Origin: Raillietiella orientalis
Taxonomy: Eukaryota
Reading direction: 5' to 3'
DNA: 64,000 nt
NCBI GenBank assembly: GCA_036172245.1
Contig: JAYWIR010000038.1
Span: forward strand, 496,001 to 560,000
Under the pieces are notes generated by a model. That model had not been told where the DNA came from. It worked only from the letters and a program-made list of their open reading frames with translations, and made no database searches. Below are positions 1-64,000 of this stretch, piece by piece. A program made the translations under genes and the position numbers. Positions within the stretch are counted from its first letter, which is position 1. Every line of letters begins with the position of its first letter.

Positions 1-370
1 GTTCACGAGAGCGCAGCCTCCCACAAAAGCTCAGTGCCGATGTTGTCGAGTGCAAATGCTCAACTCCGGACTCCTCCGATTAGGAGGAGGAGTCCCTTGA
101 CCTATGTCAAACCAAATGCCTTCGATCAAGAGGTGCCCGTGCACCAAATCGAGATGAGAGCTCTCTTGACGCATCTGCTGAGGATGCAACATGCCGATTT
201 CTTACCACGCTCCGTCCTTCCAAGGGCGGAGCGTGGTAAGTGGTAAGAAAGTAAGCGAGTGGCATTCTCTCCTGGCCACCGGCCTGCGCCCTCATGGTGA
301 GCGATACCTGCACAGGCTGGAGGTCACATTGTGCCTCACGGTTGAATCTCCAATCCACCGCGATACAGCA

Positions 371-510
371 TGCAATCCACGGCAACAATGTGCAACCCAC
401 GGCAACAACGTGCAACCCACGGCAACAACGTGCAACCCACGGCAACAATGTGCAACCCACGGCAACAATGTGCAACCCACGGCAACAATGTGCAACCCAC
501 GGCAACAATG
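371..510. repeat. 20-bp tandem minisatellite, 7 units (TGCAACCCACGGCAACAAYG)
   Basis: Seven near-perfect consecutive 20-nt units read directly; they explain the repetitive ORFs in this interval. Confidence 0.97.
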
Positions 511-929
511 CGTAGTCCAAAACAATATTCGCAGCCTGGGAGCTGAACTGATACTTAAAGCAAAATGCTGTTGCAAGCGATTCGTAGCACTCGGCCCCAT
601 GGCTGGTGGGCGCGATGAACGCAAATGGATACCAACATGCTCATTTTGGTGAGGAATCTGCCGCTGCTTCAGTGCCGGAGGGCGGTAGAGGCGTTTGTTT
701 TCAGCTTTCGCATTTGAACATGCCTTCTACGGGACGTGGAGAGAAGCAGTTGGGCGATTCCAGTCATCGGAGCGGACGGTCCAAACTTTGGGGACGTGGG
801 AGCGAAACCAACAGGAGAAACTGGAGTTTTTCTCACTGGGGTCACCGCGGGATGAACAAGAAGTTACTGCCATCTTCCCCATGCGACCAGCGTGGGGTGG
901 CTCATCCAAAGCAAAGAAAACGAGAGCGC

Positions 930-1241
930 CCCACTTTTTCACCCATTTTCTCCGTTTTTCTGGAATTTTCTTGCGGCGGACGAGTCTCCACATTTCTGGG
1001 ACCCTTTTATTCGACGATCCAGGGTGAGTTCCTTACTTGGAGCAGTCTCAAAAAGTCACTCTGCAAAAATCCAACGGGAACTCGGGGGTTGGTCCTAGAC
1101 CAGCCAAAATCCAGGAAGACGGGGTGTTTTTGTAAAGTTCCAACCTTCTCGAACGGCTCCGGCGAAAAGATGCTGAAGACAATACTTCCGCAGTTTCAGT
1201 CGGTCTTCAAGGGCACGGAAAGATTCAGGCGGTGGAGATGA
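930..1241 (+). pseudogene. Degenerate BAF-like (helix-hairpin-helix) unit
   Basis: FSPIFSVFLEFSCGGRVSTFLG matches YSPSFDVFCKCTSMKSPISQIPG of the 36655-37008 ORF (SPxFxVF, then V/I-S-x-hydrophobic-x-G) with a 1-aa offset; the downstream part is poorly conserved. Confidence 0.4.
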
Positions 1242-2049
1242 ACGGTGGTGGCGCTGTATTCGCTAATAGCGTTCCTCTGCTCCTTCTGGTGTTCTTGATG
1301 CTGGCGGCTCGGACCGTCTGAACGGGAAAAATGGTGCGGTAGCTATCCATTTTCCCGGAATCCTCATCCTGCCAGCGCAGAGTGGAGTGGGTGAGTGTCA
1401 CTGCACTGTTCCGGGTGGGACCCTCCTTTAAGGGAACTGGATGCATCTCGGGAGAAAAGGAAGGAAGGGAGAGGGGGAAGCATTCATTTCCACTGTGGAC
1501 TCATCCACGTTCTGCAGTTCCAATATGAAGGGTTTCCGCGCGCTGTCACTCCGCATGAACCAGTGGCGGGACACACCCGCCCACTCCCTGCAGCTCCCGG
1601 CACCGTCTCCGTAACCGCGGATGACGTTGGGGTGATCTCCAGCCGTGCCGTCTCGTGACCTATGGACTCCATCGGGCTGGAAAATCTTCATCTAGGCCCA
1701 GCTTGTCCCGCGCAGCGGCTACCCGCCAAGCGCGTGCGCACCGCCGGTCCACTTTCGATCATCGGTCGTAGACAGGTTCTCTGCCAACACTTTTCGGAGC
1801 TGCCACGGGAGGAAAGGTGGGGGTGGATCTAGAAAACTGTGGGAAAGAACCCATCCGAAACACCCCTCATCCCAGCGTAGAATCGCCACCGCGCAGCCAC
1901 GGTTTGGGGTGACCTTCGACCAGCTCAGCGAGTAGGTGGGCTGTCCGGTCTCCAGAGAAGGCGGGACACTTCCCGGAATCCCCGGTCAGCAAACCAGGTC
2001 CGGGGCTAAAGAGAGGGATCACCAATGCGCAAACCAGCGCAGAAGTGAA

Positions 2050-3535
2050 ACCGGGAAGCATCCTGAACGTTGGCAACCTCCCGGCGCTACGAGGTAAGTC
2101 GAGGGTTTGAAGCCGAAAGGAGAAAAATTCCCGACAGAGCCCTCGTCTCGACAAGGAACTTCCGTCCCTCTCTGAGACATGCTCGTTGTTTGGACCGGTC
2201 TCTCTTCTAGTAGGAAGGAAGTCCTCTCTACGGGAGCGCGGCCGCGGTGGGAGACCACGGATGCATGGGCACGGGTCTCTCCCGGACAGACCCGGGACTA
2301 ACCCGACCCTATCGCACCTCCTGAGGGGCAGCGCGCCCCCACAAGAGGTGTGACAGGACCCCGAGGAGTGGGGCGTGCCCCAGACGCAGCGCCGTGCAAC
2401 TTACAGGAGCGCGGCGGCAGGGGCCGACCGGCCGGGCTGGAGGTCCCCTGCTGCGTGACCCACCAAATGACTTGGCCCGAGAAGTTTCAGGTGCCGCGGC
2501 GCCAGGCGCTGGCGGGCGGACCGTTTTGACTCCCACCCCCGGATGCAGTAGCGATGATCACTTCGACCGTCGGGCCGCTGGCGCTGCAGAAGCCGCGTGT
2601 TGGCGACCCGCGGCGTCTGCACGGTGGCAATGGGGGGGAGGAAAGGCAGCAGCCACTCGCTTCACCTCACCTGCGACGCAAGAGGTGGCCTCGCCTCCGC
2701 CCCGAATTCAAGGAGGGAGCAGTCCAGGTCTCGGGAAGGCCACGGAAAAGGTGCAAATCGGAAGTCCAGCGACCCATCACCCCTACCCCCATCCACGCAC
2801 CCCTGTCCCATGGACCCGGTGTTTCCCCACACCGCTCATCGATTTATTCATTTTTGCCCTTCTTGTCCTCTTGGCCCCTCTGTGCCAGGCGCTTTTTCTA
2901 CCCTCCTGGCCACCGGCCTGTGTCGCGGAGCTTCCCGAGTCGCGCCCCAAGGACAAGTGGATGCACCTTAGGCAGATGTCCCGGAGTGACCGAGTCACAA
3001 ACAGCAACAACAGTGTTTCCTCCAGAACACGACGCCTCCCTCGTGACTTCCCGCTAAGGAAGGGTGGAGAAGGGGAATCGGGGAGGATGGAAAGATGCTC
3101 TTCACTACTGCCCCGTTCGGATCACTTGCGAAGAACAATGCCTTCTCTAAGCTTGGGTGAGGTGAAGGTAGTGCTGGAAGCGAATCCCCCTGGCATCGCC
3201 GTCCGTCCAAGACAGGACCGTGAGTGTGGGCGGCGACGAGGGGCACCGATTCGAATCTTCCGAAAGGGGTCGGTGGTTGCCAAGCGACGGGGGAAGGTGG
3301 GGCTGAGGGCAAGCTCGAGCTCTTTTCTTCTGCCCTTTCATCTACATTTCGATCGCATCGGTCCCGGGGGAGGAAGGAGTACAACGGATGAGTCAGGAAG
3401 CATCCTGGGCGTTGGCAACCCCCTGGCTCTGCGAGGGAGGTCAAGGGTTCGAAACCGGAAGGGGAAACCGCCTGAGAGAACCCTCATCTCGACAAGAAAC
3501 GTCCGCCCACTCTGGGACCGACGTTCCTTGTTCAG
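2050..3535 (+). repeat. Two diverged direct copies (~2050-2190 and ~3392-3535) of a ~140-bp GC-rich segment
   Basis: GGAAGCATCCTG..CGTTGGCAACC..GAGG..TCGACAAG.AAC.TCCG present twice; probably fragments of one repeat family. Confidence 0.7.
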
Positions 3536-3679
3536 CGCGTGAAGCACGAGATGGACCGATGCATCGAGTCGCTCGAGCTTCCTAAATGCACTCCAGCGCC
3601 CGAGGCGGCGCGTTCCGCTTTCACAATTCCTCTATTGCATGCGAAATTCTGAAAGCGGCCACCGCACCATCGAAGCTTC

Positions 3680-4820
3680 CCGCTCCCCGATAACCGGAGA
3701 ATTGCTGGTTCCCATTTTCTAGACAGTGAATCTGTCCGGGGGGGAGGCTTTCGAGGACTTCCTTACCGTGTCTTGCGTTCAGCGGATCCGCACCCTACCA
3801 TTCCCCCATGTGGCGCCCTCTGCCTTTCCCTCGCAGGTTCCCATTTCTTTCAGAGTCAGCCCGTCCTGCATTCCGGTACCCAAAACCAGCCCCGCTGTCC
3901 CTTTCTCAAGTGTCTCAACGCATCCTCAGTCTATGTGCGCTTCGCAGAGAACGTCCTGGAGTCCACGGTAACGGCGCTCCAAAACGGCGCCGCAACAATG
4001 GACGCCAACGCCCGGAGGGCATGCAGCCTGGTTTTCTGCACGTTCAGAGGCTTCCTGCGAAAGTGCGTTCTCAATGCCGCGAGCCTTCCACGGGCATTGG
4101 GTGCAAGCATCTGCTGGTTCCGTAAGACCAACTAACTGTCTTTCGCCCCAGATGAAGGGGGTGGACCAGTGGGAATGTCACCCAGGGGTCGCATTTTCCG
4201 GCAGGCTTTCCTGCAGCAACGGAGGGCCTCTTCCACCCGCCAACCCTGACTGGAATATCCTGTCTGCGTGTGTCGCCCTCCGCCCCATGTGGGATCGACT
4301 CTCGTCGATTCTGAACATTCCGGTGGGCGACCCACAAGACATTTTCCGTCGCCTCCTGATGCGGGACGCCCTGCCAGCAGCCGCGTGTGTAGCAGTTCTC
4401 TGTTGCATATGCGGAATCCTGGACCAGTGGACTGCATCGAGGAGAGGACACAACAGCCGGAACCCCCATTCACTGGGCGGCCATCTCCATTGAGAAGACT
4501 TCCCGATGGCGCCGGTTAAGGAAAATTCTACCGGCACCTGTCCGCATCCAAAACCGGATGCAGAGGCCCCCTCGCGGCGTACCGTGATCCCTTCCCTTCC
4601 CTCCCCTCCCTTTTACACTTTGTCCCCCCTTGTGTTTTTGTTTGCGCCCCCTTTGCCAGTGTAGAGGACCTCACCGGCCTGCGGGTCGGTAAGGACAAGT
4701 GCACCAAGGCAGTCAAAACTTGCCAGAAGACTGAAAAAACTTGACAAAAGACCAGACTTTATTATAAAATCTTATTGTAAAAATTTTAATAATAAAAGCC
4801 CCGGCTTGTCCGGGTGAAAA
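3680..4820 (+). mobile_element. 3' fragment of L1/Tx1-like LINE (C-terminal Cys/His region plus 3' tail)
   Basis: Peptide CVALRPMWDRLSSIL...DIFRRLLMRDAL is homologous to copies at 33.4-33.6, 39.9-40.0, 40.7-40.8 and 44.1-44.2 kb; ends in AATAAAAGCCCCGGCTTGTCCGGGTGAAAAA. Confidence 0.75.
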
Positions 4821-5399
4821 ACCCTATCCGAACCCCCCACTCTCCACCCTCCTCCGCAGCATCTGCGAGTACGGTACTGCTTCCTCCCGGGATCAGCTTC
4901 CCTGCGCGAGTGCGTGAAAAATATGCGGAGGAGGAGCCGCCTGCAGTACGCAACCGAAGAGAGCCCGTGGAGGAAATAAGGTGTCACTTCCCGTTGCCAG
5001 GACCTCTCGTCTCGCGAGGAGGATCTCGCCGTTCTCGGTGAGTGAGTGCTCACCTTATCTTGCAGCTCCGTGACGTCACCGCCTCGAAACGGCGTTGATT
5101 CGCTCCGCGATGCGAAGGCGGGAAAAATCATCTTTCCTTTGTGTTTTTGCGTCGACATGGTTGCTAATGGGGCTTTCTCTCTCTTGCCCCGTCTCCCCTT
5201 ACCCCTTCTCTCTCTCTATTTATACATCTAGATAGATAGATGAATAGAGAAATATATATATGAAGTCCAACATTCTAAAAAAAAAAAGATGAAATGACCC
5301 TGTAAAGAAGGGTCCATCATTCAGCTGAAATAGAACACGACGATCTTGAAAGGTGCCCGCGGGTTTGATGCACTGACTGACTTCGTGACTGCGGCGGTC

Positions 5400-7870
5400 C
5401 GGGGATTCCCTGAAAACTGTCCCGCGACCCAGGAGGCAGGGAGGTCGCGTTCGCCTCGTCTCGCCGAGGGTCTGCGCGAGGATTTCCGGCCTGCGTGGGG
5501 CTGACTGACGCTCGTGCCGCCTGGCTTTGCCCTCTCCGGTTTTTTTTTTCGCCCCGGGACTTCCCCGCTTTCCCCAGGTTCTCCACTGAGGCTGCGGTAA
5601 TGTCTTCCCTGTTCCCGTCGGGCGCAAGCGACCCGGCGGAAAAGCGTGCGTTCGGCTCCAACGCGGGGACCCCCCACGCAGCCCGCGATTTCCCGCCAGG
5701 CGGTCCTCTGGGAGCGCAGGAAGGGGCGCGGCTCTTGCCTTTGAGAACGGCGCGCGCTCACCTCCCACCGGGTGGTGCGGGTTCGCCTCAGGCGCTCGGT
5801 TGAGCGGGCAGTGCGTCGCCTCCCGATCTGCAAGGCGTGGTCCGGCCAGCGTTCCCCCCCAGTCTCCTGGAGATCCATCCCGTGGTGGTCAGGCGGACCC
5901 CGGGAAGGACTCTCGCGGAGGCAAGGCCCCTCCGCTCCGAGGGGGACGCCATCTGCCACTCCCTTCCAAAGACTCCTCGGGGGACTCGACTTGAGCGTGG
6001 AGGGACTTGAGGCGGTCCCGGCGGGAAGGTCGACCTTCCGTCCCGAGATCGCCCTCCTTCCCCGGGAAGGTGGACTGGAGAGAGCACTTCGCGTTGAGGG
6101 GAAGGCGGCCTTCCACTTCAAATCAAGGAAAGGGCCCATCCCTTCCCTTGTCCTGGGGCGGTACCAGGGGGCCGGGGTTCCCGTGGGAGCAGGCCGGTGT
6201 GCTCAGCGGTGCCCGTCTCTCCCTCCAGGAGCAGCACAGAGGCGGTTTCCCTGACGACCCCGCCAGAGCAGCGCGTCGCCCCTCCCAGCCGGAAGATGCC
6301 GCTGCGGAAGCGCCCCCTACTGAGGGCAGCCCTCGTCCTGTTCCTCCTGTTCCCGCCCAGCGGGGGGCAGGAGAGGCGAACCAGGTGGGTGGGGAGGAGG
6401 GTGGTCGCGGGCGCATGGCCGCGTCTTCCCGCGAGCGCGGGCCACTCCTGCCTGCGGGAAAATTCCCCGTTGTCCGGGTGATGTCCTGTGCCTCAAGGAG
6501 GACTTTCGCCCCAGGATCTCCCCCCTCCCTTCCTTCACTCCCTTCCTCCGCTTCGCGACGATTGCGTGCGTGGCGGTGGCCCGTCCGTTGCCGTGCGACC
6601 GGCCGGTTGCCCTGCCTCCGGGAACGCTGTTCCCCCTTTCTGCTCGGTATGGGGAGAGGTCGTCCCGCCTCCGCTTTCCGGAGCGCGCAGGAGGCTTTTG
6701 TGCCGCTCCACTGCCGAAGAAGAGACCTCAGAGGCGTTGCCGGGGAGACGAGGGGTGCCCATTGCATCTTCCTCGAGGCGTTCCGAGCTTCGTCGACGGG
6801 GACGTCTCGGGGTCCTCTCTTCGTGCCGGCTTCCCTGTCTTCCGGGCGAACCACGCACCTCCATCCTCGCGCTGCTCGCGCCATCTAGAGTGGAAGGCCT
6901 CGAGGCTTGCCGGCAGCGCAGGGCGGGTTTCTCTGCCTGCCCTTTCCGTGGGGCCCGCGGAACGTTCTCGGGGTGAGGACTCGCGCACATAGTGCCCTCT
7001 GCTGGACGGCGCAAGCGGAAAATCGCAGATGCGATCGCACAGTCTAGGGAGTCTTCTTCGGAGGTCCTCCGGGAGTCCTCCCGAGGTCTCACAGATCGAC
7101 CAGCACTGCGAAAGTCTCCCCCTCTTCCTCATCCCACATCACAACTTTCCTCTTCCGGTTCCGCTTCAGCACCCCCGGTGCCCCCTTACCCGCCCGCGCC
7201 CATCCCTCCGAAACGTCCAATCAACTCCGGCGGCAACTGGCGCGGGAAGGCTCACGACGCCCCTGGCTGCTGGAAAGGTCCCAGGGGCGACGCAGGATCT
7301 GCATCCACCGGGCTGATGGCGCCCACCATCAGCTCTGTTCTTCTCTTCCCTCATCGCTTCCCCCTTCTACCCCTCAAATGCGCACCTGCCGCGGGTGCCC
7401 GACGTCCCGAGGCGTTCCGTTCTTTGTTCTTCCACTCGGTCGAGGTAATCAGCGGCAGCGGGCTGCTGGTTGACCTTCCTGCGCGCTCGAGGGCGCTTAC
7501 GCGCGGAGGCCGTTCGGCCGCTCGGTCGGCTCCGCTCCCTGACGTCATCCCCGCCATCCAATGGTAACGTGGAGTTTTCGCGCAGCCGCAGCCTCCGCTC
7601 ATGCGCCTCCAGCCGCTTCGGCAGCTCCCTTGCCCGCGGTGCACCTGTGGACCGTGCCCAACGGAGGACGGAAGACGGGGCGGTGCACTTGAGAGCGAGC
7701 GGCGGTGCTTCCCGTGCGAGCCTTTCTGAGCCATTGCCAGGGCAGGTGGGGCAGCAGGGTGGCGGTGGTGGCCCCGGTCCCGCAAGCAAGGAGGCGCCTC
7801 AAAGATGGGCGTCGTCGCGACCAGTTCCTCCGGGAGAACTACCTGTGAGACGAAAGACCAAAGCCCCTTC
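5400..7870 (-). mobile_element. Heavily degraded LINE ORF1/endonuclease-like segment
   Basis: Very GC-rich; DLQET (APE-like LQET motif) near 5870 on the minus strand; no intact frame. Confidence 0.35.
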
Positions 7871-9649
7871 GCAAACACCAACTCATCCACCTGTGTTCAC
7901 GTGTGTGCGTTCGCGTGTACAGAAACGCATGTGCATGTGCACGTGCGCGCACCTTTGCGCATGCATGTTTTTTGGATCAAGTAACGCTTTCGATGAGTGG
8001 CATCCCTGCAGCGGGTGCGGGCACCGTGCCACAAGAGCAGGGGCGAGTGTGTACCGAAATCCAAGTACCACCTCGCCCTCATGCAAGGGGTTCGAAGGAG
8101 CGCCGAGACGCGAAAAGGGTGGTGGTCGCCCGTCTGCTGAGAATGCCCTTGGCTGTTCATCGCTTGCGGATTTGCGCCTTTTTCAGTTCCTGTTTTTCTT
8201 CAACCCTACGTCGCGAGGGGCCGTGAAGGGCCCGCCGTCGGGGAGGATGTTCGTCCTTGGCCGGTCGCGCGAGTTCCCGTGATCGTCTCTGCCTGTTCGA
8301 CCGGGGGCTGTGCGCTTGACCTCTCCCGCCCTTTGGCCTCGCCTGCACCCCTTCCCCTCGAGCTGGTGTTTCGCCCCGTCACGGGAACGTCCCTCAGGTA
8401 CTTCGGATCGACCCGACCACCCTCCTCCGCGAACCCCAGCAACCATTGGCCGTCCTCTGGGGGCCGGAAGTGACCGCACTACGCGCCAGAAGAGGGTGAG
8501 GGCGAGAGGAGGACCCCTGCTTCGTGGCGACCTTCCCCGGGCAGCGACATCCGCGGCCATCCTGGACGCAAGCTCGCGTCGCCCGGGACGGAGCCTTGGG
8601 AAAGCACGTCTGCCATCCGCGCGCCGCCACCGGAAGTGCCGCCGCTGGCGACGCGAGGACAGGGGGACCGTTCGTCGGATGATCCCCTGCGAAGCCTCCG
8701 GGTCTCCCGAACTGGACTGTCGCCGTCGTTTCAGGAGACGGGGTGTCGCCCTCGAAGCCTGCGGAGTCGCGGGAGGGCCCTCGGTTTTTGCCGGTCCATC
8801 GGAGGAGCGGCAGAGACTCCAGGGCGGGGTCACAAGGATATCTCTGCTCGAGGAAGGGGGAGAACCGGCTCCAGAGTCTCGCGCCCTCTACCGGGGAGGA
8901 GAGCCACCTCCCTCGGCCGCCGCCCCTGCTCCCGGAACGGCAGCTGCCGCCCCCTCGGCTCCATCTGCATGGGGCGCCCTGTTTGCTCGGGAGCGCTGGC
9001 TCCTCGCGAGGAGGGACTCCCGTGGGAGTCGGCCACCTGGCCGCAGGCGGGGGTGTCTCCCTCGGAGCCCCGTTTTCCGCGTGTTTCCTCCCCCCTTCCC
9101 CTTATTACTCCTCGCAAGCTCCCTCCTCGCGTGGCCGGCCCGTCACGGAGGGCGCCCAGGGCCTCCTGCGCAGACGCACCGCTGCCCAGGAGGTCTCGCC
9201 AGTCCTTAGCCCTCATGAACTGCTCCTCCCCTCCCCCCACCGCCGCCCGCCTTTCCCCTTCTCCAGTCTCCCCTCTCGCGCGCAGGTGGCGTGCCGACCT
9301 CCAGGCGTCCTCTGGGGTCCTCCTGCGGGAGATTGCGGCGACGTCGACTTCTGATCGACCGACTGGTTTCTGGGGCAGGCGAGCGACCCCACCCCCAAAT
9401 CGTGTTTTTGGTCGGGTCCCCGGTGGGCGGACAGGCCTCTTGGAGACGCTGGTGCCAGGAGCAGCTCACCGGCCCTCCGGCAGGGTGACTTTCTTTCCTG
9501 CAGGGGGAGACGACCCTTCTGAGCAAAAGGTTAATCCCGGCTTCCTTTCGGCACCGTCTGGAGGCCCAAGGGAAGCTGATCGCTTCTTGCGCTCGCCGGT
9601 CCACTTGACCCACGTCGAGGTGGTCGCGTTTGTGGTCACGCGCTCTCCC

Positions 9650-10265
9650 ACCTCGGGCGTCCAGGTCCTCCTCCGCGTTGGCTGCCGTGAGGCACCGGAC
9701 GTTGCGGGTTCGAATCCCTCCCCGGGTGAAAAGCCGACGCCAAGAAATGGGGCGCGTCGTGGGTTTATGAGTCTTCCTCCCCAAGATGACGCCGGTTGAT
9801 CCCGGTTAAATTCGGATGCGGCGACACTGGCGGGAAGGTGGATGCCCCCGTTGACCGCCCGGGATTGATAGCTGATCTTCCGGGGTCCTTCCAGGACATC
9901 AGAGAGTCCTTCGTGGTTCCTCTCCGGTTGTGAAAATGGGGATGCCCCTTCTTGGGGGGAGCGACCCTCCATCGCGTACCACGGAGCTGGCTTTTCCCTC
10001 TCCAGAGCGTGGAAAAGGAGCGGCTCCCTTCGGAAGCGATACTTCAGAGAAATGGGGAAGCGTCCCTTCGCGGTTCCCTCAGAGGAGGGGGAAACGAGGA
10101 GCGGATCCTTTCCAGGGGGTCCCCCCGGAGAGAACCAGGAAGGTATTCTTCCCTTCGGGGCTCCCTTCCCAAGAGTAAAGGGAACAAGCTCCTGCCCCAG
10201 GAGCCCTTCGCGGATTCATAAGGCGGTCCCCTACCGGGGCACCCCCCACCTTGAAGAGTTGACGT
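9650..10265 (+). mobile_element. tRNA-headed dispersed repeat (SINE-like or LINE 5' leader), copy 1
   Basis: B-box GGTTCGAATCCC at 9707-9718; body motif GGAAACGAGGAGCGGATCCTTTCC shared with other copies. Confidence 0.75.
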
Positions 10266-10619
10266 GTTGAAGGTCTCCCTCGGAGCTGCGCGCGTGGCGG
10301 AGCGCCACGCTAGGATCCACCACGCGGCGCCCTTCTGTACTTTTTCTGTATATGTACTCTCAAGGCGGGGGCTCTGTACACAATGCGGCACCTGGAGACA
10401 CCTTTCTCCCGTTTTGGCTTCGTTTCTGGACATCGTAGGCGTCGCTGCCTTCCCCGCGGTTCCACTCTGCATTTGGGTGCCGAGCCCTTTCCCGTCGCGG
10501 GCGAGGGCGAGGTCATCAGCGCTCTCGCTTTCTGGTCGTCACGGACAGAAGCTCTTGCTCCTCCCTGGTTCATTCAGGTCAGCTTCCGCTCCAGCGAAGA
10601 GTGAAGTGACCTGAGCGTG

Positions 10620-12440
10620 AGCGTTCGGATCGCTTCGCTCTTCATCACCCAAATCAGACCCAGCAAGCTCCGAAAAAAAAGTCCTTACGTTTCCATATGG
10701 TCCGGGAATTCCTTTGCCACTGGGTGAGGGGGGGGTCTTCCTCATCCCTTCTTCGACAGTCCGGCTGCACCTCCGCCGACCCAAAGGAACCTCTGAGGCC
10801 ACCTCTTTCCCGGCCCGAGGCGGACGCTCGCAAGCACCTGCCGATGCCAGGGGGCAGAGAGAGCGTCGGAAGCGTCACCTTGCCAGGAAGCCTCCTGGTC
10901 ACGTGCTGCTCCTCCAGCAGAGGGGCGAGAGAACCCCGCGCTGACATCGGTGACCAGCTGGGGAAGGGGGGCTCTGGAGTCCGGTTTTTCGGCCTCTTTA
11001 GTGGGGTAGGGGAAGTCCGTCCCCAATCGGCCCCTTGAAGCCGACAGGCATCAGCAGTGCCCCAAGTCCTTCATAATCCCACGTTACGGATCCACCACCC
11101 TCATTCTGTTCCCTTTCTCGAGAGACGAGACCCCCCTCCCTGACTAACCGATTGATCCGTGGGAGCCACCTGGTCCCTTTGAAGAAGTCTTGCGGGCATT
11201 CTCGACGACGGGTCATTCGGGCATCTGCCGTGGCTCCTGATCGGTTTCCCTCCAGCCGCCACCCCAGGTACCTGCTGCGGCGCCAGTGCAGCTTTCGGGG
11301 TTCCAGCTTCCCGATATCGGTCTTTCCCCTTTCGGGGAGATAACCTGCCATGAGACCGCATCCTTTCTCATCCACTTTTCTTTGGCTCGGGAGATGGGCG
11401 TTCTTGTCCGTTGGCCGTCTGACTTCCGGCTGTTTCCCTTTCCGCCACTCGGCTTCTCCGCCAGCCCTTTTCGGTTGGCCTTTTCCCCTGGATCCCTCCT
11501 TGGGCAGATTCCTTCTTTCCTCCCGTCCTCGGACACGTCCCTCTCTGGAAGGGAGCATCATTCTAAAGAGGAGCTGCTGCTGTCTCGCTGAGCGAGGTTG
11601 CTTCCTGGAGCTTTCCCCCTCCACTGGGTCCACCGCCTTGTTCTGCTCCAATGCCTTTGGTTTCCGTTTCCACTTTCCCGGCGCCAGAAGCCGTGGTGGC
11701 GCTTTCGAGCGGCTGAGTTTCCCCTTCTCTTCCTCTTCACTTTTGGGGACTCCCACCCGCCTCTCCCTGTTTCGTTCTTTTCGTTTGGGAGGGAAGACCT
11801 GATCAGAATCGGAAACCCCGATTTCTTCCCCGCCATCGAGCTGCACGCCCCCTCCCCTCCCACAACTCCGTTCTCCCTCCCTCCCCCGAGGCCTTCAGCA
11901 GCGTCGACTTCCCGGCGGACTCGTCGAGGGGCGGGAGAAATCCACCCCAGTCCTGCGCGGCCGAGTCAGCTCGGAGGCCGGCGGAGACGTCCGTCCGGCG
12001 CACTGCAGGCTCTTTAGGATTCACGAGGTCCCAGCAAGCCGGCGCCTCAGGGGAAGAACTGCCCGCATTCCTCCTTCTGTCCTCCCGGCTGGCTGGTTGC
12101 AGCCAACCTGCATCCGACCAGGGCGACTCTCAACCTGGGGTCCGATGTGCTGCGGAGGCGCCTCCTTGGAGATCCCTTTTGGGGTGGTTGGCGCTCGTTG
12201 AGCTCGGCGCTCCATCCATCCTCCGTGACGACCCGCCACATTCCTGGAGCAACTCCGAATCTCTGGCTAGGAAGAGCCTGGATTCTGGGGGCTCCCCTCG
12301 AACGCCTTGGCGTGACCTCTCGAACGCGCAGGAAGTCGCTGCGTTCCACGGGATTCGCGAGCGATAAAACTCGAGCGAAAAGCGCAAGGTCGCTGCGCGA
12401 CAGTCTGGCGGAAAGAAGCGCCGGTGGGTGCGTTTAGCCA
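10620..12440 (-). mobile_element. Probable degraded LINE ORF2 fragment
   Basis: GC-rich, purine-biased on the minus strand like the other LINE bodies; no diagnostic motif retained. Confidence 0.25.
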
Positions 12441-13789
12441 ATGGGAGAGAGCTGGTGATGCCTTCCCATGCCGCGGAGGCGCGCGGAGATGTTCAGATGG
12501 ATAGGCTTCCGCTCCTCATTTTTCAAAGGATAATTTGATCCTCCTCTTGTCTTCTCAGCTAAGTATATGCACTGTGTGTGTGTGTGTTTTTGTTTTTTGG
12601 AGGGGGTGGCGGTCCGGAGTGGGTGGGCCACTGAAAAATAAAGTGGCAAAAGATGCGTGCGCACTTCCCTCTGTTAGATGACGAAAAATAGAAGTTCTGC
12701 TGGATGCGGACGGCTTGCGCTCCTAATCCCTGCAGCCGGTCACAGAGCTGGATGAAGTTCCCCAAATCTAATCCTCTGGTATGTGAACGCTTCGCGACAC
12801 GATTGCCAAATGATGGTAGGTAACCGGGTTGCTATGGGCAGACGGTTACAATATCCTCTTTCTCGAAAGAGAGAGCGAGAGAGCGAAAATGGCCCTTTAT
12901 CAGATTTTATTGCCTCTTTGTGGCATCTCGCTTCATTTTACGATTTATACCACTCATATTTTATTTATTTTTGCATTTATTCTCCTCCATGGTAACATCT
13001 GACCATATTTAGAAACGAGCAGGATCAGCGCCAGGTCGCGATCCGAGCGATTTCCTCTTATCCTGGGAGACAGCAGTTTCTTCTCTTTTTTTTTAGCGGC
13101 TGGTTTCACGTGAGCGACGTCGTGGTGATGGATCGGAACTGCTTCTAAGATCCGTGTCGCGTAGTAACGCCCCTGTGTTTCTTTTCTGCCTCTAACACCA
13201 CCTCCCTTCCGTTGCCAATCACCTGGAAATCTCCTTTCGGCTCGCTTTCGGAACCGACGCGACGGATTCACCGATCACAGCAGCACTCTTGAACGCATCA
13301 AGACTCGCTGAAGATGCGTGTCTGGATCAGGTACATCGCAAAGCCACTGTCACCAGAGGTCGATTTTTCTCGAGTCGGGGCGGGTCCTGCAGGGAAGTTT
13401 CTGGCTCCGAATCCGTCTCGGCACTGTTTTGATTGTGGGTGGACACGTGTTTGATGGAATCCATCTGGTCCATCATCGAGTGCGGCAAACACTGGCAGAT
13501 GAATGGCATCTGACACGCCCGCTTTACGGGAAATTTTCGGAAGGGTTGATTCCTCGGCGTGCCGGCGGAACATCTGCGGATGCTGTTCCCTATGGACAGC
13601 TTCCTGTGGACCGGTCACAAAGTGCCAAGGGTGGCGCTGACCACGTCAATTAGGGCTTTTAGATTCAGAGCTTTTTAATAGCTGAGTGAACAGGAAAGCC
13701 AGCGAGAAGCTGTCACGGAACGTCCGTCTCGTGTTATTTGTGGGTTCACGTCTTCGGGACGTCTTTCGAACCGGCCTCCCCACTATCTG

Positions 13790-14040
13790 CACGTGCCCGG
13801 AAGTTTTCCGATTTATTGCCACTCACAGCCTCAAAGACTTCCTCGTGATGAACGCCGCTGGGTTTGTCCTCCAGCTGCACCCTCACTCCTCGTGATAGTT
13901 AAGGGAACCTTCGCCTTGACTGTTCCCCACTTTTGCTAGGCCCCTCCTCTCTGCTGCGCTTCCGGTTGGTGCACTTTTCAAGAAAGGGAGCTTATCCGCT
14001 CGAAGTGGATGCATCGATCCGTTCGAACTCTTCTCGAAAA
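13790..14040 (+). pseudogene. Degenerate BAF-like unit
   Basis: VFRFIATHSLKDFLVMNAAGF resembles BAF [20 protein letters not shown] (1-aa insertion); stop codons follow. Confidence 0.35.
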
Positions 14041-14285
14041 CATCTGGGGGAGAGGAAAAGCACGCACGCACACACACATACACACACAAATGGAAGCCAA
14101 CTGCCACCTTCGGCACGGACCATCAGGTTGTACTTGAAGGAACGTCGTTTCTTAAACTCGAACTTCCCCACGGATGCTGCGAAGACCTCCGATCTCAGTG
14201 CCTCGCCTTTGCGAGTGTTTTCTTTCAGTAGAGACTGCACCTGCTGGATGGATCCAGGTCTCTTAATCTACGTGAGAATGCCCTG

Positions 14286-14520
14286 ATGTTTGTACAGTTG
14301 CTGCGAGAGGCACTCTTCTCTTCACGTGATGAAAGTTTCCTCATTGTTTTCGTAAAAACATCTTCGCTTTTGCATTTCCACTGGCTTCTTCGTCGGCAGG
14401 AAATTTTCATCCTCTCCTTAGGGCACCGGTGCTCTGTCTTCTGGAGGGCACTGACCGAAAAGCAGCTCGACCTTCCACCTCGATGTGAACTTTTCATTTC
14501 TTTCGGATACTTCCACCGCA
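14286..14520 (+). pseudogene. BAF-like unit with the HhH loop deleted
   Basis: ESFLIVFVKTSSL and LLRRQEIFIL match PSFDVFCKCTSM and VLESQGVFTI of the 36655 ORF; the intervening PISQIPG segment is missing. Confidence 0.4.
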
Positions 14521-14589
14521 CACTAAGAATGAAGATTGCATCTCCTAAAGAAGGGGGGATTGGAGGAGGCGAAAATTTTCTCTATTTTG

Positions 14590-15300
14590 GCCCTCGTCGG
14601 CGGCCGCGTGGCTACTGCGGTCTTGGCGCGTTGCACCAAGCGTTGCGGGTTCGAATCCCAACCGGGATCTGGGTACGCCAAAGTGGGTTTCGGTCCCCCC
14701 CCCCCATGCAGTTGATACTGGTTGGCTGAAGGTTTTGGGTGCGGCGGTACTGGTGGATGCTCGAAACCGGATGTCCCTTTGACCGGCAGGGATTGGAAGT
14801 CGACCGTCCGAGTTCCTTCCAGAACATCAGGGACCCCTTGGTTCCCCTTCGGTTGTGAAGATGAATCTTCCACCCGGGGGGACCCTCCTTTGCATACCAT
14901 GGAGCTGGTTAATACCTCCCAGAGGGGGGTCGCCTCCAGATTGTGAAGTAGCGCTCTGCTCCCTTCGGGAGCAACCTTTCGGAGAAATCGGGAAGCATCC
15001 CTCTGGGGTTCTCTTCAGAGGAGGAAACGAGGAGCGGATCCTTTCCGAGGGGTCTCTCCAGAGAAGAAACGGGGAGGTCTCCATCCGGGGGTCCCTCCGA
15101 AGAGAGCAAGGAAGATGTTCTTCCCTTCGTGGTTCCCTTCGGAGGCAAACAGGCTGCAGGGTTCCCTACCAAGCGTGAGAGGAACGGATTCCTTCCCCCA
15201 AACCCCTTCCCGGATTCATGAGATGGTCCCTACGAATCCGAGAAGAGCACACGCGTCCACGGGTGGCGCGATCCGTGTTTTAAAGAGCTCTCGCGTACTA
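14590..15300 (+). mobile_element. tRNA-headed dispersed repeat, copy 2
   Basis: GGTTCGAATCCC at 14648-14659; body colinear with 9650-10265. Confidence 0.75.
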
Positions 15301-15585
15301 ACTTTCGATGTGTGCAGGCCAACCTTAGAGAGCGAATCTTTGCAGGTTTCGCAAGTCTTCAAGGTTGCCCTCGATTCCGGATGGGATGGGCCTGGCATAC
15401 CTTTCCTGCTCCAGAGACTCCTGACCGGCAGGGTCGGCAAGTCTCAGTTCTGCACTTTTCCAGATCAATAAAGTTCCGCACTGCTGCTCCTCCACACCTT
15501 GACGCAGGAGTCCGAATCCTTGGTCTCGAGACCAGGGATTCTTCAGATACGAGCACAGCTTGAAGAACTTAGGAAGGAAGATCAT

Positions 15586-15612
15586 CACACACACACACAC
15601 ACACACACACAC
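15586..15612. repeat. (CA)n microsatellite
   Basis: Read directly. Confidence 0.95.
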
Positions 15613-15989
15613 TTGTCCAGATGACCTCAGAAAGACTACTAATGGAAACTCTTTGTTTCTATTCCAGTCTGTCTAAAATAAATAGGCTGCATTTTATATA
15701 GAACTTGTCGGCGGTGGATCTGTCTTTAAGTGGATGCCTGGGGGGCCGTAGGCTACCGGCTTGCAGCGTGCGTGTGTGATCTGAAATCCATCTATCCCCC
15801 TCACCCCCCCACCCTCTCTCGGAGTAGCACGCAGGTGAAGAACACAGTTCATAGGTCATCAAAGATGGAGGGTGAGGAGCACCGTCATGGCCTTCGCGAC
15901 TGATCATTGGTTTCCAGCTCACCTCTGCTAGAGAACTGCTGTTTTCGATCGAAGACCGACGACCTTTCCTCTTTCCTTTCGGAAAGGAA

Positions 15990-16350
15990 GAGAACGCTCT
16001 CTGCCTTTTATTTTTTGGTTGGCTGAGTACCTCAAGAGCCGTCGCGCGCCTGGCGGCTCACGCAACTCTTCACCACTGTTCCACGGCACCCGAGGGTGCG
16101 TGCAGCTCTTTAAGATTCCTGGAAGGACCGGAGGTCGACTCCCATTCCCGGCCACTCGTCGGGGGCATCCGGTTTGAACCGCATCTGAATGAATGGAGGC
16201 CAACCAGCGTCATGTCGCGGGTGGAACTCGAACCCGCGACTCACCCCCATCTCTCAGCGTCGATCTTTCCCCGGGTGGGATTCGAACCCGCGGTGCTTGG
16301 TGGTGTCCAACGCTCGGAGACCTCAGCAGCCTCGCGGCCTCCGATGCGGA
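15990..16350 (-). mobile_element. tRNA-headed dispersed repeat, internally deleted copy 3
   Basis: Reverse B-box GGGATTCGAACC at 16277-16288; the head joins directly to the distal CTTAAAGAG..CACCCTCGGG..AACCAAAAAATAAAA segment also seen at 22555-22680. Confidence 0.7.
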
Positions 16351-16619
16351 CTCTTGGTTCTCCTTCTCCCTGGACTCTTGGTCGCACGGATGGAGGCGCT
16401 CCGAGGGAGAGTCCCCGTGCTGTTTTTCATCCCCCTCGATGGGCATAGACGCCGGCGAGCAGCGGTCCGGCAGCTAGCTTGCTTGGGTTCACGCGCGACC
16501 GGAGCCACCGCTGCTGCTCGCTTCTTCCCCGTTCGCATCGCATCTGCTTCCTTCCGGGGATGCTTAGCTAAATGGGCCAAACCCTTTTCCGTGCCAGGCG
16601 AGGGCCCTGTGGGGTCATC

Positions 16620-16790
16620 TGCGCGCACCCGTCAGAGTTCAAGCAGTTGGGCACGACGTGCTCTGGGCACGTACTGGAGCGAGTGCTCCCTTACACGGAG
16701 CAAACGTGCAGAGACGCGTGCATCTGCACGGGTTGGTTGCCACCTTCGACGTAGTTACAGCGTTCAGCTGCCTGATGACCCATCTCATTC
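16620..16790 (-). mobile_element. Possible decayed gag-like zinc-knuckle (non-LTR ORF1) remnant
   Basis: Minus-strand translation MGHQAAERC...CSV*GSTRSSTCPEHVVPNCLNSDG resembles degraded tandem CCHC knuckles. Confidence 0.3.
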
Positions 16791-17229
16791 GCCTAGTGCG
16801 TGACTGAGGTTTATTTGCTTCGTGATTTCCTTGTGCCTCAGAGTGAATTCAGAGTGCGCGTCAAGCAGGAGCTGGCGATCTCCTGAGGAACTGAGATGCT
16901 GAGCAGCGCGCGTGCAGACGTGAAGGTGGAAGAAAAAGTGGGGGACCGGAAGAGCAACGCCCGGAGATTCGGTGCACTTCACCATCACCTTCAATTCACA
17001 GTGAAAGCTGAGCTAGCGGGTGATCACCATCACCAAGTCAGACTTCTCCTCGGAGGGATTGACCAGTCAATCCTCTTTTACTTCTGATCCGTTTGCCATT
17101 GGGCTTCAACTTCATCCTCCCCAAAATGTATCGATTGTCTTTTGCCAGAAAAAAAAAATCATGTTGTAATTCAGAAGACCAATGAGGGATCGCAAGAGGC
17201 TCGGAGATCTGCAGCATTTTTACAACCGG

Positions 17230-17745
17230 GCGGGAGCCCCGAAGAACACCTTCCTGGTTCTCTCCGGGGGGACTCCCTGGAAAGGATCCGCTCCTCGTTT
17301 CCTCCTCTGAAGGAAACCCCGAAAAGACGCTCCCCAGTTTCTCCGAAGGGACGCTCCCAAAGGAAGCAGCGCGATTCTTGCACTCCGGAGAGACATCAAC
17401 CATCTCCTTGGTACGAGATGGAGGTCCTCCTCAAGAGGGAGGGGAAGATGAGCGGCGTACGGCTCCATTTTCACAACTGGAGGGTAACCTCGGAGGACTC
17501 CTTGATGCCTGTGGAGGATCCCAGATGGTCAACTTCCAGTCCCGGCCACTCAACGGGGCATCCGACCTCGACCAGTGCCGCACCCGAAGCCAACCGAGGA
17601 CAACCAGAGTCACCCTGCGGGGAAGGGAGGGGATGAATCGAAACCCACGACGCACCGCCCCCGTACTCGGAGTTGCTTCCCGGACGGCATTTGAACAAGC
17701 GACGCCCAGTGACGCACGCCGAGGCCGCGGCCACACGCCCGCCAA
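17230..17745 (-). mobile_element. tRNA-headed dispersed repeat, copy 4
   Basis: GGAAAGGATCCGCTCCTCGTTTCC (reverse complement of the family motif) at ~17279-17302; colinear with copy 1. Confidence 0.72.
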
Positions 17746-18074
17746 CGTGCGGGTGACTTGCAATGGCCACTGTTTTTCACAATGGGCGACTTGAAACTGG
17801 CCCCAAAGCGTGCAAGAAAGTAGTTCCTTCTTTCTCCTCTCATCCCTCATGCGCTGCTCACTCGGTTTATCGTCGCGAGGTCCGGCTCGAAGTGCCCCGT
17901 TTAGGCGTTATTCGTCCTGTATATGTCCACCGTCCACTCTTCTGGCCACATTGTCCATTGCGCCGTTTTCTTCTCCGAAAATCTCGGCCACTCTCTGAGC
18001 TCTCATCGCGCGTAGGATGAGGCAGGAAAACGGGATGGAGGAAACCCGAACTGCGGTGCAGGTCGAAGAGCTGT

Positions 18075-18560
18075 CCACCCGTGTGGGCGCCGAGGCGTTT
18101 ATTTAATGTAAAAACAAGCATTTACAAAGATTGTGGTTGGGCTGCTGGTCCAACCACGTGCATTCCAACGGGAGCCTGCCCCTCACCGGTTCGCCGACCG
18201 GTGAGGTCCTCCACGGCAGCGGAGGGGAGGGGTAGACAAAAAGCAAAGGAAACAAAAATAAAAAATAAAGAAACTTTGGGGTGAGAAGGGATCACATTCT
18301 GCTGAGGGCGGTCCTCCGCATCCTTTCGAGGATGCTGGCAAGCTCTTGCTGTCTACGGTACTTCAGTTGAGGTCATCTCGTTGCCATCCTCACGAAGCGG
18401 ACGGCAAAGTGGATGGCATCGGTATGGCTCGGTCCTCTTGCATCGCTCCAGGCTGCCACAATACCACGTAGGCAGCAAAGAGCTGCTAGGGCGAGGCTGC
18501 GGGCCGAAGGGCGTCCTCCAACGAGGAGGGGTCGTAAAGCGTCCCTGGAGTTGCCGCCGG
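18075..18560 (-). mobile_element. LINE 3' end fragment
   Basis: Reverse complement reads CTTGCCAGCATCC...GTGATCCCTTC...AATAAACGCCTCGGCG...CGGGTGG, like the other tails. Confidence 0.7.
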
Positions 18561-19780
18561 GGGTCGCAGATCGAAGAGTGGGTAACTAAAAATATTGCTG
18601 TTTGGTTTGGTTGTTTGGCTGTAGAAGAGCATTTTAGAGGAGGTCGCCGAGGAGAAAAAAAAAGAAAAGACAAAAAGCTCTTTATGGATGGATATGAGCA
18701 TTCTAGTTGGAACCTACTTTGTAGGGACATGGGCAAGAGGGTCTCCGATCAACGGCTTGCCGAGCTGGAGGCTTTGTTCCGTCTCATGAAGATCAGGCAC
18801 TGCCGGTTCGCGTACGGATTCGTCGATCCTGTCCGCCTGTAAGTACAGATGACTGCCGGGCTGCAAATTCGCACGGCGCCGTAGAGGGAAAAGGATCCTG
18901 CCGGATTTCCGCTTGCCACCGGTTCAGGATCGACTGGGAACAGAGGTCGGTCGTGCCGTGAATTAGCGACAGCGGTTTCCTGTGAAAAAAGTGGCACTTT
19001 GTTTCTTGTGGAATAAACCCTCTTGCGAAACTACGGAGCTTCTTCTGTTTTCCTGTTCTTTCTCTAGCCCTCTCGCCACGATGCAACTGGCCGTCGGGAC
19101 GCCGCCGCTGCACAGGATGCCGTGCCCGAGGCGTCCTCTGTCCTCGTGGACCGTGCCTGTCCTTTAGCGTCCGGAATCTCACGCTGGTCTGCTTACTCAC
19201 TGTGTTTGATAAACGGAATCATGACAATAGACACTTTTCCAGAGAATCAGTAATGTAATTAATCATTTAATAAATGAATGATAATCTGAATCACTGTGTT
19301 TGGTTTTCTTTGGCTGAAAGCCTGCGTGATATGGCCGTGCGATATTCCGAGGACTGACCGACAAATGAGCGTGATTCGTATCCAGGATACGTGACCAGGT
19401 ACAACCATTGCTGTTGGCTCTCTTGTTCTTACTACGGCTACACGTTCGGCTGCTATAGCTGCCCTCCGTGCCGACGATCACTTCTCGGGACGCCCTCTAC
19501 GGCAGGTGTTGGGAGCGAAGAGGATAGAAATTTCCTTAGGATTTGGAGCCAACAGGAATTTCAAGCGGTCGTGAAGCTCAACTCTGCTGACCGCTTGTTG
19601 TGTTTCCTCAAGGATGGCGGAATCATTCGAGTGCTTATAGACAGATATCCAAATGAAACGAAAAAAAAAACAAAAAGGACCCACTAGGCCTTGATGGTTG
19701 AACAAAAGGAACAGCCACGATTAAATTCAATGACCACAGTAATATCTTGGATAGGGTGCTTTCTTCGGTAACACTGGTTA

Positions 19781-19826
<46 letters not shown>

Positions 19827-21819
19827 ATGTTTCTCTAATAGTGCTTTCAGCAGTGTCCGTTCGTACGTTTTTCAGTCTTCCCATGGAACAGTACCGGAAA
19901 AACAAACGGTGCAAAAGAACAAATGTTTTATTGATGAAATTGCATTTTGAAACTTTCACTGGAGTCCGCGAACACCAAAACGTGCACATCCCACGTTGTG
20001 TTTTCATTCTATTTGCATGATCGACTCACTCTACGAAAAGAAACCCTTTTCATCCCTTTAAAAGCACTGTGGCAAACGCCTCCTCGATGTCTTCCACGTA
20101 TCCTGAAGACGGCCTCGAAGACTGTAAAATAAACAAACATGTGCTCCTTATCGAGAGCTTCGGCAAACACTTTGTGGGAAGCAACATGTGGAGTCCACTT
20201 TGGTAAAGTATCGCAGGCCCCATTACCCTTCCTTCCTCCCCGCCATGGCGAGGTTTCTGCCACGCTCCTGCACCACGCAAAGTTGCCTTCGAGACGCAGC
20301 GCATCTCTGAATTTCTCAGATTTCTGAAGTTCTCGAATGCAGCGACGCACTGCACCAACCTAATAGTTGTGAGAAGTATGCGACATTCGGAAACATCCCT
20401 TCCATAGTGAACTGGAAGCATACCATGGGCAGATATGGAACCTATTCGGAGTTGGCAAGCCTGAGTACACATTTTGCAGGTAAATGCATGAAGGCGATAG
20501 AGAATGGCAAGTTCTGATGCTGTGGCCCGCGACAGAGTAGCAAAACTCACATTCCTCTGCAGCGGCAAGGCTTCTTCCTGCGTTGAGGATTTCATGATTC
20601 GAGAAGTGCTCCTGTGCATCTGGACGCGAAGGATCCCACCATCTGTCCATTCACACAGTCGTCATAGTAGGTTTCGTCTTGATCCATCCGCCTGTCGATC
20701 CATTTCCATTTTCCAAGCATCGCGGGGTCATTGATTTTTGCTAATTTGATCCACCTTGCAGTGGTCAGTGATCCTTCTTGCGGGAGAGCAACTCGAATCA
20801 TTTCAAAAGCTCAGGACGCGTTTTGCTACTTTTACCCAAATTCGTTCCAGCCTCTCGTTGCAAACGTCAGATGGACCAACGCTTGTGGTAGAAACGGACC
20901 TCCGAAATCACAAGATCAGTCGAAGAAAAGAGAGAGAGGTGAACAAGACGGTGGGAATTCCCCTTTTCTTCGTCTGTTTGCACCGATTTTCTAATGCGAA
21001 TGAGATTAGCAAGTTTTCCTATGATCCGTCTTAATCGCAAGAGGGTCTCTTCGGTACACAGGGCCTACTTCTTTCCCATTAAAATGGCATGCTTACCATG
21101 ATGCTGGCAGGAAATCTGGAAGAGTTTCACATGAGTGCGATGCCCATGTTAAAGAACGGAGATCCGCGCTCCGTGCATTCTGACCTCTGACGAAGATGAG
21201 CGTCTCCGTTGGGAAAATCGTTGTTATGGAAAATCGGGTCGCCTTCTTGCAGCAGCCAAGTCTCTGGACGGCATGCTCGTGGGTGCTTCAGCATCGCTGA
21301 AGTTCCCCTTCCAAACGAGGAAAACAGTTTTCACCTTCTCCAGGTCAGATTACTATGACCTTTCGAGGAAAGAAACGTTCTTCACAGCCAAAGTTCTGCA
21401 GCTGCGTTGGGCTTTCTCGAAGGCGGCGATTAGGATGAACAGCCCCGGGATTCGTTCAAATGGAGGCCTCTTGTACGTTTGGGACCATCCTTCGGGGACT
21501 TACCCGTGGCGCAGAACTGGATTGTATCCGTGAGTTTCCACAAAATCACAAGAAGAAAACAAAGCTGGAGTTTTCCTTTGGCAGTCTGATTCTTGGAACA
21601 CTGACTCTTGGAAAATTGTGAAAGTTTCTGCAAATTCTTAGGAGGTGGTGCTTCCGGGATGCTTTGAAAAAGAGAATGCTATCGTGAAGTGTGATCCGCA
21701 AGGATTTTGGAGAAACGGGTACTATTTCATTAACATCTAATTCTCGACATCTGCTTGCAAAAAACGGAAAGACTTGTAAGGCATTCAACACCCCCATCCA
21801 TATGCCAAATTCAGTGATT

Positions 21820-22700
21820 GCCCGCGTCGGAGGCTTTGTGGTTAAGGCTTCCGCGCGTGGCTCATGCGTCGCGGGATGGAATACCCCGGCAGAAACTGAC
21901 GCCACTGCGTCGTTTGGGTTCCGAGTTTCTCCTGCAAGATGGCGCTGGTTGGCCTAATCATTCGGGAGTGGCACCGGCGGTGGATTAAGCCGGAGGGCCC
22001 CGATGAAGGCCGGAACAATGGGAAATTGACCTCCGGGTCCTTCCAGGAATGAAGGAGTGGGGAGTTCCCCCTCCGGTCGTGCAACGGAGAGCGGACCACC
22101 CACACCGGGGGGATCCCTCCGGTTTCAAGATAGAGCAGGAGCCCTCACATGAACCTCTCCAGTTGTTCAAAGGAGCGGACTCCCCCTGTTGCGGTGGGGG
22201 GACCCTCCGAGTCGTCGCTTCTCCAGAAGAGTGCAAGGAAGCAAGCGAGAGCGATTCCCTGCGGGAAGCCGCAGCGCCCCTTCTGAGTTTCGGAAGCGTC
22301 CCTTCGGGGTTCTCTTCAGAGGAGTGAACAGGAGCGGTTCCCTTGCGGGTTCCCTTCGGAGAAGATGAAATGGGGAAGACCACCCTATCAGGTGGGTGCC
22401 CCTCCGGAGTGAATGAGGAAGGCGATTCCCTTCGGGGTTCCCCTTCGCAGACAACCAGGGTGGGAGGTGCGATCCCCTCCCCAAGAGTGAGAGGAACGGA
22501 CTCCGGGTCTTCCTGGATTCATAGGGCGGACCCCCTTCCGGAGTGCCTCCCCCTATCTTGAAGAATTACAACGCACCCTCCGCGGGTGGCGTGGTGTTAA
22601 AGAGCCAAGTGCGCGCCGCGAGGCATGCGACCGGCTCTTGGGGTACTTAGCTAACCAAAAAAAATAAAAACCCGAAAAAAACAAAAAATCTGGAAGGGAA
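21820..22700 (+). mobile_element. tRNA-headed dispersed repeat, copy 5
   Basis: A-box-like GTGGTTAAGGC at 21838-21848 and a degenerate B-box; very similar to the inverted copy at 25213-25945. Confidence 0.8.
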
Positions 22701-24079
22701 AAAACAAACAGCGAAGACAGAGAAGAACCCAAAAGGATTTCCATCATCCCTAGGCCAATAGTAACGATATCCTCGTGGGGTCACTACTGGCCTTTTGAAA
22801 AAAAAAAAAAAAAAAAATTTCAGTGATTGGAAGGTAAACCAGCGGCCGCTTCAATGGAAGTGATGAGTGACCGTATCATGAACTCATAAGAAAGAACCTT
22901 GGTTTTAGAGCTGCTTACTAAGTCGTCTCAAGACTTATGTGCACATGGAATCACCATCTTACTTTTAAATCATCCAATAGTTGATTGATGATTCGCGCTG
23001 ATTTTTAGAATGGAGGCAGAAGCATAAAACTGGAAATGAGACCACAGGCTGTGGTCCTGTGAACTTTTAGACCATCGGTTCTTGCAGCCCGAAAATTGTA
23101 ATCGGTCTGTCGAATAAATCACCGATCGTAAAAGTGTTGTCAACTCCGTGATCGCCCACGCTCTTTTCCGAATACTCCATTTCAGCCACACGGAGAAACT
23201 GCGCAAGCAGCGGTCTGCAGTTCATCTTTGTGCTCACTCAACTGCCCATAGTTGTTTGATGAGGAGAGGAACGCCAACCGCTGGAATCACATGTGACACA
23301 CATTCGGGAAGTTTCCCGCGAGCACTTGCAGGCTTTCTCTCAAAGTATCTGTCAGTGGGAAGGTAAATTTCCAGGCAGCTCTGCTGCCTTGGCTCCGATG
23401 GCTCCTTGTAGTCTTCCGGCATGTTCCTCCCTCATTGGAATGGGCGTTCATCGAAAGCTTCACGAAACATCCATAAAACAGAACCGTACAACTCTTAAAG
23501 TCTCGCTGGGATTCTTTTTTCCGGAGACTTAGATAACCTCTGTCAGGTCAAGCGAAGGCACGAAAATCGCGGAATGATGTATTCAAGATATACACATGCA
23601 CACATATGTACAATGAAAGCACTTTTAGGATTTCGAATAGAACTTTCGTCGGAGGAGAACAGAATTTCTCACTTCGATCAAGTTGTAAAAAACAGCGTTT
23701 TTGTCCCTATGAGTCGATAAGCAGTCCTGATGTAGAGTGCCCATGTGCCAGAGGGCACGAACATAGGGAAAACGTAACCGAAGAATCGGAGAGGCGAGCT
23801 CGGTACTGTACTTGACTTTGGTACGCCTGGTGATTGGTGTGTGGAGGGAGGCTGCTTCATTGAGTCTGATGTTTCAGAGCAGAGTCCGTTCCTTCTGCTT
23901 TGTTTTCAAATTTCGTCTGTCTGTTGCAGCCATCGGGTGATGTAATTTTCTTGGTACGTTGATGTAATGCCCTGCCCATGTGTGCCGAGGTTTCAGCTCC
24001 GGGTTAACATTTATCGACAGCTAAGGACATGCCGTGGGAAGTAGAAAATAGGTTTGTGGGGTAGGAAGTTGATGTTTTC

Positions 24080-24114
<35 letters not shown>

Positions 24115-24689
24115 TACTTTCGATGTTTTGTAATATTCAGGTCGCAAGTTCTTGTGCAGATTCATAGTTTTCGTAAGGTCTTCAGCCCTTTAGCATCATT
24201 TTTACCGTTGCATCACTTACGGGTGTGCTGTGTGGGTAGGCACGGACACCAACGACACCATCGATTGCAAGTAAAGGGAAGGATGAAGGTGTTTGCCAAA
24301 ATAACTATCCAGATCGTTAACTATCCAGTGTTCGGGAATTAAAAGTTGATAATTTTGCTTGCCAAACACAAGTTTTCAGCGTTCGGTTTCATGGAGAGCT
24401 CTGTGCAGCTGAAAAACCGATTGGAACCATGGTTACGCTGGGAGCGAACAGAATTCATGGGGGAAGCCTATGCAGAAATAAATAAGTATTTATGATCTGG
24501 AAATGAGAGGAGTTTGGTGGTTGTTTCTGCTACAGAGTGAGTTCTGTGTAAAGAGTTTCATATCTGGGGTGTAAAACAAGTCCATTGCAGTATGGATTAT
24601 ACTTTTCTTTGTCCTTGATATTCGGGCAGAACATTCCTTTGGTTTTTTGAATCAACCCCCAGGGACCTCGGGGTTGATTCAAAGATGCC

Positions 24690-25212
24690 TATCCTTCCTG
24701 TTCGCCTTGATTTCCGCGTTGCACTCCAGAAGAAGTTTAGCTATCTCGGTTCTGGTGAAAGCTGCAGCCTTCAGAAGAGGGGTGCGTCTCTCCGTTGTCA
24801 TCTCTCGCGTTCACCTTTGCTTTGTAGTCCAGAAGGAGCCTCAGAATTTCGTGGCTTGATTTCCTGGAAGCATTGTGAAGCGCGGTCGCACCATCCTTCC
24901 TCCTGGCGTTGACATCAGCGTTGTGATCCAGGAGCGCCTTCACTATGGGCAACCTTTGATTCATGCAGGCTACGTGGAGGGACGTTCTTCCGGCCTTGTC
25001 CTTTGCGTTCACATCGGCATTGCGCTGCAGCAACAGCTCCACGATTTCAACGTCTGATCCTGCGGATGCGATATGGAGTGCAGTTGTTTCTTTGTGCTTG
25101 TGCCTAATACTGATGTCAGCATGGGAATCCAAAAGGAGCTTAACGATTCCAAGGTTACTGTATTTGGCAGCGAAGTGAAGCAGTCTCGTTCCTTCCATGT
25201 CCTGTGCATGTT
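24690..25212 (-). pseudogene. Ankyrin-repeat protein fragment (~5 repeats), frameshifted and truncated
   Basis: LLHFAAKYSNLGIVKLLL, TALHIASAGSDVEIVELLL, TSLHVACMNQRLPIVKALL, TALHNASRKSSHEILRLLL; a frameshift near 24780 continues as (T)PLLKAAAFTRTEIAKLLL. The N-terminus of the predicted ORF is repeat-derived. Confidence 0.9.
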
Positions 25213-25945
25213 CTTCAAGATGGGGGGCACCCCGGAAGTGGGGGTCCGCTCTATGAATCCAGAAAGGCTCGAGAGTCCATTCCTCTAGCTCTTGGGGAGA
25301 GGATTGCACCTCCCACCCTGAGGGACACCCACCTGATAGGGTGGTCCTCTCCATTTCATCTTCTCGGAAGGGGACCCGGAAAGGATCCGCTAGCAGGAAT
25401 TTCTTCTCCGGAGGGAACCCGCAAGGGAACCGTTCCTGTTCACTCCTCTGAAGAGAACCCCGAAGGGACGCTTCCGAAACTCAGAAGGGGCGCTGCAGTT
25501 TCCCGCAGGGGAATCGCTCTCGCTTGCTTCCTTGCACTCTGTGAGGAGGCGACGGCTCGGAGGGACCCCCAACAGGGGGGTCCGCTCCTTTGAACAACTG
25601 GAGAGGTCCCTGTGAGGGCTCCTGCTCTATCTTGAAACCGGAGGGATCCCCCCGGTGTGGGTGGTCCGCTCTCCGTTGCACGACCGGAGGGGGAACTCCC
25701 CACTCCTTTATTCCTGGAAGGACCCGAAGATCAATTTCCCATTGTTCCGGCCTTCATCGGGGCCCTCCGGCTTAATCCACCGTCGGTGCCACTCCCGAAT
25801 GATTAGGCCAATCAGCGCCATCTTACAGGAGAAACTCGGAACCCAAACGACGCAGTGGCGTCAGTTTCTGCCGGAGTGTTCGATCCCGCGACGCATGGTG
25901 CCACACACGGAGACCACCGTAACCACACAGCCTCCGACGCGGGCC
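25213..25945 (-). mobile_element. tRNA-headed dispersed repeat, copy 6, abutting the ankyrin fragment
   Basis: High-identity inverted match to 21820-22565. Confidence 0.8.
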
Positions 25946-26180
25946 TTCCTTGCAGAAATTCGGTATGTTCTTAGGTTTAATGTACAGGCATTTGCGTCGC
26001 TACATATCTGAGCAGCGTTTTCTTGACGAGCAAATGAGCGGCTCCTTCCAGAGGTGCTTGGAGGCTGTGCTTTTCCTTTTCTCCCTTTCAGGCTAGCAAA
26101 AGACAACCAAAGCAAAGACTAGATTGTGGTCCTAGGAGCTCATACTGACCTTTGCAGTGTTGATGTAAAGGTTCTTTTAG

Positions 26181-26474
26181 GCCGGTTCAGCGGCACATTT
26201 CGGTAAGTTCATCGCCGCCAAAGATCGCAAGGTGTGGTCGACAGGAACTTCGCGTTCAATATGGCGTCGGCTGCAAAACTCTTCGCCTTGTGATTTTCTT
26301 TTTCCGTCGTATGCCTTTGTCTCGGTATGGGACTCGGTTTTCCTCAGTCCGACATGCGGTGGGGTGTATTCATTTTTCCTTCTTTCACTTTCACAAGCGT
26401 TTCTCACTGTCACTCATTTTCACTGTTTCTTCATTTTCACTATCTGGGTTATTCTTCGGGCATTCAGTCACTGA
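26181..26474 (+). pseudogene. BAF-like unit
   Basis: One frame reads SAAHFGKFIAAKD..GTSRSIWRRLQN..FLSPTCGG versus BAF SQKHRDFVAEPM..GIGEVLGKKLEE..WLKDTCGA; upstream in-frame TAG and no ATG. Confidence 0.5.
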
Positions 26475-28379
26475 ATTCGTGTGGGGATTTCACTCACTTG
26501 ACTAGGTTCCTGAATCCTTCACAGGATATGACAGTATGCCCAAGTGGGAGCACGTTCACAGCTCCTAATCCCAATTTCCTTTTTCAATAGGCATTTCGGG
26601 ATATCTATAGCCGGCGTACTGTTCATTCCTGCCCTCATTTTTGCCCTCCTCATCACGATGCTCGTGATAAAGAGGGCGATGGAAGTGCGAAGCATCGGGT
26701 TGTATCGGGGAACCGTTCCCTTCAAACATCCCTGCCAGAATGTCTACCTTCTTCATCGCCTGTAGGCCGGTCACCTTTCTAGCTTGGCCCAGTCGGGACG
26801 CAGCGTAGGGCAGGTGAGCACGTGGAGTTAGGTTCCCCCGACTCCACAGGCTTTGCCCATCTCGTCTTGAATGTTCCCTGACCAGTACTTGGTCCTAGTG
26901 CCGCTCAGAATGCCTCCGTGATAAAACATCAGGAGGTCATCTGGAGTGTCGGGCGGTAAATCGCTAGTCCAGACCGTGGTTCCAACCGCAAGTAGGTTCC
27001 CCTGGCGGCATCGGTAGCTTCTGACGGCCACAGAGAGAGCGTCGTCCTCGTGTGGATTCTTCTTCACTGCTTCTCGGACGTTTACTCTGGTGATCAGGAG
27101 CCAGCAGTTGCATTCCTGATTTCTCCAGAGCTCTCGATACTTGTGGGTAAATCTTCCCATCATCTTCCTGGTGAGGCGAAACAGTCGCATCTTTTGGAGG
27201 TCGGCACTGGTTGCGAACTGCTCGCAGTCCTTGATGGCCATCTTTGGCCTGTAGGACATCCACTTCCTGGTGTCTCAAGGGACGCGCAGGAAGCATGGGA
27301 TGATCTTCACCAGTTCGTCCTTCCAAATTTCTTTACTTCTAGGTACTATTTTGAGATGGTGGGTGTTCACCAGTGACTGGTGGTTGCCAGTTGCGTGGGA
27401 CCCGGTTAATTGCTAAGATGTTGTGCACAAGGCCAGTTTTACCATTAGGCAAATATAGGCGTTGCCTAGTGGCGCCAAATTACAGGATGAAAAATCGATA
27501 GTAATTAATTGCTGCAATTTATGATGATAAACGTACAATAAATTAAAAATACAGCACGAAACACCAACCTTTAAGAAAAACTGTGAAAGTATTTTTCGTT
27601 TTTCATATACATGGGGCGCCAAATTTTCTTTTTTGCCCAGGGGCTCCAGACACCCTCGCGCCGACCCTGGTTGTGAATGATAGTGATGAGTTTTTCGTCG
27701 ACATGAGATCCAATCATCATTGTGTTTTGTCACTTGAAATCCCCAATTCAGTCCTGTTTGCTAAGTGTTCCGCATCCTGTCAGTTGTTTCCCTCAAGCTC
27801 TAGGCTGCAACAGCTTAAAGAACCAAGCATCAACGACATGTTCAGCCGCCTTTTGAGCATGCTCCAAAACAAAAAGTATATGACAACGCCAGCAAAGAGG
27901 TTGCACAAACAGTAGTTTAACACAAATGTTAGTATTCTCACAAAGTACTAAGAAAAAGAACCTATCAGGTAAGTCATTTGTATTCTGTGGAGACTGCGCG
28001 CTCTTGTGACAAGGAGCTGCGCAGGATAAGAGTGAAAGAGGTTGGTGGATACTTCGATAAGAAGTAGAGTTCATCTCTTTGAGCTTGCCTGCGAAGATAC
28101 AGGTCTTGTTCAGCGGCTCCCAGAAGCTCCCATCATCTTCGAAGACTGAAATCTTTTCCTAGTAACGGTGGTCCACTCGGTGGTGATCCACCTCGCAGGC
28201 ATCACTTGGCTCGTGGCTGAAGAAACCGTGCGCAAACAACTGCAAGTACGTTCGCGCGCCGTGGGCAAAGTCAAAGACCCTTGCGGGGGATTCGGAAGAT
28301 GCTTCAGTGACCTTGCTGCAGCACGCGGTGACGGTCCACACATGCTGTGCATTCCGCCACAGACTAATGCTCGGAGGTG

Positions 28380-28500
28380 GATTCGTTCGATATTTGGTTT
28401 GTAAGGAGACCCCAACACTGCGAGTGCTGCTATTCTCTTGACCACCTTCAGCGGAAATGCGAGGCGTCCCTCTGGAAACTGGTTGAACCTCGCAGGAGGA
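28380..28500 (-). pseudogene. BAF-like unit, N-terminal half
   Basis: FNQFPEGRLAF..VKRIAAL versus FWSFVEDRDVF..VDTIPGV of the 34620 ORF. Confidence 0.4.
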
Positions 28501-28789
28501 GCGGAACACAGCGAACCCCTGAGGCTTCTGCTTCGCCGACACTTGAGGACTGGAATCATTTGAAACGCTCAGTCTGAGAGAGTTCTTGGAGAAGTTTCTC
28601 CTGGACCGTCTCCCAGGTTGCAACGAAGGTGTGCTTGATGAGCGGGCGTACTTTGATGTCCGCCGCTGCAAAAGAACATCCGACGTTCGTCTCCTGGAGG
28701 AGTATCGAGCTGGAGACGATCGCCAAGCCTGGTAGTCTGGCAGCTTGCTGGACGATCTGGGTCAGGAGCACTCCGCTTCTGCACAGGTT

Positions 28790-29060
28790 TTCCTCCTGGT
28801 TACGCCGGGGCGTTTATTTTAAAGATAAACTTACACTTTTGGTGGGACTTCTGGTCCTACCACGTGCTCGTGTTCCATCGGATCTGCCATTTCGGGCCCG
28901 ACGCCAAGACAAGGGGATTGGGGAAGAACAAAAAGAAATCAAATTAAAAAAAGATCCGGGGTTCGGGAAGGGACCACACTTCGGCGCGTGACGTCGCATT
29001 CATCCTCTGCAGGATGCTGGCAAGTTCGTTCCGAATACTTCACAGATGGAGCCATCCCGC
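28790..29060 (-). mobile_element. LINE 3' end fragment
   Basis: Reverse complement GAACTTGCCAGCATCCTG...AATAAACGCCCCGGCGTAACCAGGAGGAAAA. Confidence 0.75.
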
Positions 29061-29089
29061 GAAGGTCTTCAGCAAAAGTTTCGCCGAGT

Positions 29090-29283
29090 GGAATTTCGCC
29101 CGGGCTCGCCAAGGCGTTTATTTGTTAAAAAAAATAAACAATACAAAAGTGGAAAACCTTCCAGGAATGCGGTGCGCAGACCGGCGAGGATGGGGAAGGG
29201 ATAGAATAAAAGAAAATAGAAATAAGACGTAAACACAGATAAAATAACTTTGGGGTGCACGGGAAGAGATTACAGCATGCTAG
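29090..29283 (-). mobile_element. LINE 3' UTR/tail fused to the BRX1 fragment
   Basis: Reverse complement GTAATCTCTTCCC..CACCCCAAAG...AATAAACGCCTTGGCGAGCCCGGGCGAAA. Confidence 0.7.
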
Positions 29284-29615
29284 GGGTCGTGAGCAGAACC
29301 CGAGCTCCGCCATGGTGTGTATATTCTGCACGAGGAATTTCGCCGAGGGACCTTCGCCGACGTTGGAGATCCACAGGTAGAGGTCGTCGCGCTTCTTGCA
29401 CTCGAAGAACAGGCACTTGTTGCAGTTGCGCACCTCGCAGACCTCGCCCAGGACAGACAGCGTCCCCTTCCGCTCCATCTTGGGCTCCTTCTTGCTGTGG
29501 GGCAGCAGCTGGCGCGGGTCCTTCATCAGGTGCCGGTTTCGGGAGGTGATCCCCCTGCTGGAGAGCACCAGCACGCGCTGTTTGTTCGTCCATCTGCCTC
29601 TTTTGACTGCCGGCT
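29281..29615 (-). pseudogene. BRIX1: Intronless fragment of ribosome biogenesis protein BRX1 (Brix domain N-terminus)
   Basis: WTNKQRVLVLSSRGITSRNRHLMKD..LLPHSKKEPKME..EVCEVRNCNKCLFFECKKRDDLYLWISNVGEGPSAKFLVQNIHTMAEL; the conserved KMTGNCLKG is replaced by GFC, and similarity stops after SRPL. Confidence 0.92.
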
Positions 29616-29899
29616 GGTCCGAGTGTCTTGCGGCTGGTACCACTTCTGCACCCTCCTAATCGTTCACATTTTTTGTCTGGCATCATTCCTCTTTTCCGTT
29701 TGGTTTTCATAATGTCACTCATCAACTGTAAATACACGGTTTGTATCACAGCGTGTTTAACTGTCATGCCTTCTTCCCGAAGCAGACCCTGTGCATTGCG
29801 GTGCGCGAGGACCGTCTAATTGGGCAGCTTCTTCTCGAGTGGTCCAACTCCATCCACCTCGTCTTCACCAACGCTCACCGAGCGGTCGGCTGCGCCACA

Positions 29900-30464
29900 G
29901 GGCTAGGACGCAGTTTTTCTGCGACCTCGGTTACCCGCAGCAGAACTCTGAGAGTCCCGGAGTCGCTCACTTGATCGAATGCAACCTCAACGTCCTCCGA
30001 GACGACCGGGCAGCGAAGGGAGGTCACCAGGATGGCAGCCGCCTACATGAGGGCGGCTGAAAGGTGGCCTCACCTGGAAGAACGAGTGAAGGAGGAGATC
30101 GCTGGCATCCACCGCCGGTTGAAGGACAGCTAGGAACGGCGGACCCAGGTGACCCTGGCCCCCTTCAACCCTCTATTTCCCCCCCCACTCTCTTTCCCAT
30201 TGCCATTCGCTCTGCAGCTTCCCCAATTTTTTTTGTTTCGATCCCGGTGCCTCACGGAGCGAAATCAAAGATCCTGCCCCATCCCACCCCGTTTATTTTT
30301 TTGTTATCCCCCGATCCCTTTCCCCGTTCCGAACTTCCGTTATCCCACTATGCGTGCCAGCGGACCCTCCCCTTGTACTTTTTTTGCGTTTGGTTGGGAA
30401 CCTTGTTTTCAACTGGTTTATTTTTTATATAAAATAAACGCCCTCGGCGTGACCGGGTGAAAAA
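29900..30464 (+). mobile_element. 3' end of a second LINE subfamily (paralogous to 46370-46840)
   Basis: GGAGGTCACC.GGATGGCAGCCGCCT...GGAGGAGATCGC.GGCATCCA.CGCCGGTTG shared with 46.4 kb; same terminal stem-loop tail. Confidence 0.75.
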
Positions 30465-33400
30465 CCTCAACGTCCGCCTGCTGTCGGGTGACAAGTGGAC
30501 ACAGGCGCATCGCGTGCAGGTCAGCGAGCTGCGTGCATTTGTGAATGCATACAACTTGCTAGCGGGCGAACCTGGGATGCACGGGGCCATTCATCATGCC
30601 TTCCTTGGCGAACACCTGTGTTGTCGGGTGGGCAATCGATGAAGGGCCAGTCGGACCTTCGGTTCTCTCGGACCATCCCAGGTTTGAGCTCGAGCTGCGG
30701 CTTCCAGAGCCGGGGCCGCCCATCAGCATGTGGAAGATACCCGGCTATTGGTTTAGTCTCCCGGAAGCTGTGGAAGTTATTGGCTTCACCATTCGTAGGC
30801 TCGAGGATTAGAACCTGTTCAAGGTGTCGTTCCGAGATTTCTGTGAACGCTGCCCAGTGGCTCTCCTTCGGGATTTAGATTCGGAGAGCGGGAGCACTGC
30901 AGCCGAGCTTTTCTGAAAGCGCGCGCCCTCTGCAAACACCCCAACGTCCTGAGGCTGACCTAAGGCCGGAGCCGAGCTCCAGGTCTGGCAGCTCGGGGCA
31001 GCTTTCCTGCTGGACGACCAAGGCCAGGACCGCTGGCCCCCTCAGATGTCCTCTGGTTGGGGAGCGATTTCTACTCACCCTGTACACATGGGCACCGGTG
31101 AAGCGCATCTTTTCTTCCTCATTGCTGGACCTGAGCTGTAGGGGAAGCAGAACGAGCTCTCCCAGAAGAGCCGCTCTCGACACCGGAGGTCACCACCAAC
31201 ATTCGAGAGATCAAGGAAAGGAAAGTACCAGCGGAGGAGGACGGTATGCCAGCAAAGTCTTCCCTGAGCTTCGCGGAGGAGCCTGATCCCCTGGTACAGA
31301 GGTCAACCGTACTGATGAAAGAGAGACGCGAGGTGTCAGTCTCTTTGCGGTCATCCACAGAACGCCTCATCCCAAAGGAGGAGATCAGAGCAAACTGGGC
31401 GATTGGCGTCTGATTACTCTGGCGAATACGGAAGTCAGACCGCTCCCCTAAAGGCTGCGGACTGCGCGGCGGGGACGGGCGTCCGACTCCTTCACCAACC
31501 CATAGGGGACTTTTGCTGTGCCGGGAAGAAGGATGCTGTCGGCTCTGCCCCTTGCGCGGACCGGCTGCGGCTGCTCCGAAGGGTTACAGGGGGAATCATA
31601 GAAAAAGGAAGCTCCGGAAGGGCCCGGGAAACGGAACTCTCGGTTGGTCGGAGGAGCCTGGTGCTTCGGCGATCCCGGTCGACCTCCACGGGGCTTCCGA
31701 CTGAGTGAGGCAGAAGCTCCTGCAGAGCTTGGACTTTTCCTGCTGCCTGCTGCATCCCTGGTGCTCACCCTGGCTCCCTGCGCCAATCAACGGCAGTTTC
31801 AGCCATTTCGGCGGTCGCCGCTCTCACGGCGGGCCGAGAAAGAGAGTAAGGAAAGCGCGGCCCGAGTCCCACCTTGTTAGCACCTACTTCGAGTTGGCGC
31901 TGGGAAGGTGTAGGCACCAGATCACGGACCGATCTGCTGACGTTCTGCCCGTGCACGCCGGACGTGGCAGCATACGCCGACGATCTGCTTCTCCTGCTTC
32001 TCAGGACCGCCCCGGAGACTGAGCACGAGGAATCCTTCGAGCTGGTTTGCCGCTCCCCGGACCATCTCGAAGGACATCCGAGGGGGTCGAGAACCCACGC
32101 CGGGGGGCGATGTGGGTGGAAATACAGGCAGAAGTTGACGGTCGTCCCAGTGGGAGTGTCGTTGAGGGAGCAGCTGGACTGGATCTGCCTGAGGACCACC
32201 ACGGGCAGATGCTTCAAGTTCTTCAGTGTGTCTATGGGCGAATTCTGCGCAGCAGCAGCGACAGAGCCCTCCACCAGTTCTCAAAGGAACCGAGGCTGTA
32301 CTCCCCTCTGGAACCGGAGCTCTTTCGTTGCCTCTCTCCTCGGGCCCTTCGTTTTTGCCTTTGTTCCCCTCCCATCAAGGTGAGACAAAGGGCTAACTGA
32401 CAGTCGAGGAAGGTCCTTTGGAGCACTTTGTGACCCTGCGTCCCCCTGAAGGACATTGCAGTCCCATGGTGGGATGCGGTTCTCGGCATCGAGATGTGAG
32501 GAACGTCAGGAGCTCCACCGACGTATCTTGCGCGTGAACAGCCGCCCTCAAAGTCGACCAAGGACATCGCAGTCCATTCACAGGTGCGGGAGCGATGCGA
32601 TCGCCTCCCACCTGCCCACATTCTGGAGAGACTCTTCCCTTCTTGACGTGATGAAGACGCTCGTTGCAAGGGGTACCCCAGTGCAAGAGGAACACCGCGA
32701 AATGTTGCCACCGGAGGGAGTGCACGGAACTCTTCAGGCACAGGGAGGAGATGCATAGTTCTTCAGGTGACACACGCAAAGTTTCAGCTCACCGGGAAAG
32801 TCCCTTCGCCTGAGAACATGGCGGACAGCACTTTAAAGCTGCATCTGCCTAGGCGTTTCTCCATTCCCGCGATGATGCAGGAGAACTCCCAACTAGCCGG
32901 TAAGTCTGGTTGCAGGAAACCGTTTGCACGTAAGCCAAGAACAGCGAAGCCAGCCCGGAGATGCGGCAGTGACTGCTGCACTCTTACAACAACCGCTCGC
33001 TGCAGGACGAGTCATCGTGCAGCTCATCACGTGTGCGCGGGCTCAAAGCACCCTAGCTGCGGCACCGTCCTCCTCAGGAGCACCTGGGAAGTAACCAGCT
33101 GGTCAAATAGGAGGTCAGCTGCGAAATCAGTCAGAAGACGAAGGAACTAGGTGATTGGACTACGGGCCAGCTCACGGACGCTGCGACCCCCAGTGCCCCA
33201 TCGAAAGGACCATTGCGCTGGGGTGAGCTCCAGAGTATCCCACAGGAGGACCTCGAGTGGCCCCCAGCGCTGAAGAACAGACGAGTCCTCCCCCAAAAGT
33301 GGCAGAAGTCGACACTTTCCCGTTGCACTGGGCCTCCCATGCAACGCCCTCAGCTCTCACTAGACCCGGGGGACAGTGGACCCCAACTGTTGCAGATGCC

Positions 33401-33970
33401 GGAAACGTAAATCCCAGCTCCCGCACCTGCTTGTGCACTGTGTTGTCCTCCAGTCCCTGTGGTCGCGTTACGCAACTGCCCTTGGTGCACCGATGGACAA
33501 TCCCAGGGACGTGATGAAGCGCCTCTTCGTGCAAGATGTCCTTTCGCCTGCCGCATCCCCAGCATATCTTTGATGCTGCCTACCGGGGATTGTGGTAGTC
33601 TAGAGTCACGCGAGAGGAGGACGACGCGATAGGAACGCCATCGGCTTTGCCCTGTGCTTCCTGCGGACGACATCAAGATGGCCCCACCCGGGGCATACTC
33701 AGATGGAACTTGCCGACATCCTGGAAAGGATGCAGAGGACACCCTCCAGCGAACAGCAATCCCTTCCCTTGCTCCCAGAGTTTTTTTTTTTACTATTGGT
33801 TTCTATTTATTTTCATTCTTGTTTGCCCCTTCGCTGCCGAGGCGAACCTCGCCGTCCTGCGCCTCGGTTCCTCGACCAGTTCCGAACAGTTTTCTGACGA
33901 TGTAGGGCCGATGACCCTCCATATATATGTTTATTATTTTTTTATAATAAACGTCTCAGCGTGACCTAGT
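30465..33970 (+). mobile_element. Degenerate L1/Tx1-like LINE ORF2 (APE endonuclease, reverse transcriptase, C-terminal Cys region) with 3' tail
   Basis: LNVRLL (APE start), IPVDLHGASD*V (D..KAFD-like), INGSFSHF, AAYADDLLL at ~31967-31993, HLLVHCVVLQSLW..DVMKRLF near 33420-33530; many stops and frameshifts. Confidence 0.85.
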
Positions 33971-34619
33971 GATGAACCATAATTTGCGAGTTTAATTGAA
34001 TTTTAATTAACTTCGGTGCGTGACCGGGTGACAAATCCGAACCTAGAGAGGCCGCACAAGAATGTGCTGATCCCCGGATGACAAGAGCGAAACCCTGGGA
34101 CAGCGCCCTCCCACCAGTTCCGGAGCCGTGCTCCTCGTATCGGAAGATGGTTCTCGGAGCGATGGAGAGACGGACGCGGACACAATCGTCCGATTGTGTC
34201 CGAGCCCAATTGTCTTGAGACTGGACACTATTACGACCGACAACGCTACCGATAGATAAGCGGATGTACGAGAAGAAATGAGCTGCGCTCTTGTAGAGGG
34301 CGCTCTTCTCCACTAGGAGGCGCTTCCCGGACCCGGGGATCCTTGAAGGGCACACGAAGTTCCCTGGAGGCGATGCGAAACCATTGACTGCTGACAACGA
34401 GGTCGATATCTCTCCCCCAAAGTGCATATGGCACCCCTCTCCCCTCCTCACTCGCCTTCCTTCAGCCCCTTCCCCTTCCTCTCTCCGCGGAGATTGAGGA
34501 TCGAGGAACGTGGGATGCAGCGAATTCTTCTCCTTCCTTCGCGGGACTTTAACCTTCGAAATTCGAGGCGGAAGTGCTGCTGGTCCATGGGCAAGGAAGG
34601 TCCATGGGAGGAAGGGCTT

Positions 34620-35045
34620 TTATTGTCGGGGGAGGTCGCCGTGTATGAGGTATATGGTTTCCGTCCCCCTCAGCAGATCCCTCACCTGGGTGGCCTTCAG
34701 CTTCCAGTACATCAGCGCCAGGTAGATGAGGTGGGCGGCTCCCTGGAACTCGAGTTTTTCATCGTCCAAGGTGGCGGAGAACGACTTCACGAATTCGGAA
34801 AGGTCGAACTTGCAGGCCCACACGAGGTTGTACACGTCCCGAACTTGCCGGAAACCCCTGCGGGAGAGCAGTTGAAGGATTCGACTGCTGACCCCGGGAA
34901 TAGTGTCCACATCGTCGAAGACGTCTCTGTCCTCGACGAAACTCCAAAATGCCTCGGAATTGAAAATCTCGCGATTTCCGGGGTAGCTCAGGACCTTGGG
35001 ACGGATCTGCGTGACCACCAGAAGTTCCTGGAACGCATCTGCCAT
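34620..35045 (-). CDS. Divergent BAF (barrier-to-autointegration factor)-like protein, 141 aa, single exon
   Basis: ATG-initiated open frame. SEAFWSFV..VDTIPGVSSRILQLLSRRGF..V..KFDLSEF aligns without gaps to recalled human BANF1 residues 4-63 (13/60 identical by hand count, hydrophobic pattern and HhH Gly kept). Confidence 0.68.
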   Translation of the reverse strand: MADAFQELLVVTQIRPKVLSYPGNREIFNSEAFWSFVEDRDVFDDVDTIPGVSSRILQLLSRRGFRQVRDVYNLVWACKFDLSEFVKSFSATLDDEKLEFQGAAHLIYLALMYWKLKATQVRDLLRGTETIYLIHGDLPRQ

Positions 35046-35820
35046 CGAACAGGAAGACCAGAGGAGAGAGCAGATTTGCAGCAGAGATGCTAGGGTACAG
35101 AGGACGAATTCGGAAGTCGGGGATGGCGAGCAGCTGAATGCTCAGCAAGGAACGAGTTGTATGCGGCTGGAACTGGGTGGGGTGGTTGTTACAGGGAAGG
35201 CATCGGAAGAACGGAAAGCTTTGACGCACTTCAGAGAAGAGGAATGTTGCCTAGGAAACCACATAAGCATTACACACTTCGGTTTCGAGACCCCCATCTT
35301 CATCCGAATGCAGAGCAAGTCAGTAACGATCAGAGAAAACTCAGAGCACCATTGGGATGAGTCTCCAGTTGCCTCCTTCTGAGAGGTTCAGTCTCTGTTG
35401 CTCGATGGCATGGAGACGGCTGCTCGCCCATGAGTTTCTCGGGATTCCCATGAGAGAGACTCGTCCTCTGCCTGCCTCCTCTTTAAGGGAGTATCGAACC
35501 TCTGAGACACTTCTGAGCTTATCCTCAGACGTCGAAGCGAGATCGCACCTCCCCACGCAACTCCTTTTTTTTTTGTACGAGGAACCTTCGCTCTTCCGCA
35601 AGATGCCTTGCCTCGTGGACCAACATCAGACGATCGGTTCACTGTGCTCTTTTTCTGGGCACAACATCTGGTTTGATCTTTTCAGGGACTCTGGAGCTCC
35701 CGCCGGAAGCCGGAGTGGAGGCTAGTGAGCCAAAGCAGGGACAGCGGAACTTGATCTGGCGCAGATCCGGGCGTAGCGGATCCTCTAGAGAGAATTCCTC
35801 AGGGATGTCCACGACTCAGG

Positions 35821-35876
35821 GAGGAGGAGGAGGAAGGAAGGAAGGAGGGAAGGAAGGAGGGAAGGAAGGAGGGAAA
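35821..35876. repeat. GGA/GGAA purine microsatellite
   Basis: Read directly. Confidence 0.9.
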
Positions 35877-36307
35877 GTCACATGTGACGTTTCTTTTCGA
35901 TAGTGCATAGTTGTGATGATCGGGTTGAATGTCATCCGCGGGAGCAGAAGGATGTTGGAATGGAAGCCAGTCGGCCAAAAAAGGAGCCTGAAGGACGGCA
36001 GACGATCCCGAAAAAGAGGGCGGGGAGTTCTTCCTCAACAGGTGACAGCTCAACAGACGTCCTGACGATGCGCTGGAGGCCCTGAGAAAAAGAGGAACTT
36101 GGAACCGCCCGCAGCGACTGCAACGCTGTCCATCGAGATAGCAGCACTCGTTCCGTCGCCCACGCTTCCTCCGGCTGCGCGCTCCGTAGGAAAGGCCTTC
36201 CCCCCTTCCCCCCTCCTCTTTTACATCCCCGCAGGATAGCATCACCCACGCAGCACATGGCCGACGCTCAGAGACAGGCAAATGCTCTCTGCGGGACCGT
36301 CGCAGCG

Positions 36308-36607
36308 TCACCTCATATCAGGAGGCATCGGTTCGTGCCAGTGAGACGCGGTTCGAATCTCTCGCCCTTTCGCGGAGCCTCCGGGTTGAAAGTTCGTCTG
36401 GCGAGCAAGACCGGGAAGCAGTGAGTCCCCGTCAGTCTCTCCGTCCTGAGTCTCGAAAGCGAGACGATGAGCAGCCCGCGGAACTGAGCATCCGGAGCGA
36501 CGTGCGAGGGATTCCGAGAGCAGCTGAGATGCAGCGGGGAAGAGAGGAAGAAAAGAGACGCTTCCTTGCAATGGTGTATTGTTTTTTCTGGAATTTTCGG
36601 ATTGCAT
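36308..36607 (-). pseudogene. Degenerate BAF-like unit
   Basis: LPLFPAASQLLSESLARRSGCSV is in register with VDTIPGVSSRILQLLSRRGFRQV of the 34620 ORF. Confidence 0.35.
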
Positions 36608-36654
36608 GAGTTAATTCTGGAGGCAGGGAGAGACCGACCTATGATGGCGCCTTA

Positions 36655-37008
36655 CTACACTTCATTAGCCCTCTCGATGTGGAGATAGAGCAGCGACAAG
36701 AATACCATGCTCATACTTCGTAATAAAATTGTTGCGATGATATTTCGAGGTATGAATCTCAATACGAAGGTTTCCAAGCTAAAATGGCACAACAGCCACA
36801 GGGAGTATAGCTGCTCGATGGTGAAGACCCCTTGACTCTCCAGTACTGCATTCAGGATCAAATTCATCCCCGGTATCTGCGATATCGGACTCTTCATAGA
36901 TGTGCACTTGCAAAAAACATCGAAAGACGGGGAATAGAAATCTGTTTGGTTTTCCACGTAGTAGAGCACTGTTCGCTCGATGTCCTTCAGCCGTTCTATG
37001 GTCAGCAT
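36655..37008 (-). CDS. Divergent BAF-like protein, 117 aa, single exon
   Basis: ATG-initiated. Gap-free alignment to BANF1 (10/56) and to the 34620 ORF (15/57: S,F,F,IPG,L,G,Y,L,C,F,L,FV), counted by hand. Confidence 0.65.
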   Translation of the reverse strand: MLTIERLKDIERTVLYYVENQTDFYSPSFDVFCKCTSMKSPISQIPGMNLILNAVLESQGVFTIEQLYSLWLLCHFSLETFVLRFIPRNIIATILLRSMSMVFLSLLYLHIERANEV

Positions 37009-39035
37009 CCTTGCAGCTCACAGGAGTGGAAGAGGGAGAGAAGCACTCATAGGGTTTCGGATTCAAAGACAGCAGTAGGGAAGAGTGGGAAGCCCACTGA
37101 AAGGGAATCCTCGCAGATACCAAGAAAAATTTTCGACAGCCTGCGATGGTTGCCAAGGCAGCTGCCTTTCATTATTCTGCCTTTTATTATGTCCATTCCA
37201 TTATTCTTGAGCTTGCGCTTCTCCGGTCCGCACTTCCGAGCTCTGAAGAGCGATTTCCTCTAAAAGCGAAGGAGGCAGACGCAGGTCCGCGTTCCCGCTC
37301 GGCTCGGTCCCACGGCTGGGCAGTCACGGACATCCTGGAGGAAAAGGTTCGAGTCGGAGCTCCATCTCTTGGAGTTGTTTCTGTGATTCGCTCAGTTAAT
37401 CGTCGAGGCCGCTGTCGCAAGTGTTTTCGTGCGTGCGTGGTGTTCTCTCTCTCCCGGGGTCCTCGGACTGGGACGCCACGTTGCTGCACGACTCTGCCAG
37501 CATGCAAACGCCCATCAGGGTAGCCATTTCTGCGCAGCAAAGTGAGGTCGCCACTGAGGCTGTAAAACAACCCGGATGTTGATCGCAAACCAGTCATCTA
37601 CCTTCCCAGAATTATCCCCATTCACCACTCCATTTGACCTCTGCGTAAGGCACGGAACGCAAACGCATCCGCGGGATACGCGGTGCGTTTGCGTTTTGTG
37701 GAAACACAGGTGCGTCCGCCTCGCAGAAGAGTCTTTCAAGGTCAGAGGGCGAGCGGACGACTCTTCCCTCTCGTCCAAGAGATGCGCTGCGCTCCGGCCC
37801 GTTGGCTTTCGGGAGCGCTCCCTGGGGATGGGAGACGTCCTGTCATTCCCTTCCGAAAGGAGAAGAAATGAAACGTCTACACAGCAGGGTCGGGCGAGGT
37901 GGTCGTTCCGGCAGAGGCTCTCAGATTGAAACCGTTGTGACGGAGGGAAGCTGTGCTGCAGGCAAGAGAAGCCGTGCGAGGAACTGGGGGCACGGATGAG
38001 CCACCGCGTCATCGGGAAGCGACGGTCGAAGACTCGCACCGAAGGCGATGAGGACTGTGCCGTGCACCCCCACCTTTTCTGAATAGGACGGAAGCAGCGG
38101 AGGCAACAGCGGTCCCTCAATTCACGAAGGGAATCTTGCCTGCGCACTCCTGGAGCACCCCGTGCACCCTCATACGTTCGGGAATAGATCCCCGTTGCGA
38201 CGCTGATCGCGAAGTGTGGCTCATTTCCAGACTGTTCCCCGAATTCTGTTCGCGTAACCTCGGTTATTTACGTCCATCAAGAATGGAAAGAAAACAAACG
38301 AAAAAAACGTTCCTCTGAGACCTGCATCCACTGCGAGGAAGAAGGCCAGGTGCCATTTTGCGAGGGCTGCACACGATTCACGCACGAGGCGTACGGAAGA
38401 GGTCACAAGCACCACCTGTCTTCCTCCGGCTGTCCTTCCCTCATAGACGAGGCAGGCAGCAAAAGGGAGCTCCCCATTTTTCCCTCGCCATAGGCAAGAC
38501 CTTTTTCTGCAGCTCCCAAACGCACGCATTTCTGAGGTCCACTCTCCAAGGCCGTTGAATCATGTTGACCCGCGAGGTCACCTACTCGCAGCGTGTAGCA
38601 TCTCGCCCGAGTCTCCAGGCGTGAAGCCTCCACACTGTCGATGGTTTTCGGCGATCCCTGAAGTCAGACGGAGTGTCAGCGTGGGGCATCGCATGTAAGG
38701 TGCCCTGAAGCCAGGTTCATTCATAAAAAAATGGGGTTCAAGGGAAGAATTCTTGAGGATGGCAGGCCAAAGAGGGCATGCGCGCGCATTCTAGCAATCC
38801 CTGGACATCTCGCGCTCGAAGTCAAGGTCGACGTTGGAAGCCGGCAAGAGGATAATTCTGCATCCTCCTCAACCCAAGCCTCTCCTGATTTCATTCTCAA
38901 GGGGAAGAGGATAGGCGGGAAGCGAAACGGAAAGAAGGAAGCAGAAAAGGCCAAACACGGGAAGGTGACCTCCCATCACCCCTAGTTCCCGTTTGGTGCG
39001 GACGCAACAAACGGGAACTTCCCGAAGTTGTGACG

Positions 39036-39332
39036 TCAGGGCACATGTCGACAGTCCGCCACGAGCAAAGAACCGCCACAAAAGGTTACGAGGGGGGGGG
39101 GAGGGGCATCCTCCTGTCGCTGGAGCGCCGCAGTCAGCTTTCGCCACAGTTCGCTGAGGTCACCGCAGTCAATAGCAGGCGCGAGTTCGACTCGACCGAC
39201 TCGTACCTGGCACAGTCCGGGGACGGAGCTCCCCCGGGGATGGAATGTCAGAGCTGTTTCTGCCCTGGAGCTTCTGGATTGCACTGGGACGCCCAGAAGC
39301 AACACAGTGTATCTCCAGCTTAAGGGGAACAC
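39036..39332 (-). pseudogene. Degenerate BAF-like unit
   Basis: SVPGLCQVRVGRVE..DLSELW is in register with QIPGMNLILNAVLE..QLYSLW of the 36655 ORF. Confidence 0.4.
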
Positions 39333-39414
39333 TGAAGTGTTCCAACACTAATGAGGGACCACGAGTTCGCCAAAGAGCGCACACCCAACAGCTCGGACCA
39401 CCGACGTGGTCCCT

Positions 39415-40186
39415 TTCCCCCCGGTTGAGTCAGGGCGTTTATTTATAGAAAAATAAACTTACAAGTCTGTGGCAGGACCATTGGTCCTGCCACGTTACAG
39501 ATGTAACCATGGGAACCTGCCGAGAACCGGCACGCAGGTCGGCGAGGTTCGCCCAGGCAGCAGAGGGGAGGAAGGCAAACAATAACAAAAATGCATAAAA
39601 GCATAAATATATACAAGAAAATTTGTGGGGGGGGAGGGTTGGGAAGGGATCACCGGGTGCTGGAGGGTGTCCTCTGAATCCTCTCCAGGATGCTGGCAAG
39701 TTCCTACTTTATAATTCCCAGATGGAGCGAGCAACTTGCAAGATCAGAGAAATGGATGGCATCCCTGTCGTCCTGGCCTCCTCTGGCGCTGCTCCAGGAC
39801 GCCATAATCCCGAGTGAGCAGCAGAGTCCTGCTGAGGGTGCAGTCGGCGTGAGGGCGTCGCGCAGGAAGGGACGCTTCATAACGTCTCTGGAAATACCTT
39901 CGGGAAATCCGCAGGAACGCCGCAAAGCGTTCTCACAAGGGACGGAGGGCAACACAACCCACAAGCAGATGCAGGAGGGACTCTTTCTCCACACCTGCGG
40001 CACTTTGGGCTTGCACTCCCCCGGGTCCAGTGGCGCCGGCAGGCGTTGCGCGGGAGGGAGGCCCCGATGCAACAGAAGGATCGCCGACTCCTGCCATTTT
40101 AGGGGAGGGTGGCACTGTTCCAGAACTCTGGGAGATACTGCACCTCCTCCGGAGGAATTTGTAGCAGCTCTGCCCAGCGTAGCAGT
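39415..40186 (-). mobile_element. LINE 3' fragment
   Basis: ESLLHLLVGCVALRPL..RDVMKRPFLRDALTP; tail AATAAACGCCCTGACTCAACCGGGG. Confidence 0.8.
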
Positions 40187-43100
40187 CCTTTATTTCCACC
40201 CGCTCACGCCGGAACGTTTAGTGTACAAAAAATTATTTACGAAATAAGTCACATCAAGTACAAAAAATGCCTTCCTCCGTGGTGGCTTCACATGACCACT
40301 ACGAGATGCCTCGGAGGCGCTGCTTCTCGGGAGCAGCTCCCCCGATGAGGTCCACACTGGAGGAGCAGGGCAAGGGGTAAGACACAAGAAAAACACACAC
40401 AAGAAAAACACAAAAGTGGAGTTTAAAAAATGTTGGGAGGAAAGGGAAGGGATCACAGGTTTATTCCTGGGGTCTTTAGCATCCCCTGGAGGGTGTTGGC
40501 AAATTCCTCTTCCTCTTGTTGCCAGAGATGTGGCCTTCCTCACAAAGGAGCAGACGATTGGGATGACCTCACCGTTCGACTGGCCCCTTTCGGCGCGGCT
40601 TCTCGCCGCCACCATCCCACGAATGCATCACAGAACTGCAAGGGAGGAAGCTGCAGGCGACATCGAGTCGCGTGCGAAGAGGCGGCGCAAGACCTCACCG
40701 TCATTGTCCGCGGGGAGTGGGAGGGCCGCAGCGAAGCGTTCCCGGACGCTCAGGAGGGCAACGACACAATCGGACAACCGGTGCGGGGGAGAGGGTTTCC
40801 CGTTCCTCGCACCTGGCACAGTCTGGGTCCGTACTCCCCCCTGTCCAGTGCGTTGCATGGGATCGCCCTGCGAAGCAGCTGCAATGCCGAGTCCCGGCAC
40901 TCCAGGGGAAGCGTGGAGCTGTCCACACACACTGGAAGTACTTCTGCCTCTTCAGGAGGAATATCCAGGAGCTCGGCACGGCGACGAACTCCGTCGGGGA
41001 AGGCGGCGAGTGCGGAGGTGTCAGCCAGTTGATGCTACCGTCCAGCATCCCAGCTGCTTCTATTTTCCCGCGATCTCGCCGGATAATTGCCATCTTGCAA
41101 GGTCACCGCCGTGCCCATTTCGTTGTATTGTGTTGAGGGTGTCCGCAAGTGGGGTGTTCCGCTAGCTGGCTGTCTTCCATGGACAGCCCACGATTTCTTG
41201 CAGCGAGCAGCGAGCGCAGTTCGAGAATCGCAGTCATCGCGATGGCTCCGGGCGCGTGCCGTTTCTTTCCACCCACGCCTGACCCGTTTTTTTTTTCCAG
41301 ACCTGCAGTAGCAATCCTTTCAGTGGGACACTCGGGATGGCAGAGTCTTCCAGCTCCCGAGTTGTCCACGCACCCAGATGTTTCTTCCTGTTGTACACCT
41401 CGCATCCTATCTTGATCGAAGACTGCTGTCCCTTGCTTCCCTTAGGCGAGGTGAGCCTTGTCCACCGACAAGGTGAGCTGGAGCAAGGGAGGTGAACGAA
41501 CATTATCCAAGATGTGGCGGCATCCGCCAATTCGTTGGTTGTCCAGCCGTACAGGGGTCTGGTCAGTCCTGCAGTGTCTCAGAAGGGACTTCCGCCTCGC
41601 CGGTAGTCTACTGTCGTCGCTTGCCCTTAGAGCAGTCAGAGCTGTGGCAAGAGGTGCGCCGGTCAGGGTCCTCAACTCTTTCGGATCCTGAGGCACCTCT
41701 CTTGAAGGATGGCTGACGGAGAGTCGCAGGGGGCGGAGTCCCACCTGCGCGCATTACTTCGCATGCATTCCAGGATGGGCGGGATCGAACCGTTCTCATG
41801 AGGAGCACCTGGGGCGAAGTGTGGCCTTGCACACACTTGAATTCAGCGCCACCGCTGCCACCAGCAGCGACATGCAGTCCTTCGGCGCTCCAGTTGCCCT
41901 CAGCAGCCCGACCGGGGAATTGGTGCCACTCAGGCAGCAACTGGGAGGAGACCGCGTCCTGGGTTCCGTCCCAATGAGGACAGGCCCTTTCTCATGCGGA
42001 AGACGACGTGGGAGAGGGAGCCCCTTCTCTTCCCGTCTACAGGTTTCCGAACTCTTCATTTCGGGAGGCGTCAGCGACGGCGCTTCCCTTCTCGGCGGAC
42101 CCCTGGGAAGAGCAGCCGGTCCTCTGGAGCGCCCTGCAATCCGTCTGGGTGCGCCCTACCTGCTCACACAGCTCCTGAAGCTCAGGAAGCTGGCGGGAGT
42201 CTTTCGCGCCCTGCTTGCAGCCATCCTCGTGAGCGCAAGCAGGGCGTCGCCTCCCGGGTGGACCTAGGGGGCGTCTGGAGGAAGACCTCAGGGACGGCAA
42301 GAGCTGCCCCTTCGGAAGTACCGTGACCCCTTGATACAAGGCCGTCGGCGGCGCCGTGACGAACCTCACCGAGGGCACATGGCTCCTCTTCTCCAGGAAG
42401 TGCGGAAGCCTTGTCCATCTCTTCCTCGGAAACAGGCAGGTGGCCCGGGTCTATATGCAGCTGAGCTTCCGCACTCTTTGACAGCCCCTCATCCTGCTAC
42501 CCTTCCTCTCCGTGCCAAGCGCAGGAGGGAGGTCATGGCTTGGACCGGTCGCCGCCGCTTCAGCAGCAGCAGCGGACGGGTTCTCTGGAGAACGCCTCCG
42601 ATCCGCAGCACACCGAACCGATCACCCTGGTGGTGGTCCACGACACCGTTACCCATCCAGCACGGTGGGCTGTCTTCCCGGGAGAACCCACCCTCCCGGA
42701 CCATGACGACAGCCGCTTCCTGCCAGCAGAAATCGCCGTACCACCCTGGTGACTCCAACGTTCCTCCGTGGGTGAAGTAGGGCAGCTCCGCGGCTGCACT
42801 GCCGAAGTCTCACCCACGTGGAGGAGGCGCCGTGCCGATTCGGGCATTCGCCGTAAATCTTTCATGAACCTGCACACACTTGCAGGGTCGCATCCCTCCT
42901 CAGGCCGCACAGAAGACGGACGGTGCGTGCGACCTGCCCCATTGGTTTGGACCGAGTCCCTCGTAAGGGCAGACTCATGCTCAAGTGGTCCATCGTCGTC
43001 CTTAAAGTCCACCCTGCCGCTTCCAGTCCCACGGAACAGGGTGGTGGTGCTTCCAGAGGGCTTGGAGCGAGACCAGCTGCACTTGGGGAAGCCCTTTGGG

Positions 43101-44850
43101 ATCCTTCTCTTTTCGCTGCCTTCCCCCCAGCTGTTTCCCCCCTTTTTCTTCTGGGTTTTCTCTTTTTTGGTCCTTAAGGGATGCTGAAGAACCGTCCGTC
43201 TCGTCAGGGAAGGCTCTCGGAACTCTCCTTTAACGCGGTTCACGCCATCCGAGGGTGTGTGACTCTTCAAGGATAGGAGGTGACCCCGGAGGGACCACCA
43301 CGTGAATTCAGGAAGGCTCCAGTGGGAGGAGTCCTTTCCTCACTTACAGTTGGTAGGAGAACCCCGCAGGAAATCTCCTCTTTCTTGTTCTATCCGGAGG
43401 GATCGCCCGGAATAAGGGAGCGCTCCTCGTTTCTTCTCCGGAGGGCATCCTCAGGGGAACCTGGTTTCTCCCTATGAAGAGACGCTTCCCAATTTCTCTA
43501 GGGAACGCCTTCCCGAAGGCAGCTGCGCTCTTCTTCTCGACACCCTGGAGGTTGGTCCTCCATGGCATGCGATGAAAGGTACTCCTCCGAGGGAGGAGGG
43601 AAGGGCTCCCTTTTCACAACCGGAGGGGGAAACCCCAAAGAAGCTCCTTGAGCTGTCCTGGAAGGACTCTGGAAGGTCAGCTTTCCACCCCGGCCAGTCA
43701 ACAGGGGCATCTGGCTTCCACCAAAAGCAAAGGAGCCACCGCGCTACCCCCCCTTAGGAAACACATGGGCAGCAGCCTCACGGCTAGATGGGAGATCACT
43801 GTGGAAACCTCCGGAGGGAGAAAAGGACTGGGCGAGTGGACGACGGACCAGCTCACTGACGCTGCGACCTCGAGCGCTGGATCTCATGGACTTTTGCTCT
43901 GGAGCATGCTACGGGGTATTCCAGAGGAAGACTTGCAGTAGCTTCCGGTGTTCATAAACACCCGCACCCTCCCCTTAAAGTGGCAGGAGTCGGCGTTGAT
44001 GCTGCTGCGCTGGGGCTTCCCGTGCAACTCCCGCCGGCATCATTGGACACGGGGAGGGGGGGAGTGAACCCAAACCGTTCAAGCTGCGGGGAGAGGGAAT
44101 CCTTCCCGCACCTCCTAGTGGACTGTGTTGCCCTCCGACCCCTTTGGGAACGTTTTGCCGCAACCCTTGGAGCCCCCGGCAGCAACTCTAGAGACCTTCA
44201 GAAGCGCCTCTTCCTGCGCAACGCCCTCACGCCGACCGCATCCCTCCCTAGCAGCACTTTGCTGCCCACGCGGCGGGACCGTGGCTGCATGGAGCAACGC
44301 CAGAGGATGTCATAATGACAGGGACCCCATCTACTTTTCCATCCTCTTCATGAGGACAGCGTCAAGATGACCCCACCTGGGAGCCTTGAAACAGGAACTT
44401 GCCGACATCCTTACAAGGGTGCAGAGGACACCGTCCAGCACGCAGTGATCCCTTCCCGAACCTCCCATTTCTTGACTTTACGTTTTTCGGTTTCTTTTTT
44501 TTGTTTCTTTCCCCTTCCCCTGTGTTGCCGAAGCGACTCTCGCCAGCCTGAGTGCCAGATCCCGGCAGGCTCCTTCTCGTAGTTATAAGCAACGTGTCAG
44601 GATCAAACTTCCTGCCACGACGTGTGTATTTATTTTTTATAAGTCAGTGTTCCGATGTGACCGGGTGTCTACTAGAAATATTATGGTTTAATGTGCCAAC
44701 CAGCTCCATCCTGCGGGGGAGACTCTCAGTCCACGATGCGCACCCCGTTGTCGTCGTCGGTCCTTCCCCTGGCGGGATTCGAACCCACCCCGCTTGGAGA
44801 CCACGCACGCAAAGGCAGCAGCCTCACGACCTCCGAGGGCGGACACTTGG
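40187..44850 (-). mobile_element. Internally deleted LINE: tRNA-like head, 5' leader, ORF1-like region, endonuclease remnant, C-terminal Cys region, tail; no RT core seen
   Basis: B-box at 44774-44785; leader homologous to the tRNA-headed repeat (44850-44690, resuming ~43740-43150); DPDCARCEERETL..LSDCVVAL..VLRRLFARD at 40.7-40.85 kb; tail at 40191-40220. Confidence 0.62.
43760..44670 (+). mobile_element. 5'-truncated LINE nested within the leader of the minus-strand element
   Basis: SCGERESFPHLLVDCVALRPLWERF..DLQKRLFLRNAL; ends GTGACCGGGTG; both flanks belong to one contiguous tRNA-headed leader. Confidence 0.8.
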
Positions 44851-46369
44851 GTAACGTCCACCTCATGGGAGTACTTCAGCGTCCGCCTCCTCTCAGATCC
44901 TCCGACGCGTGCTCTCAGGAGCCATCTGGTCGCTTGCAGCGATGCGCATCGCAAGGTTGCTGGCGGGAGAGCCTGAGGCACCCAAGTCCACAGAGCGCGT
45001 GCCCCTCGATGACCCACTTGTGCTCGTGGGTGGGTTGACGAGGATGGATCATCCTGGGATCGGGCTTGGCCTGATTCATTCAAGGGAAGATACCTACAAC
45101 GAAGATCCGAAAGGATGCCAGGAAGGTGAATCAGCCGTCCGGCAACCCCGGGACAAACTCCGAGTCTTCCTGGAGGGCCTTCTCACCAGCCGGGATCATT
45201 TCGCGGCTGCGCTCCTGTTCTGCGGACTGCGCCCTCCGCATCCTGTTCTTGCGGGGTTTCCCAAAGGGTAGGAACTCAGAGAGACCTGCCTGTCTACCAT
45301 CTCCCGGTTGCGTCACCGCATCTGTCGGAAGCTATGGAACTACAAACAGAGGGGGTAGGTCACGAGGTCCCGCCGCGTCTAAATGCCAGAGGAGACGTGC
45401 CGAGGTGTCGGCGCGCGGACCGGCAAGGCTTGCCTAGCAAACACCGGCAAGGGGAACACCTGAAACTTTAAAAACGAACAAACGGATACTCTTCTACGGG
45501 AAGGAGAGGAGGAGGGGGGGAGATGAATTCGGGAAGGGATCGCAGTCCGTTCTATGGCTGCCTAGGCACCCTCCGAAGGACGGCTGACAGGTTTTCCCTG
45601 GTCAGTTCCCAGATGAAACCATCTCGCTGCTTGTCCTCGCGAAGACGGTCGTCTCGAGGTGGATGGAGTCCATCGCGGTTCCGACTTACTACATGGCTCA
45701 GGGCTGCAAGCACCCCCCTCCCAGGAAGGCAGCAAAACGTCTGCCAGAGACGCGTCTTGCGGCAGAGCGCGCGGCACAAAGGGGGCGCCGCACAGCGTCT
45801 CCGAAATCGCTCTACAGGACACGTAAGGGTCGTCGCAAGATGTTCTTAGAGGGGTCGGAGGGCATCAGTCCAGAGCCAAGTGCGGGGAGAGGTTCGAATC
45901 CTCCGCATGGGGCACACTTTGGGTCACCACGCGCCCCTTGTCCAGTGATGGTGCCGGTAGGCCGCTCGTTCTCCCCCTGGACTGCGGCCGCCGATCGTGT
46001 CAGCCACCTGGTTCCTGGCGTTTCCGCGCCACCCCCGCCACCGACGCGGCCGAATCCACGCCGCATGAACCACAAGCGGGCTCTGGCGGAAGGAAATCCA
46101 AACGCCGTTGCGGTTCCCATTACTGCAGGCCAACGGGGCACCGTGGTGGGACAGACCGCTGGCGTGTCCCACCACTGCAAGAGAAGAAGATAATTTGCAG
46201 GTGATCTGAAGAGCGATATTGCGCTCGGTTCTGATGAACCGAAACGGAGACAATGGTGTTAGGGAGAACGGTGCTTAAAACCGTCCCTCCAGAAGGCCGG
46301 CTTCGCGGTGTGACGTCAGCGTGCGCAATCAGCATGGCGCCCAACAATGCAATCTAAAAGTACAGCTCG

Positions 46370-46850
46370 AGGCCACCACGCAGCGACTGGAGGTCACCGG
46401 GATGGCAGCCGCCTGCGTGAAGACGGCTGCAAGGTGACCTCACCTGGAAGAAGAGGTAAAGGAGGAGATCGCCGGCATCCAGCGCCGGTTGGTGGACCGT
46501 TAGGAACGTCGGACACCAGTGACCCTTGTCCCCTGACTCCGTTTATTTACTTTTTTTCTTTCTCATTCCCCATCCCCGTCCGTTTGGTAATTCTCCCGGC
46601 GTTTTTTTGTCTTGATCGCGGTGCCTCACGGAGAGAGCTCAAAGATCTCCGCCCCATCTCACCCAATTTCTTTTATTTTTTCTTGGTTGTTACCTTGTCC
46701 TTCCCCCGTTCCGGACTTTCCGTTATCCCGGCCTACGTGTCGGTGGACCCTCGAACCTCTTTCGTCGTCGGTTGAGAACCGTGTTCCCGACTGGTTTGTT
46801 TTTTGTATAAACAAAACGCTCCGGCGTGACCGGGTGGAAAGAATAAAAAA
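46370..46850 (+). mobile_element. 3' end of second LINE subfamily
   Basis: Homologous to 29990-30464; ends AAAACGCTCCGGCGTGACCGGGTGGAAAGAATAAAAAA. Confidence 0.75.
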
Positions 46851-49800
46851 TAAAAATGCGGCTCGAGAGAGACTTCCCTCGAGGTGTGTGTCTGGGCAGG
46901 GGAACGTATCCAGGCCGTGGGCTGCCGGTTGTCTAGGGGTTCTGAAGAAACTGGTCCGAGATGAGGTGTTTCGAGGAGGAAGGGGAGGAGGTAGCAGCGG
47001 ATGCAGGCAGCACCGCCGGCCTCTGGCTCTTACACCAAGGCGCGTGCGTGCCTGTCCCGTCCGTCGGGGGTTTTCATCCTCTCACACCGGAGAATCTTCC
47101 GTAAGATCTGATTCGCCAAGAAACTGTCAATCCATAGAAAACGTCAGTCCTCCCCAGGGGGAATGCAAATCCCACCACGCCGCTACAGTGCAGGGGAAGG
47201 TTCTGCTCGCGAGAGGATTGGTCAGCGAAGTCCACAAAGGGGAAGGAATCGAAAAAAAAAAAAAAGGACATAACAAAATTGCCTTTAAAAAAAGACCATG
47301 GGGATAAAGGGGTAGGGAAGGGAAGGCATGACAGCCACCTTCCTGGAGTCCTGGGCACCCTCTACAGATGCACACAAGCTTGTAAGGTAAGGGCTGAAGC
47401 CATCTTGTCACCATCCTCGGAGAAGGTGACACAACGGGGTTGGAGTCCATGTTGGTTTGGAAACTCAGGAAGGGGTCGGGTTCTCTCGACCTTTTTGCAA
47501 ATAACTGTCCCTCCTAACCCTTTTCCCGAACTCGAAAGGGTCATTCGCGACCTCTTACCTCTTTCTCGCTACTTGCGGGTCGGCTTATCCGGCCAGGGTG
47601 CGAGCGTCTTTTACAGCCTCCTGAGCTCAAGGTCCCGAATGGCTGTCTCGTGGGTACCTGTAGTATACACTGAAAGGATCCAGTTCTCCTTATTCCCGAC
47701 CTCACGGCTCTTGCCTCTAACAGACCTGTGCGTCGCTGCTCTCAGAAGTCCACATGTCTTTACTTGGAAGCGTGAAAGACGAGATGTGAACGGACGACCC
47801 TGCTCAACCGGGTGTCAAACTCTCGTGCCCGTGGTGGTCGCACTTGCGTAAAGACTGCAAAAGTGCAGACTGATACTCTAAGATGTCAAGTTATGTTCTT
47901 GTATCAGTTTTCGGGCCTCTATTCTGGCGCATCGCAAGCATTGCCCCCCAGATGAACTTCTGGAAGCAGCAAATCGTACTGAGATTCCTCAATTCTATTG
48001 AAACGATTTCCGACTACAGTTTTTGAGGAGTGGGTTTAGGGTTGGAAATGCCGGACGTGCTGTACGGTCAAAGTCGCCATGCTCTTTGACCGTACAGCAC
48101 GATTTCAGCTTTTTGCTTTGACGAGGTTCGCAGCAAAAGTTATTCTTTCACGACCAAAAAGCAAGGCAAAGAAGCCATATGCAGACTCCAGAACTCCGTG
48201 AAAGGGAAAGTTATGAGCTAGGTAGGTTTTGATAAAGGTTCCAGGTGTTTGTTAGGAAATTTGTAGATAGCATGAAGGCACTGCTTCGTTTCGGCTGAGC
48301 TCACGAATGCCTACCGCTGAAACGTACATCACGTCATGCTTTCAAACCGCTGTCTTCGTACAACCATCGTGTACGAAGACAGCGGCTGTTCCTTCAGTTT
48401 ATTCATGGATTACCATGCAGTTACGCTGGTGTGTCTCTTTTATGAGTGATGCTGCTGCGGTATCAATGCAGCAATCTACTTGTGAGAATACAAAATGTTT
48501 GAAAATATAACATGCTTGATAGTTTTCCACGAGTCTTTGCTTAGAACCTTTTTTTTGCTTCTTAGGAACTCATAGATGTGAATGTTCTCTCGAGCTGATC
48601 ATGCTTTGCAATTTTCGATTACATATAAACTAGAAATTTGCAGAATGATCTTCATAAAAGAAATATTTTGGAAAAACATATCGTTTCCTAATAACTGTAA
48701 CTATTAAAAGCTCAGCATTATAATTGTCGCCTTGTTTGCTCACGATCGTTTCTAAAAAAACCTGAGCTATATGTGAAAGTGTTGCATTGAAGATGGTTCC
48801 TACATCAAATATTAGAGTCCAGATCTATATTCTCTTCTTCAAATGACTGAGCATTTTTGAAATTAGATATTTCTGATATCATTTCTACATCCTTGATTCC
48901 TTGATAGCATTCTTTTATAACAAAATTGCCAGTGAAATGAATTTTGCAATTGGCGTGAACTCGTTAAAGGCTGTAAGGGAGATAAATTTAAACTTATGCA
49001 GAGGAACAGATATGTGTAGTAACGCATAAAAACAGACCTATTCGGAATGAAGTGCATCTCCAGAATGAGTTGTGAACACACTTTGTTAGTAGTTTGTGCT
49101 GAAAACCAGTTTTGTCAGATTGCAAATGTGCATTACTTAATAGCGTTAGTTTTTACAGACTTATCGACAATCAATTGGAATTCATTAAAAATTCTGGAAA
49201 CTTATTTCAATAAACTGTATATAAATCGAAAAAATAACGAAATCATGAAAAACGAGAAGAAAAAAAAATGGAGATAAAATGTCCCTTGTCTGAAGAATAC
49301 TTGTGCGTGTCATGGAATACTAAATTGATACAATTTCATTTACAACAGTCAATGCAGAACTGTTTAGTAAATGATGTAAACTGCTTACCTAAACACTCAA
49401 CTCTTCACTGGGAGTAATGTTCGCTTTATAATGAAGACAACTGGTTGCATTTGCGCAAGGCAACCCTGTGCAATTGAAGCACGAGATGTACATGGAAAGC
49501 ATGTCTTGTAGTGATGCTTCCTTGCGTTGCTGGCCAAACGCTGCCTCAAGTGTTTTCGAGAACTTGCTTGCATGGACCGAATTGTATTCTTATTCCTATT
49601 ATGATTAGAAGATAATTGTGTATCGTGGTTAGATATTTCCATGTTTTATTATAGGTAATTCATTTTGAAGTATAACCGAGAATGCTGATTGTCAACAGAT
49701 CGAGTTTACCTATTAAATGCCAATGCTTTTGTTCCTTTGCATTGTTTGGTTCCATTGAATCACCTCATAAAATCTGGAATCAATCTGGGCAATAATCAAT

Positions 49801-50143
49801 TGTCATTTCTTTTGTGTGTGCAGAGAACTGCATTTGTTCCGTGGTAGTAGCGAAAGTTTCTTATTGCCTAAACCATTGGTAATCGAATCATTACCATTCA
49901 ATGTTGTATAAAACTCCAGAATAAGTAAAACAGCTCGAGACTGAATTGTTACTGAATTCTCACATTGCTAATTTCAAAATGAGTCTATTGCTTCCATTCT
50001 AAAAGGAAGTGAACACATGAATCTTGTGATGTAGAAAGAAAAAAACATTATTCCTTTGCAACATCATTCACGATTGTTGGATTGTTTAGAGGTAAGTGTG
50101 GAATGTTTCATTTCGAGACAGCCATGTGTTTATCGTAGTGGTG

Positions 50144-51509
50144 ATGATGGAACCATCCATGATTAATGAGTATTCCGAATATCAGTCGTTCCTTCAAATG
50201 TTGCATAATGACTCGAAGGTAATAGCCGGCATTTGCAATTCAGGATCTATGTTAGAGTTACGTGAGAAAAAAATGAGCATGCCAAGTAAGCAAGAAGCCA
50301 TAAAGGTAAATATTCTATGATAGAGTCTTGAAAGGGCATTGTTTAGGATTTTATTCTTAAACATGTTTCAAGCATCTCACATCTGTAACCAAAGTAGTTA
50401 TCCAGTTTTATTGAGATGATTTTTAGTTTCCAGAGATACGCCGTGAATTATGGAAGGCGTTTTCAAGTTTAGCTGCATTAGTTAATTTTTGTGACCAAGT
50501 AGAGCAAAACAAAGCAGGCACAGAACATTCTCAATGGGAAGAAGTTGAGCATCATGTTGTAAGTTTCTTGTGCTTCTTGACAAAAACATTTTGCTTGTGC
50601 TAGAATGTAATCAGGGAGATAAGGAAGAAGTTCTCATCAGAAGAAATGGAATATGTGATACAGAAGAAAATTAGGCAAGTAGCCAAAAAAAAGAGATACT
50701 TAAGAAGGCAAAAAGAAAAAAATAGAATTCATCGAGAATCCATGTTAAAGCAGCGATTTTTAAAGGAAGCAGAAATCAATAATTGGTTAAATAAATTGCA
50801 AAATGAGGAAAAAAAGCAAAAAGAGGTTGTAAAGCGTAAAAATTTTTTCTCCTAAATTGTCATGCAGCTAAAAGAAGTCGGAAAAGAAGCTGGTGATGTT
50901 CTACCAGAAATTCAGCACAAAATTAATGAACTCACTGAGTTGCAAGCTCTGTTAAACAATTTGATACAACTACGTAAGCTGCGTGCTTCCAATACTTTTT
51001 CTCATAAAATTGAAATATCTGAGGTGCAGAACTCTTTTTTTGACACATTTGTAAGTGAGTTTCTTAAATTCCTTGTGGTTCACTTACCATTCTTCCTATT
51101 TGATCAGAGCATCTTCAGCAATCTTTAAATCACTATAAAGACTGCTATGAAACAGAAGCTTGTGCATTGAAGACAATGTCAGCATTATCTTCAAGTACTC
51201 GTGCTGATGATGATGCTCGAAACAAAAACATTGAAACATGTCTACATTCTCTTTTTGGCTCTGCACCAAAGACTGATCATCATTTGTTTTCTGCCTATCA
51301 GCAGTTAACTAAAGCAAACAAAGATCCTGATTGCCTCATCCAGATTAGGTAACATTCTACATTTGCTGCACACACATTTTTCTAATTATTTATGCAGATT
51401 AGCTTGGGACCGCTATTTGCATTCACAAGGGTCCAGTATCCCATTAGGGTGGGTTATACCCACACTCCCAACATCGGATGATTGGAAAGCATTTTTAATG
51501 AGTCGATGA
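50144..51509 (+). CDS. PDCD7: Programmed cell death protein 7 / U11-U12 snRNP 59K homolog; exons approx. 50144-50305, 50427-50558, 50604-50825 (or 50828), 50868-51054, 51108-51348, 51398-51509
   Basis: GT-AG introns join in frame. Basic coiled coil KKKRYLRRQKEK..EINNW, L..LRKLR, and the family-like C-terminus LIQIRLAWDRYL..GSSIPLGWVIPTPPTSDDW. The 5' exon structure and start codon are less certain. Confidence 0.88.
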
Positions 51510-52619
51510 TCCTATGTATTTTCATTTATTGTGGACAGTCAGTTGGATTTTTCAAATCAAGATGTACTTACTACTGAGTCAGCATTTTCATTACTAAAAA
51601 TATAATTTATACTTAAAAAAAAAAAAACTCAGGTGCCTATTTCTTGTTTTCATTCCAAACGGTAATAGGAATTCACAATTTGGTCATTCACAATGCTGCA
51701 TATGTAGTGATGAGTATCATGCTTGAAAAGAAGAACATGCATGATTTTATTCCATGTTATATACGTTTTCTGTACAGTTATATTTGTGGTCAAAACTTCA
51801 TTGTCTTGGGAGACATTGGATTGTGATGAATGTTTGAGACCAGTTCAAGGATGACAATTTTGATTTGTCCACAAATCCTCACATGTGAAAGTTTTTGTAG
51901 AATAGTCATCCATGTGCTGGCTTGGAGTATCTTTGCTTTTATTTGTTTGATTTATCTGAAACGTAGACCAAGGTTTCTGGCAGGTGGTTATCCTTCGATA
52001 CTTTTACTGTTTCTACAATTCCACAATGAGACATTGTCCTCAGTTGCTTCATGTGCCAACGCCTTCCTTAACTGTATGGGTTGCTTAGTTTTCTGAGAAA
52101 TTCAGCTGTGGGATTGCCTAGTCTCATAGCAATGTGCTTGCCATAACTTCAGTTTACTCCTTGCAATCAATTCGAAAGTTGTAGTTCTTCAGTTTTCTCT
52201 TTTTGTAACTGTTCATTTACAGTTTTAGGTAAGTCACAGAAACCTGCTCAAGTTGGTGCCTCTTTGTTTAAAATCTTATGTGAAAACTAAATTTCTCATA
52301 CACAAAGTCTTTTATCTTTCTAGTTAATGTTGCTACAAGCTGCTGCAGTATTAGTGTTATTTTTTCTTTGTATTGGGCTGAATCTTTGATGTAATTATAA
52401 CCCATTTCCTAATCTCCTGGTTTGTACTTGATTATTAAAACCTATGCAAATAAGACAAGTCATTTTTTTATGTTCACGCAATTCCCATTTTCTGTAGCTT
52501 TGTATTTGTATTATATTCTTTTACTCCAGTGCCCATACATCAGGTGTGATTTTATTTCCTGTAAAATGCATACCTCATTTACATTAAATTGGTGACATTG
52601 GTTAGGTCGGAAAGCACAT

Positions 52620-55500
52620 CATTTCTATGGTTTGCCTTTCCTGCCTATGCAGCTTTCAGTGTTTGGTTTATCTTTTCCTTTGGGTGCAGGTCTGTACTTT
52701 GTTAAGAAAGCATTGGTGCAGTAACATTGGGATTGCGATTTCCTGGTTTACCACTCTCTCGCCGGCTCTGTCTTTCGCCGACTCCTGTGATCCTTTGATG
52801 ATTTTGCTCCTTATCGATAGCTATAGGGAAGCAGGTGAGGTAGATCTGGCTCATTGTATTGTATTGTGTGGAACGCCGCCTTCCCTGGATTCTCTCTGAT
52901 TTGCATTATTATATTCCTGTCTTTGTCTAATGTTGGACAGCTGAGGAAGTGTATTTCAGTTTCCACCTAAGTGCAAGTTGCAAGAAATCCATCTTTCGAG
53001 TCCGCGGTTGTGCCTTACTGACATGGTCCCTCATGAGTCTTCCAGGCATGGCCCACGTTCGACAGGAGGCTGCAACATTATTCGGGATGAAGGTAGATTT
53101 GGATGAACCGGGATTTTCCGGTTCATCCAGAGTTTGGGCTTCCTCTTGGCTTGAGTGTTCAGGATCAAGATTTAGCTTCCATTCGTCGACCATGGCTAGA
53201 TAATATCTCCTTTGGGCATCGGTCTCGTCGTGCTTTTCCGGAATCTTCCAGGCAGCTTCCATTCTTCCTGGACTCGCCTCGTCAGCTACTCGATAAGTTT
53301 GAATTTGTCGAGTAGCAACTTGTTGTACTACAAGACTTCGGCCCTACTTTTTGACTCCGTTGCTTAGAGTGCTTACGATCTCTTCCTGAGCTGTCCTCTC
53401 CAGGACTTTTTTGGAAGAGGTTCATTCCGTGTTGTTGGAAGACTCGTACAGTGGCCTTTGCATCATCATACCTTCTACCTTCATATTCAGCTTCTCAGAT
53501 GTCTGATGACCAATGTCTTTCTCGTTTCCGTTGAGAAACCTCTCTCTGTGGCTGGCATTTGTCTTGTGATGAAATGAGGTTTGTCTTTCACCCTGCTTTC
53601 ACGAAGAGCCTCCCATCTCAGAAGTTCATTCTCACACTGCATCCTTGTGAACTGTCCTGAGGGCGTTTCAGTTCTTGACATCCTAATCTCTGTGCTTTGG
53701 AGGATGTTTCAAGCATGTCATGGTGATCGTCCATTTCTTGATATCCAGGGCCACTTTGTTTTGCGTAGGTTCTCTGTCTCCACGTTCCTTTCGACAGATG
53801 GATGATTCGAAATTCCCATCGTCTCTATGTTCACGTCCGGCCACACGATTGCGCTTAGTCTTCGAGTCAACTGTAAGCATTCTGCCAGCTGATAGTACGT
53901 TGGCACTTACTTTTCATCCTGATGTCCTGTAACATTTGGATCATCGTATAGGTCCTCTTTCTGCAAGGGGTATGCCCTTGTGGGTGATTTGAGAATTTGA
54001 GCAGACCCCCCCAAGGAACGGCGGACATGTATGCGTTTCACATTCGTCCGAAACAAGGGGAGCTTCCCTGAGGAATCGATTCGGATCTTCATTGTTCTTC
54101 CTTCTTTCCCAAAGGCGAAGATTTCTTAGATTAAAGCTGCTGACCAGTATTGCCACTCTCGTGATGCGCTGATTTTCGCAGCTGACACGATGGATCCCTT
54201 GTGCTGTTGGAGCTCATCTACGATGAGCTGGTCATATGAGCCTCCCAGAGGCAGCTGATCTTGCTGTCCTACTGTCATATCATACTCTTCCTTTTATTGA
54301 TGCAATAGAGCCTGCTATGGTTCCAATATGTGATCTTATCATAACCATGGACGTGAAGCAGGAATGGAAGGACGCCGATTGTTGGATGTTAGATGTCTTG
54401 CCTTACCCGGAGGTGTTCATCTTTTCCCCATTCAACTGTTATCGCATAGTCAGTTCTTTCTTGTGGGTCCTAGGCTTGAAAGTTCTCCAGCTGTTCCTTG
54501 GAGTTCCTTAGGGGTTTCTCTTTCTTGAAATCTGTTCCATGCAGGCCTCTTTCTATGTTCGGTTCATCTTAGGTGCCCTCTGATGTCCCCGCCTATGGGC
54601 GTTCACTCTGGGTGATGAAGCTGTTGATTTTCCCCCTAATTATATAAGTGTTACTGATCGAGTCGTTTTGCACTTCGTACCCCCTCTCTCCCCCATCGAA
54701 TAAGTCCTAGAACCTCGTGTAGGTCGTAGTCCGAAGTTCGGACTTCTCTCTTTTTCTCTGACAATGCTCTTTTGCGTTTTCTAATGGATTGGTTCTGCCG
54801 TCCACAATGCTCGTCTCTACCGAACTACATTTTTGGTGTTATCTGAGCTTGGGATGTCTTCTGTTTCGCTAAACATGCTTCGACCATCATCCGCTCCTTT
54901 TCATTTGGATCATTGCTTTTCCCTCGTCTTGAGTCGTGTGGGTCTGTTTCATCAGTGTGGTTTTCTTTTACCGTTTCTCCCCTCCCGTCCTGATTCGACG
55001 CCTTCCCTTCTTGACTGTATTCCTCCGCATTAGATTCTCCTCTTGGGCGGAATGCTTCCCGACGCATTGAGTACCCTTCATCCGTGTCGTTTCTGGGCAG
55101 TTCTTTGAGCGGCAAACTTCGCCCGTTTTCGTGCGCCGAATCCTTGACAAAGGCAGCTCTGTATACACGATCGTGTAGGAGAGGTGCCCTTACTTTTTTC
55201 CACCGCGCACATGAGTTTCTGGCGACATCCCCACGTCATAAGCTCTCCTACCAGCATGTTGATGCGTTCCCGTAAGCTGCCTGCAGCACTCTTGGTTCGT
55301 CGTCTACGAATAGCAAGCTGGATGTTTGCGGTGTTCTCTCGCGGTCTCATTTCCAGTGCTGCACATCCTGAGAAAGTGTTCCTTCAGGGTGTTTGCATCT
55401 GCATGTTCTTGATCTCCCCAAACTGGGAAGGATGATGATGCTTACAGCTAGCGAGAGGACCCATGGAGACACCCAAAGGTTGCTACGTTTCCATCTATTC
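52620..55500 (-). mobile_element. Heavily degraded non-LTR retrotransposon, probably RLE type (R4-like)
   Basis: Ordered remnants on the minus strand: DDPN..PTYYQL (RPI..PT.YKL-like), VALDIKK, RGF, YDD, CRTW..DHV (CCHC-like), EPDL..EIAIP..TKY (PD-D/ExK-like); all frameshifted. Confidence 0.5.
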
Positions 55501-57779
55501 CTCCGAGTGCCTCTTCTTTTTGGATAGAATTTCCTTTTTCGGTTCATTCCTCCCTTGACTGGGGGCTGTTAGTAAAGATGGAACTCCGCCTTGTTTCTCG
55601 CCCCAAACTAACAGCGGCTTAATGGAGCCCATCTTCCTCGAGTGTGATGCAAACTCAATCTCCCGCGCGTTCTGCTTGTTTCATGTTCTCACCGAGAAGA
55701 TAACTCTTCCTGGCTTTCCCCCCGTGCATATCATCGGTGTGTGTGTCCACGTGCGGTGTGACCTTGCTGTTTGTTGGAACCTCCTGCCGTGACATGGCAC
55801 GCGTACCCACGTCCGCCTTTGGGGTGGGGTTCAAATCCGGAACATCGAAATCCCGAAAGATCGTAAGACAGAAATCTTTACTGTATGTATTAATATATAT
55901 TATTAAGATTACAAAAATGAATATATTTATATATATATAATTTACATATAGATTGATATGCACATTCATTTTAACATACGTACTGATCAATATTTGTTGA
56001 TATACGTGTTGCAGTTGTTTCCCAGAATTCAAAACGGACTGCAGAATACAGAGAGGATGGGATCGAACGCTATTTGTTTCCGGTAAAGTACAGTCGGCAT
56101 TTTTCTGCTGTTTTTTCTTCTTCTTCTTCCTCTGTGCAATGTGGTCCATACCCTTCCTTATACTGACTCACGTCGCCCCACTCTCCGGAGAGGTGCGATG
56201 AAGTGGTCCAAATGGCGGAGCGCCTCGGGACAAATGTGGACAACCACAGGGTTGACCTTCGGCAGCATCCCTGCTCCTCTCTTCCATCTCGTTTCTGGAG
56301 CACTCCTTCAGGAGTTAACGGCGCCGTAAATCTGCTACGTCCCTGCTATTCATTAATTGATTTGTTTGCTCAGCAGAAGACTGACTTTTTTTTTTATGAG
56401 ATGCTGTGCTTTTGATGTGTCCTGGAGTACCCAGGATGAAGAGATTTCGCTTCTTCCATCCTAGACGTGCAGGGCCATTATGCAGACGATTAGCCGATCG
56501 CTTTCTGAAGAAACCTCTTACCATACTCTTGATTAATCATGGGATAGTGGCTCTCGGTGTGGAAAAACCGTTCTAAAAAAAAGATGAAAGGCTCACTCTA
56601 GAACGGGGCCTTCTTGTTGGCACTCCTGTTTCTGGTTGGAAAGCTTTGCATGGATTATAGAGTCCACTCATTGCAAACCACATGCAACCATTGCAGAATT
56701 TATGCTGGGAGTCCTCAAACCTGAACTTTGTAACTGACATGCTTGCGGTGACCCTTATTGCACGCATTGATGTTGAAGGGCATTTGAATGGAATGAACAG
56801 AAGATAGGGGGAAAAGCAGTGCAGGCTCTAAGGATGTTGAATTTCTTTATGTGGCGATTACACTAATTAGCTTCCATTTTGTCAGGAGATACCAATAAAA
56901 CGGTAATTAGTAGGGTACTTTCATAAGCATTTTCCCACCAGGGTGTGGTCCAAGCACATCTTCCGGATAAAATTGTTTTTACCTCACCCCCCCCCCTCCA
57001 AAAAAAAAAAAGAGAAAAATCATGAAGTTTTCATTCACAGTGTATTTTACCAACCTCATGAGTGATTTGAATTGTATTAGTTAGCAGGAATCATTAGGGA
57101 GAAGGCGGTGTATCGTTTTCCAAGGTCTTGAAGGATCTTGAAGTCTCTTGAAGCGTTAATGTGTGTCTGATTGGATGTGCTTTTCGGATTCACACATACC
57201 GCAGGGTTATTTTCGTGCATCTTCGACCAAGCATTTTGCATTACGAGTTGTGTTTTTTTGATGGGGAGGAGGGACGTGAGGAAAAAGAGACGAAAGGGGA
57301 GAGGGGGAGAAGGATTCCTCGTACTGTGAAGACTTCCAGGTGAACCACATTCTCGTGAGCGTCATCATTCTCGCGTAAATGTGGTTCACTGTTTTGCGTT
57401 TCCTCCGCCCATTCGATGTGGATACACTGAACCTCCGCGCTCCGTTCTCCATATTAGCGCTGTGCTTCGGTGACCTCCGGTGGATGCGACATCAGAAGCT
57501 CTAGGAACAGTGTTCGACTTCGGTGTATCGTGTCGTGTTTGCAGGGTTCCCCCCCCCTCCCCGCTTTCTTTCTTGAGCCGCCTCAGAGGGGAGCTTCAGC
57601 GATTTGCAGCTGATCCGGCAGTGAGCCTTCATGGAAAGAAGATCGCTTTATTTTTTCCACCTCCAATTTTTCATTTTGAATCCATCGTCTCTTGGCAATC
57701 GCCCTGACAGTTCATCTTGAGCGATGTACCGTGGTGTGCGCATTTGACTGATCCGTCATGAACGTGGGGGCTGCTGTGC

Positions 57780-57960
57780 ATGCCCTTTCTAGCGTCACCT
57801 CACGCAGCCTTGTTTCGGCGCAAAACCCGAGCCTATGATCCCGTGAATCCATGGTTTTTCCCAAGTTCTCTCCCTTCGGTGGCTGTAGGTATCCTTTGTT
57901 CCTCGCGTCCCTGCCTTTCTCTCCCAACTCTCCGTAATTCTTCATCGTTTCCGGAAGCAG
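57780..57960 (+). pseudogene. Frameshifted BAF-like unit
   Basis: SPHAALFRRKTRAYDPV is in register with SPSFDVFCKCTSMKSPI; after a frameshift IHGFSQVLSLR matches BAF [11 protein letters not shown]. Confidence 0.5.
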
Positions 57961-58270
57961 AAAGTTTCTCTGGATCGTGGGTTGATTACCACCTGGAGCG
58001 GCTGTGGCTTTTTCACGGACCGACATCTGACAGTTCGTCTGCTTCCCATGTGATCATCAGATGGAGCATTTTAAAACATGGTGTCTTTGCATTGTACAAG
58101 GTACACGAGTGCAAAGTGTAAGGGAACAGAAGGCGACTTGTTTCAGTCTTATGCTGAATCCAGTTCGAATCCGGAACACACACCTATTCAGATGAAAAGC
58201 TCACTTGAATTGTGGCTGAGGAATCTTCCTTCCTTCCTTATTTCGACCATATCACTAGGAGCACACAAGA

Positions 58271-58573
58271 GTGCTTGTAGATCCTGTCTTCCAGGTCGCT
58301 GAAGTAGACGGGGAACTTCACTATGTGTGTACTACCACCGGTCACCTTTTTTTTTTTTTTTTTTTTTTTCTCTGTGACCGGGAGAAGCACCTTGAAAAAC
58401 TGCTGCAGATTTTCTTCCTAATGGCGAAAGTAACGAGCACGGAAGAAACATTTCCGGTTCCCCTTCCAGAAGCACTCACTTTGTTTAATCCAAATGTCAG
58501 TCGCATTTTTTCTTCTTCTTCTGCTTTCCCCGCTTTCCTGGTTGCTCGTGGCAGGCAGAATTCTTTGAAATGA
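58271..58573 (+). pseudogene. BAF-like unit interrupted by a poly-T tract
   Basis: DPVFQVAEVDGELHYVCTTTG is in register with SPISQIPGMNLILNAVLESQG; HLEKLLQIFFL resembles TIEQLYSLWLL. Confidence 0.45.
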
Positions 58574-58820
58574 GATGCTCGAATGTATTATAAAATGGAA
58601 GTGCATCTAAAAAACGTCGAGACAAACTTAGCTATTAGATTCCATTTTGGAACATTTTCCAGAATTCCCTTGTTTACTGAGGATAGATACTGCAGGCACC
58701 ATTCTAGCAGATGTTCGTTTTTCTTTCTTTTTTTCTTTTCGAGCAACGTCAGCAGACTTGATCTGAAAATCCCCATCATCTCCGATTCTGGATGCTGTGT
58801 GAAAAAAGAACAGATAACCA

Positions 58821-59147
58821 ATGGAGGTGAGGTTCGTGACGACAACTTCAGAAGTAAAGTGCCTCGGTGTAGGGCGCAGGCACGCAACAGAAGCTCCTAC
58901 CCACGGTGTTCAAAACGCGGATGTCTTCCGTTGGGAAGATATAGAGGAATACAAAACACACACAAATTACTGGAGGGTTCTTGCGCGGGTGGTGGCGGTC
59001 CAAAGTCGACGTGGGTTTGCTTCTCTGTCAGGGGACAAAGAACGTGGCATGCCAATCAGCTCGGAGGCTCAGCCTAGACATATCGGGGAATCTGTGACAG
59101 GAATCCTCCGTGAGCTCTGGTTGATGCCAGGCACTTGCGAGTCGTAG
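58821..59147 (+). CDS. BAF-like ORF, 108 aa (gene or recent pseudogene)
   Basis: GVGRRHATEAPTHGVQNADV is in register with BAF [20 protein letters not shown], and AVQSRRGFASL with AKQSRDCFGCL; short internal deletions relative to BAF. Confidence 0.55.
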   Translation: MEVRFVTTTSEVKCLGVGRRHATEAPTHGVQNADVFRWEDIEEYKTHTNYWRVLARVVAVQSRRGFASLSGDKERGMPISSEAQPRHIGESVTGILRELWLMPGTCES

Positions 59148-59820
59148 GTGTGCACTGAGGTGGGTGTGTGCTGCGCCTTGCTCAGGGAATGCCGTCACCG
59201 CTGCCGGGGGGGAACACGCGCATTCCCGGGTCACGTGACTGGATCAGACGAAGCGAAACCCGATGGGTAGATCCCGCATCGCCGTTTTGATCCTGGGGCC
59301 GCTGCAAATGCGGTACGAGACTCGGGGAAGGTGGGCACGAGTGGCTGTTGTTATCCTTGCTAGCCGACAACCGAAGCTTTCATCCCTTCATTATGATGGG
59401 AAGCGATCCTAAGAATTTAGGAAATTGCCGAAAGCACGGTTATCAGTGCCAGCAAACAGCTGATTGAAAGTGGACTATTAATAGCTGGTTGCCGGGTATA
59501 AGGAATGAAAGACCTGCCGCTCTTGAAAAAAAAAAAAAAAAACAGGAAAAGAAATGTTGTTTTTTCTGCCCTTTTAAGGAACATTTTACGTTTTATAATT
59601 AGTCACAGTGCAGTCAGTTGCGACCGAGTAACTGTACAGGAGATGCCAAGTTATTAATATGCTAGGAGATCATTTATCAGAAACACTTGCGAGCCACCAT
59701 TCAAAGTTACCTTTCTCTATGCGGGAAAATGAAAAGCCGCCACCCGGTCAGTTTGGCTCCGGGGTTCGTGATTCCTGATAAAGCGTGCCTGCCATGTCCA
59801 TGAACGAAGGAACGGGAAAG

Positions 59821-60742
59821 TACGGGGCGCATCTCGAAAGTAAGGGTCCATCGGATATAAGGAAAGAAAGAGCAAACAAGAGAAACAAAAATATGCATTG
59901 GTGGTTCGAAACACGTACATCCCCGTGCCGTTTTTCTACGAGGTCACCATTTTTCCCCTTTGTACACTTTCGATACCGTGGAAGAAGCTCTTTTTGAAAC
60001 CCTCTGCATCAAATTCTGCCTCCTGGGAGTTCAGGCAGTTCAGCAGCACTGCAGTTTTGCACTCCTCACTTTCCCCCTCGAGTCGCTGAGCCACTTCTGG
60101 AGGTGCGGGAAGGAAGACGTGGTGGTAGTCACTAGGCAGGACTGATGGAGAGGTTCCCGTTTGAATTGTCTGGAAATGTCTGGAACGTGCGGACAACAGG
60201 GTGTGGGACTCAAGAGTGTGTGCTTTTGGTGGACTTTATGGAGCCTGGAACAACCATCACTTCGCAAGTCTACTGTGCAGAAACACTTTGGAAACGGCGG
60301 CGTGTCATTCAGAACCGACGACGTGGAATGCTGACATCAGGAATCGTTCTTCTCCTTCACAACAACGCGCGCCTTGGCAACGCATGCTGTCTTCACGTTC
60401 CAGACATTTCCAGACAATTCAAACGGGAACCTCTCCATCAGTCCTGCCTAGTGACTACCACCACGTCTTCCTTCCCGCACCTCCAGAAGTGGCTCAACGA
60501 CTCGAGGGGGACAGTGAGGAGTTGCAAACTGCAGTGCTGATGGGCTGCCTGAACTCCCAGGAGGCAGAATTTGATGCAGAGGGTTTCAAAAAGAGCTTCT
60601 TCCACGGTATCGAAAGTGTTTGGGTGAAAAATGGTGAAATGGCACGGGGATGCTTAGAACCACCAATGCATTTTTTTCCCCTCCTATTTGTTCTTTCTTT
60701 CTTCCTATCCGATCGGCCCTTACTTCTGAGATGAGCCTCGTG
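59821..60742. mobile_element. Non-autonomous mariner derivative with ~360-380 bp inverted arms
   Basis: Centre encodes VLLVDFMEPGTTITSQVYC..IQNRRRGMLTSGIVLLLHNNAR; arms encode PSDYH..EELQTAV..AEGFKK in opposite orientations; ends TACGGGGCGCATCTCGAAAGTAAGG and CCTTACTTCTGAGATGAGCCTCGTG. Confidence 0.9.
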
Positions 60743-61045
60743 TCTCCAGCGAAGTGCATCGAGATGTGGGATCGAGATGCACTGAAGACGGTGTGATTAA
60801 CTGGAAAGCAAATCACAGCGAAGATGGGTGTCACTCGACTCTTGGAGGGATTGCATATTCGGGTCCAGCTTTGCGCTCATCATACCCTTCCTATACCCTG
60901 CATGGGCACAAGTAGAACGAGCGCCTCTTTTTCCTCAAAACGTCGCATCCGGTTGCAAGCTGGTGTGGAAGCGCCAGCTCGCTTGCAATCGGATGTGGCC
61001 TCTTTTCTTTACAGGAGCAAGAAAAATTGTTTAATCTCGACTCCT

Positions 61046-61243
61046 CCGTGTTTTTCAGACGCCTTTTTTTTGTTTACAAGCCGAGCAACCCATTCGTTTA
61101 TGGTTTACTCAGTCTACGTGCTCCCGTGTGTGCATGACACGCGAATAGCTGGGGCGTCTGCAGCCAGAATCGCCAGGATGGATTACCTGTTTGATTTTGG
61201 CCAAGGTTTCGAGACTTGTAAAGATTTATTCGAAACCGCTTGA
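61046..61243 (+). pseudogene. BAF-like unit (C-terminal part of ORF 60824-61243)
   Basis: SDAFFLF matches SEAFWSF. Removing an apparent VYS/VYV micro-duplication puts VLPCV on TIPGV and KDLFE on BAF EDLFR. Confidence 0.55.
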
Positions 61244-62289
61244 GAGGAATTCCCGGGAGCTTTTTGGCTGACTCCAAGAGTACAAAGGAAGTGTCAGTGA
61301 GCAGGGAACTGGCGCCACGAGCCTTGGAATCGTCCGATGGATCCGACACCAAAAACACTTCTTTGCTTGCTCATTCTTATTCCACACTGTGTCCTTACAG
61401 AATCAGTACTTATGAGAATTTTCTAAAACTCTTTTGTCTCGTAACAGTGGATTGGTACGACCATTTTTTTTCCATCTTCAAGAGTCTCAGATCGGAAAGC
61501 GCTTAAAACAGCTCCCGAAATCATTTCCAGAGTTACATACCGAATGATCCGGGAACCTATGAGGAGCATCTAAACCCCCTCCTCCCCCCCTTTTTTTTTT
61601 TTGAGCGAGGCTAATGCCATAGACCAGTAGAAGGGAACTCGTTCAGATGAAACCCAGGTTCTTGCAGCCGAAGTTCATCTTTCAACAGATGCGAAACGGT
61701 ACTTTGGAAGCTGGATGTGTTTTCCCTGATTCCGGAATTTCAGAATTTGCGCATTCTGTGGAATTTTTAACTCTTAGATTTTCATGAAAACAAAAAAAAC
61801 AAAAAATTGATCTTTACGTGACAGCCTCCTTTTGATGGCACCGAGAGGTTTGGCAGGGAGGCGAAAACCTGAACGCGGCAGTGGAAAAGCTGTAGGGAGC
61901 ATCCTATTTGCAGCAGCACGGCCACATTCCTCTTTTTTTTTTTTTTGCAAGCAGTAACTGTCAGCAAGATGCTTTGCCACTTCTCCCGTTGGTCGGTGCA
62001 ACAACAGTCAGCAGGAACTTTCCGAAAGTGATCCATGCATCCACTCCTGGAGACCATCCTTTTGCCCAAAGCAAACCACTCGCCATATACACTGTGGATG
62101 CTCATTTTCGACCGACACCCTATTCCCTACAAGCACGCTGTGTGCTCAAGTCTTCGTGTTGGTTACATCCCGCGTGGGTGCAATGTCGAGTTTCCTGCAT
62201 CTTCTCGAAAAGGAATAATTTTCGGCCGGATTGAAAAATGCAAAAAAAACGGCTTCCAAGGACACAGGTTTGATTTTGAGGAGCATGCC

Positions 62290-62460
62290 GCCTAAGGATC
62301 CCTGACTTGAAGGCAGCATTCGATACGGAAGATCTCAATTCATTCGTCACACCCTGATGAAACTCTGTCTTCTGGTGCTCACTCACCTGTGTCCGAGGAA
62401 TTCCTGGCACCTCACCGGGAGTGTCAGTGCACCTGACAACACCTCCACTTTCCACGTGTG
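62290..62460 (-). pseudogene. Frameshifted BAF-like unit
   Basis: EVPGIPRTQVSEHQKTEFHQ is in register with TIPGVSSRILQLLSRRGFRQ; LPV lies just upstream in the adjacent frame. Confidence 0.42.
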
Positions 62461-63240
62461 ATGCAGTGTTTTAACGCTGCCTAACATTGTTTCAGGAGGT
62501 TTCCACGACTTTTTTTTTTCCGATCCCATGTTTCCCAATGAGCTCCCTGATTCGGGAACCCCGGAGGGAGGTAGACTTACCCACACCGAAGAACCCATCT
62601 TTCGGAAATGAACCCAAAAATCAGAAGTTTCGTATACACCTCCTTACGATGTTCACTTGCAGAGACTTATTGTACGATTTCCTCTAGAAAGCCAAACTTC
62701 CATCGGTGCTTTTATCGGTAGCATATCAAAGGAAGGAAGGTTTCGTGCAACTCTCGAGGAGCACGCGGAACTAGGAGCTCTACTAAATTGCGAATACGTA
62801 GTATTTTTATTTTTTGACAATGAACGTATACTGAATAATCATTAATTCCCTTTCAAGGAATTGTGCGAAAGAACGCAGGAATGCCTTTCTTGCTGAGGAG
62901 TCAGTTTCTTACCTCTAATCTCCTCCTACCCTGCCAATCCGTTGCACGCAGGAACAAACCGTTGCTTTTGTCTTGGCATGCTGGTTCTAGTAGTTTCTCC
63001 CGAGGATCCCGTATAACTCAGGCCTGGATACGTCAGAGTTCCCGATGTATGCAGCAATCTCTACAGAATATATACCAAACGTCTGTGTTGAGGGTTTTCA
63101 TCCTCTGTTGTGTGGAAACACTAAAATGTTCACCTATATAAGGGGGCACCGCAGTTTTTCTTTCTTTCTTCCTTCATAGAGAGTCAGGGACAGTGCAACA
63201 TTGCTCCTGATTTAGTTTGACGAGTTTTTTGTGCCTTGAG

Positions 63241-64000
63241 CCTTTATTTCCACCCGCTCACGCCGGAACGTTTAGTGTACAAAAAATTATTTACGAAATA
63301 AGTCACATCAAGTACAAAAAAATGCCTTCCTTCGTGGTGGCTTCACATGACCACTACGAGATGCCTCGGAGGCGCTGCTTCTCGGGAGCAGCTCCCCCGA
63401 TGAGGTCCACACTGGAGGAGCAGGGCAAGGGGTAAACAAAAACACACACAAGAAAAACACAAAAGTGGAGTTTCAAAAATGTTGGGAGGGAAGGGAAGGG
63501 ATCACAGGTTTATTCCTGGGGTCTTTAGCATCCCCTGGAGGGTGTTGGCAAATTCCTCTTCCTCTTGTTGCCAGAGATGTGGCCTTCCTCACAAAGGAGC
63601 AGACGATTGGGATGACCTCACCGTTCGCCCGGCCCCTTTCGGCGCGGCTTCTCGCCGCCACCATCCCACGAATGCATCACAGAACTGCAAGGGAGGAAGC
63701 TGCAGGCGACATCGAGTCGCGTGCGAAGAGGCGGCGCAAGACCTCACCGTCATTGTCCGCGGGGAGTGGGAGGGCCGCAGCGAAGCGTTCCCGGACGCTC
63801 AGGAGGGCAACGACACAATCGGACAACCGGTGCGGGGGAGAGGGTTTCCCGTTCCTCGCACCTGGCACAGTCTGGGTCCGTACTCCCCCCTGTCCAGTGC
63901 GTTGCATGGGATCGCCCTGCGAAGCAGCTGCAATGCCGAGTCCCGGCACTCCAGGGGAAGCGTGGAGCTGTCCACACACACTGGAAGTACTTCTGCCTCT
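63241..64000 (-). mobile_element. Near-identical second copy of the LINE 3' segment at 40187-40951 (runs off the window)
   Basis: Direct comparison shows only a few substitutions and small indels; identity starts exactly at the tail. Confidence 0.93.

Follow-up and report, generated by a model that had tools for sequence, protein, structure and literature searches.

Does this locus carry an expanded family of genes for proteins like BAF, which bridges DNA, or only a few genuine copies among chance resemblances? The window (the whole 64 kb stretch of DNA analysed here) had been proposed in a preliminary description to hold about 30 BAF-like genes and pseudogenes between the transposons, all recognized by eye. 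Only two members withstand comparison with controls, the ORFs at 34620 and 36655 (P0001 and P0002; Table 1), and the remainder scores like reversed or shuffled sequence. A custom HMM, hhalign, a frameshift-aware chaining test and the motifs of the preliminary description each recovered these two ORFs alone. Matches beyond the two seeds were no commoner than in reversed or shuffled controls, which argues against a birth-and-death expansion. Among 1618 six-frame segments with a length of 25 aa or more, the next real match of the pair HMM had an E-value of 0.84, compared to 1.4 in reversed DNA and 0.61 in reversed proteins. Of all 642 ORFs with 60 aa or more, 20 had an hhalign score of at least 15, including the two seeds, and so did 20 reversed ORFs. 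Frameshift-aware chaining yielded no chain of at least 6 bits in the real sequence and 0-1 in 13 controls. A tblastn search within the window matched P0001 and P0002 to each other (E 5e-5 and 2e-5), with all remaining hits at E of at least 1.6. A motif scan of the window found the core motifs confined to the two ORFs, and the looser pattern S..F..F occurred 40 times in real and 32 times in reversed DNA. The Pfam domain SAM_BAF (PF02961) was matched by 0 of the 642 ORFs at E <= 0.01 and at E <= 0.1.

Three ORFs had been singled out as the best family members. The Pfam BAF model matches none of the three, and BAF-like folds are predicted for two of them, P0001 and P0002. The third ORF (58821-59147, plus strand) is unrelated to the pair (hhalign score 14.9, probability 0.67%), and in the region 58191-59602 none of 37 ORFs with 25 aa or more matches SAM_BAF at E <= 10. 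The motif QSR..F..L is found once in the real sequence, is absent from reversed DNA and averages 0.1 in shuffles; the ORF was probably picked for this single match. Over its 64 kb, the window contains 244 ORFs with 100 aa or more, and long open frames are common because of its composition alone. In such DNA, rich in GC and in ORFs, matching motifs by eye correctly spotted the two real members and over-called about 28 of the about 30 candidates.

P0001 and P0002 share the minus strand, are separated by 1.6 kb and prove to be relatives in BLASTP (E 3e-8, 25/104 positions identical, 24%). Both carry the motifs S..F..F, [PD][VI]..[IL]PG and L...G[FV] of the preliminary description. By sequence, both proteins contain the helix-hairpin-helix (HhH) motif of BAF, an IPG hairpin followed by L...G[FV], and the I-P-G, L and G of this motif are invariant in the pair alignment. 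GC content by codon position is 0.59/0.35/0.75 in P0001 and 0.42/0.31/0.61 in P0002. The difference between third positions (0.75 and 0.61) and second positions (0.35 and 0.31) constitutes a coding signal, and a BRX1 gene fragment in the window is similar. The C-terminal part of P0002 is hydrophobic. Both proteins are acidic overall, with pI values of 5.4 and 5.6, which neither favour nor rule out DNA binding. The AATAAA hexamer at the end of P0001 is a possible polyadenylation signal, and no poly(A) tail can be read from the sequence downstream of either ORF. One DNA sequencing run (share 0.06) covers 34628-34818 with an identical contig of 191 nt and otherwise gives two matches of low complexity; nothing about expression or selection follows from it.

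Table 1. Features of the two ORFs and of the repeats bounding their 5.5-kb island (positions in the window).
Feature	Position	Strand	Description	Source
Predicted BAF-fold ORF 1 (P0001)	34620..35045	-	141 aa including stop	translation
Layout of ORF 1			N-terminal helix, residues 2-19; BAF-like core, 26-119; low-confidence tail from 128	
ORF 1 segment superposing on entire human BAF	34689..34970	-	residues 26-119 against chain 2..89	coordinates computed from ORF start
ORF 1 HhH motif	34824..34910	-	residues 46-74, VDTIPGV...RRGF...	profile and hhalign matches
AATAAA hexamer	34619..34624	-	overlaps TAA stop of ORF 1	read from sequence
Predicted BAF-fold ORF 2 (P0002)	36655..37008	-	117 aa including stop; TAG TAA at end	translation
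Layout of ORF 2			N-terminal helix, residues 4-15; BAF-like core, 22-114	
ORF 2 HhH motif	36799..36885	-	residues 42-70, ISQIPGM...SQGV...	pair alignment and motif scan
Interspersed repeat copy	33141..33883	+	weak zf-RVT match (LINE-like 3' end); left bound of 5.5-kb island	
Inverted copy of the 33141..33883 repeat	39443..40191	-	right bound of 5.5-kb island	self-blastn

The relationship to BAF emerges from predicted structures. The AF2 model of P0001 has a pLDDT of 79.1 and a pTM of 0.75, and the best model of P0002 reaches 86.3 and 0.83, with the other four models at pLDDT 71, 47, 46 and 43. The models of both proteins were built from one and the same two-row alignment. In Foldseek searches against the PDB, the top eight rows for P0001 were all human BAF (E 0.04-0.12, prob 1.00, TMt 0.64-0.67), followed by a row at E 1.7. 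The top eight rows for P0002 were likewise all BAF (TMt 0.76-0.78, rmsd 2.6-2.9). The Foldseek E-values of the BAF matches are weak for the pair (0.04-0.6). VIA-align against 48,161 chains placed BAF (9j8m_K) first for P0001 with a Z of 10.8, an rmsd of 2.2 Å and 87/88 residues aligned, the next match having a Z of 7.0. BAF was also the best match of P0002 (Z 10.7, rmsd 2.2 Å, 86/88 aligned; next Z 6.2). Both predicted models thus reproduce the three-dimensional fold of BAF, a small helical domain centred on the HhH motif, over the whole domain length, with human BAF as the top and well separated structural match, and the likeness originally spotted by eye holds for these two ORFs. Protein language model comparisons in the ESM Atlas point in the same direction: 15 of the 30 nearest clusters of P0001 are SAM_BAF (score 0.91), and the three top rows of P0002 carry SAM_BAF (0.89-0.90). 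A two-copy prediction for residues 1-127 of P0001, run without controls, returned a score of 0.00, which is no answer and evidence in neither direction.

Sequence searches give no such link. Neither protein matches SAM_BAF at E <= 10 (the gathering score of the domain is 25 bits), and P0001 and the pair profile retrieve no PDB chain at E <= 10. The sole PDB sequence hit of P0002 (E 0.24) is an unrelated VPS13C chain. Structure-based alignments place the identity of the pair to BAF at only 13-20%. An exhaustive profile search of 1.84 billion protein representatives revealed no full-length relatives; the pair profile matches only HhH-repeat proteins there, at about positions 35-74, and hhalign aligns the pair with the alpha-CTD/HHH_5 repeat over columns 40-75. 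A word-indexed protein search confirmed 0 of 45 candidates as relatives of P0001, and the exact sequences of P0001 and P0002 are absent from a collection of 15 billion proteins. No relatives were found in viral contigs or in metagenome contigs, and BFVD contained no BAF-like match (best E 0.74, prob 0.20).

We suggest that the window holds two tandem, same-strand and apparently intronless BAF-fold genes, which stem from an old duplication and have both been kept by selection, rather than an expanded family. We assign this reading a probability of about 0.72. The sequences show the paralogy of the pair and its shared HhH motif, and the predicted models show a common BAF fold. Both frames are open over the whole domain at only 24% identity, which suggests selection. 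An old tandem duplication would have created P0001 and P0002. Their sequences have drifted so far that the Pfam BAF model no longer recognizes them, and both carry an additional helix at the N-terminus. By analogy with BAF, the two proteins would bind dsDNA through the HhH motif without sequence preference. Alternatively, they might pair with canonical BAF and modulate it in the manner of BAF-L; either DNA binding or BAF-L-like modulation is probable from these analogies. The genes may be expressed, and their products may dimerise, bind DNA and serve in chromatin or defence. Several points weigh against this explanation. No sequence method ties P0001 or P0002 to BAF, the repeats and gene fragments nearby mean that both ORFs could be relics, and the predicted folds share one two-row alignment, with pLDDT ranging from 43 to 86 over the five models of P0002.

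The most serious alternative, though an unlikely one, is that P0001 and P0002 are non-functional relics, i.e., old pseudogenes or retrocopies of BAF-like parents elsewhere, with frames that are open by chance in GC-rich DNA. The surroundings of the pair, in what is probably an animal genome, are rich in repeats of several families, in pseudogenes and in gene fragments. BRX1 is represented by residues ~45-207 only, and PDCD7 is frameshifted over four ORF segments. The abundance of open frames of at least 100 aa, the absence of both proteins from the public protein collection, the hydrophobic C-terminal part of P0002 and the uneven confidence across its five AF2 models would also fit with relics. 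However, two copies at 24% identity retain an open frame, codon-position GC periodicity and a confidently foldable sequence, which is unexpected after long neutral decay. The missing poly(A) tails likewise speak against this alternative. BAF is known to coat or bridge poxviral and retroviral DNA. The pair might be all that is visible here of a BAF-derived family that is specific to its lineage and evolves fast, has more copies in the genome, was recruited against retroelements or DNA viruses (e.g., by coating or bridging foreign DNA) and diverged through an arms race until its sequences were no longer recognizable. We regard this extension as improbable, and the genome-defence role raised earlier for the locus gained no direct support.

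The likeness to BAF could also reflect convergence instead of descent, with P0001 and P0002 being generic HhH or SAM-like domains. In favour of convergence, Pfam SAM_BAF remains unmatched, and searches by sequence lead to repeat proteins of no relation, through the HhH motif alone. Further down the structural rankings, at Z 4-5.6, SAM domains and the alpha-CTD of RNA polymerase are present as well. Yet both proteins match BAF end to end, at a Z of ~10.7 that exceeds every other fold by some 4 units, and the clusters nearest to them in the language-model search belong to SAM_BAF, not to SAM or alpha-CTD. Convergence is very doubtful on these grounds.

Viral BAF homologues exist, and another alternative is that the pair was carried in as cargo, by a mobile element or by a virus that integrated. 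A single repeat family flanks the 5.5-kb island on both sides, with its two copies in inverted orientation, and some of the ESM Atlas clusters near P0002 are viral in part. However, the flanking repeats share only 64% identity, and their family is dispersed, with four copies in the window (64-69% identity by self-blastn). They look like independent insertions. The island encodes no viral or transposase domain, and the searches of viral contigs and BFVD described above were empty. We consider cargo highly implausible, and its earlier mention found no direct support either. The surroundings had been called retroelement-rich. Several interspersed repeat families are indeed present, together with single weak matches to zf-RVT (E 1.2e-3; 19.9 bits, below the cut-off of 27.5) and to mariner. 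There is no reverse-transcriptase ORF, and such a setting is only weakly supported. Rfam detected no RNA family in the window. Finally, a window-wide birth-and-death family of about 30 members is close to refuted: two genuine members exist, and relics below ~25% identity or in pieces shorter than ~30 aa would evade every test used. With the two seeds set aside, however, the HMM, hhalign, frameshift-aware chaining and motif results stay at the level of the reversed or shuffled controls. The third of the best ORFs drops out, SAM_BAF is missing from the 642 ORFs, and composition alone yields abundant long frames.

Two diverged BAF-fold genes can be compared with several known systems. The closest is BAF/BANF1 (PF02961 SAM_BAF; PDB 1CI4, 2EZX, 6GHD, 9J8M), with which the pair shares the predicted fold over the whole 88-89-residue domain and the central HhH motif. 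BAF is a single domain of ~89-90 aa with a free N-terminus, whereas P0001 and P0002 measure 141 and 117 aa with an extra N-terminal helix. The N-terminus of BAF is free and phosphorylated, and the extra helix of the pair occupies that place. BAF is an obligate homodimer with an interface for LEM domains, and it bridges dsDNA. The pair further differs from BAF by being two tandem copies and by the low identity without any Pfam or PDB sequence match. Published work describes BANF1 as homodimeric, 89 aa long and able to bind dsDNA non-specifically by means of its HhH motif (PMC13443024), and BAF-L/BANF2 as forming heterodimers with BANF1 and showing weak or no DNA binding (PMC13443024, PMC8877947). 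BAF-L is a plausible functional model, by analogy, for a diverged BAF copy. BAF-L is ~90 aa long and still 53% similar to BAF, whereas P0001 and P0002 are far more diverged and longer. Local duplication in the BAF family has a precedent in cichlid banf2 (banf2w), for which two to five copies, one of them sex-linked, are reported (PMC8268354). The cichlid copies are a few substitutions apart and have three exons, whereas the pair is 24% identical and apparently intronless. A full-text literature search found the BAF-L and banf2 duplications and no BAF-fold paralogues so diverged, which is not proof of absence in print. The HhH modules of RNA polymerase alpha-CTD, HHH_5 and Cdd1 have the motif h-P-G-h...L...G-h in common with the pair, but only ~36 residues match and the fold match is far weaker (Z <= 5.6).

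As a rule, one highly conserved gene encodes BAF. To our knowledge, BAF-L is the only well-known paralogue, and it is still recognizable by sequence. A tandem pair predicted to retain the complete BAF fold at 13-20% identity, with an added N-terminal helix, suggests that the fold is more plastic than the Pfam family implies. Copies this diverged escape routine annotation. Should P0001 and P0002 be expressed, they would provide a natural experiment on which properties of BAF, such as dimerisation, DNA bridging and LEM binding, outlast extreme divergence.

Two neighboring ORFs, P0001 (141 aa) and P0002 (117 aa), encode putative BAF-fold proteins. They share 24% identity across 104 residues (BLASTP E 3e-8) and are each other's sole tblastn match in the window at E <1. 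AlphaFold2, given the two-row alignment alone and no templates, returned confident all-helical models for P0001 (pLDDT 79.1, pTM 0.75) and P0002 (pLDDT 86.3, pTM 0.83; the remaining four P0002 models scored 71, 47, 46 and 43). BAF (BANF1) is the top Foldseek and VIA-align match for both models, which upholds the BAF-like fold assigned to these ORFs in the preliminary description. Human BAF fills the top eight Foldseek rows against the PDB for P0001 (E 0.04-0.12, TMt 0.64-0.67; next row E 1.7) and P0002 (E 0.22-0.59, TMt 0.76-0.78; next row E 2.3). Among 48,161 chains, VIA-align ranked BAF 9j8m_K first for P0001 (Z 10.8, rmsd 2.2, 87/88 aligned; next Z 7.0) and P0002 (Z 10.7, rmsd 2.2, 86/88 aligned; next Z 6.2). 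ESM Atlas feature searches retrieved SAM_BAF, the Pfam BAF family model (PF02961), in 15 of the 30 nearest clusters of P0001 (at 0.91) and in the top three rows for P0002 (0.89-0.90). In the predicted models, the BAF-like core spans residues 26-119 and 22-114, respectively, and is preceded by an additional N-terminal helix conserved between the two proteins.

Sequence methods (Pfam, PDB sequence and profile searches) give no link between the pair and BAF. When 1.84 billion representatives were searched exhaustively with the pair profile, no full-length relative emerged; five proteins reached E <= 1e-3, namely four long HhH-repeat proteins (HHH_5, Cdd1, alpha-CTD) and one TPR protein, all matching only profile positions ~22-74. 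The matched piece is, by hhalign, the classic hairpin motif h-P-G-h...L...G-h. Orthologues were not found in these representatives, in viral or metagenome contigs or, for P0001, in a word-indexed protein search.

A window-wide expansion of about 30 copies had been proposed, yet beyond the two seed ORFs the HMM, hhalign, chaining and motif counts all stay at control level. Chance open frames are plentiful in the window (GC 35-66%), with 642 stop-to-stop ORFs 60 aa or longer. Pfam scans of the complete set, 244 ORFs of 100 aa or more (E <= 0.01) and 398 of 60-99 aa (E <= 0.1), gave no SAM_BAF match. A custom HMM from the pair, run on the 1618 segments of the six-frame translation that reach 25 aa, recovered its seeds at E 1e-81 and 1e-60; the best further match (E 0.84) fell between those in reversed DNA (1.4) and reversed proteins (0.61). 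Aligned by hhalign to all 642 ORFs and their reversed counterparts, the pair profile scored 450 and 293 for the seeds, 19.9 for the next real ORF and 21.2 for the top reversed one; scores of 15 or more went to 20 ORFs in each set, the real 20 including both seeds. Frameshift-aware chaining of weak HMM matches in segments of at least 15 aa gave no real chain of at least 6 bits versus 0-1 in controls (reversed DNA and 12 shuffles); non-seed matches of at least 3 bits numbered 10, 10 in reversed DNA and 3-9 across shuffles. The core motifs taken as the family mark are confined to P0001 and P0002, and T-rich runs make S..F..F common in real (40 occurrences) and reversed DNA (32) alike.

The ORF at 58821, named beside the pair as one of three best candidates, is ruled out as a relative (hhalign score 14.9, probability 0.67%; no SAM_BAF match at E <= 10 among the 37 ORFs around it that reach 25 aa). 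A single QSR..F..L match is the probable reason for its choice. Since custom-HMM matches sit at control level, which the preliminary description itself had named as grounds for rejection, the expansion is refuted for the window, and the room left for it is possible relics degraded below detection. Judging by the models, a tandem pair of sequence-orphan proteins of predicted BAF fold is what remains of the proposed family; the other candidates were over-fitted.

Gene status of the pair is favored by several features. The whole domain is open-frame in both ORFs at their 24% mutual identity, the models fold confidently, and GC shows a strong codon-position periodicity (P0001 0.59/0.35/0.75; P0002 0.42/0.31/0.61; for comparison, BRX1 fragment 0.51/0.44/0.73). 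An AATAAA hexamer also encloses the TAA stop of P0001. Against genes stand the lack of orthologues in the searches made, the absence of both exact sequences from a 15-billion-protein collection, and the other gene fragments and repeats in the neighborhood. We put the odds that at least P0001 is functional now or was recently at about three to one. Alternatively, the inverted repeats bracketing the 5.5-kb island around the pair could be termini of one element carrying it, but these copies, 64% alike and with further copies at 43.8-44.6 kb and 18.1-18.6 kb, look like independent insertions; the island holds no viral or transposase domain, and no viral relatives of the pair were found (viral contigs; BFVD).

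Self-comparison revealed several interspersed repeat families in the window, and no reverse-transcriptase ORF was detected there. The Brix-domain ORF holds, in a single open frame, a piece of the ribosome-biogenesis protein BRX1 that covers only residues ~45-207 and is 49-57% identical to animal BRX1 (47-54% at 29137-29640). No C-terminal half turned up in the window, and the piece is probably a gene fragment or a retrocopy that was truncated. Its similarity to animal BRX1 suggests that the source is probably an animal lacking close database relatives. The PDCD7 pieces, four consecutive short stop-bounded ORFs whose matches run collinearly through positions 56-306 (best E 2.6e-7), look like a frameshifted pseudogene. 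They coincide with a ~4 kb block where GC falls sharply from ~55-60% to 35%. The direct repeat, with copies 23 kb apart, is a recent duplication or young element. One dispersed family, with a tRNA-Pro-like structure inside one copy, may be a tRNA-derived SINE. The inverted repeats overlapping the mariner match form a decayed mariner or MITE-like element.

Features of the window
Feature	Coordinates	Strand	Details
P0001 (ORF 1)	34620-35045	-
P0002 (ORF 2)	36655-37008	-
Rejected ORF	58821-59147	+
Ankyrin-repeat ORF	24740-25480	-	Pfam, Ank E 1.5e-32, four repeats
Inverted repeats flanking and partly overlapping ankyrin ORF	21820-22565 / 25211-25944		86% alike
Brix-domain ORF (BRX1 fragment)	29128-29655	-	Pfam
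zf-RVT match, weak	33364-33570		Pfam E 1.2e-3
Dispersed repeat bracketing island	33141-33883	+
Dispersed repeat bracketing island, inverted copy	39443-40191	-
Direct repeat	40187-40951 / 63241-64000		~765 bp, 98% identity; second copy continues past window end
AT-rich block	47900-52000		35% GC
PDCD7 pieces, four, collinear, separate ORF segments	50604-51506	+	Pfam
Dispersed repeat family	9751-10259, 14734-15104, 17232-17656, 43262-43719, 22292-22504		68-73% identity
tRNA-Pro-like structure	10115-10206	-	ARAGORN
Mariner transposase piece, weak (Transposase_1)	60136-60537	+	Pfam E 1.3e-4
Inverted repeats overlapping mariner match	59822-60198 / 60385-60741		86% alike

The free N-terminus of BAF is regulatory, through phosphorylation. 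In the models of P0001 and P0002, the N-terminal helix stands in its place, and regulation therefore probably differs. BANF1 is described as an 89-aa homodimer whose monomers bind dsDNA non-specifically via the HhH motif and whose dimer groove binds LEM domains (PMC13443024). BAF-L (BANF2), 53% similar to BAF, heterodimerizes with it and has weak or no DNA binding (PMC13443024, PMC8877947). By fold and motif, the pair would most likely bind DNA via the retained HhH hairpin or partner canonical BAF as BAF-L does. The importance of the pair hinges on its expression and genome-wide copy number.

Follow-up and report, generated by a model that had tools for sequence, protein, structure and literature searches.

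Two tandem, highly diverged genes predicted to encode BAF-fold proteins in Raillietiella orientalis

BAF is a central protein of animals. It cross-bridges DNA, and its other tasks are to reassemble the nuclear envelope once mitosis is over, to mend ruptures of the nucleus and to restrict DNA of foreign origin. Most accounts present a single, highly conserved protein of 89 residues together with a close paralog, BAF-L. An initial annotation of a 64,000-nucleotide stretch of R. orientalis DNA, referred to here as the window, had picked out two open reading frames, ORF1 and ORF2, as intact BAF-like paralogs. This locus raises the question of whether the two frames are genes at all, whether they belong with BAF, and what their products could do on DNA. 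Our verdict, which leans on structure prediction, is that they are real, highly diverged genes with a predicted BAF fold (Table 1).

Both frames run uninterrupted between the ends first given for them, and both lie on the minus strand, as judged by the ORF listing. They encode distant paralogs, with 25 of 104 aligned residues identical (24%; BLASTP, 35.4 bits, E 3e-8), a relationship detectable at the protein level only. Searching the whole window with each ORF by tblastn returned the other copy as the sole match (E 5.5e-5 and 1.6e-5), over a background in which the next best hit for either had an E of 1.6 or worse, giving two copies in the window. The length of these frames alone proves nothing, because ATG-initiated ORFs of 117 aa or longer abound in the GC-rich window, where they number 62 of 1193. 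Their codon-position GC content (GC1/2/3 of 0.59/0.35/0.75 for ORF1 and 0.42/0.31/0.61 for ORF2) follows the order GC3 > GC1 > GC2 in both cases, as it does in a BRX1-like exon, and looks coding. In addition, two copies so diverged would otherwise not both have stayed open and foldable, from which we infer that ORF1 and ORF2 are under selection. They are arranged as tandem, same-strand genes that are apparently intronless. We rejected the possibility that they are exons of a single gene: the ORF2 frame opens three codons 5' of the initiating ATG and closes where the predicted fold ends, and, reading the sequence, an acceptor-like site at the start of ORF1 is out of phase with a phase-0 donor at the end of ORF2.

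Table 1. Features of the ORF1-ORF2 locus, with positions counted from the first nucleotide of the window.
Feature	Coordinates	Strand	Description	Basis
ORF1	34620..35045	(-)	intact 141-aa frame, stop codon within coordinates; arginine-rich HhH	ORF listing and translation
ORF1 C-terminal tail	34620..34688	(-)	residues 120-141 and stop; low confidence, past the BAF fold	
ORF1 predicted BAF-fold core	34689..34970	(-)	residues 26-119, aligned to BAF chain 2..89; weak PF02961 match at 35-94	VIA-align
ORF1 HhH	34860..34910	(-)	residues 46-62, hairpin IPGVS; G51 = Gly25, S53 = Gly27	residue mapping and HhH alignments
ORF1 N-terminal extension	34971..35045	(-)	residues 1-25; predicted helix 2-19 and linker; without BAF counterpart	DSSP
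Spacer between genes	35046..36654	(.)	1.6 kb, unique sequence; no repeat copy, ORFs without Pfam match	self-blastn
(AGGAGGGAAGGA)n microsatellite	35831-35875		within spacer	TRF
ORF2	36655..37008	(-)	intact 117-aa frame, stop codon within coordinates; HhH without basic residue	ORF listing
ORF2 predicted BAF-fold core	36667..36945	(-)	residues 22-114, aligned to BAF chain 2..89	VIA-align
ORF2 HhH equivalent	36835..36885	(-)	residues 42-58, hairpin IPGMN; G47 = Gly25, N49 = Gly27; no Lys/Arg	
ORF2 N-terminal extension	36946..37008	(-)	residues 1-21; predicted helices 4-15 and start of 18-24	DSSP

ORF2 aligns to ORF1 without gaps across the segment of the weak PF02961 match (ORF1 residues 35-94), where the offset to BAF is 22 for ORF2 and 26 for ORF1. 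The paralogs share 28 invariant columns, 9 of which fall in residues 14-36 (ORF1 numbering), amounting to 39% of positions 14-36 versus 21% of positions 37-113. Conservation between ORF1 and ORF2 is highest in the N-terminal extension and lower in the HhH.

The gene pair lies in unique sequence, with the nearest dispersed repeat at 33141-33883 (self-blastn); local GC at the ORFs equals that of the flanks (0.55-0.56), and CpG o/e is 0.85, a value that speaks against a vertebrate. The spliced-leader motif of dinoflagellates is absent, and the BRX1 matches lend no support to a coccidian origin. Besides the weak BAF match of ORF1, a Pfam scan of the 456 window ORFs of at least 75 aa gave only two matches, one in an ankyrin ORF and one in a Brix fragment; it contained no other PF02961 match that could mark a canonical BAF, with the limit that exons shorter than 75 aa would escape it, and the neighbouring ORFs carried no viral hallmark or other Pfam domain. 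Within the BRX1-like piece of the window, which looks like an intronless fragment, the exon is at most 49-66% identical to proteins of animals, fungi and algae (among proteins of 309-2000 aa, a range that excludes shorter BRX1). In a 28-row tree the fragment fell outside a well-supported clade of plant, alga, labyrinthulid and fungus sequences and weakly beside animals, a placement that is unsafe given its very long branch (2.18) and the non-homologous tail residues in the alignment. At the 3' end of ORF1, reading the sequence, the stop codon shares nucleotides with an AATAAA (34619-34624) and the tail begins at a splice-donor-like CAG/GTGAGG (34681-34688).

By sequence, no method reaches significance for likeness to BAF. 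Full-length ORF1 and ORF2 produced no PF02961 row at E <= 10 in Pfam searches. Trimmed to residues 26-120, ORF1 scored 13.0 bits (E 0.16), below the curated cut-off of 25 bits, in a weak, gap-free match of residues 35-94 to profile positions 9-68 (offset 26); trimmed ORF2 had no PF02961 match. PDB sequence searches with whole ORFs, trimmed ORFs or a two-sequence profile never matched BAF. Fragments of ORF1 matched HHH_5 (PF14520) at E 0.064-0.21 (12.6-14.2 bits, under the 27-bit cut-off), and fragments of ORF2 gave no HHH_5 match. Searching ORF1 against a word index of 5.8 billion proteins yielded 45 candidates of near length, none at E <= 0.01. An exhaustive HMMER search of 1.84 billion representative proteins with the two-sequence profile found five matches at E <= 0.001 and no full-length relative; four of the five are long HhH-repeat proteins aligned at profile positions ~35-74 (E 4.6e-10 to 1.4e-6), and the fifth, a TPR/kinase protein, is probably spurious. 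No relative was found in IMG/VR scans with the paralog alignment and ORF2, or in JGI metagenome scans with the paralog alignment and ORF1. Absent from the protein collections searched, ORF1 and ORF2 thus appear to have been annotated by no one. In the ESM Atlas, 15 of 30 feature matches of ORF1 were PF02961-bearing clusters (score 0.91), and the top three rows for ORF2 were BAF-bearing clusters (0.89-0.90); unnamed clusters with viral members stood at rank 1 (23% PF02961, 'Viruses 50%') and rank 4 for ORF2.

We then compared predicted structures. The AF2 model of ORF1 had a pLDDT of 79.1 and a pTM of 0.75, with residues 128-141 below a pLDDT of 50. Foldseek against the PDB returned human BAF for all of its top eight hits (E 0.039-0.12, prob 1.00), followed by a hit at E 1.7. 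VIA-align superposed the model on 6ghd_A with Z 11.4 and an rmsd of 2.0 Å over 87 of 88 residues, the next unrelated chain reaching Z 5.9, and in an unbiased scan of 48,161 representative PDB chains the one chain at Z >= 8 was BAF (9j8m_K, Z 10.8). For ORF2, the best AF2 model (pLDDT 86.3) superposed on 6ghd_A with Z 11.0 and an rmsd of 2.0 Å over 86 of 88 residues; the other four models had pLDDT values of 71, 47, 46 and 43, such that two of the five exceed 70. Identity to BAF in the structural alignments was 14-19%. The second tier of structural neighbours comprised SAM-type oligomerisation domains (2rp5, Z 7.0 and 5.7) and T. brucei mitoribosome chains (Z ~6), and the viral structures of BFVD gave no structural match (best E 1.3). 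The AlphaFold input alignment consisted of the two paralogs only, the two models are not independent, and AlphaFold may be drawn to whichever known HhH fold is closest. We conclude that, for both ORFs, likeness to BAF is borne out over nearly the whole BAF chain in the predicted fold, and in that alone. The description of the pair as intact BAF-like paralogs thus holds for their integrity, their paralogy and their predicted fold, but sequence methods do not call them BAF.

The structural alignments also bear on the register against BAF. VIA ranges run from 25/26 to 119 in ORF1 and from 21/22 to 114 in ORF2, both against BAF chain 1/2 to 89, and therefore give an offset of 24 (ORF2, 20) at the N-terminus and of 30 (25) at the C-terminus. 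The structure would need about two extra residues near the N-terminus and four before the last helix; the alignment of ORF1 to 2ezx_A leaves exactly six model residues unaligned (89 aligned over 95), which fits insertions of 2 + 4. The gap-free register proposed initially is thus sound within the core but does not extend from end to end. The N-terminal extensions, first put at ~25-28 aa, come to 20-26 aa by the structural ranges, and ORF1 ends in a low-confidence C-terminal tail of 22 aa that the earlier account lacked.

Residues assigned from the core offsets agree with those first proposed. The Gly25 equivalent is kept (G51 in ORF1, G47 in ORF2), as both the weak PF02961 alignment and residue mapping indicate, and the mapping likewise places S53/N49 at position 27, Q58 L59/A54 V55 at positions 32-33 and N73/S69 at position 47, replacing Gly27, K32-K33 and Gly47. 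Position 6 is A32/S28, with the native residue lost in both; position 9 is S/V, 46 is Y/Y, 51 is A/L, 53 is K79/H75 and 54 is F/F, and position 75 falls outside the mapping because the register shifts. Compared with the BAF residues, positions 6, 9, 46, 51 and 54 are replaced in both ORFs. A serine matching BAF Ser4 had also been reported. One is present (S30 in ORF1, S26 in ORF2) if the core offset is extended N-terminally, but the structural ranges give an offset two smaller there, and the equivalence is uncertain because it depends on where the two-residue N-terminal insertion is placed. This serine follows the 20-26-aa extension, in a linker that joins two predicted helices, and has no Thr-Thr before it.

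What such replacements could mean can be judged against human BAF. In PMC2173821, Gly25 and Gly27 of the HhH hairpin are proposed to contact the DNA backbone; DNA binding is abolished or severely reduced by 6E, 25E, 27E and 46E, reduced by 27Q and partly impaired by mutations at 9, 51, 54 and 75, and mutants behave differently on 21-bp and kilobase DNA. Both ORFs keep one of the two hairpin glycines, the Gly25 equivalent, and replace the other, and at the sensitive positions 6, 9, 46, 51 and 54 neither keeps the BAF residue. By analogy with 27Q and 27E, S53 may weaken DNA binding by ORF1. The initial annotation had argued for weakened DNA binding and altered dimerisation in part from the loss of K32/K33 and G47. 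According to the same paper (PMC2173821), however, 32E and 33E bind long DNA normally, and 47E folds, gives a dimer peak and binds DNA, while losing emerin binding and forming weaker dimers. That K32/K33 and G47 are missing is therefore a weak argument for a loss of DNA binding or of dimerisation. The paper places the LEM-domain (emerin) binding valley at positions 25, 46, 47, 51, 53 and 54 (PMC2173821); only 25, in both ORFs, and 53 look retained, with 46, 47, 51 and 54 changed. PMC13443024 names Thr2, Thr3 and Ser4 of the N-terminal tail as VRK targets. Apart from the serine, nothing of this kinase target segment is retained in ORF1 or ORF2, and the proposal of a VRK1 site is fragile, given an N-terminal register uncertain by two residues and a serine that lies in an inter-helix linker, not near a free N-terminus.

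The two paralogs had been read alike, but they differ strongly in charge. The equivalent of BAF 18-45 contains five Arg in ORF1 and has a pI of 9.4, whereas in ORF2 it lacks Lys and Arg altogether and has a pI of 4.05. In ORF1, R55, R62 and R63 belong to the HhH and R66 and R69 lie just after it. Residues 45-74 of ORF1 matched an RNA-polymerase-alpha-CTD-like unit of a repeat protein (E 0.001 pairwise), and the HhH aligned to that of Dbh/Dpo4 at E ~1, which is not significant. The hairpin 'IPGVSSR' matches HhH units that have the second Gly replaced or that come from DNA-binding HhH families.

Could the fold serve another purpose? A BAF/SAM-like fold that serves only for oligomerisation or for contacts between proteins, with no role at DNA or chromatin, is unlikely. 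The whole cores are acidic to neutral (pI 4.84 and 6.0 for the two), SAM-type oligomerisation domains and a mitoribosomal protein are among the second-tier neighbours, and conservation peaks in the N-terminal extension and not in the HhH, all of which point that way; against it, the IPG hairpin is invariant between ORF1 and ORF2, and the HhH of ORF1 has a basic local charge and is similar to HhH units that bind DNA. Distinctly unlikely, by analogy with mammalian BAF-L, is the suggestion that neither protein binds DNA and that both act as decoys or modulators, which would heterodimerise with the organism's canonical BAF. As described in PMC13443024, BAF-L/BANF2 is ~53% similar to BANF1, has the same length, forms a heterodimer with it and shows weakened DNA binding. 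The BAF residues at 6, 27 and 32/33 are lost in both ORFs, ORF2 has an HhH without a basic residue, and 6E and 27E severely cut DNA binding among the human BAF mutants of PMC2173821. However, ORF1 keeps an Arg-rich HhH, the 14-19% identity of the ORFs to BAF contrasts with the ~53% similarity of BAF-L to BANF1 (PMC13443024), and positions 46, 47 and 51 of the interface helix are all changed, so that a canonical BAF is a less likely partner. The decoy also presumes such a partner, and there is none among the 456 window ORFs of at least 75 aa, although shorter exons would escape.

That ORF1 and ORF2 are not functional genes, having arisen as ORFs by chance or as (retro)copies now decaying in a region with many repeats and few genes, is very improbable. 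Long ORFs are frequent here, the window is nearly without recognisable genes beyond the ankyrin ORF and the Brix fragment, the BRX1-like piece has the look of a fragment without introns, an antisense ORF of 223 aa overlaps ORF1, and annotated homologues were not found in the 5.8-billion-protein index or the 1.84-billion-protein HMMER search. Yet both frames are open at 24% identity with GC3 > GC1 > GC2, both models are confident and show the same known fold, and neutral decay to such divergence would probably have broken both frames. A viral or mobile-element origin, with BAF-like genes captured or endogenised from a large DNA virus, has a very slim chance of being correct. The clusters with viral members among the ESM Atlas neighbours of ORF2 (ranks 1 and 4) and the apparent lack of introns are consistent with it, but the neighbouring ORFs hold no viral hallmark or other Pfam domain, IMG/VR contigs contain no relative, BFVD gave no structural match and GC is the same as in the flanks.

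The best explanation, which we hold tentatively and at slightly below an even chance, is that these are two real tandem genes for small BAF-fold HhH proteins with an extra conserved N-terminal helix, and that their branch has diverged beyond the reach of sequence profiles. This helix would stand where BAF has a free phosphorylatable tail and, with the N-terminus built differently, VRK-type N-terminal control as in BAF would be unlikely. The Arg-rich 'PGxSSR' hairpin of ORF1, like those of alpha-CTD-like and Y-family-polymerase HhH units, probably binds the DNA backbone without sequence specificity, and ORF2, having lost the basic surface, probably does not itself bind DNA. Both are probably dimeric, as is BAF, an obligate homodimer that joins two DNA duplexes; a dimer of ORF1 with ORF2, should they pair, would offer only one face to DNA and could bind it but not bridge it. 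There is a slim chance that the predicted structures represent an old, profile-invisible BAF branch with an N-terminal helix in which basic ORF1 and neutral ORF2 form a heterodimer in which one face alone binds DNA. This 'monovalent BAF', if true, would cover DNA or tether it but would not act as a bridge.

Measured against known systems, the predicted fold is like that of human BAF/BANF1 (PF02961; 6GHD, 1CI4, 2EZX, 7ABM, 7Z21, 9J8M) over 88-89 residues (Z 10.7-11.4, rmsd 2.0-2.2), and the ORFs share with it a small, single-domain build and an HhH hairpin with the Gly25-equivalent glycine. ORF1 also has the R-G-F triplet of BAF at positions 37-39. Unlike human BAF, the ORFs fall under the Pfam cut-off at 14-19% identity, have a helical N-terminal extension of 20-26 aa in place of the free Thr2/Thr3/Ser4 tail, carry ~4 extra residues before the last helix and, in ORF1, the 22-aa C-terminal tail, form a tandem pair, and have positions 6, 27, 32, 33, 46, 47, 51 and 54 all replaced. 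They resemble BAF-L as paralogs with a predicted BAF fold, and the neutral HhH of ORF2 fits a non-binding subunit, but BAF-L is an ordinary PF02961 member, whereas ORF1 and ORF2 are far more diverged and bear the extension. With alpha-CTD-like repeats (PF03118) and the thumb HhH of Dbh/Dpo4, ORF1 has in common the local pattern I/L-P-G-h-S/A-x-R...L...G-h...h-x-D-h, the second hairpin Gly being replaced by Ala in the alpha-CTD-like unit and by Ser in ORF1. Only this 30-residue HhH is common, however, and the whole-domain match is far weaker than that to BAF (Z 4.6 for the H. pylori alpha-CTD and Z 4-5 for Y-family polymerases).

BAF has been described as a conserved metazoan protein (PMC3198171). 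If our reading is true, ORF1 and ORF2 would represent a far more diverged form of the BAF fold that standard annotation has missed, with a structured helix in place of the phospho-regulated N-terminal tail, and structure prediction would have recovered genes of this fold that go undetected by Pfam and by exhaustive searches with HMMER. They would also form a natural pair in which one member has kept, and the other has lost, the basic DNA-contact surface, and which may thus probe which features of BAF serve DNA binding, bridging and regulation.

Both ORF1 and ORF2 run uninterrupted on the minus strand, at the positions tabulated below, in agreement with the initial annotation, which had called them intact. 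The window is GC-rich and long frames are frequent in it: of 1193 ATG-ORFs, 62 reach at least 117 aa. Dispersed repeats also give many look-alike ORF pairs that are 35–99% identical over short stretches. Unlike these repeat-derived pairs, ORF1 and ORF2 are 25% identical across 109 residues; BLASTP aligned them at 35.4 bits (E 3e-8), with 25/104 residues identical and one single-residue gap. When the whole window was searched by tblastn, each ORF matched only its partner (E 5.5e-5 and 1.6e-5; all else E ≥ 1.6), and the window holds no further copy of the ORF1/ORF2 DNA region, the closest repeat being 33141–33883. GC content follows the order GC3 > GC1 > GC2 in ORF1 (0.75/0.59/0.35) and ORF2 (0.61/0.42/0.31), as it does in the BRX1-like exon. 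We take the two ORFs to be real, old duplicates and infer that selection keeps their frames open. On the opposite strand, a 223-aa ORF with a GTG start (34422–35093, plus) spans all of ORF1 and matches nothing in Pfam; it probably reflects ORF1's high GC3 rather than a gene.

Features of the window and their positions
Feature	Coordinates	Strand	Description
ORF1	34620–35045	minus	141 aa, uninterrupted ORF
ORF2	36655–37008	minus	117 aa, uninterrupted ORF
Spacer between ORF1 and ORF2	1.6 kb		unique sequence
Ankyrin ORF	24740–25480	minus	247-aa open frame, at least 4 repeats, Pfam Ank E 1.5e-32
BRX1-like (Brix domain) piece	29128–29655	minus	intronless, Pfam match

On BAF identity (human BANF1, PF02961), sequence says no and predicted structure says yes. 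Full-length ORF1 and ORF2 gave no PF02961 row in Pfam even at E ≤ 10, and PDB sequence searches with the ORF proteins, trimmed pieces or the two-sequence (ORF1+ORF2) profile never matched BAF. ORF1 had no match among 5.8 billion proteins searched through a word index. With the two-sequence profile, exhaustive HMMER over 1.84 billion cluster representatives gave five hits (E ≤ 0.001) that include no full-length relative: long helix-hairpin-helix (HhH) repeat proteins, aligned at profile positions about 35–74, account for four, and the fifth is a TPR/kinase protein. The sole PF02961 match came from trimmed ORF1 (residues 26–120), at 13 bits and E 0.16, below the 25-bit cut-off. Among ESM Atlas language-model neighbours, 15 of 30 for ORF1 were clusters carrying PF02961 (score 0.91) and the top three rows for ORF2 were BAF-bearing clusters (0.89–0.90); at about 0.9, such scores give leads rather than proof, and the same holds for neighbouring eukaryote clusters that include diatoms or oomycetes.

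The AlphaFold2 models share one shallow two-sequence alignment as input, and AlphaFold training included BAF. ORF1 was modelled at pLDDT 79.1 and pTM 0.75, and ORF2 at pLDDT 86.3 and pTM 0.83 (other four models 71, 47, 46 and 43). The best eight Foldseek PDB matches to ORF1 were all human BAF (E 0.039–0.12, probability 1.00), followed by E 1.7. VIA-align superposed the ORF1 model on 6ghd_A with Z 11.4 (rmsd 2.0 Å, 87/88 residues aligned), the best unrelated chain beyond BAF reaching Z 5.9, and ORF2 on the same chain with Z 11.0 (rmsd 2.0, 86/88; next match Z 6.4). A Foldseek-independent scan of 48,161 representative chains with ORF1 found one at Z ≥ 8, BAF 9j8m_K (Z 10.8), the second-best scoring Z 7.0. 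The initial annotation was thus largely right to call the proteins BAF-like, since their predicted fold matches BAF.

The sub-threshold Pfam alignment pairs ORF1 35–94 with profile positions 9–68 without gaps, an offset (ORF minus BAF residue number) of 26; ORF2 aligns to ORF1 across that stretch, also without gaps, at offset 22. Profile positions were taken as BAF residue numbers, an assumption that the ORF1 model supports: G51 falls in loop 49–53 between two helices, like Gly-25, and N73 in helix 68–77, like residue 47 in helix 3, as described in PMC2173821. At these offsets the core residues agree with those first reported: Gly25 is kept, and Gly27, 32/33 and Gly47 are replaced. VIA-align paired ORF1 25/26..119 and ORF2 21/22..114 with BAF chain 1/2..89, so that the offset for ORF1 (ORF2) rises from 24 (20) at the N-terminal end through 26 (22) in the core to 30 (25) at the C-terminal end. 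ORF1 against 2ezx_A leaves six residues unaligned (89 in a 95-residue span), which fits 2 + 4 extra; the four precede the last helix, in low-confidence coil 91–96. The alignment is therefore gap-free in the core, ORF1 35–94 and ORF2 alike, and not, as had been claimed, end to end.

Residues at BAF-equivalent positions; apart from Gly25, Gly27 and Gly47, the native BAF letters are assumed, in part after the initial annotation
BAF position	ORF1	ORF2
6	A	S
25	G51	G47
27	S53	N49
32–33	Q58 L59	A54 V55
37–39	RGF	QGV
46	Y	Y
47	N73	S69
51	A	L
53	K	H
54	F	F

Equating a Ser with BAF S4 was over-precise: depending on where the two N-terminal extra residues are placed, the counterpart is S30/S26 or F28/F24. 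So was an extension of ~25–28 aa; in the models Ser30/Ser26 follow an extension of 20–26 residues instead of lying close to a free N-terminus, and they occupy a linker of two residues that joins helices predicted at 24–28 and 31–39 in ORF1 and at 18–24 and 27–35 in ORF2. VRK kinases phosphorylate Ser-4, Thr-2 and Thr-3 at the BANF1 N-terminus, according to PMC13443024; neither ORF sequence has Thr-Thr before the candidate Ser, whose conservation a helix cap would explain as well as a VRK site. Of 28 alignment columns at which the paralogs are identical, 9 fall in ORF1 residues 14–36 (39% of positions there) and 16 in residues 37–113 (21%), so the added helix and first BAF helix are the best-conserved part. 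Past the BAF fold, ORF1 has a 22-residue tail with pLDDT <50, which begins at a putative splice-donor-like CAG/GTGAGG (34681–34688); an AATAAA overlapping the stop codon (34619–34624) is a putative polyadenylation signal.

Human BAF mutants described by Segura-Totten et al. 2002 (PMC2173821) bear on these substitutions. Binding to long DNA is abolished or severely cut in 6E, 25E, 27E and 46E, reduced in 9A, 25Q, 27Q, 51E, 54E and 75E, and wild-type-like in 32E and 33E, whose failures in earlier reports were only with 21-bp DNA; on these data, altered DNA binding is best argued from positions 6 and 27, not 32/33. The 47E mutant is folded, gives a dimer peak and still binds DNA; its emerin binding is lost, its subunit exchange is abnormal and its dimers are judged weak. 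By analogy, the change at residue 47 would bear more on LEM-protein binding and dimer stability than on lost dimerisation.

Across the BAF 18–45 equivalent, ORF1 has five arginines (R55, R62, R63, R66, R69; pI 9.4) and ORF2 has no Lys or Arg (pI 4.05). In a single comparison, ORF1 'IPGVSSRILQLLSRRGFRQVRDV' matched one unit of P0002, a profile-matched protein built of RNA-polymerase-alpha-CTD-type HhH repeats (11/34 identical, E 0.001); the alignment of the hairpin segment with Dbh/Dpo4 HhH, at E about 1, is not significant. In the P0002 unit, as in ORF1, the second hairpin glycine is replaced and an Arg stands three residues on. The alpha-CTD contacts DNA through this Arg; ORF2 has Ile there. 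The Arg-rich, P0002-like hairpin of ORF1, set against one without basic residues in ORF2, leads to differing expectations from sequence: DNA binding may well persist in ORF1 and is probably absent from ORF2. The decoy or weakened-binding interpretation offered earlier seems plausible for ORF2 and doubtful for ORF1.

The surrounding window is eukaryote-like, rich in repeats and nearly devoid of recognisable genes, with CpG o/e 0.85 and TpA o/e 0.5, unlike vertebrates. Pfam was run on 162 of 163 stop-to-stop ORFs of at least 120 aa (ORF2's own frame being scanned separately as ORF2) and all 294 ORFs of 75–119 aa, at thresholds of 1e-3, 1e-4, 1e-5 and 1e-5. It matched only the ankyrin ORF, whose closest database relatives are just 37–47% identical, and the Brix-domain piece; Rfam had no match in the window. 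The BRX1-like part (29137–29655) spans only about residues 35–155/228 of a 320–350-aa protein; similarity stops sharply at about 29300, T-rich sequence with AATAAACGCC comes next, and the window yielded no further part of the gene. Either a retrocopy left this fragment, or it is one exon of a gene whose other exons are short or diverged. Its identity to BRX1 of animals, fungi and algae is at most 49–66% (proteins of 309–2000 aa searched), and it cannot safely be placed in a tree.

Among the repeats, a dispersed ~64–78-nt element that ends in GGGAAGGGATCAC and can form a hairpin internally (…GCATCC…GGATGC…) recurs in both orientations at seven places (4533–4596, 18278–18355, 28960–29037, 33705–33768, 39636–39713, 44394–44457, 63488–63565); it belongs to a ~700-nt repeat (33141–33883 vs 43823–44550, 68%, and vs 39512–40191, 64%, inverted) and may be a MITE, a SINE or a regulatory signal. 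Another repeat, of at least 550 nt, has two copies 23 kb apart (40187–40685 and 63241–63734, continuing to about 41160 and the end of the window) that are 90–100% identical; the ORFs spanning them are 93–99% identical, with no Pfam domain found. tRNA-like pieces with GGTTCGAATCC (9683–9725, 14624–14666), inside repeats ~4.9 kb apart, suggest tRNA-derived SINE-like repeats; ARAGORN also predicts a 92-nt 'tRNA-Pro' (10115–10206, minus) that Rfam does not confirm. Pure plus-strand poly(A) tracts at 19784–19825 (42 nt) and 24078–24111 (about 34 nt) resemble retroposed-element tails, and 371–510 is a tandem repeat of a 20-nt unit, TGCAACCCACGGCAACAATG (7 copies, 97% matching). GC peaks at 66% in 6000–10000, where many long ORFs (≤441 aa stop-to-stop) overlap in several frames on both strands without a Pfam match. 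A block at 48000–52000 has 35–37% GC, against 47–66% elsewhere, with a sharp edge near 47.8 kb and no ORF with a Pfam match.

We tentatively propose that both genes encode BAF-fold HhH proteins that would form dimers, in which ORF1 would retain non-specific DNA-backbone binding, ORF2 would be a partner or variant that does not bind DNA, and a structured N-terminal helix would replace BAF's phospho-switch. A pure protein-interaction module, with neither protein acting on DNA, seems unlikely to us. We give still less weight to the two being decoys of canonical BAF in the manner of BAF-L (BANF2, its mammalian paralog): no canonical BAF was seen in the window among ORFs of at least 75 aa, a scan that short exons would escape. 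Least probable are non-functional ORFs, common as long frames are here, and, on a par with these, genes derived from a virus or mobile element, for which viral contig and viral structure searches found no viral context. For the dimer-forming pair, an ORF1–ORF2 heterodimer with a single DNA face would be an attractive extension.

ORF1 and ORF2 are predicted to fold like BAF, and would work like it, but miss the PF02961 sequence threshold. One hairpin glycine is missing from both, as are a free N-terminal tail and most of the DNA- and LEM-contact residues that were mapped; for these reasons we class them neither with ordinary PF02961 proteins nor with BAF-L. Literature searches on BAF/BAF-L heterodimers and protist BAF homologues turned up no description of extended, profile-invisible BAF-fold proteins. 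BAF is described in PMC3198171 as a conserved metazoan protein that is absent from yeast, which is why the host taxon matters here.
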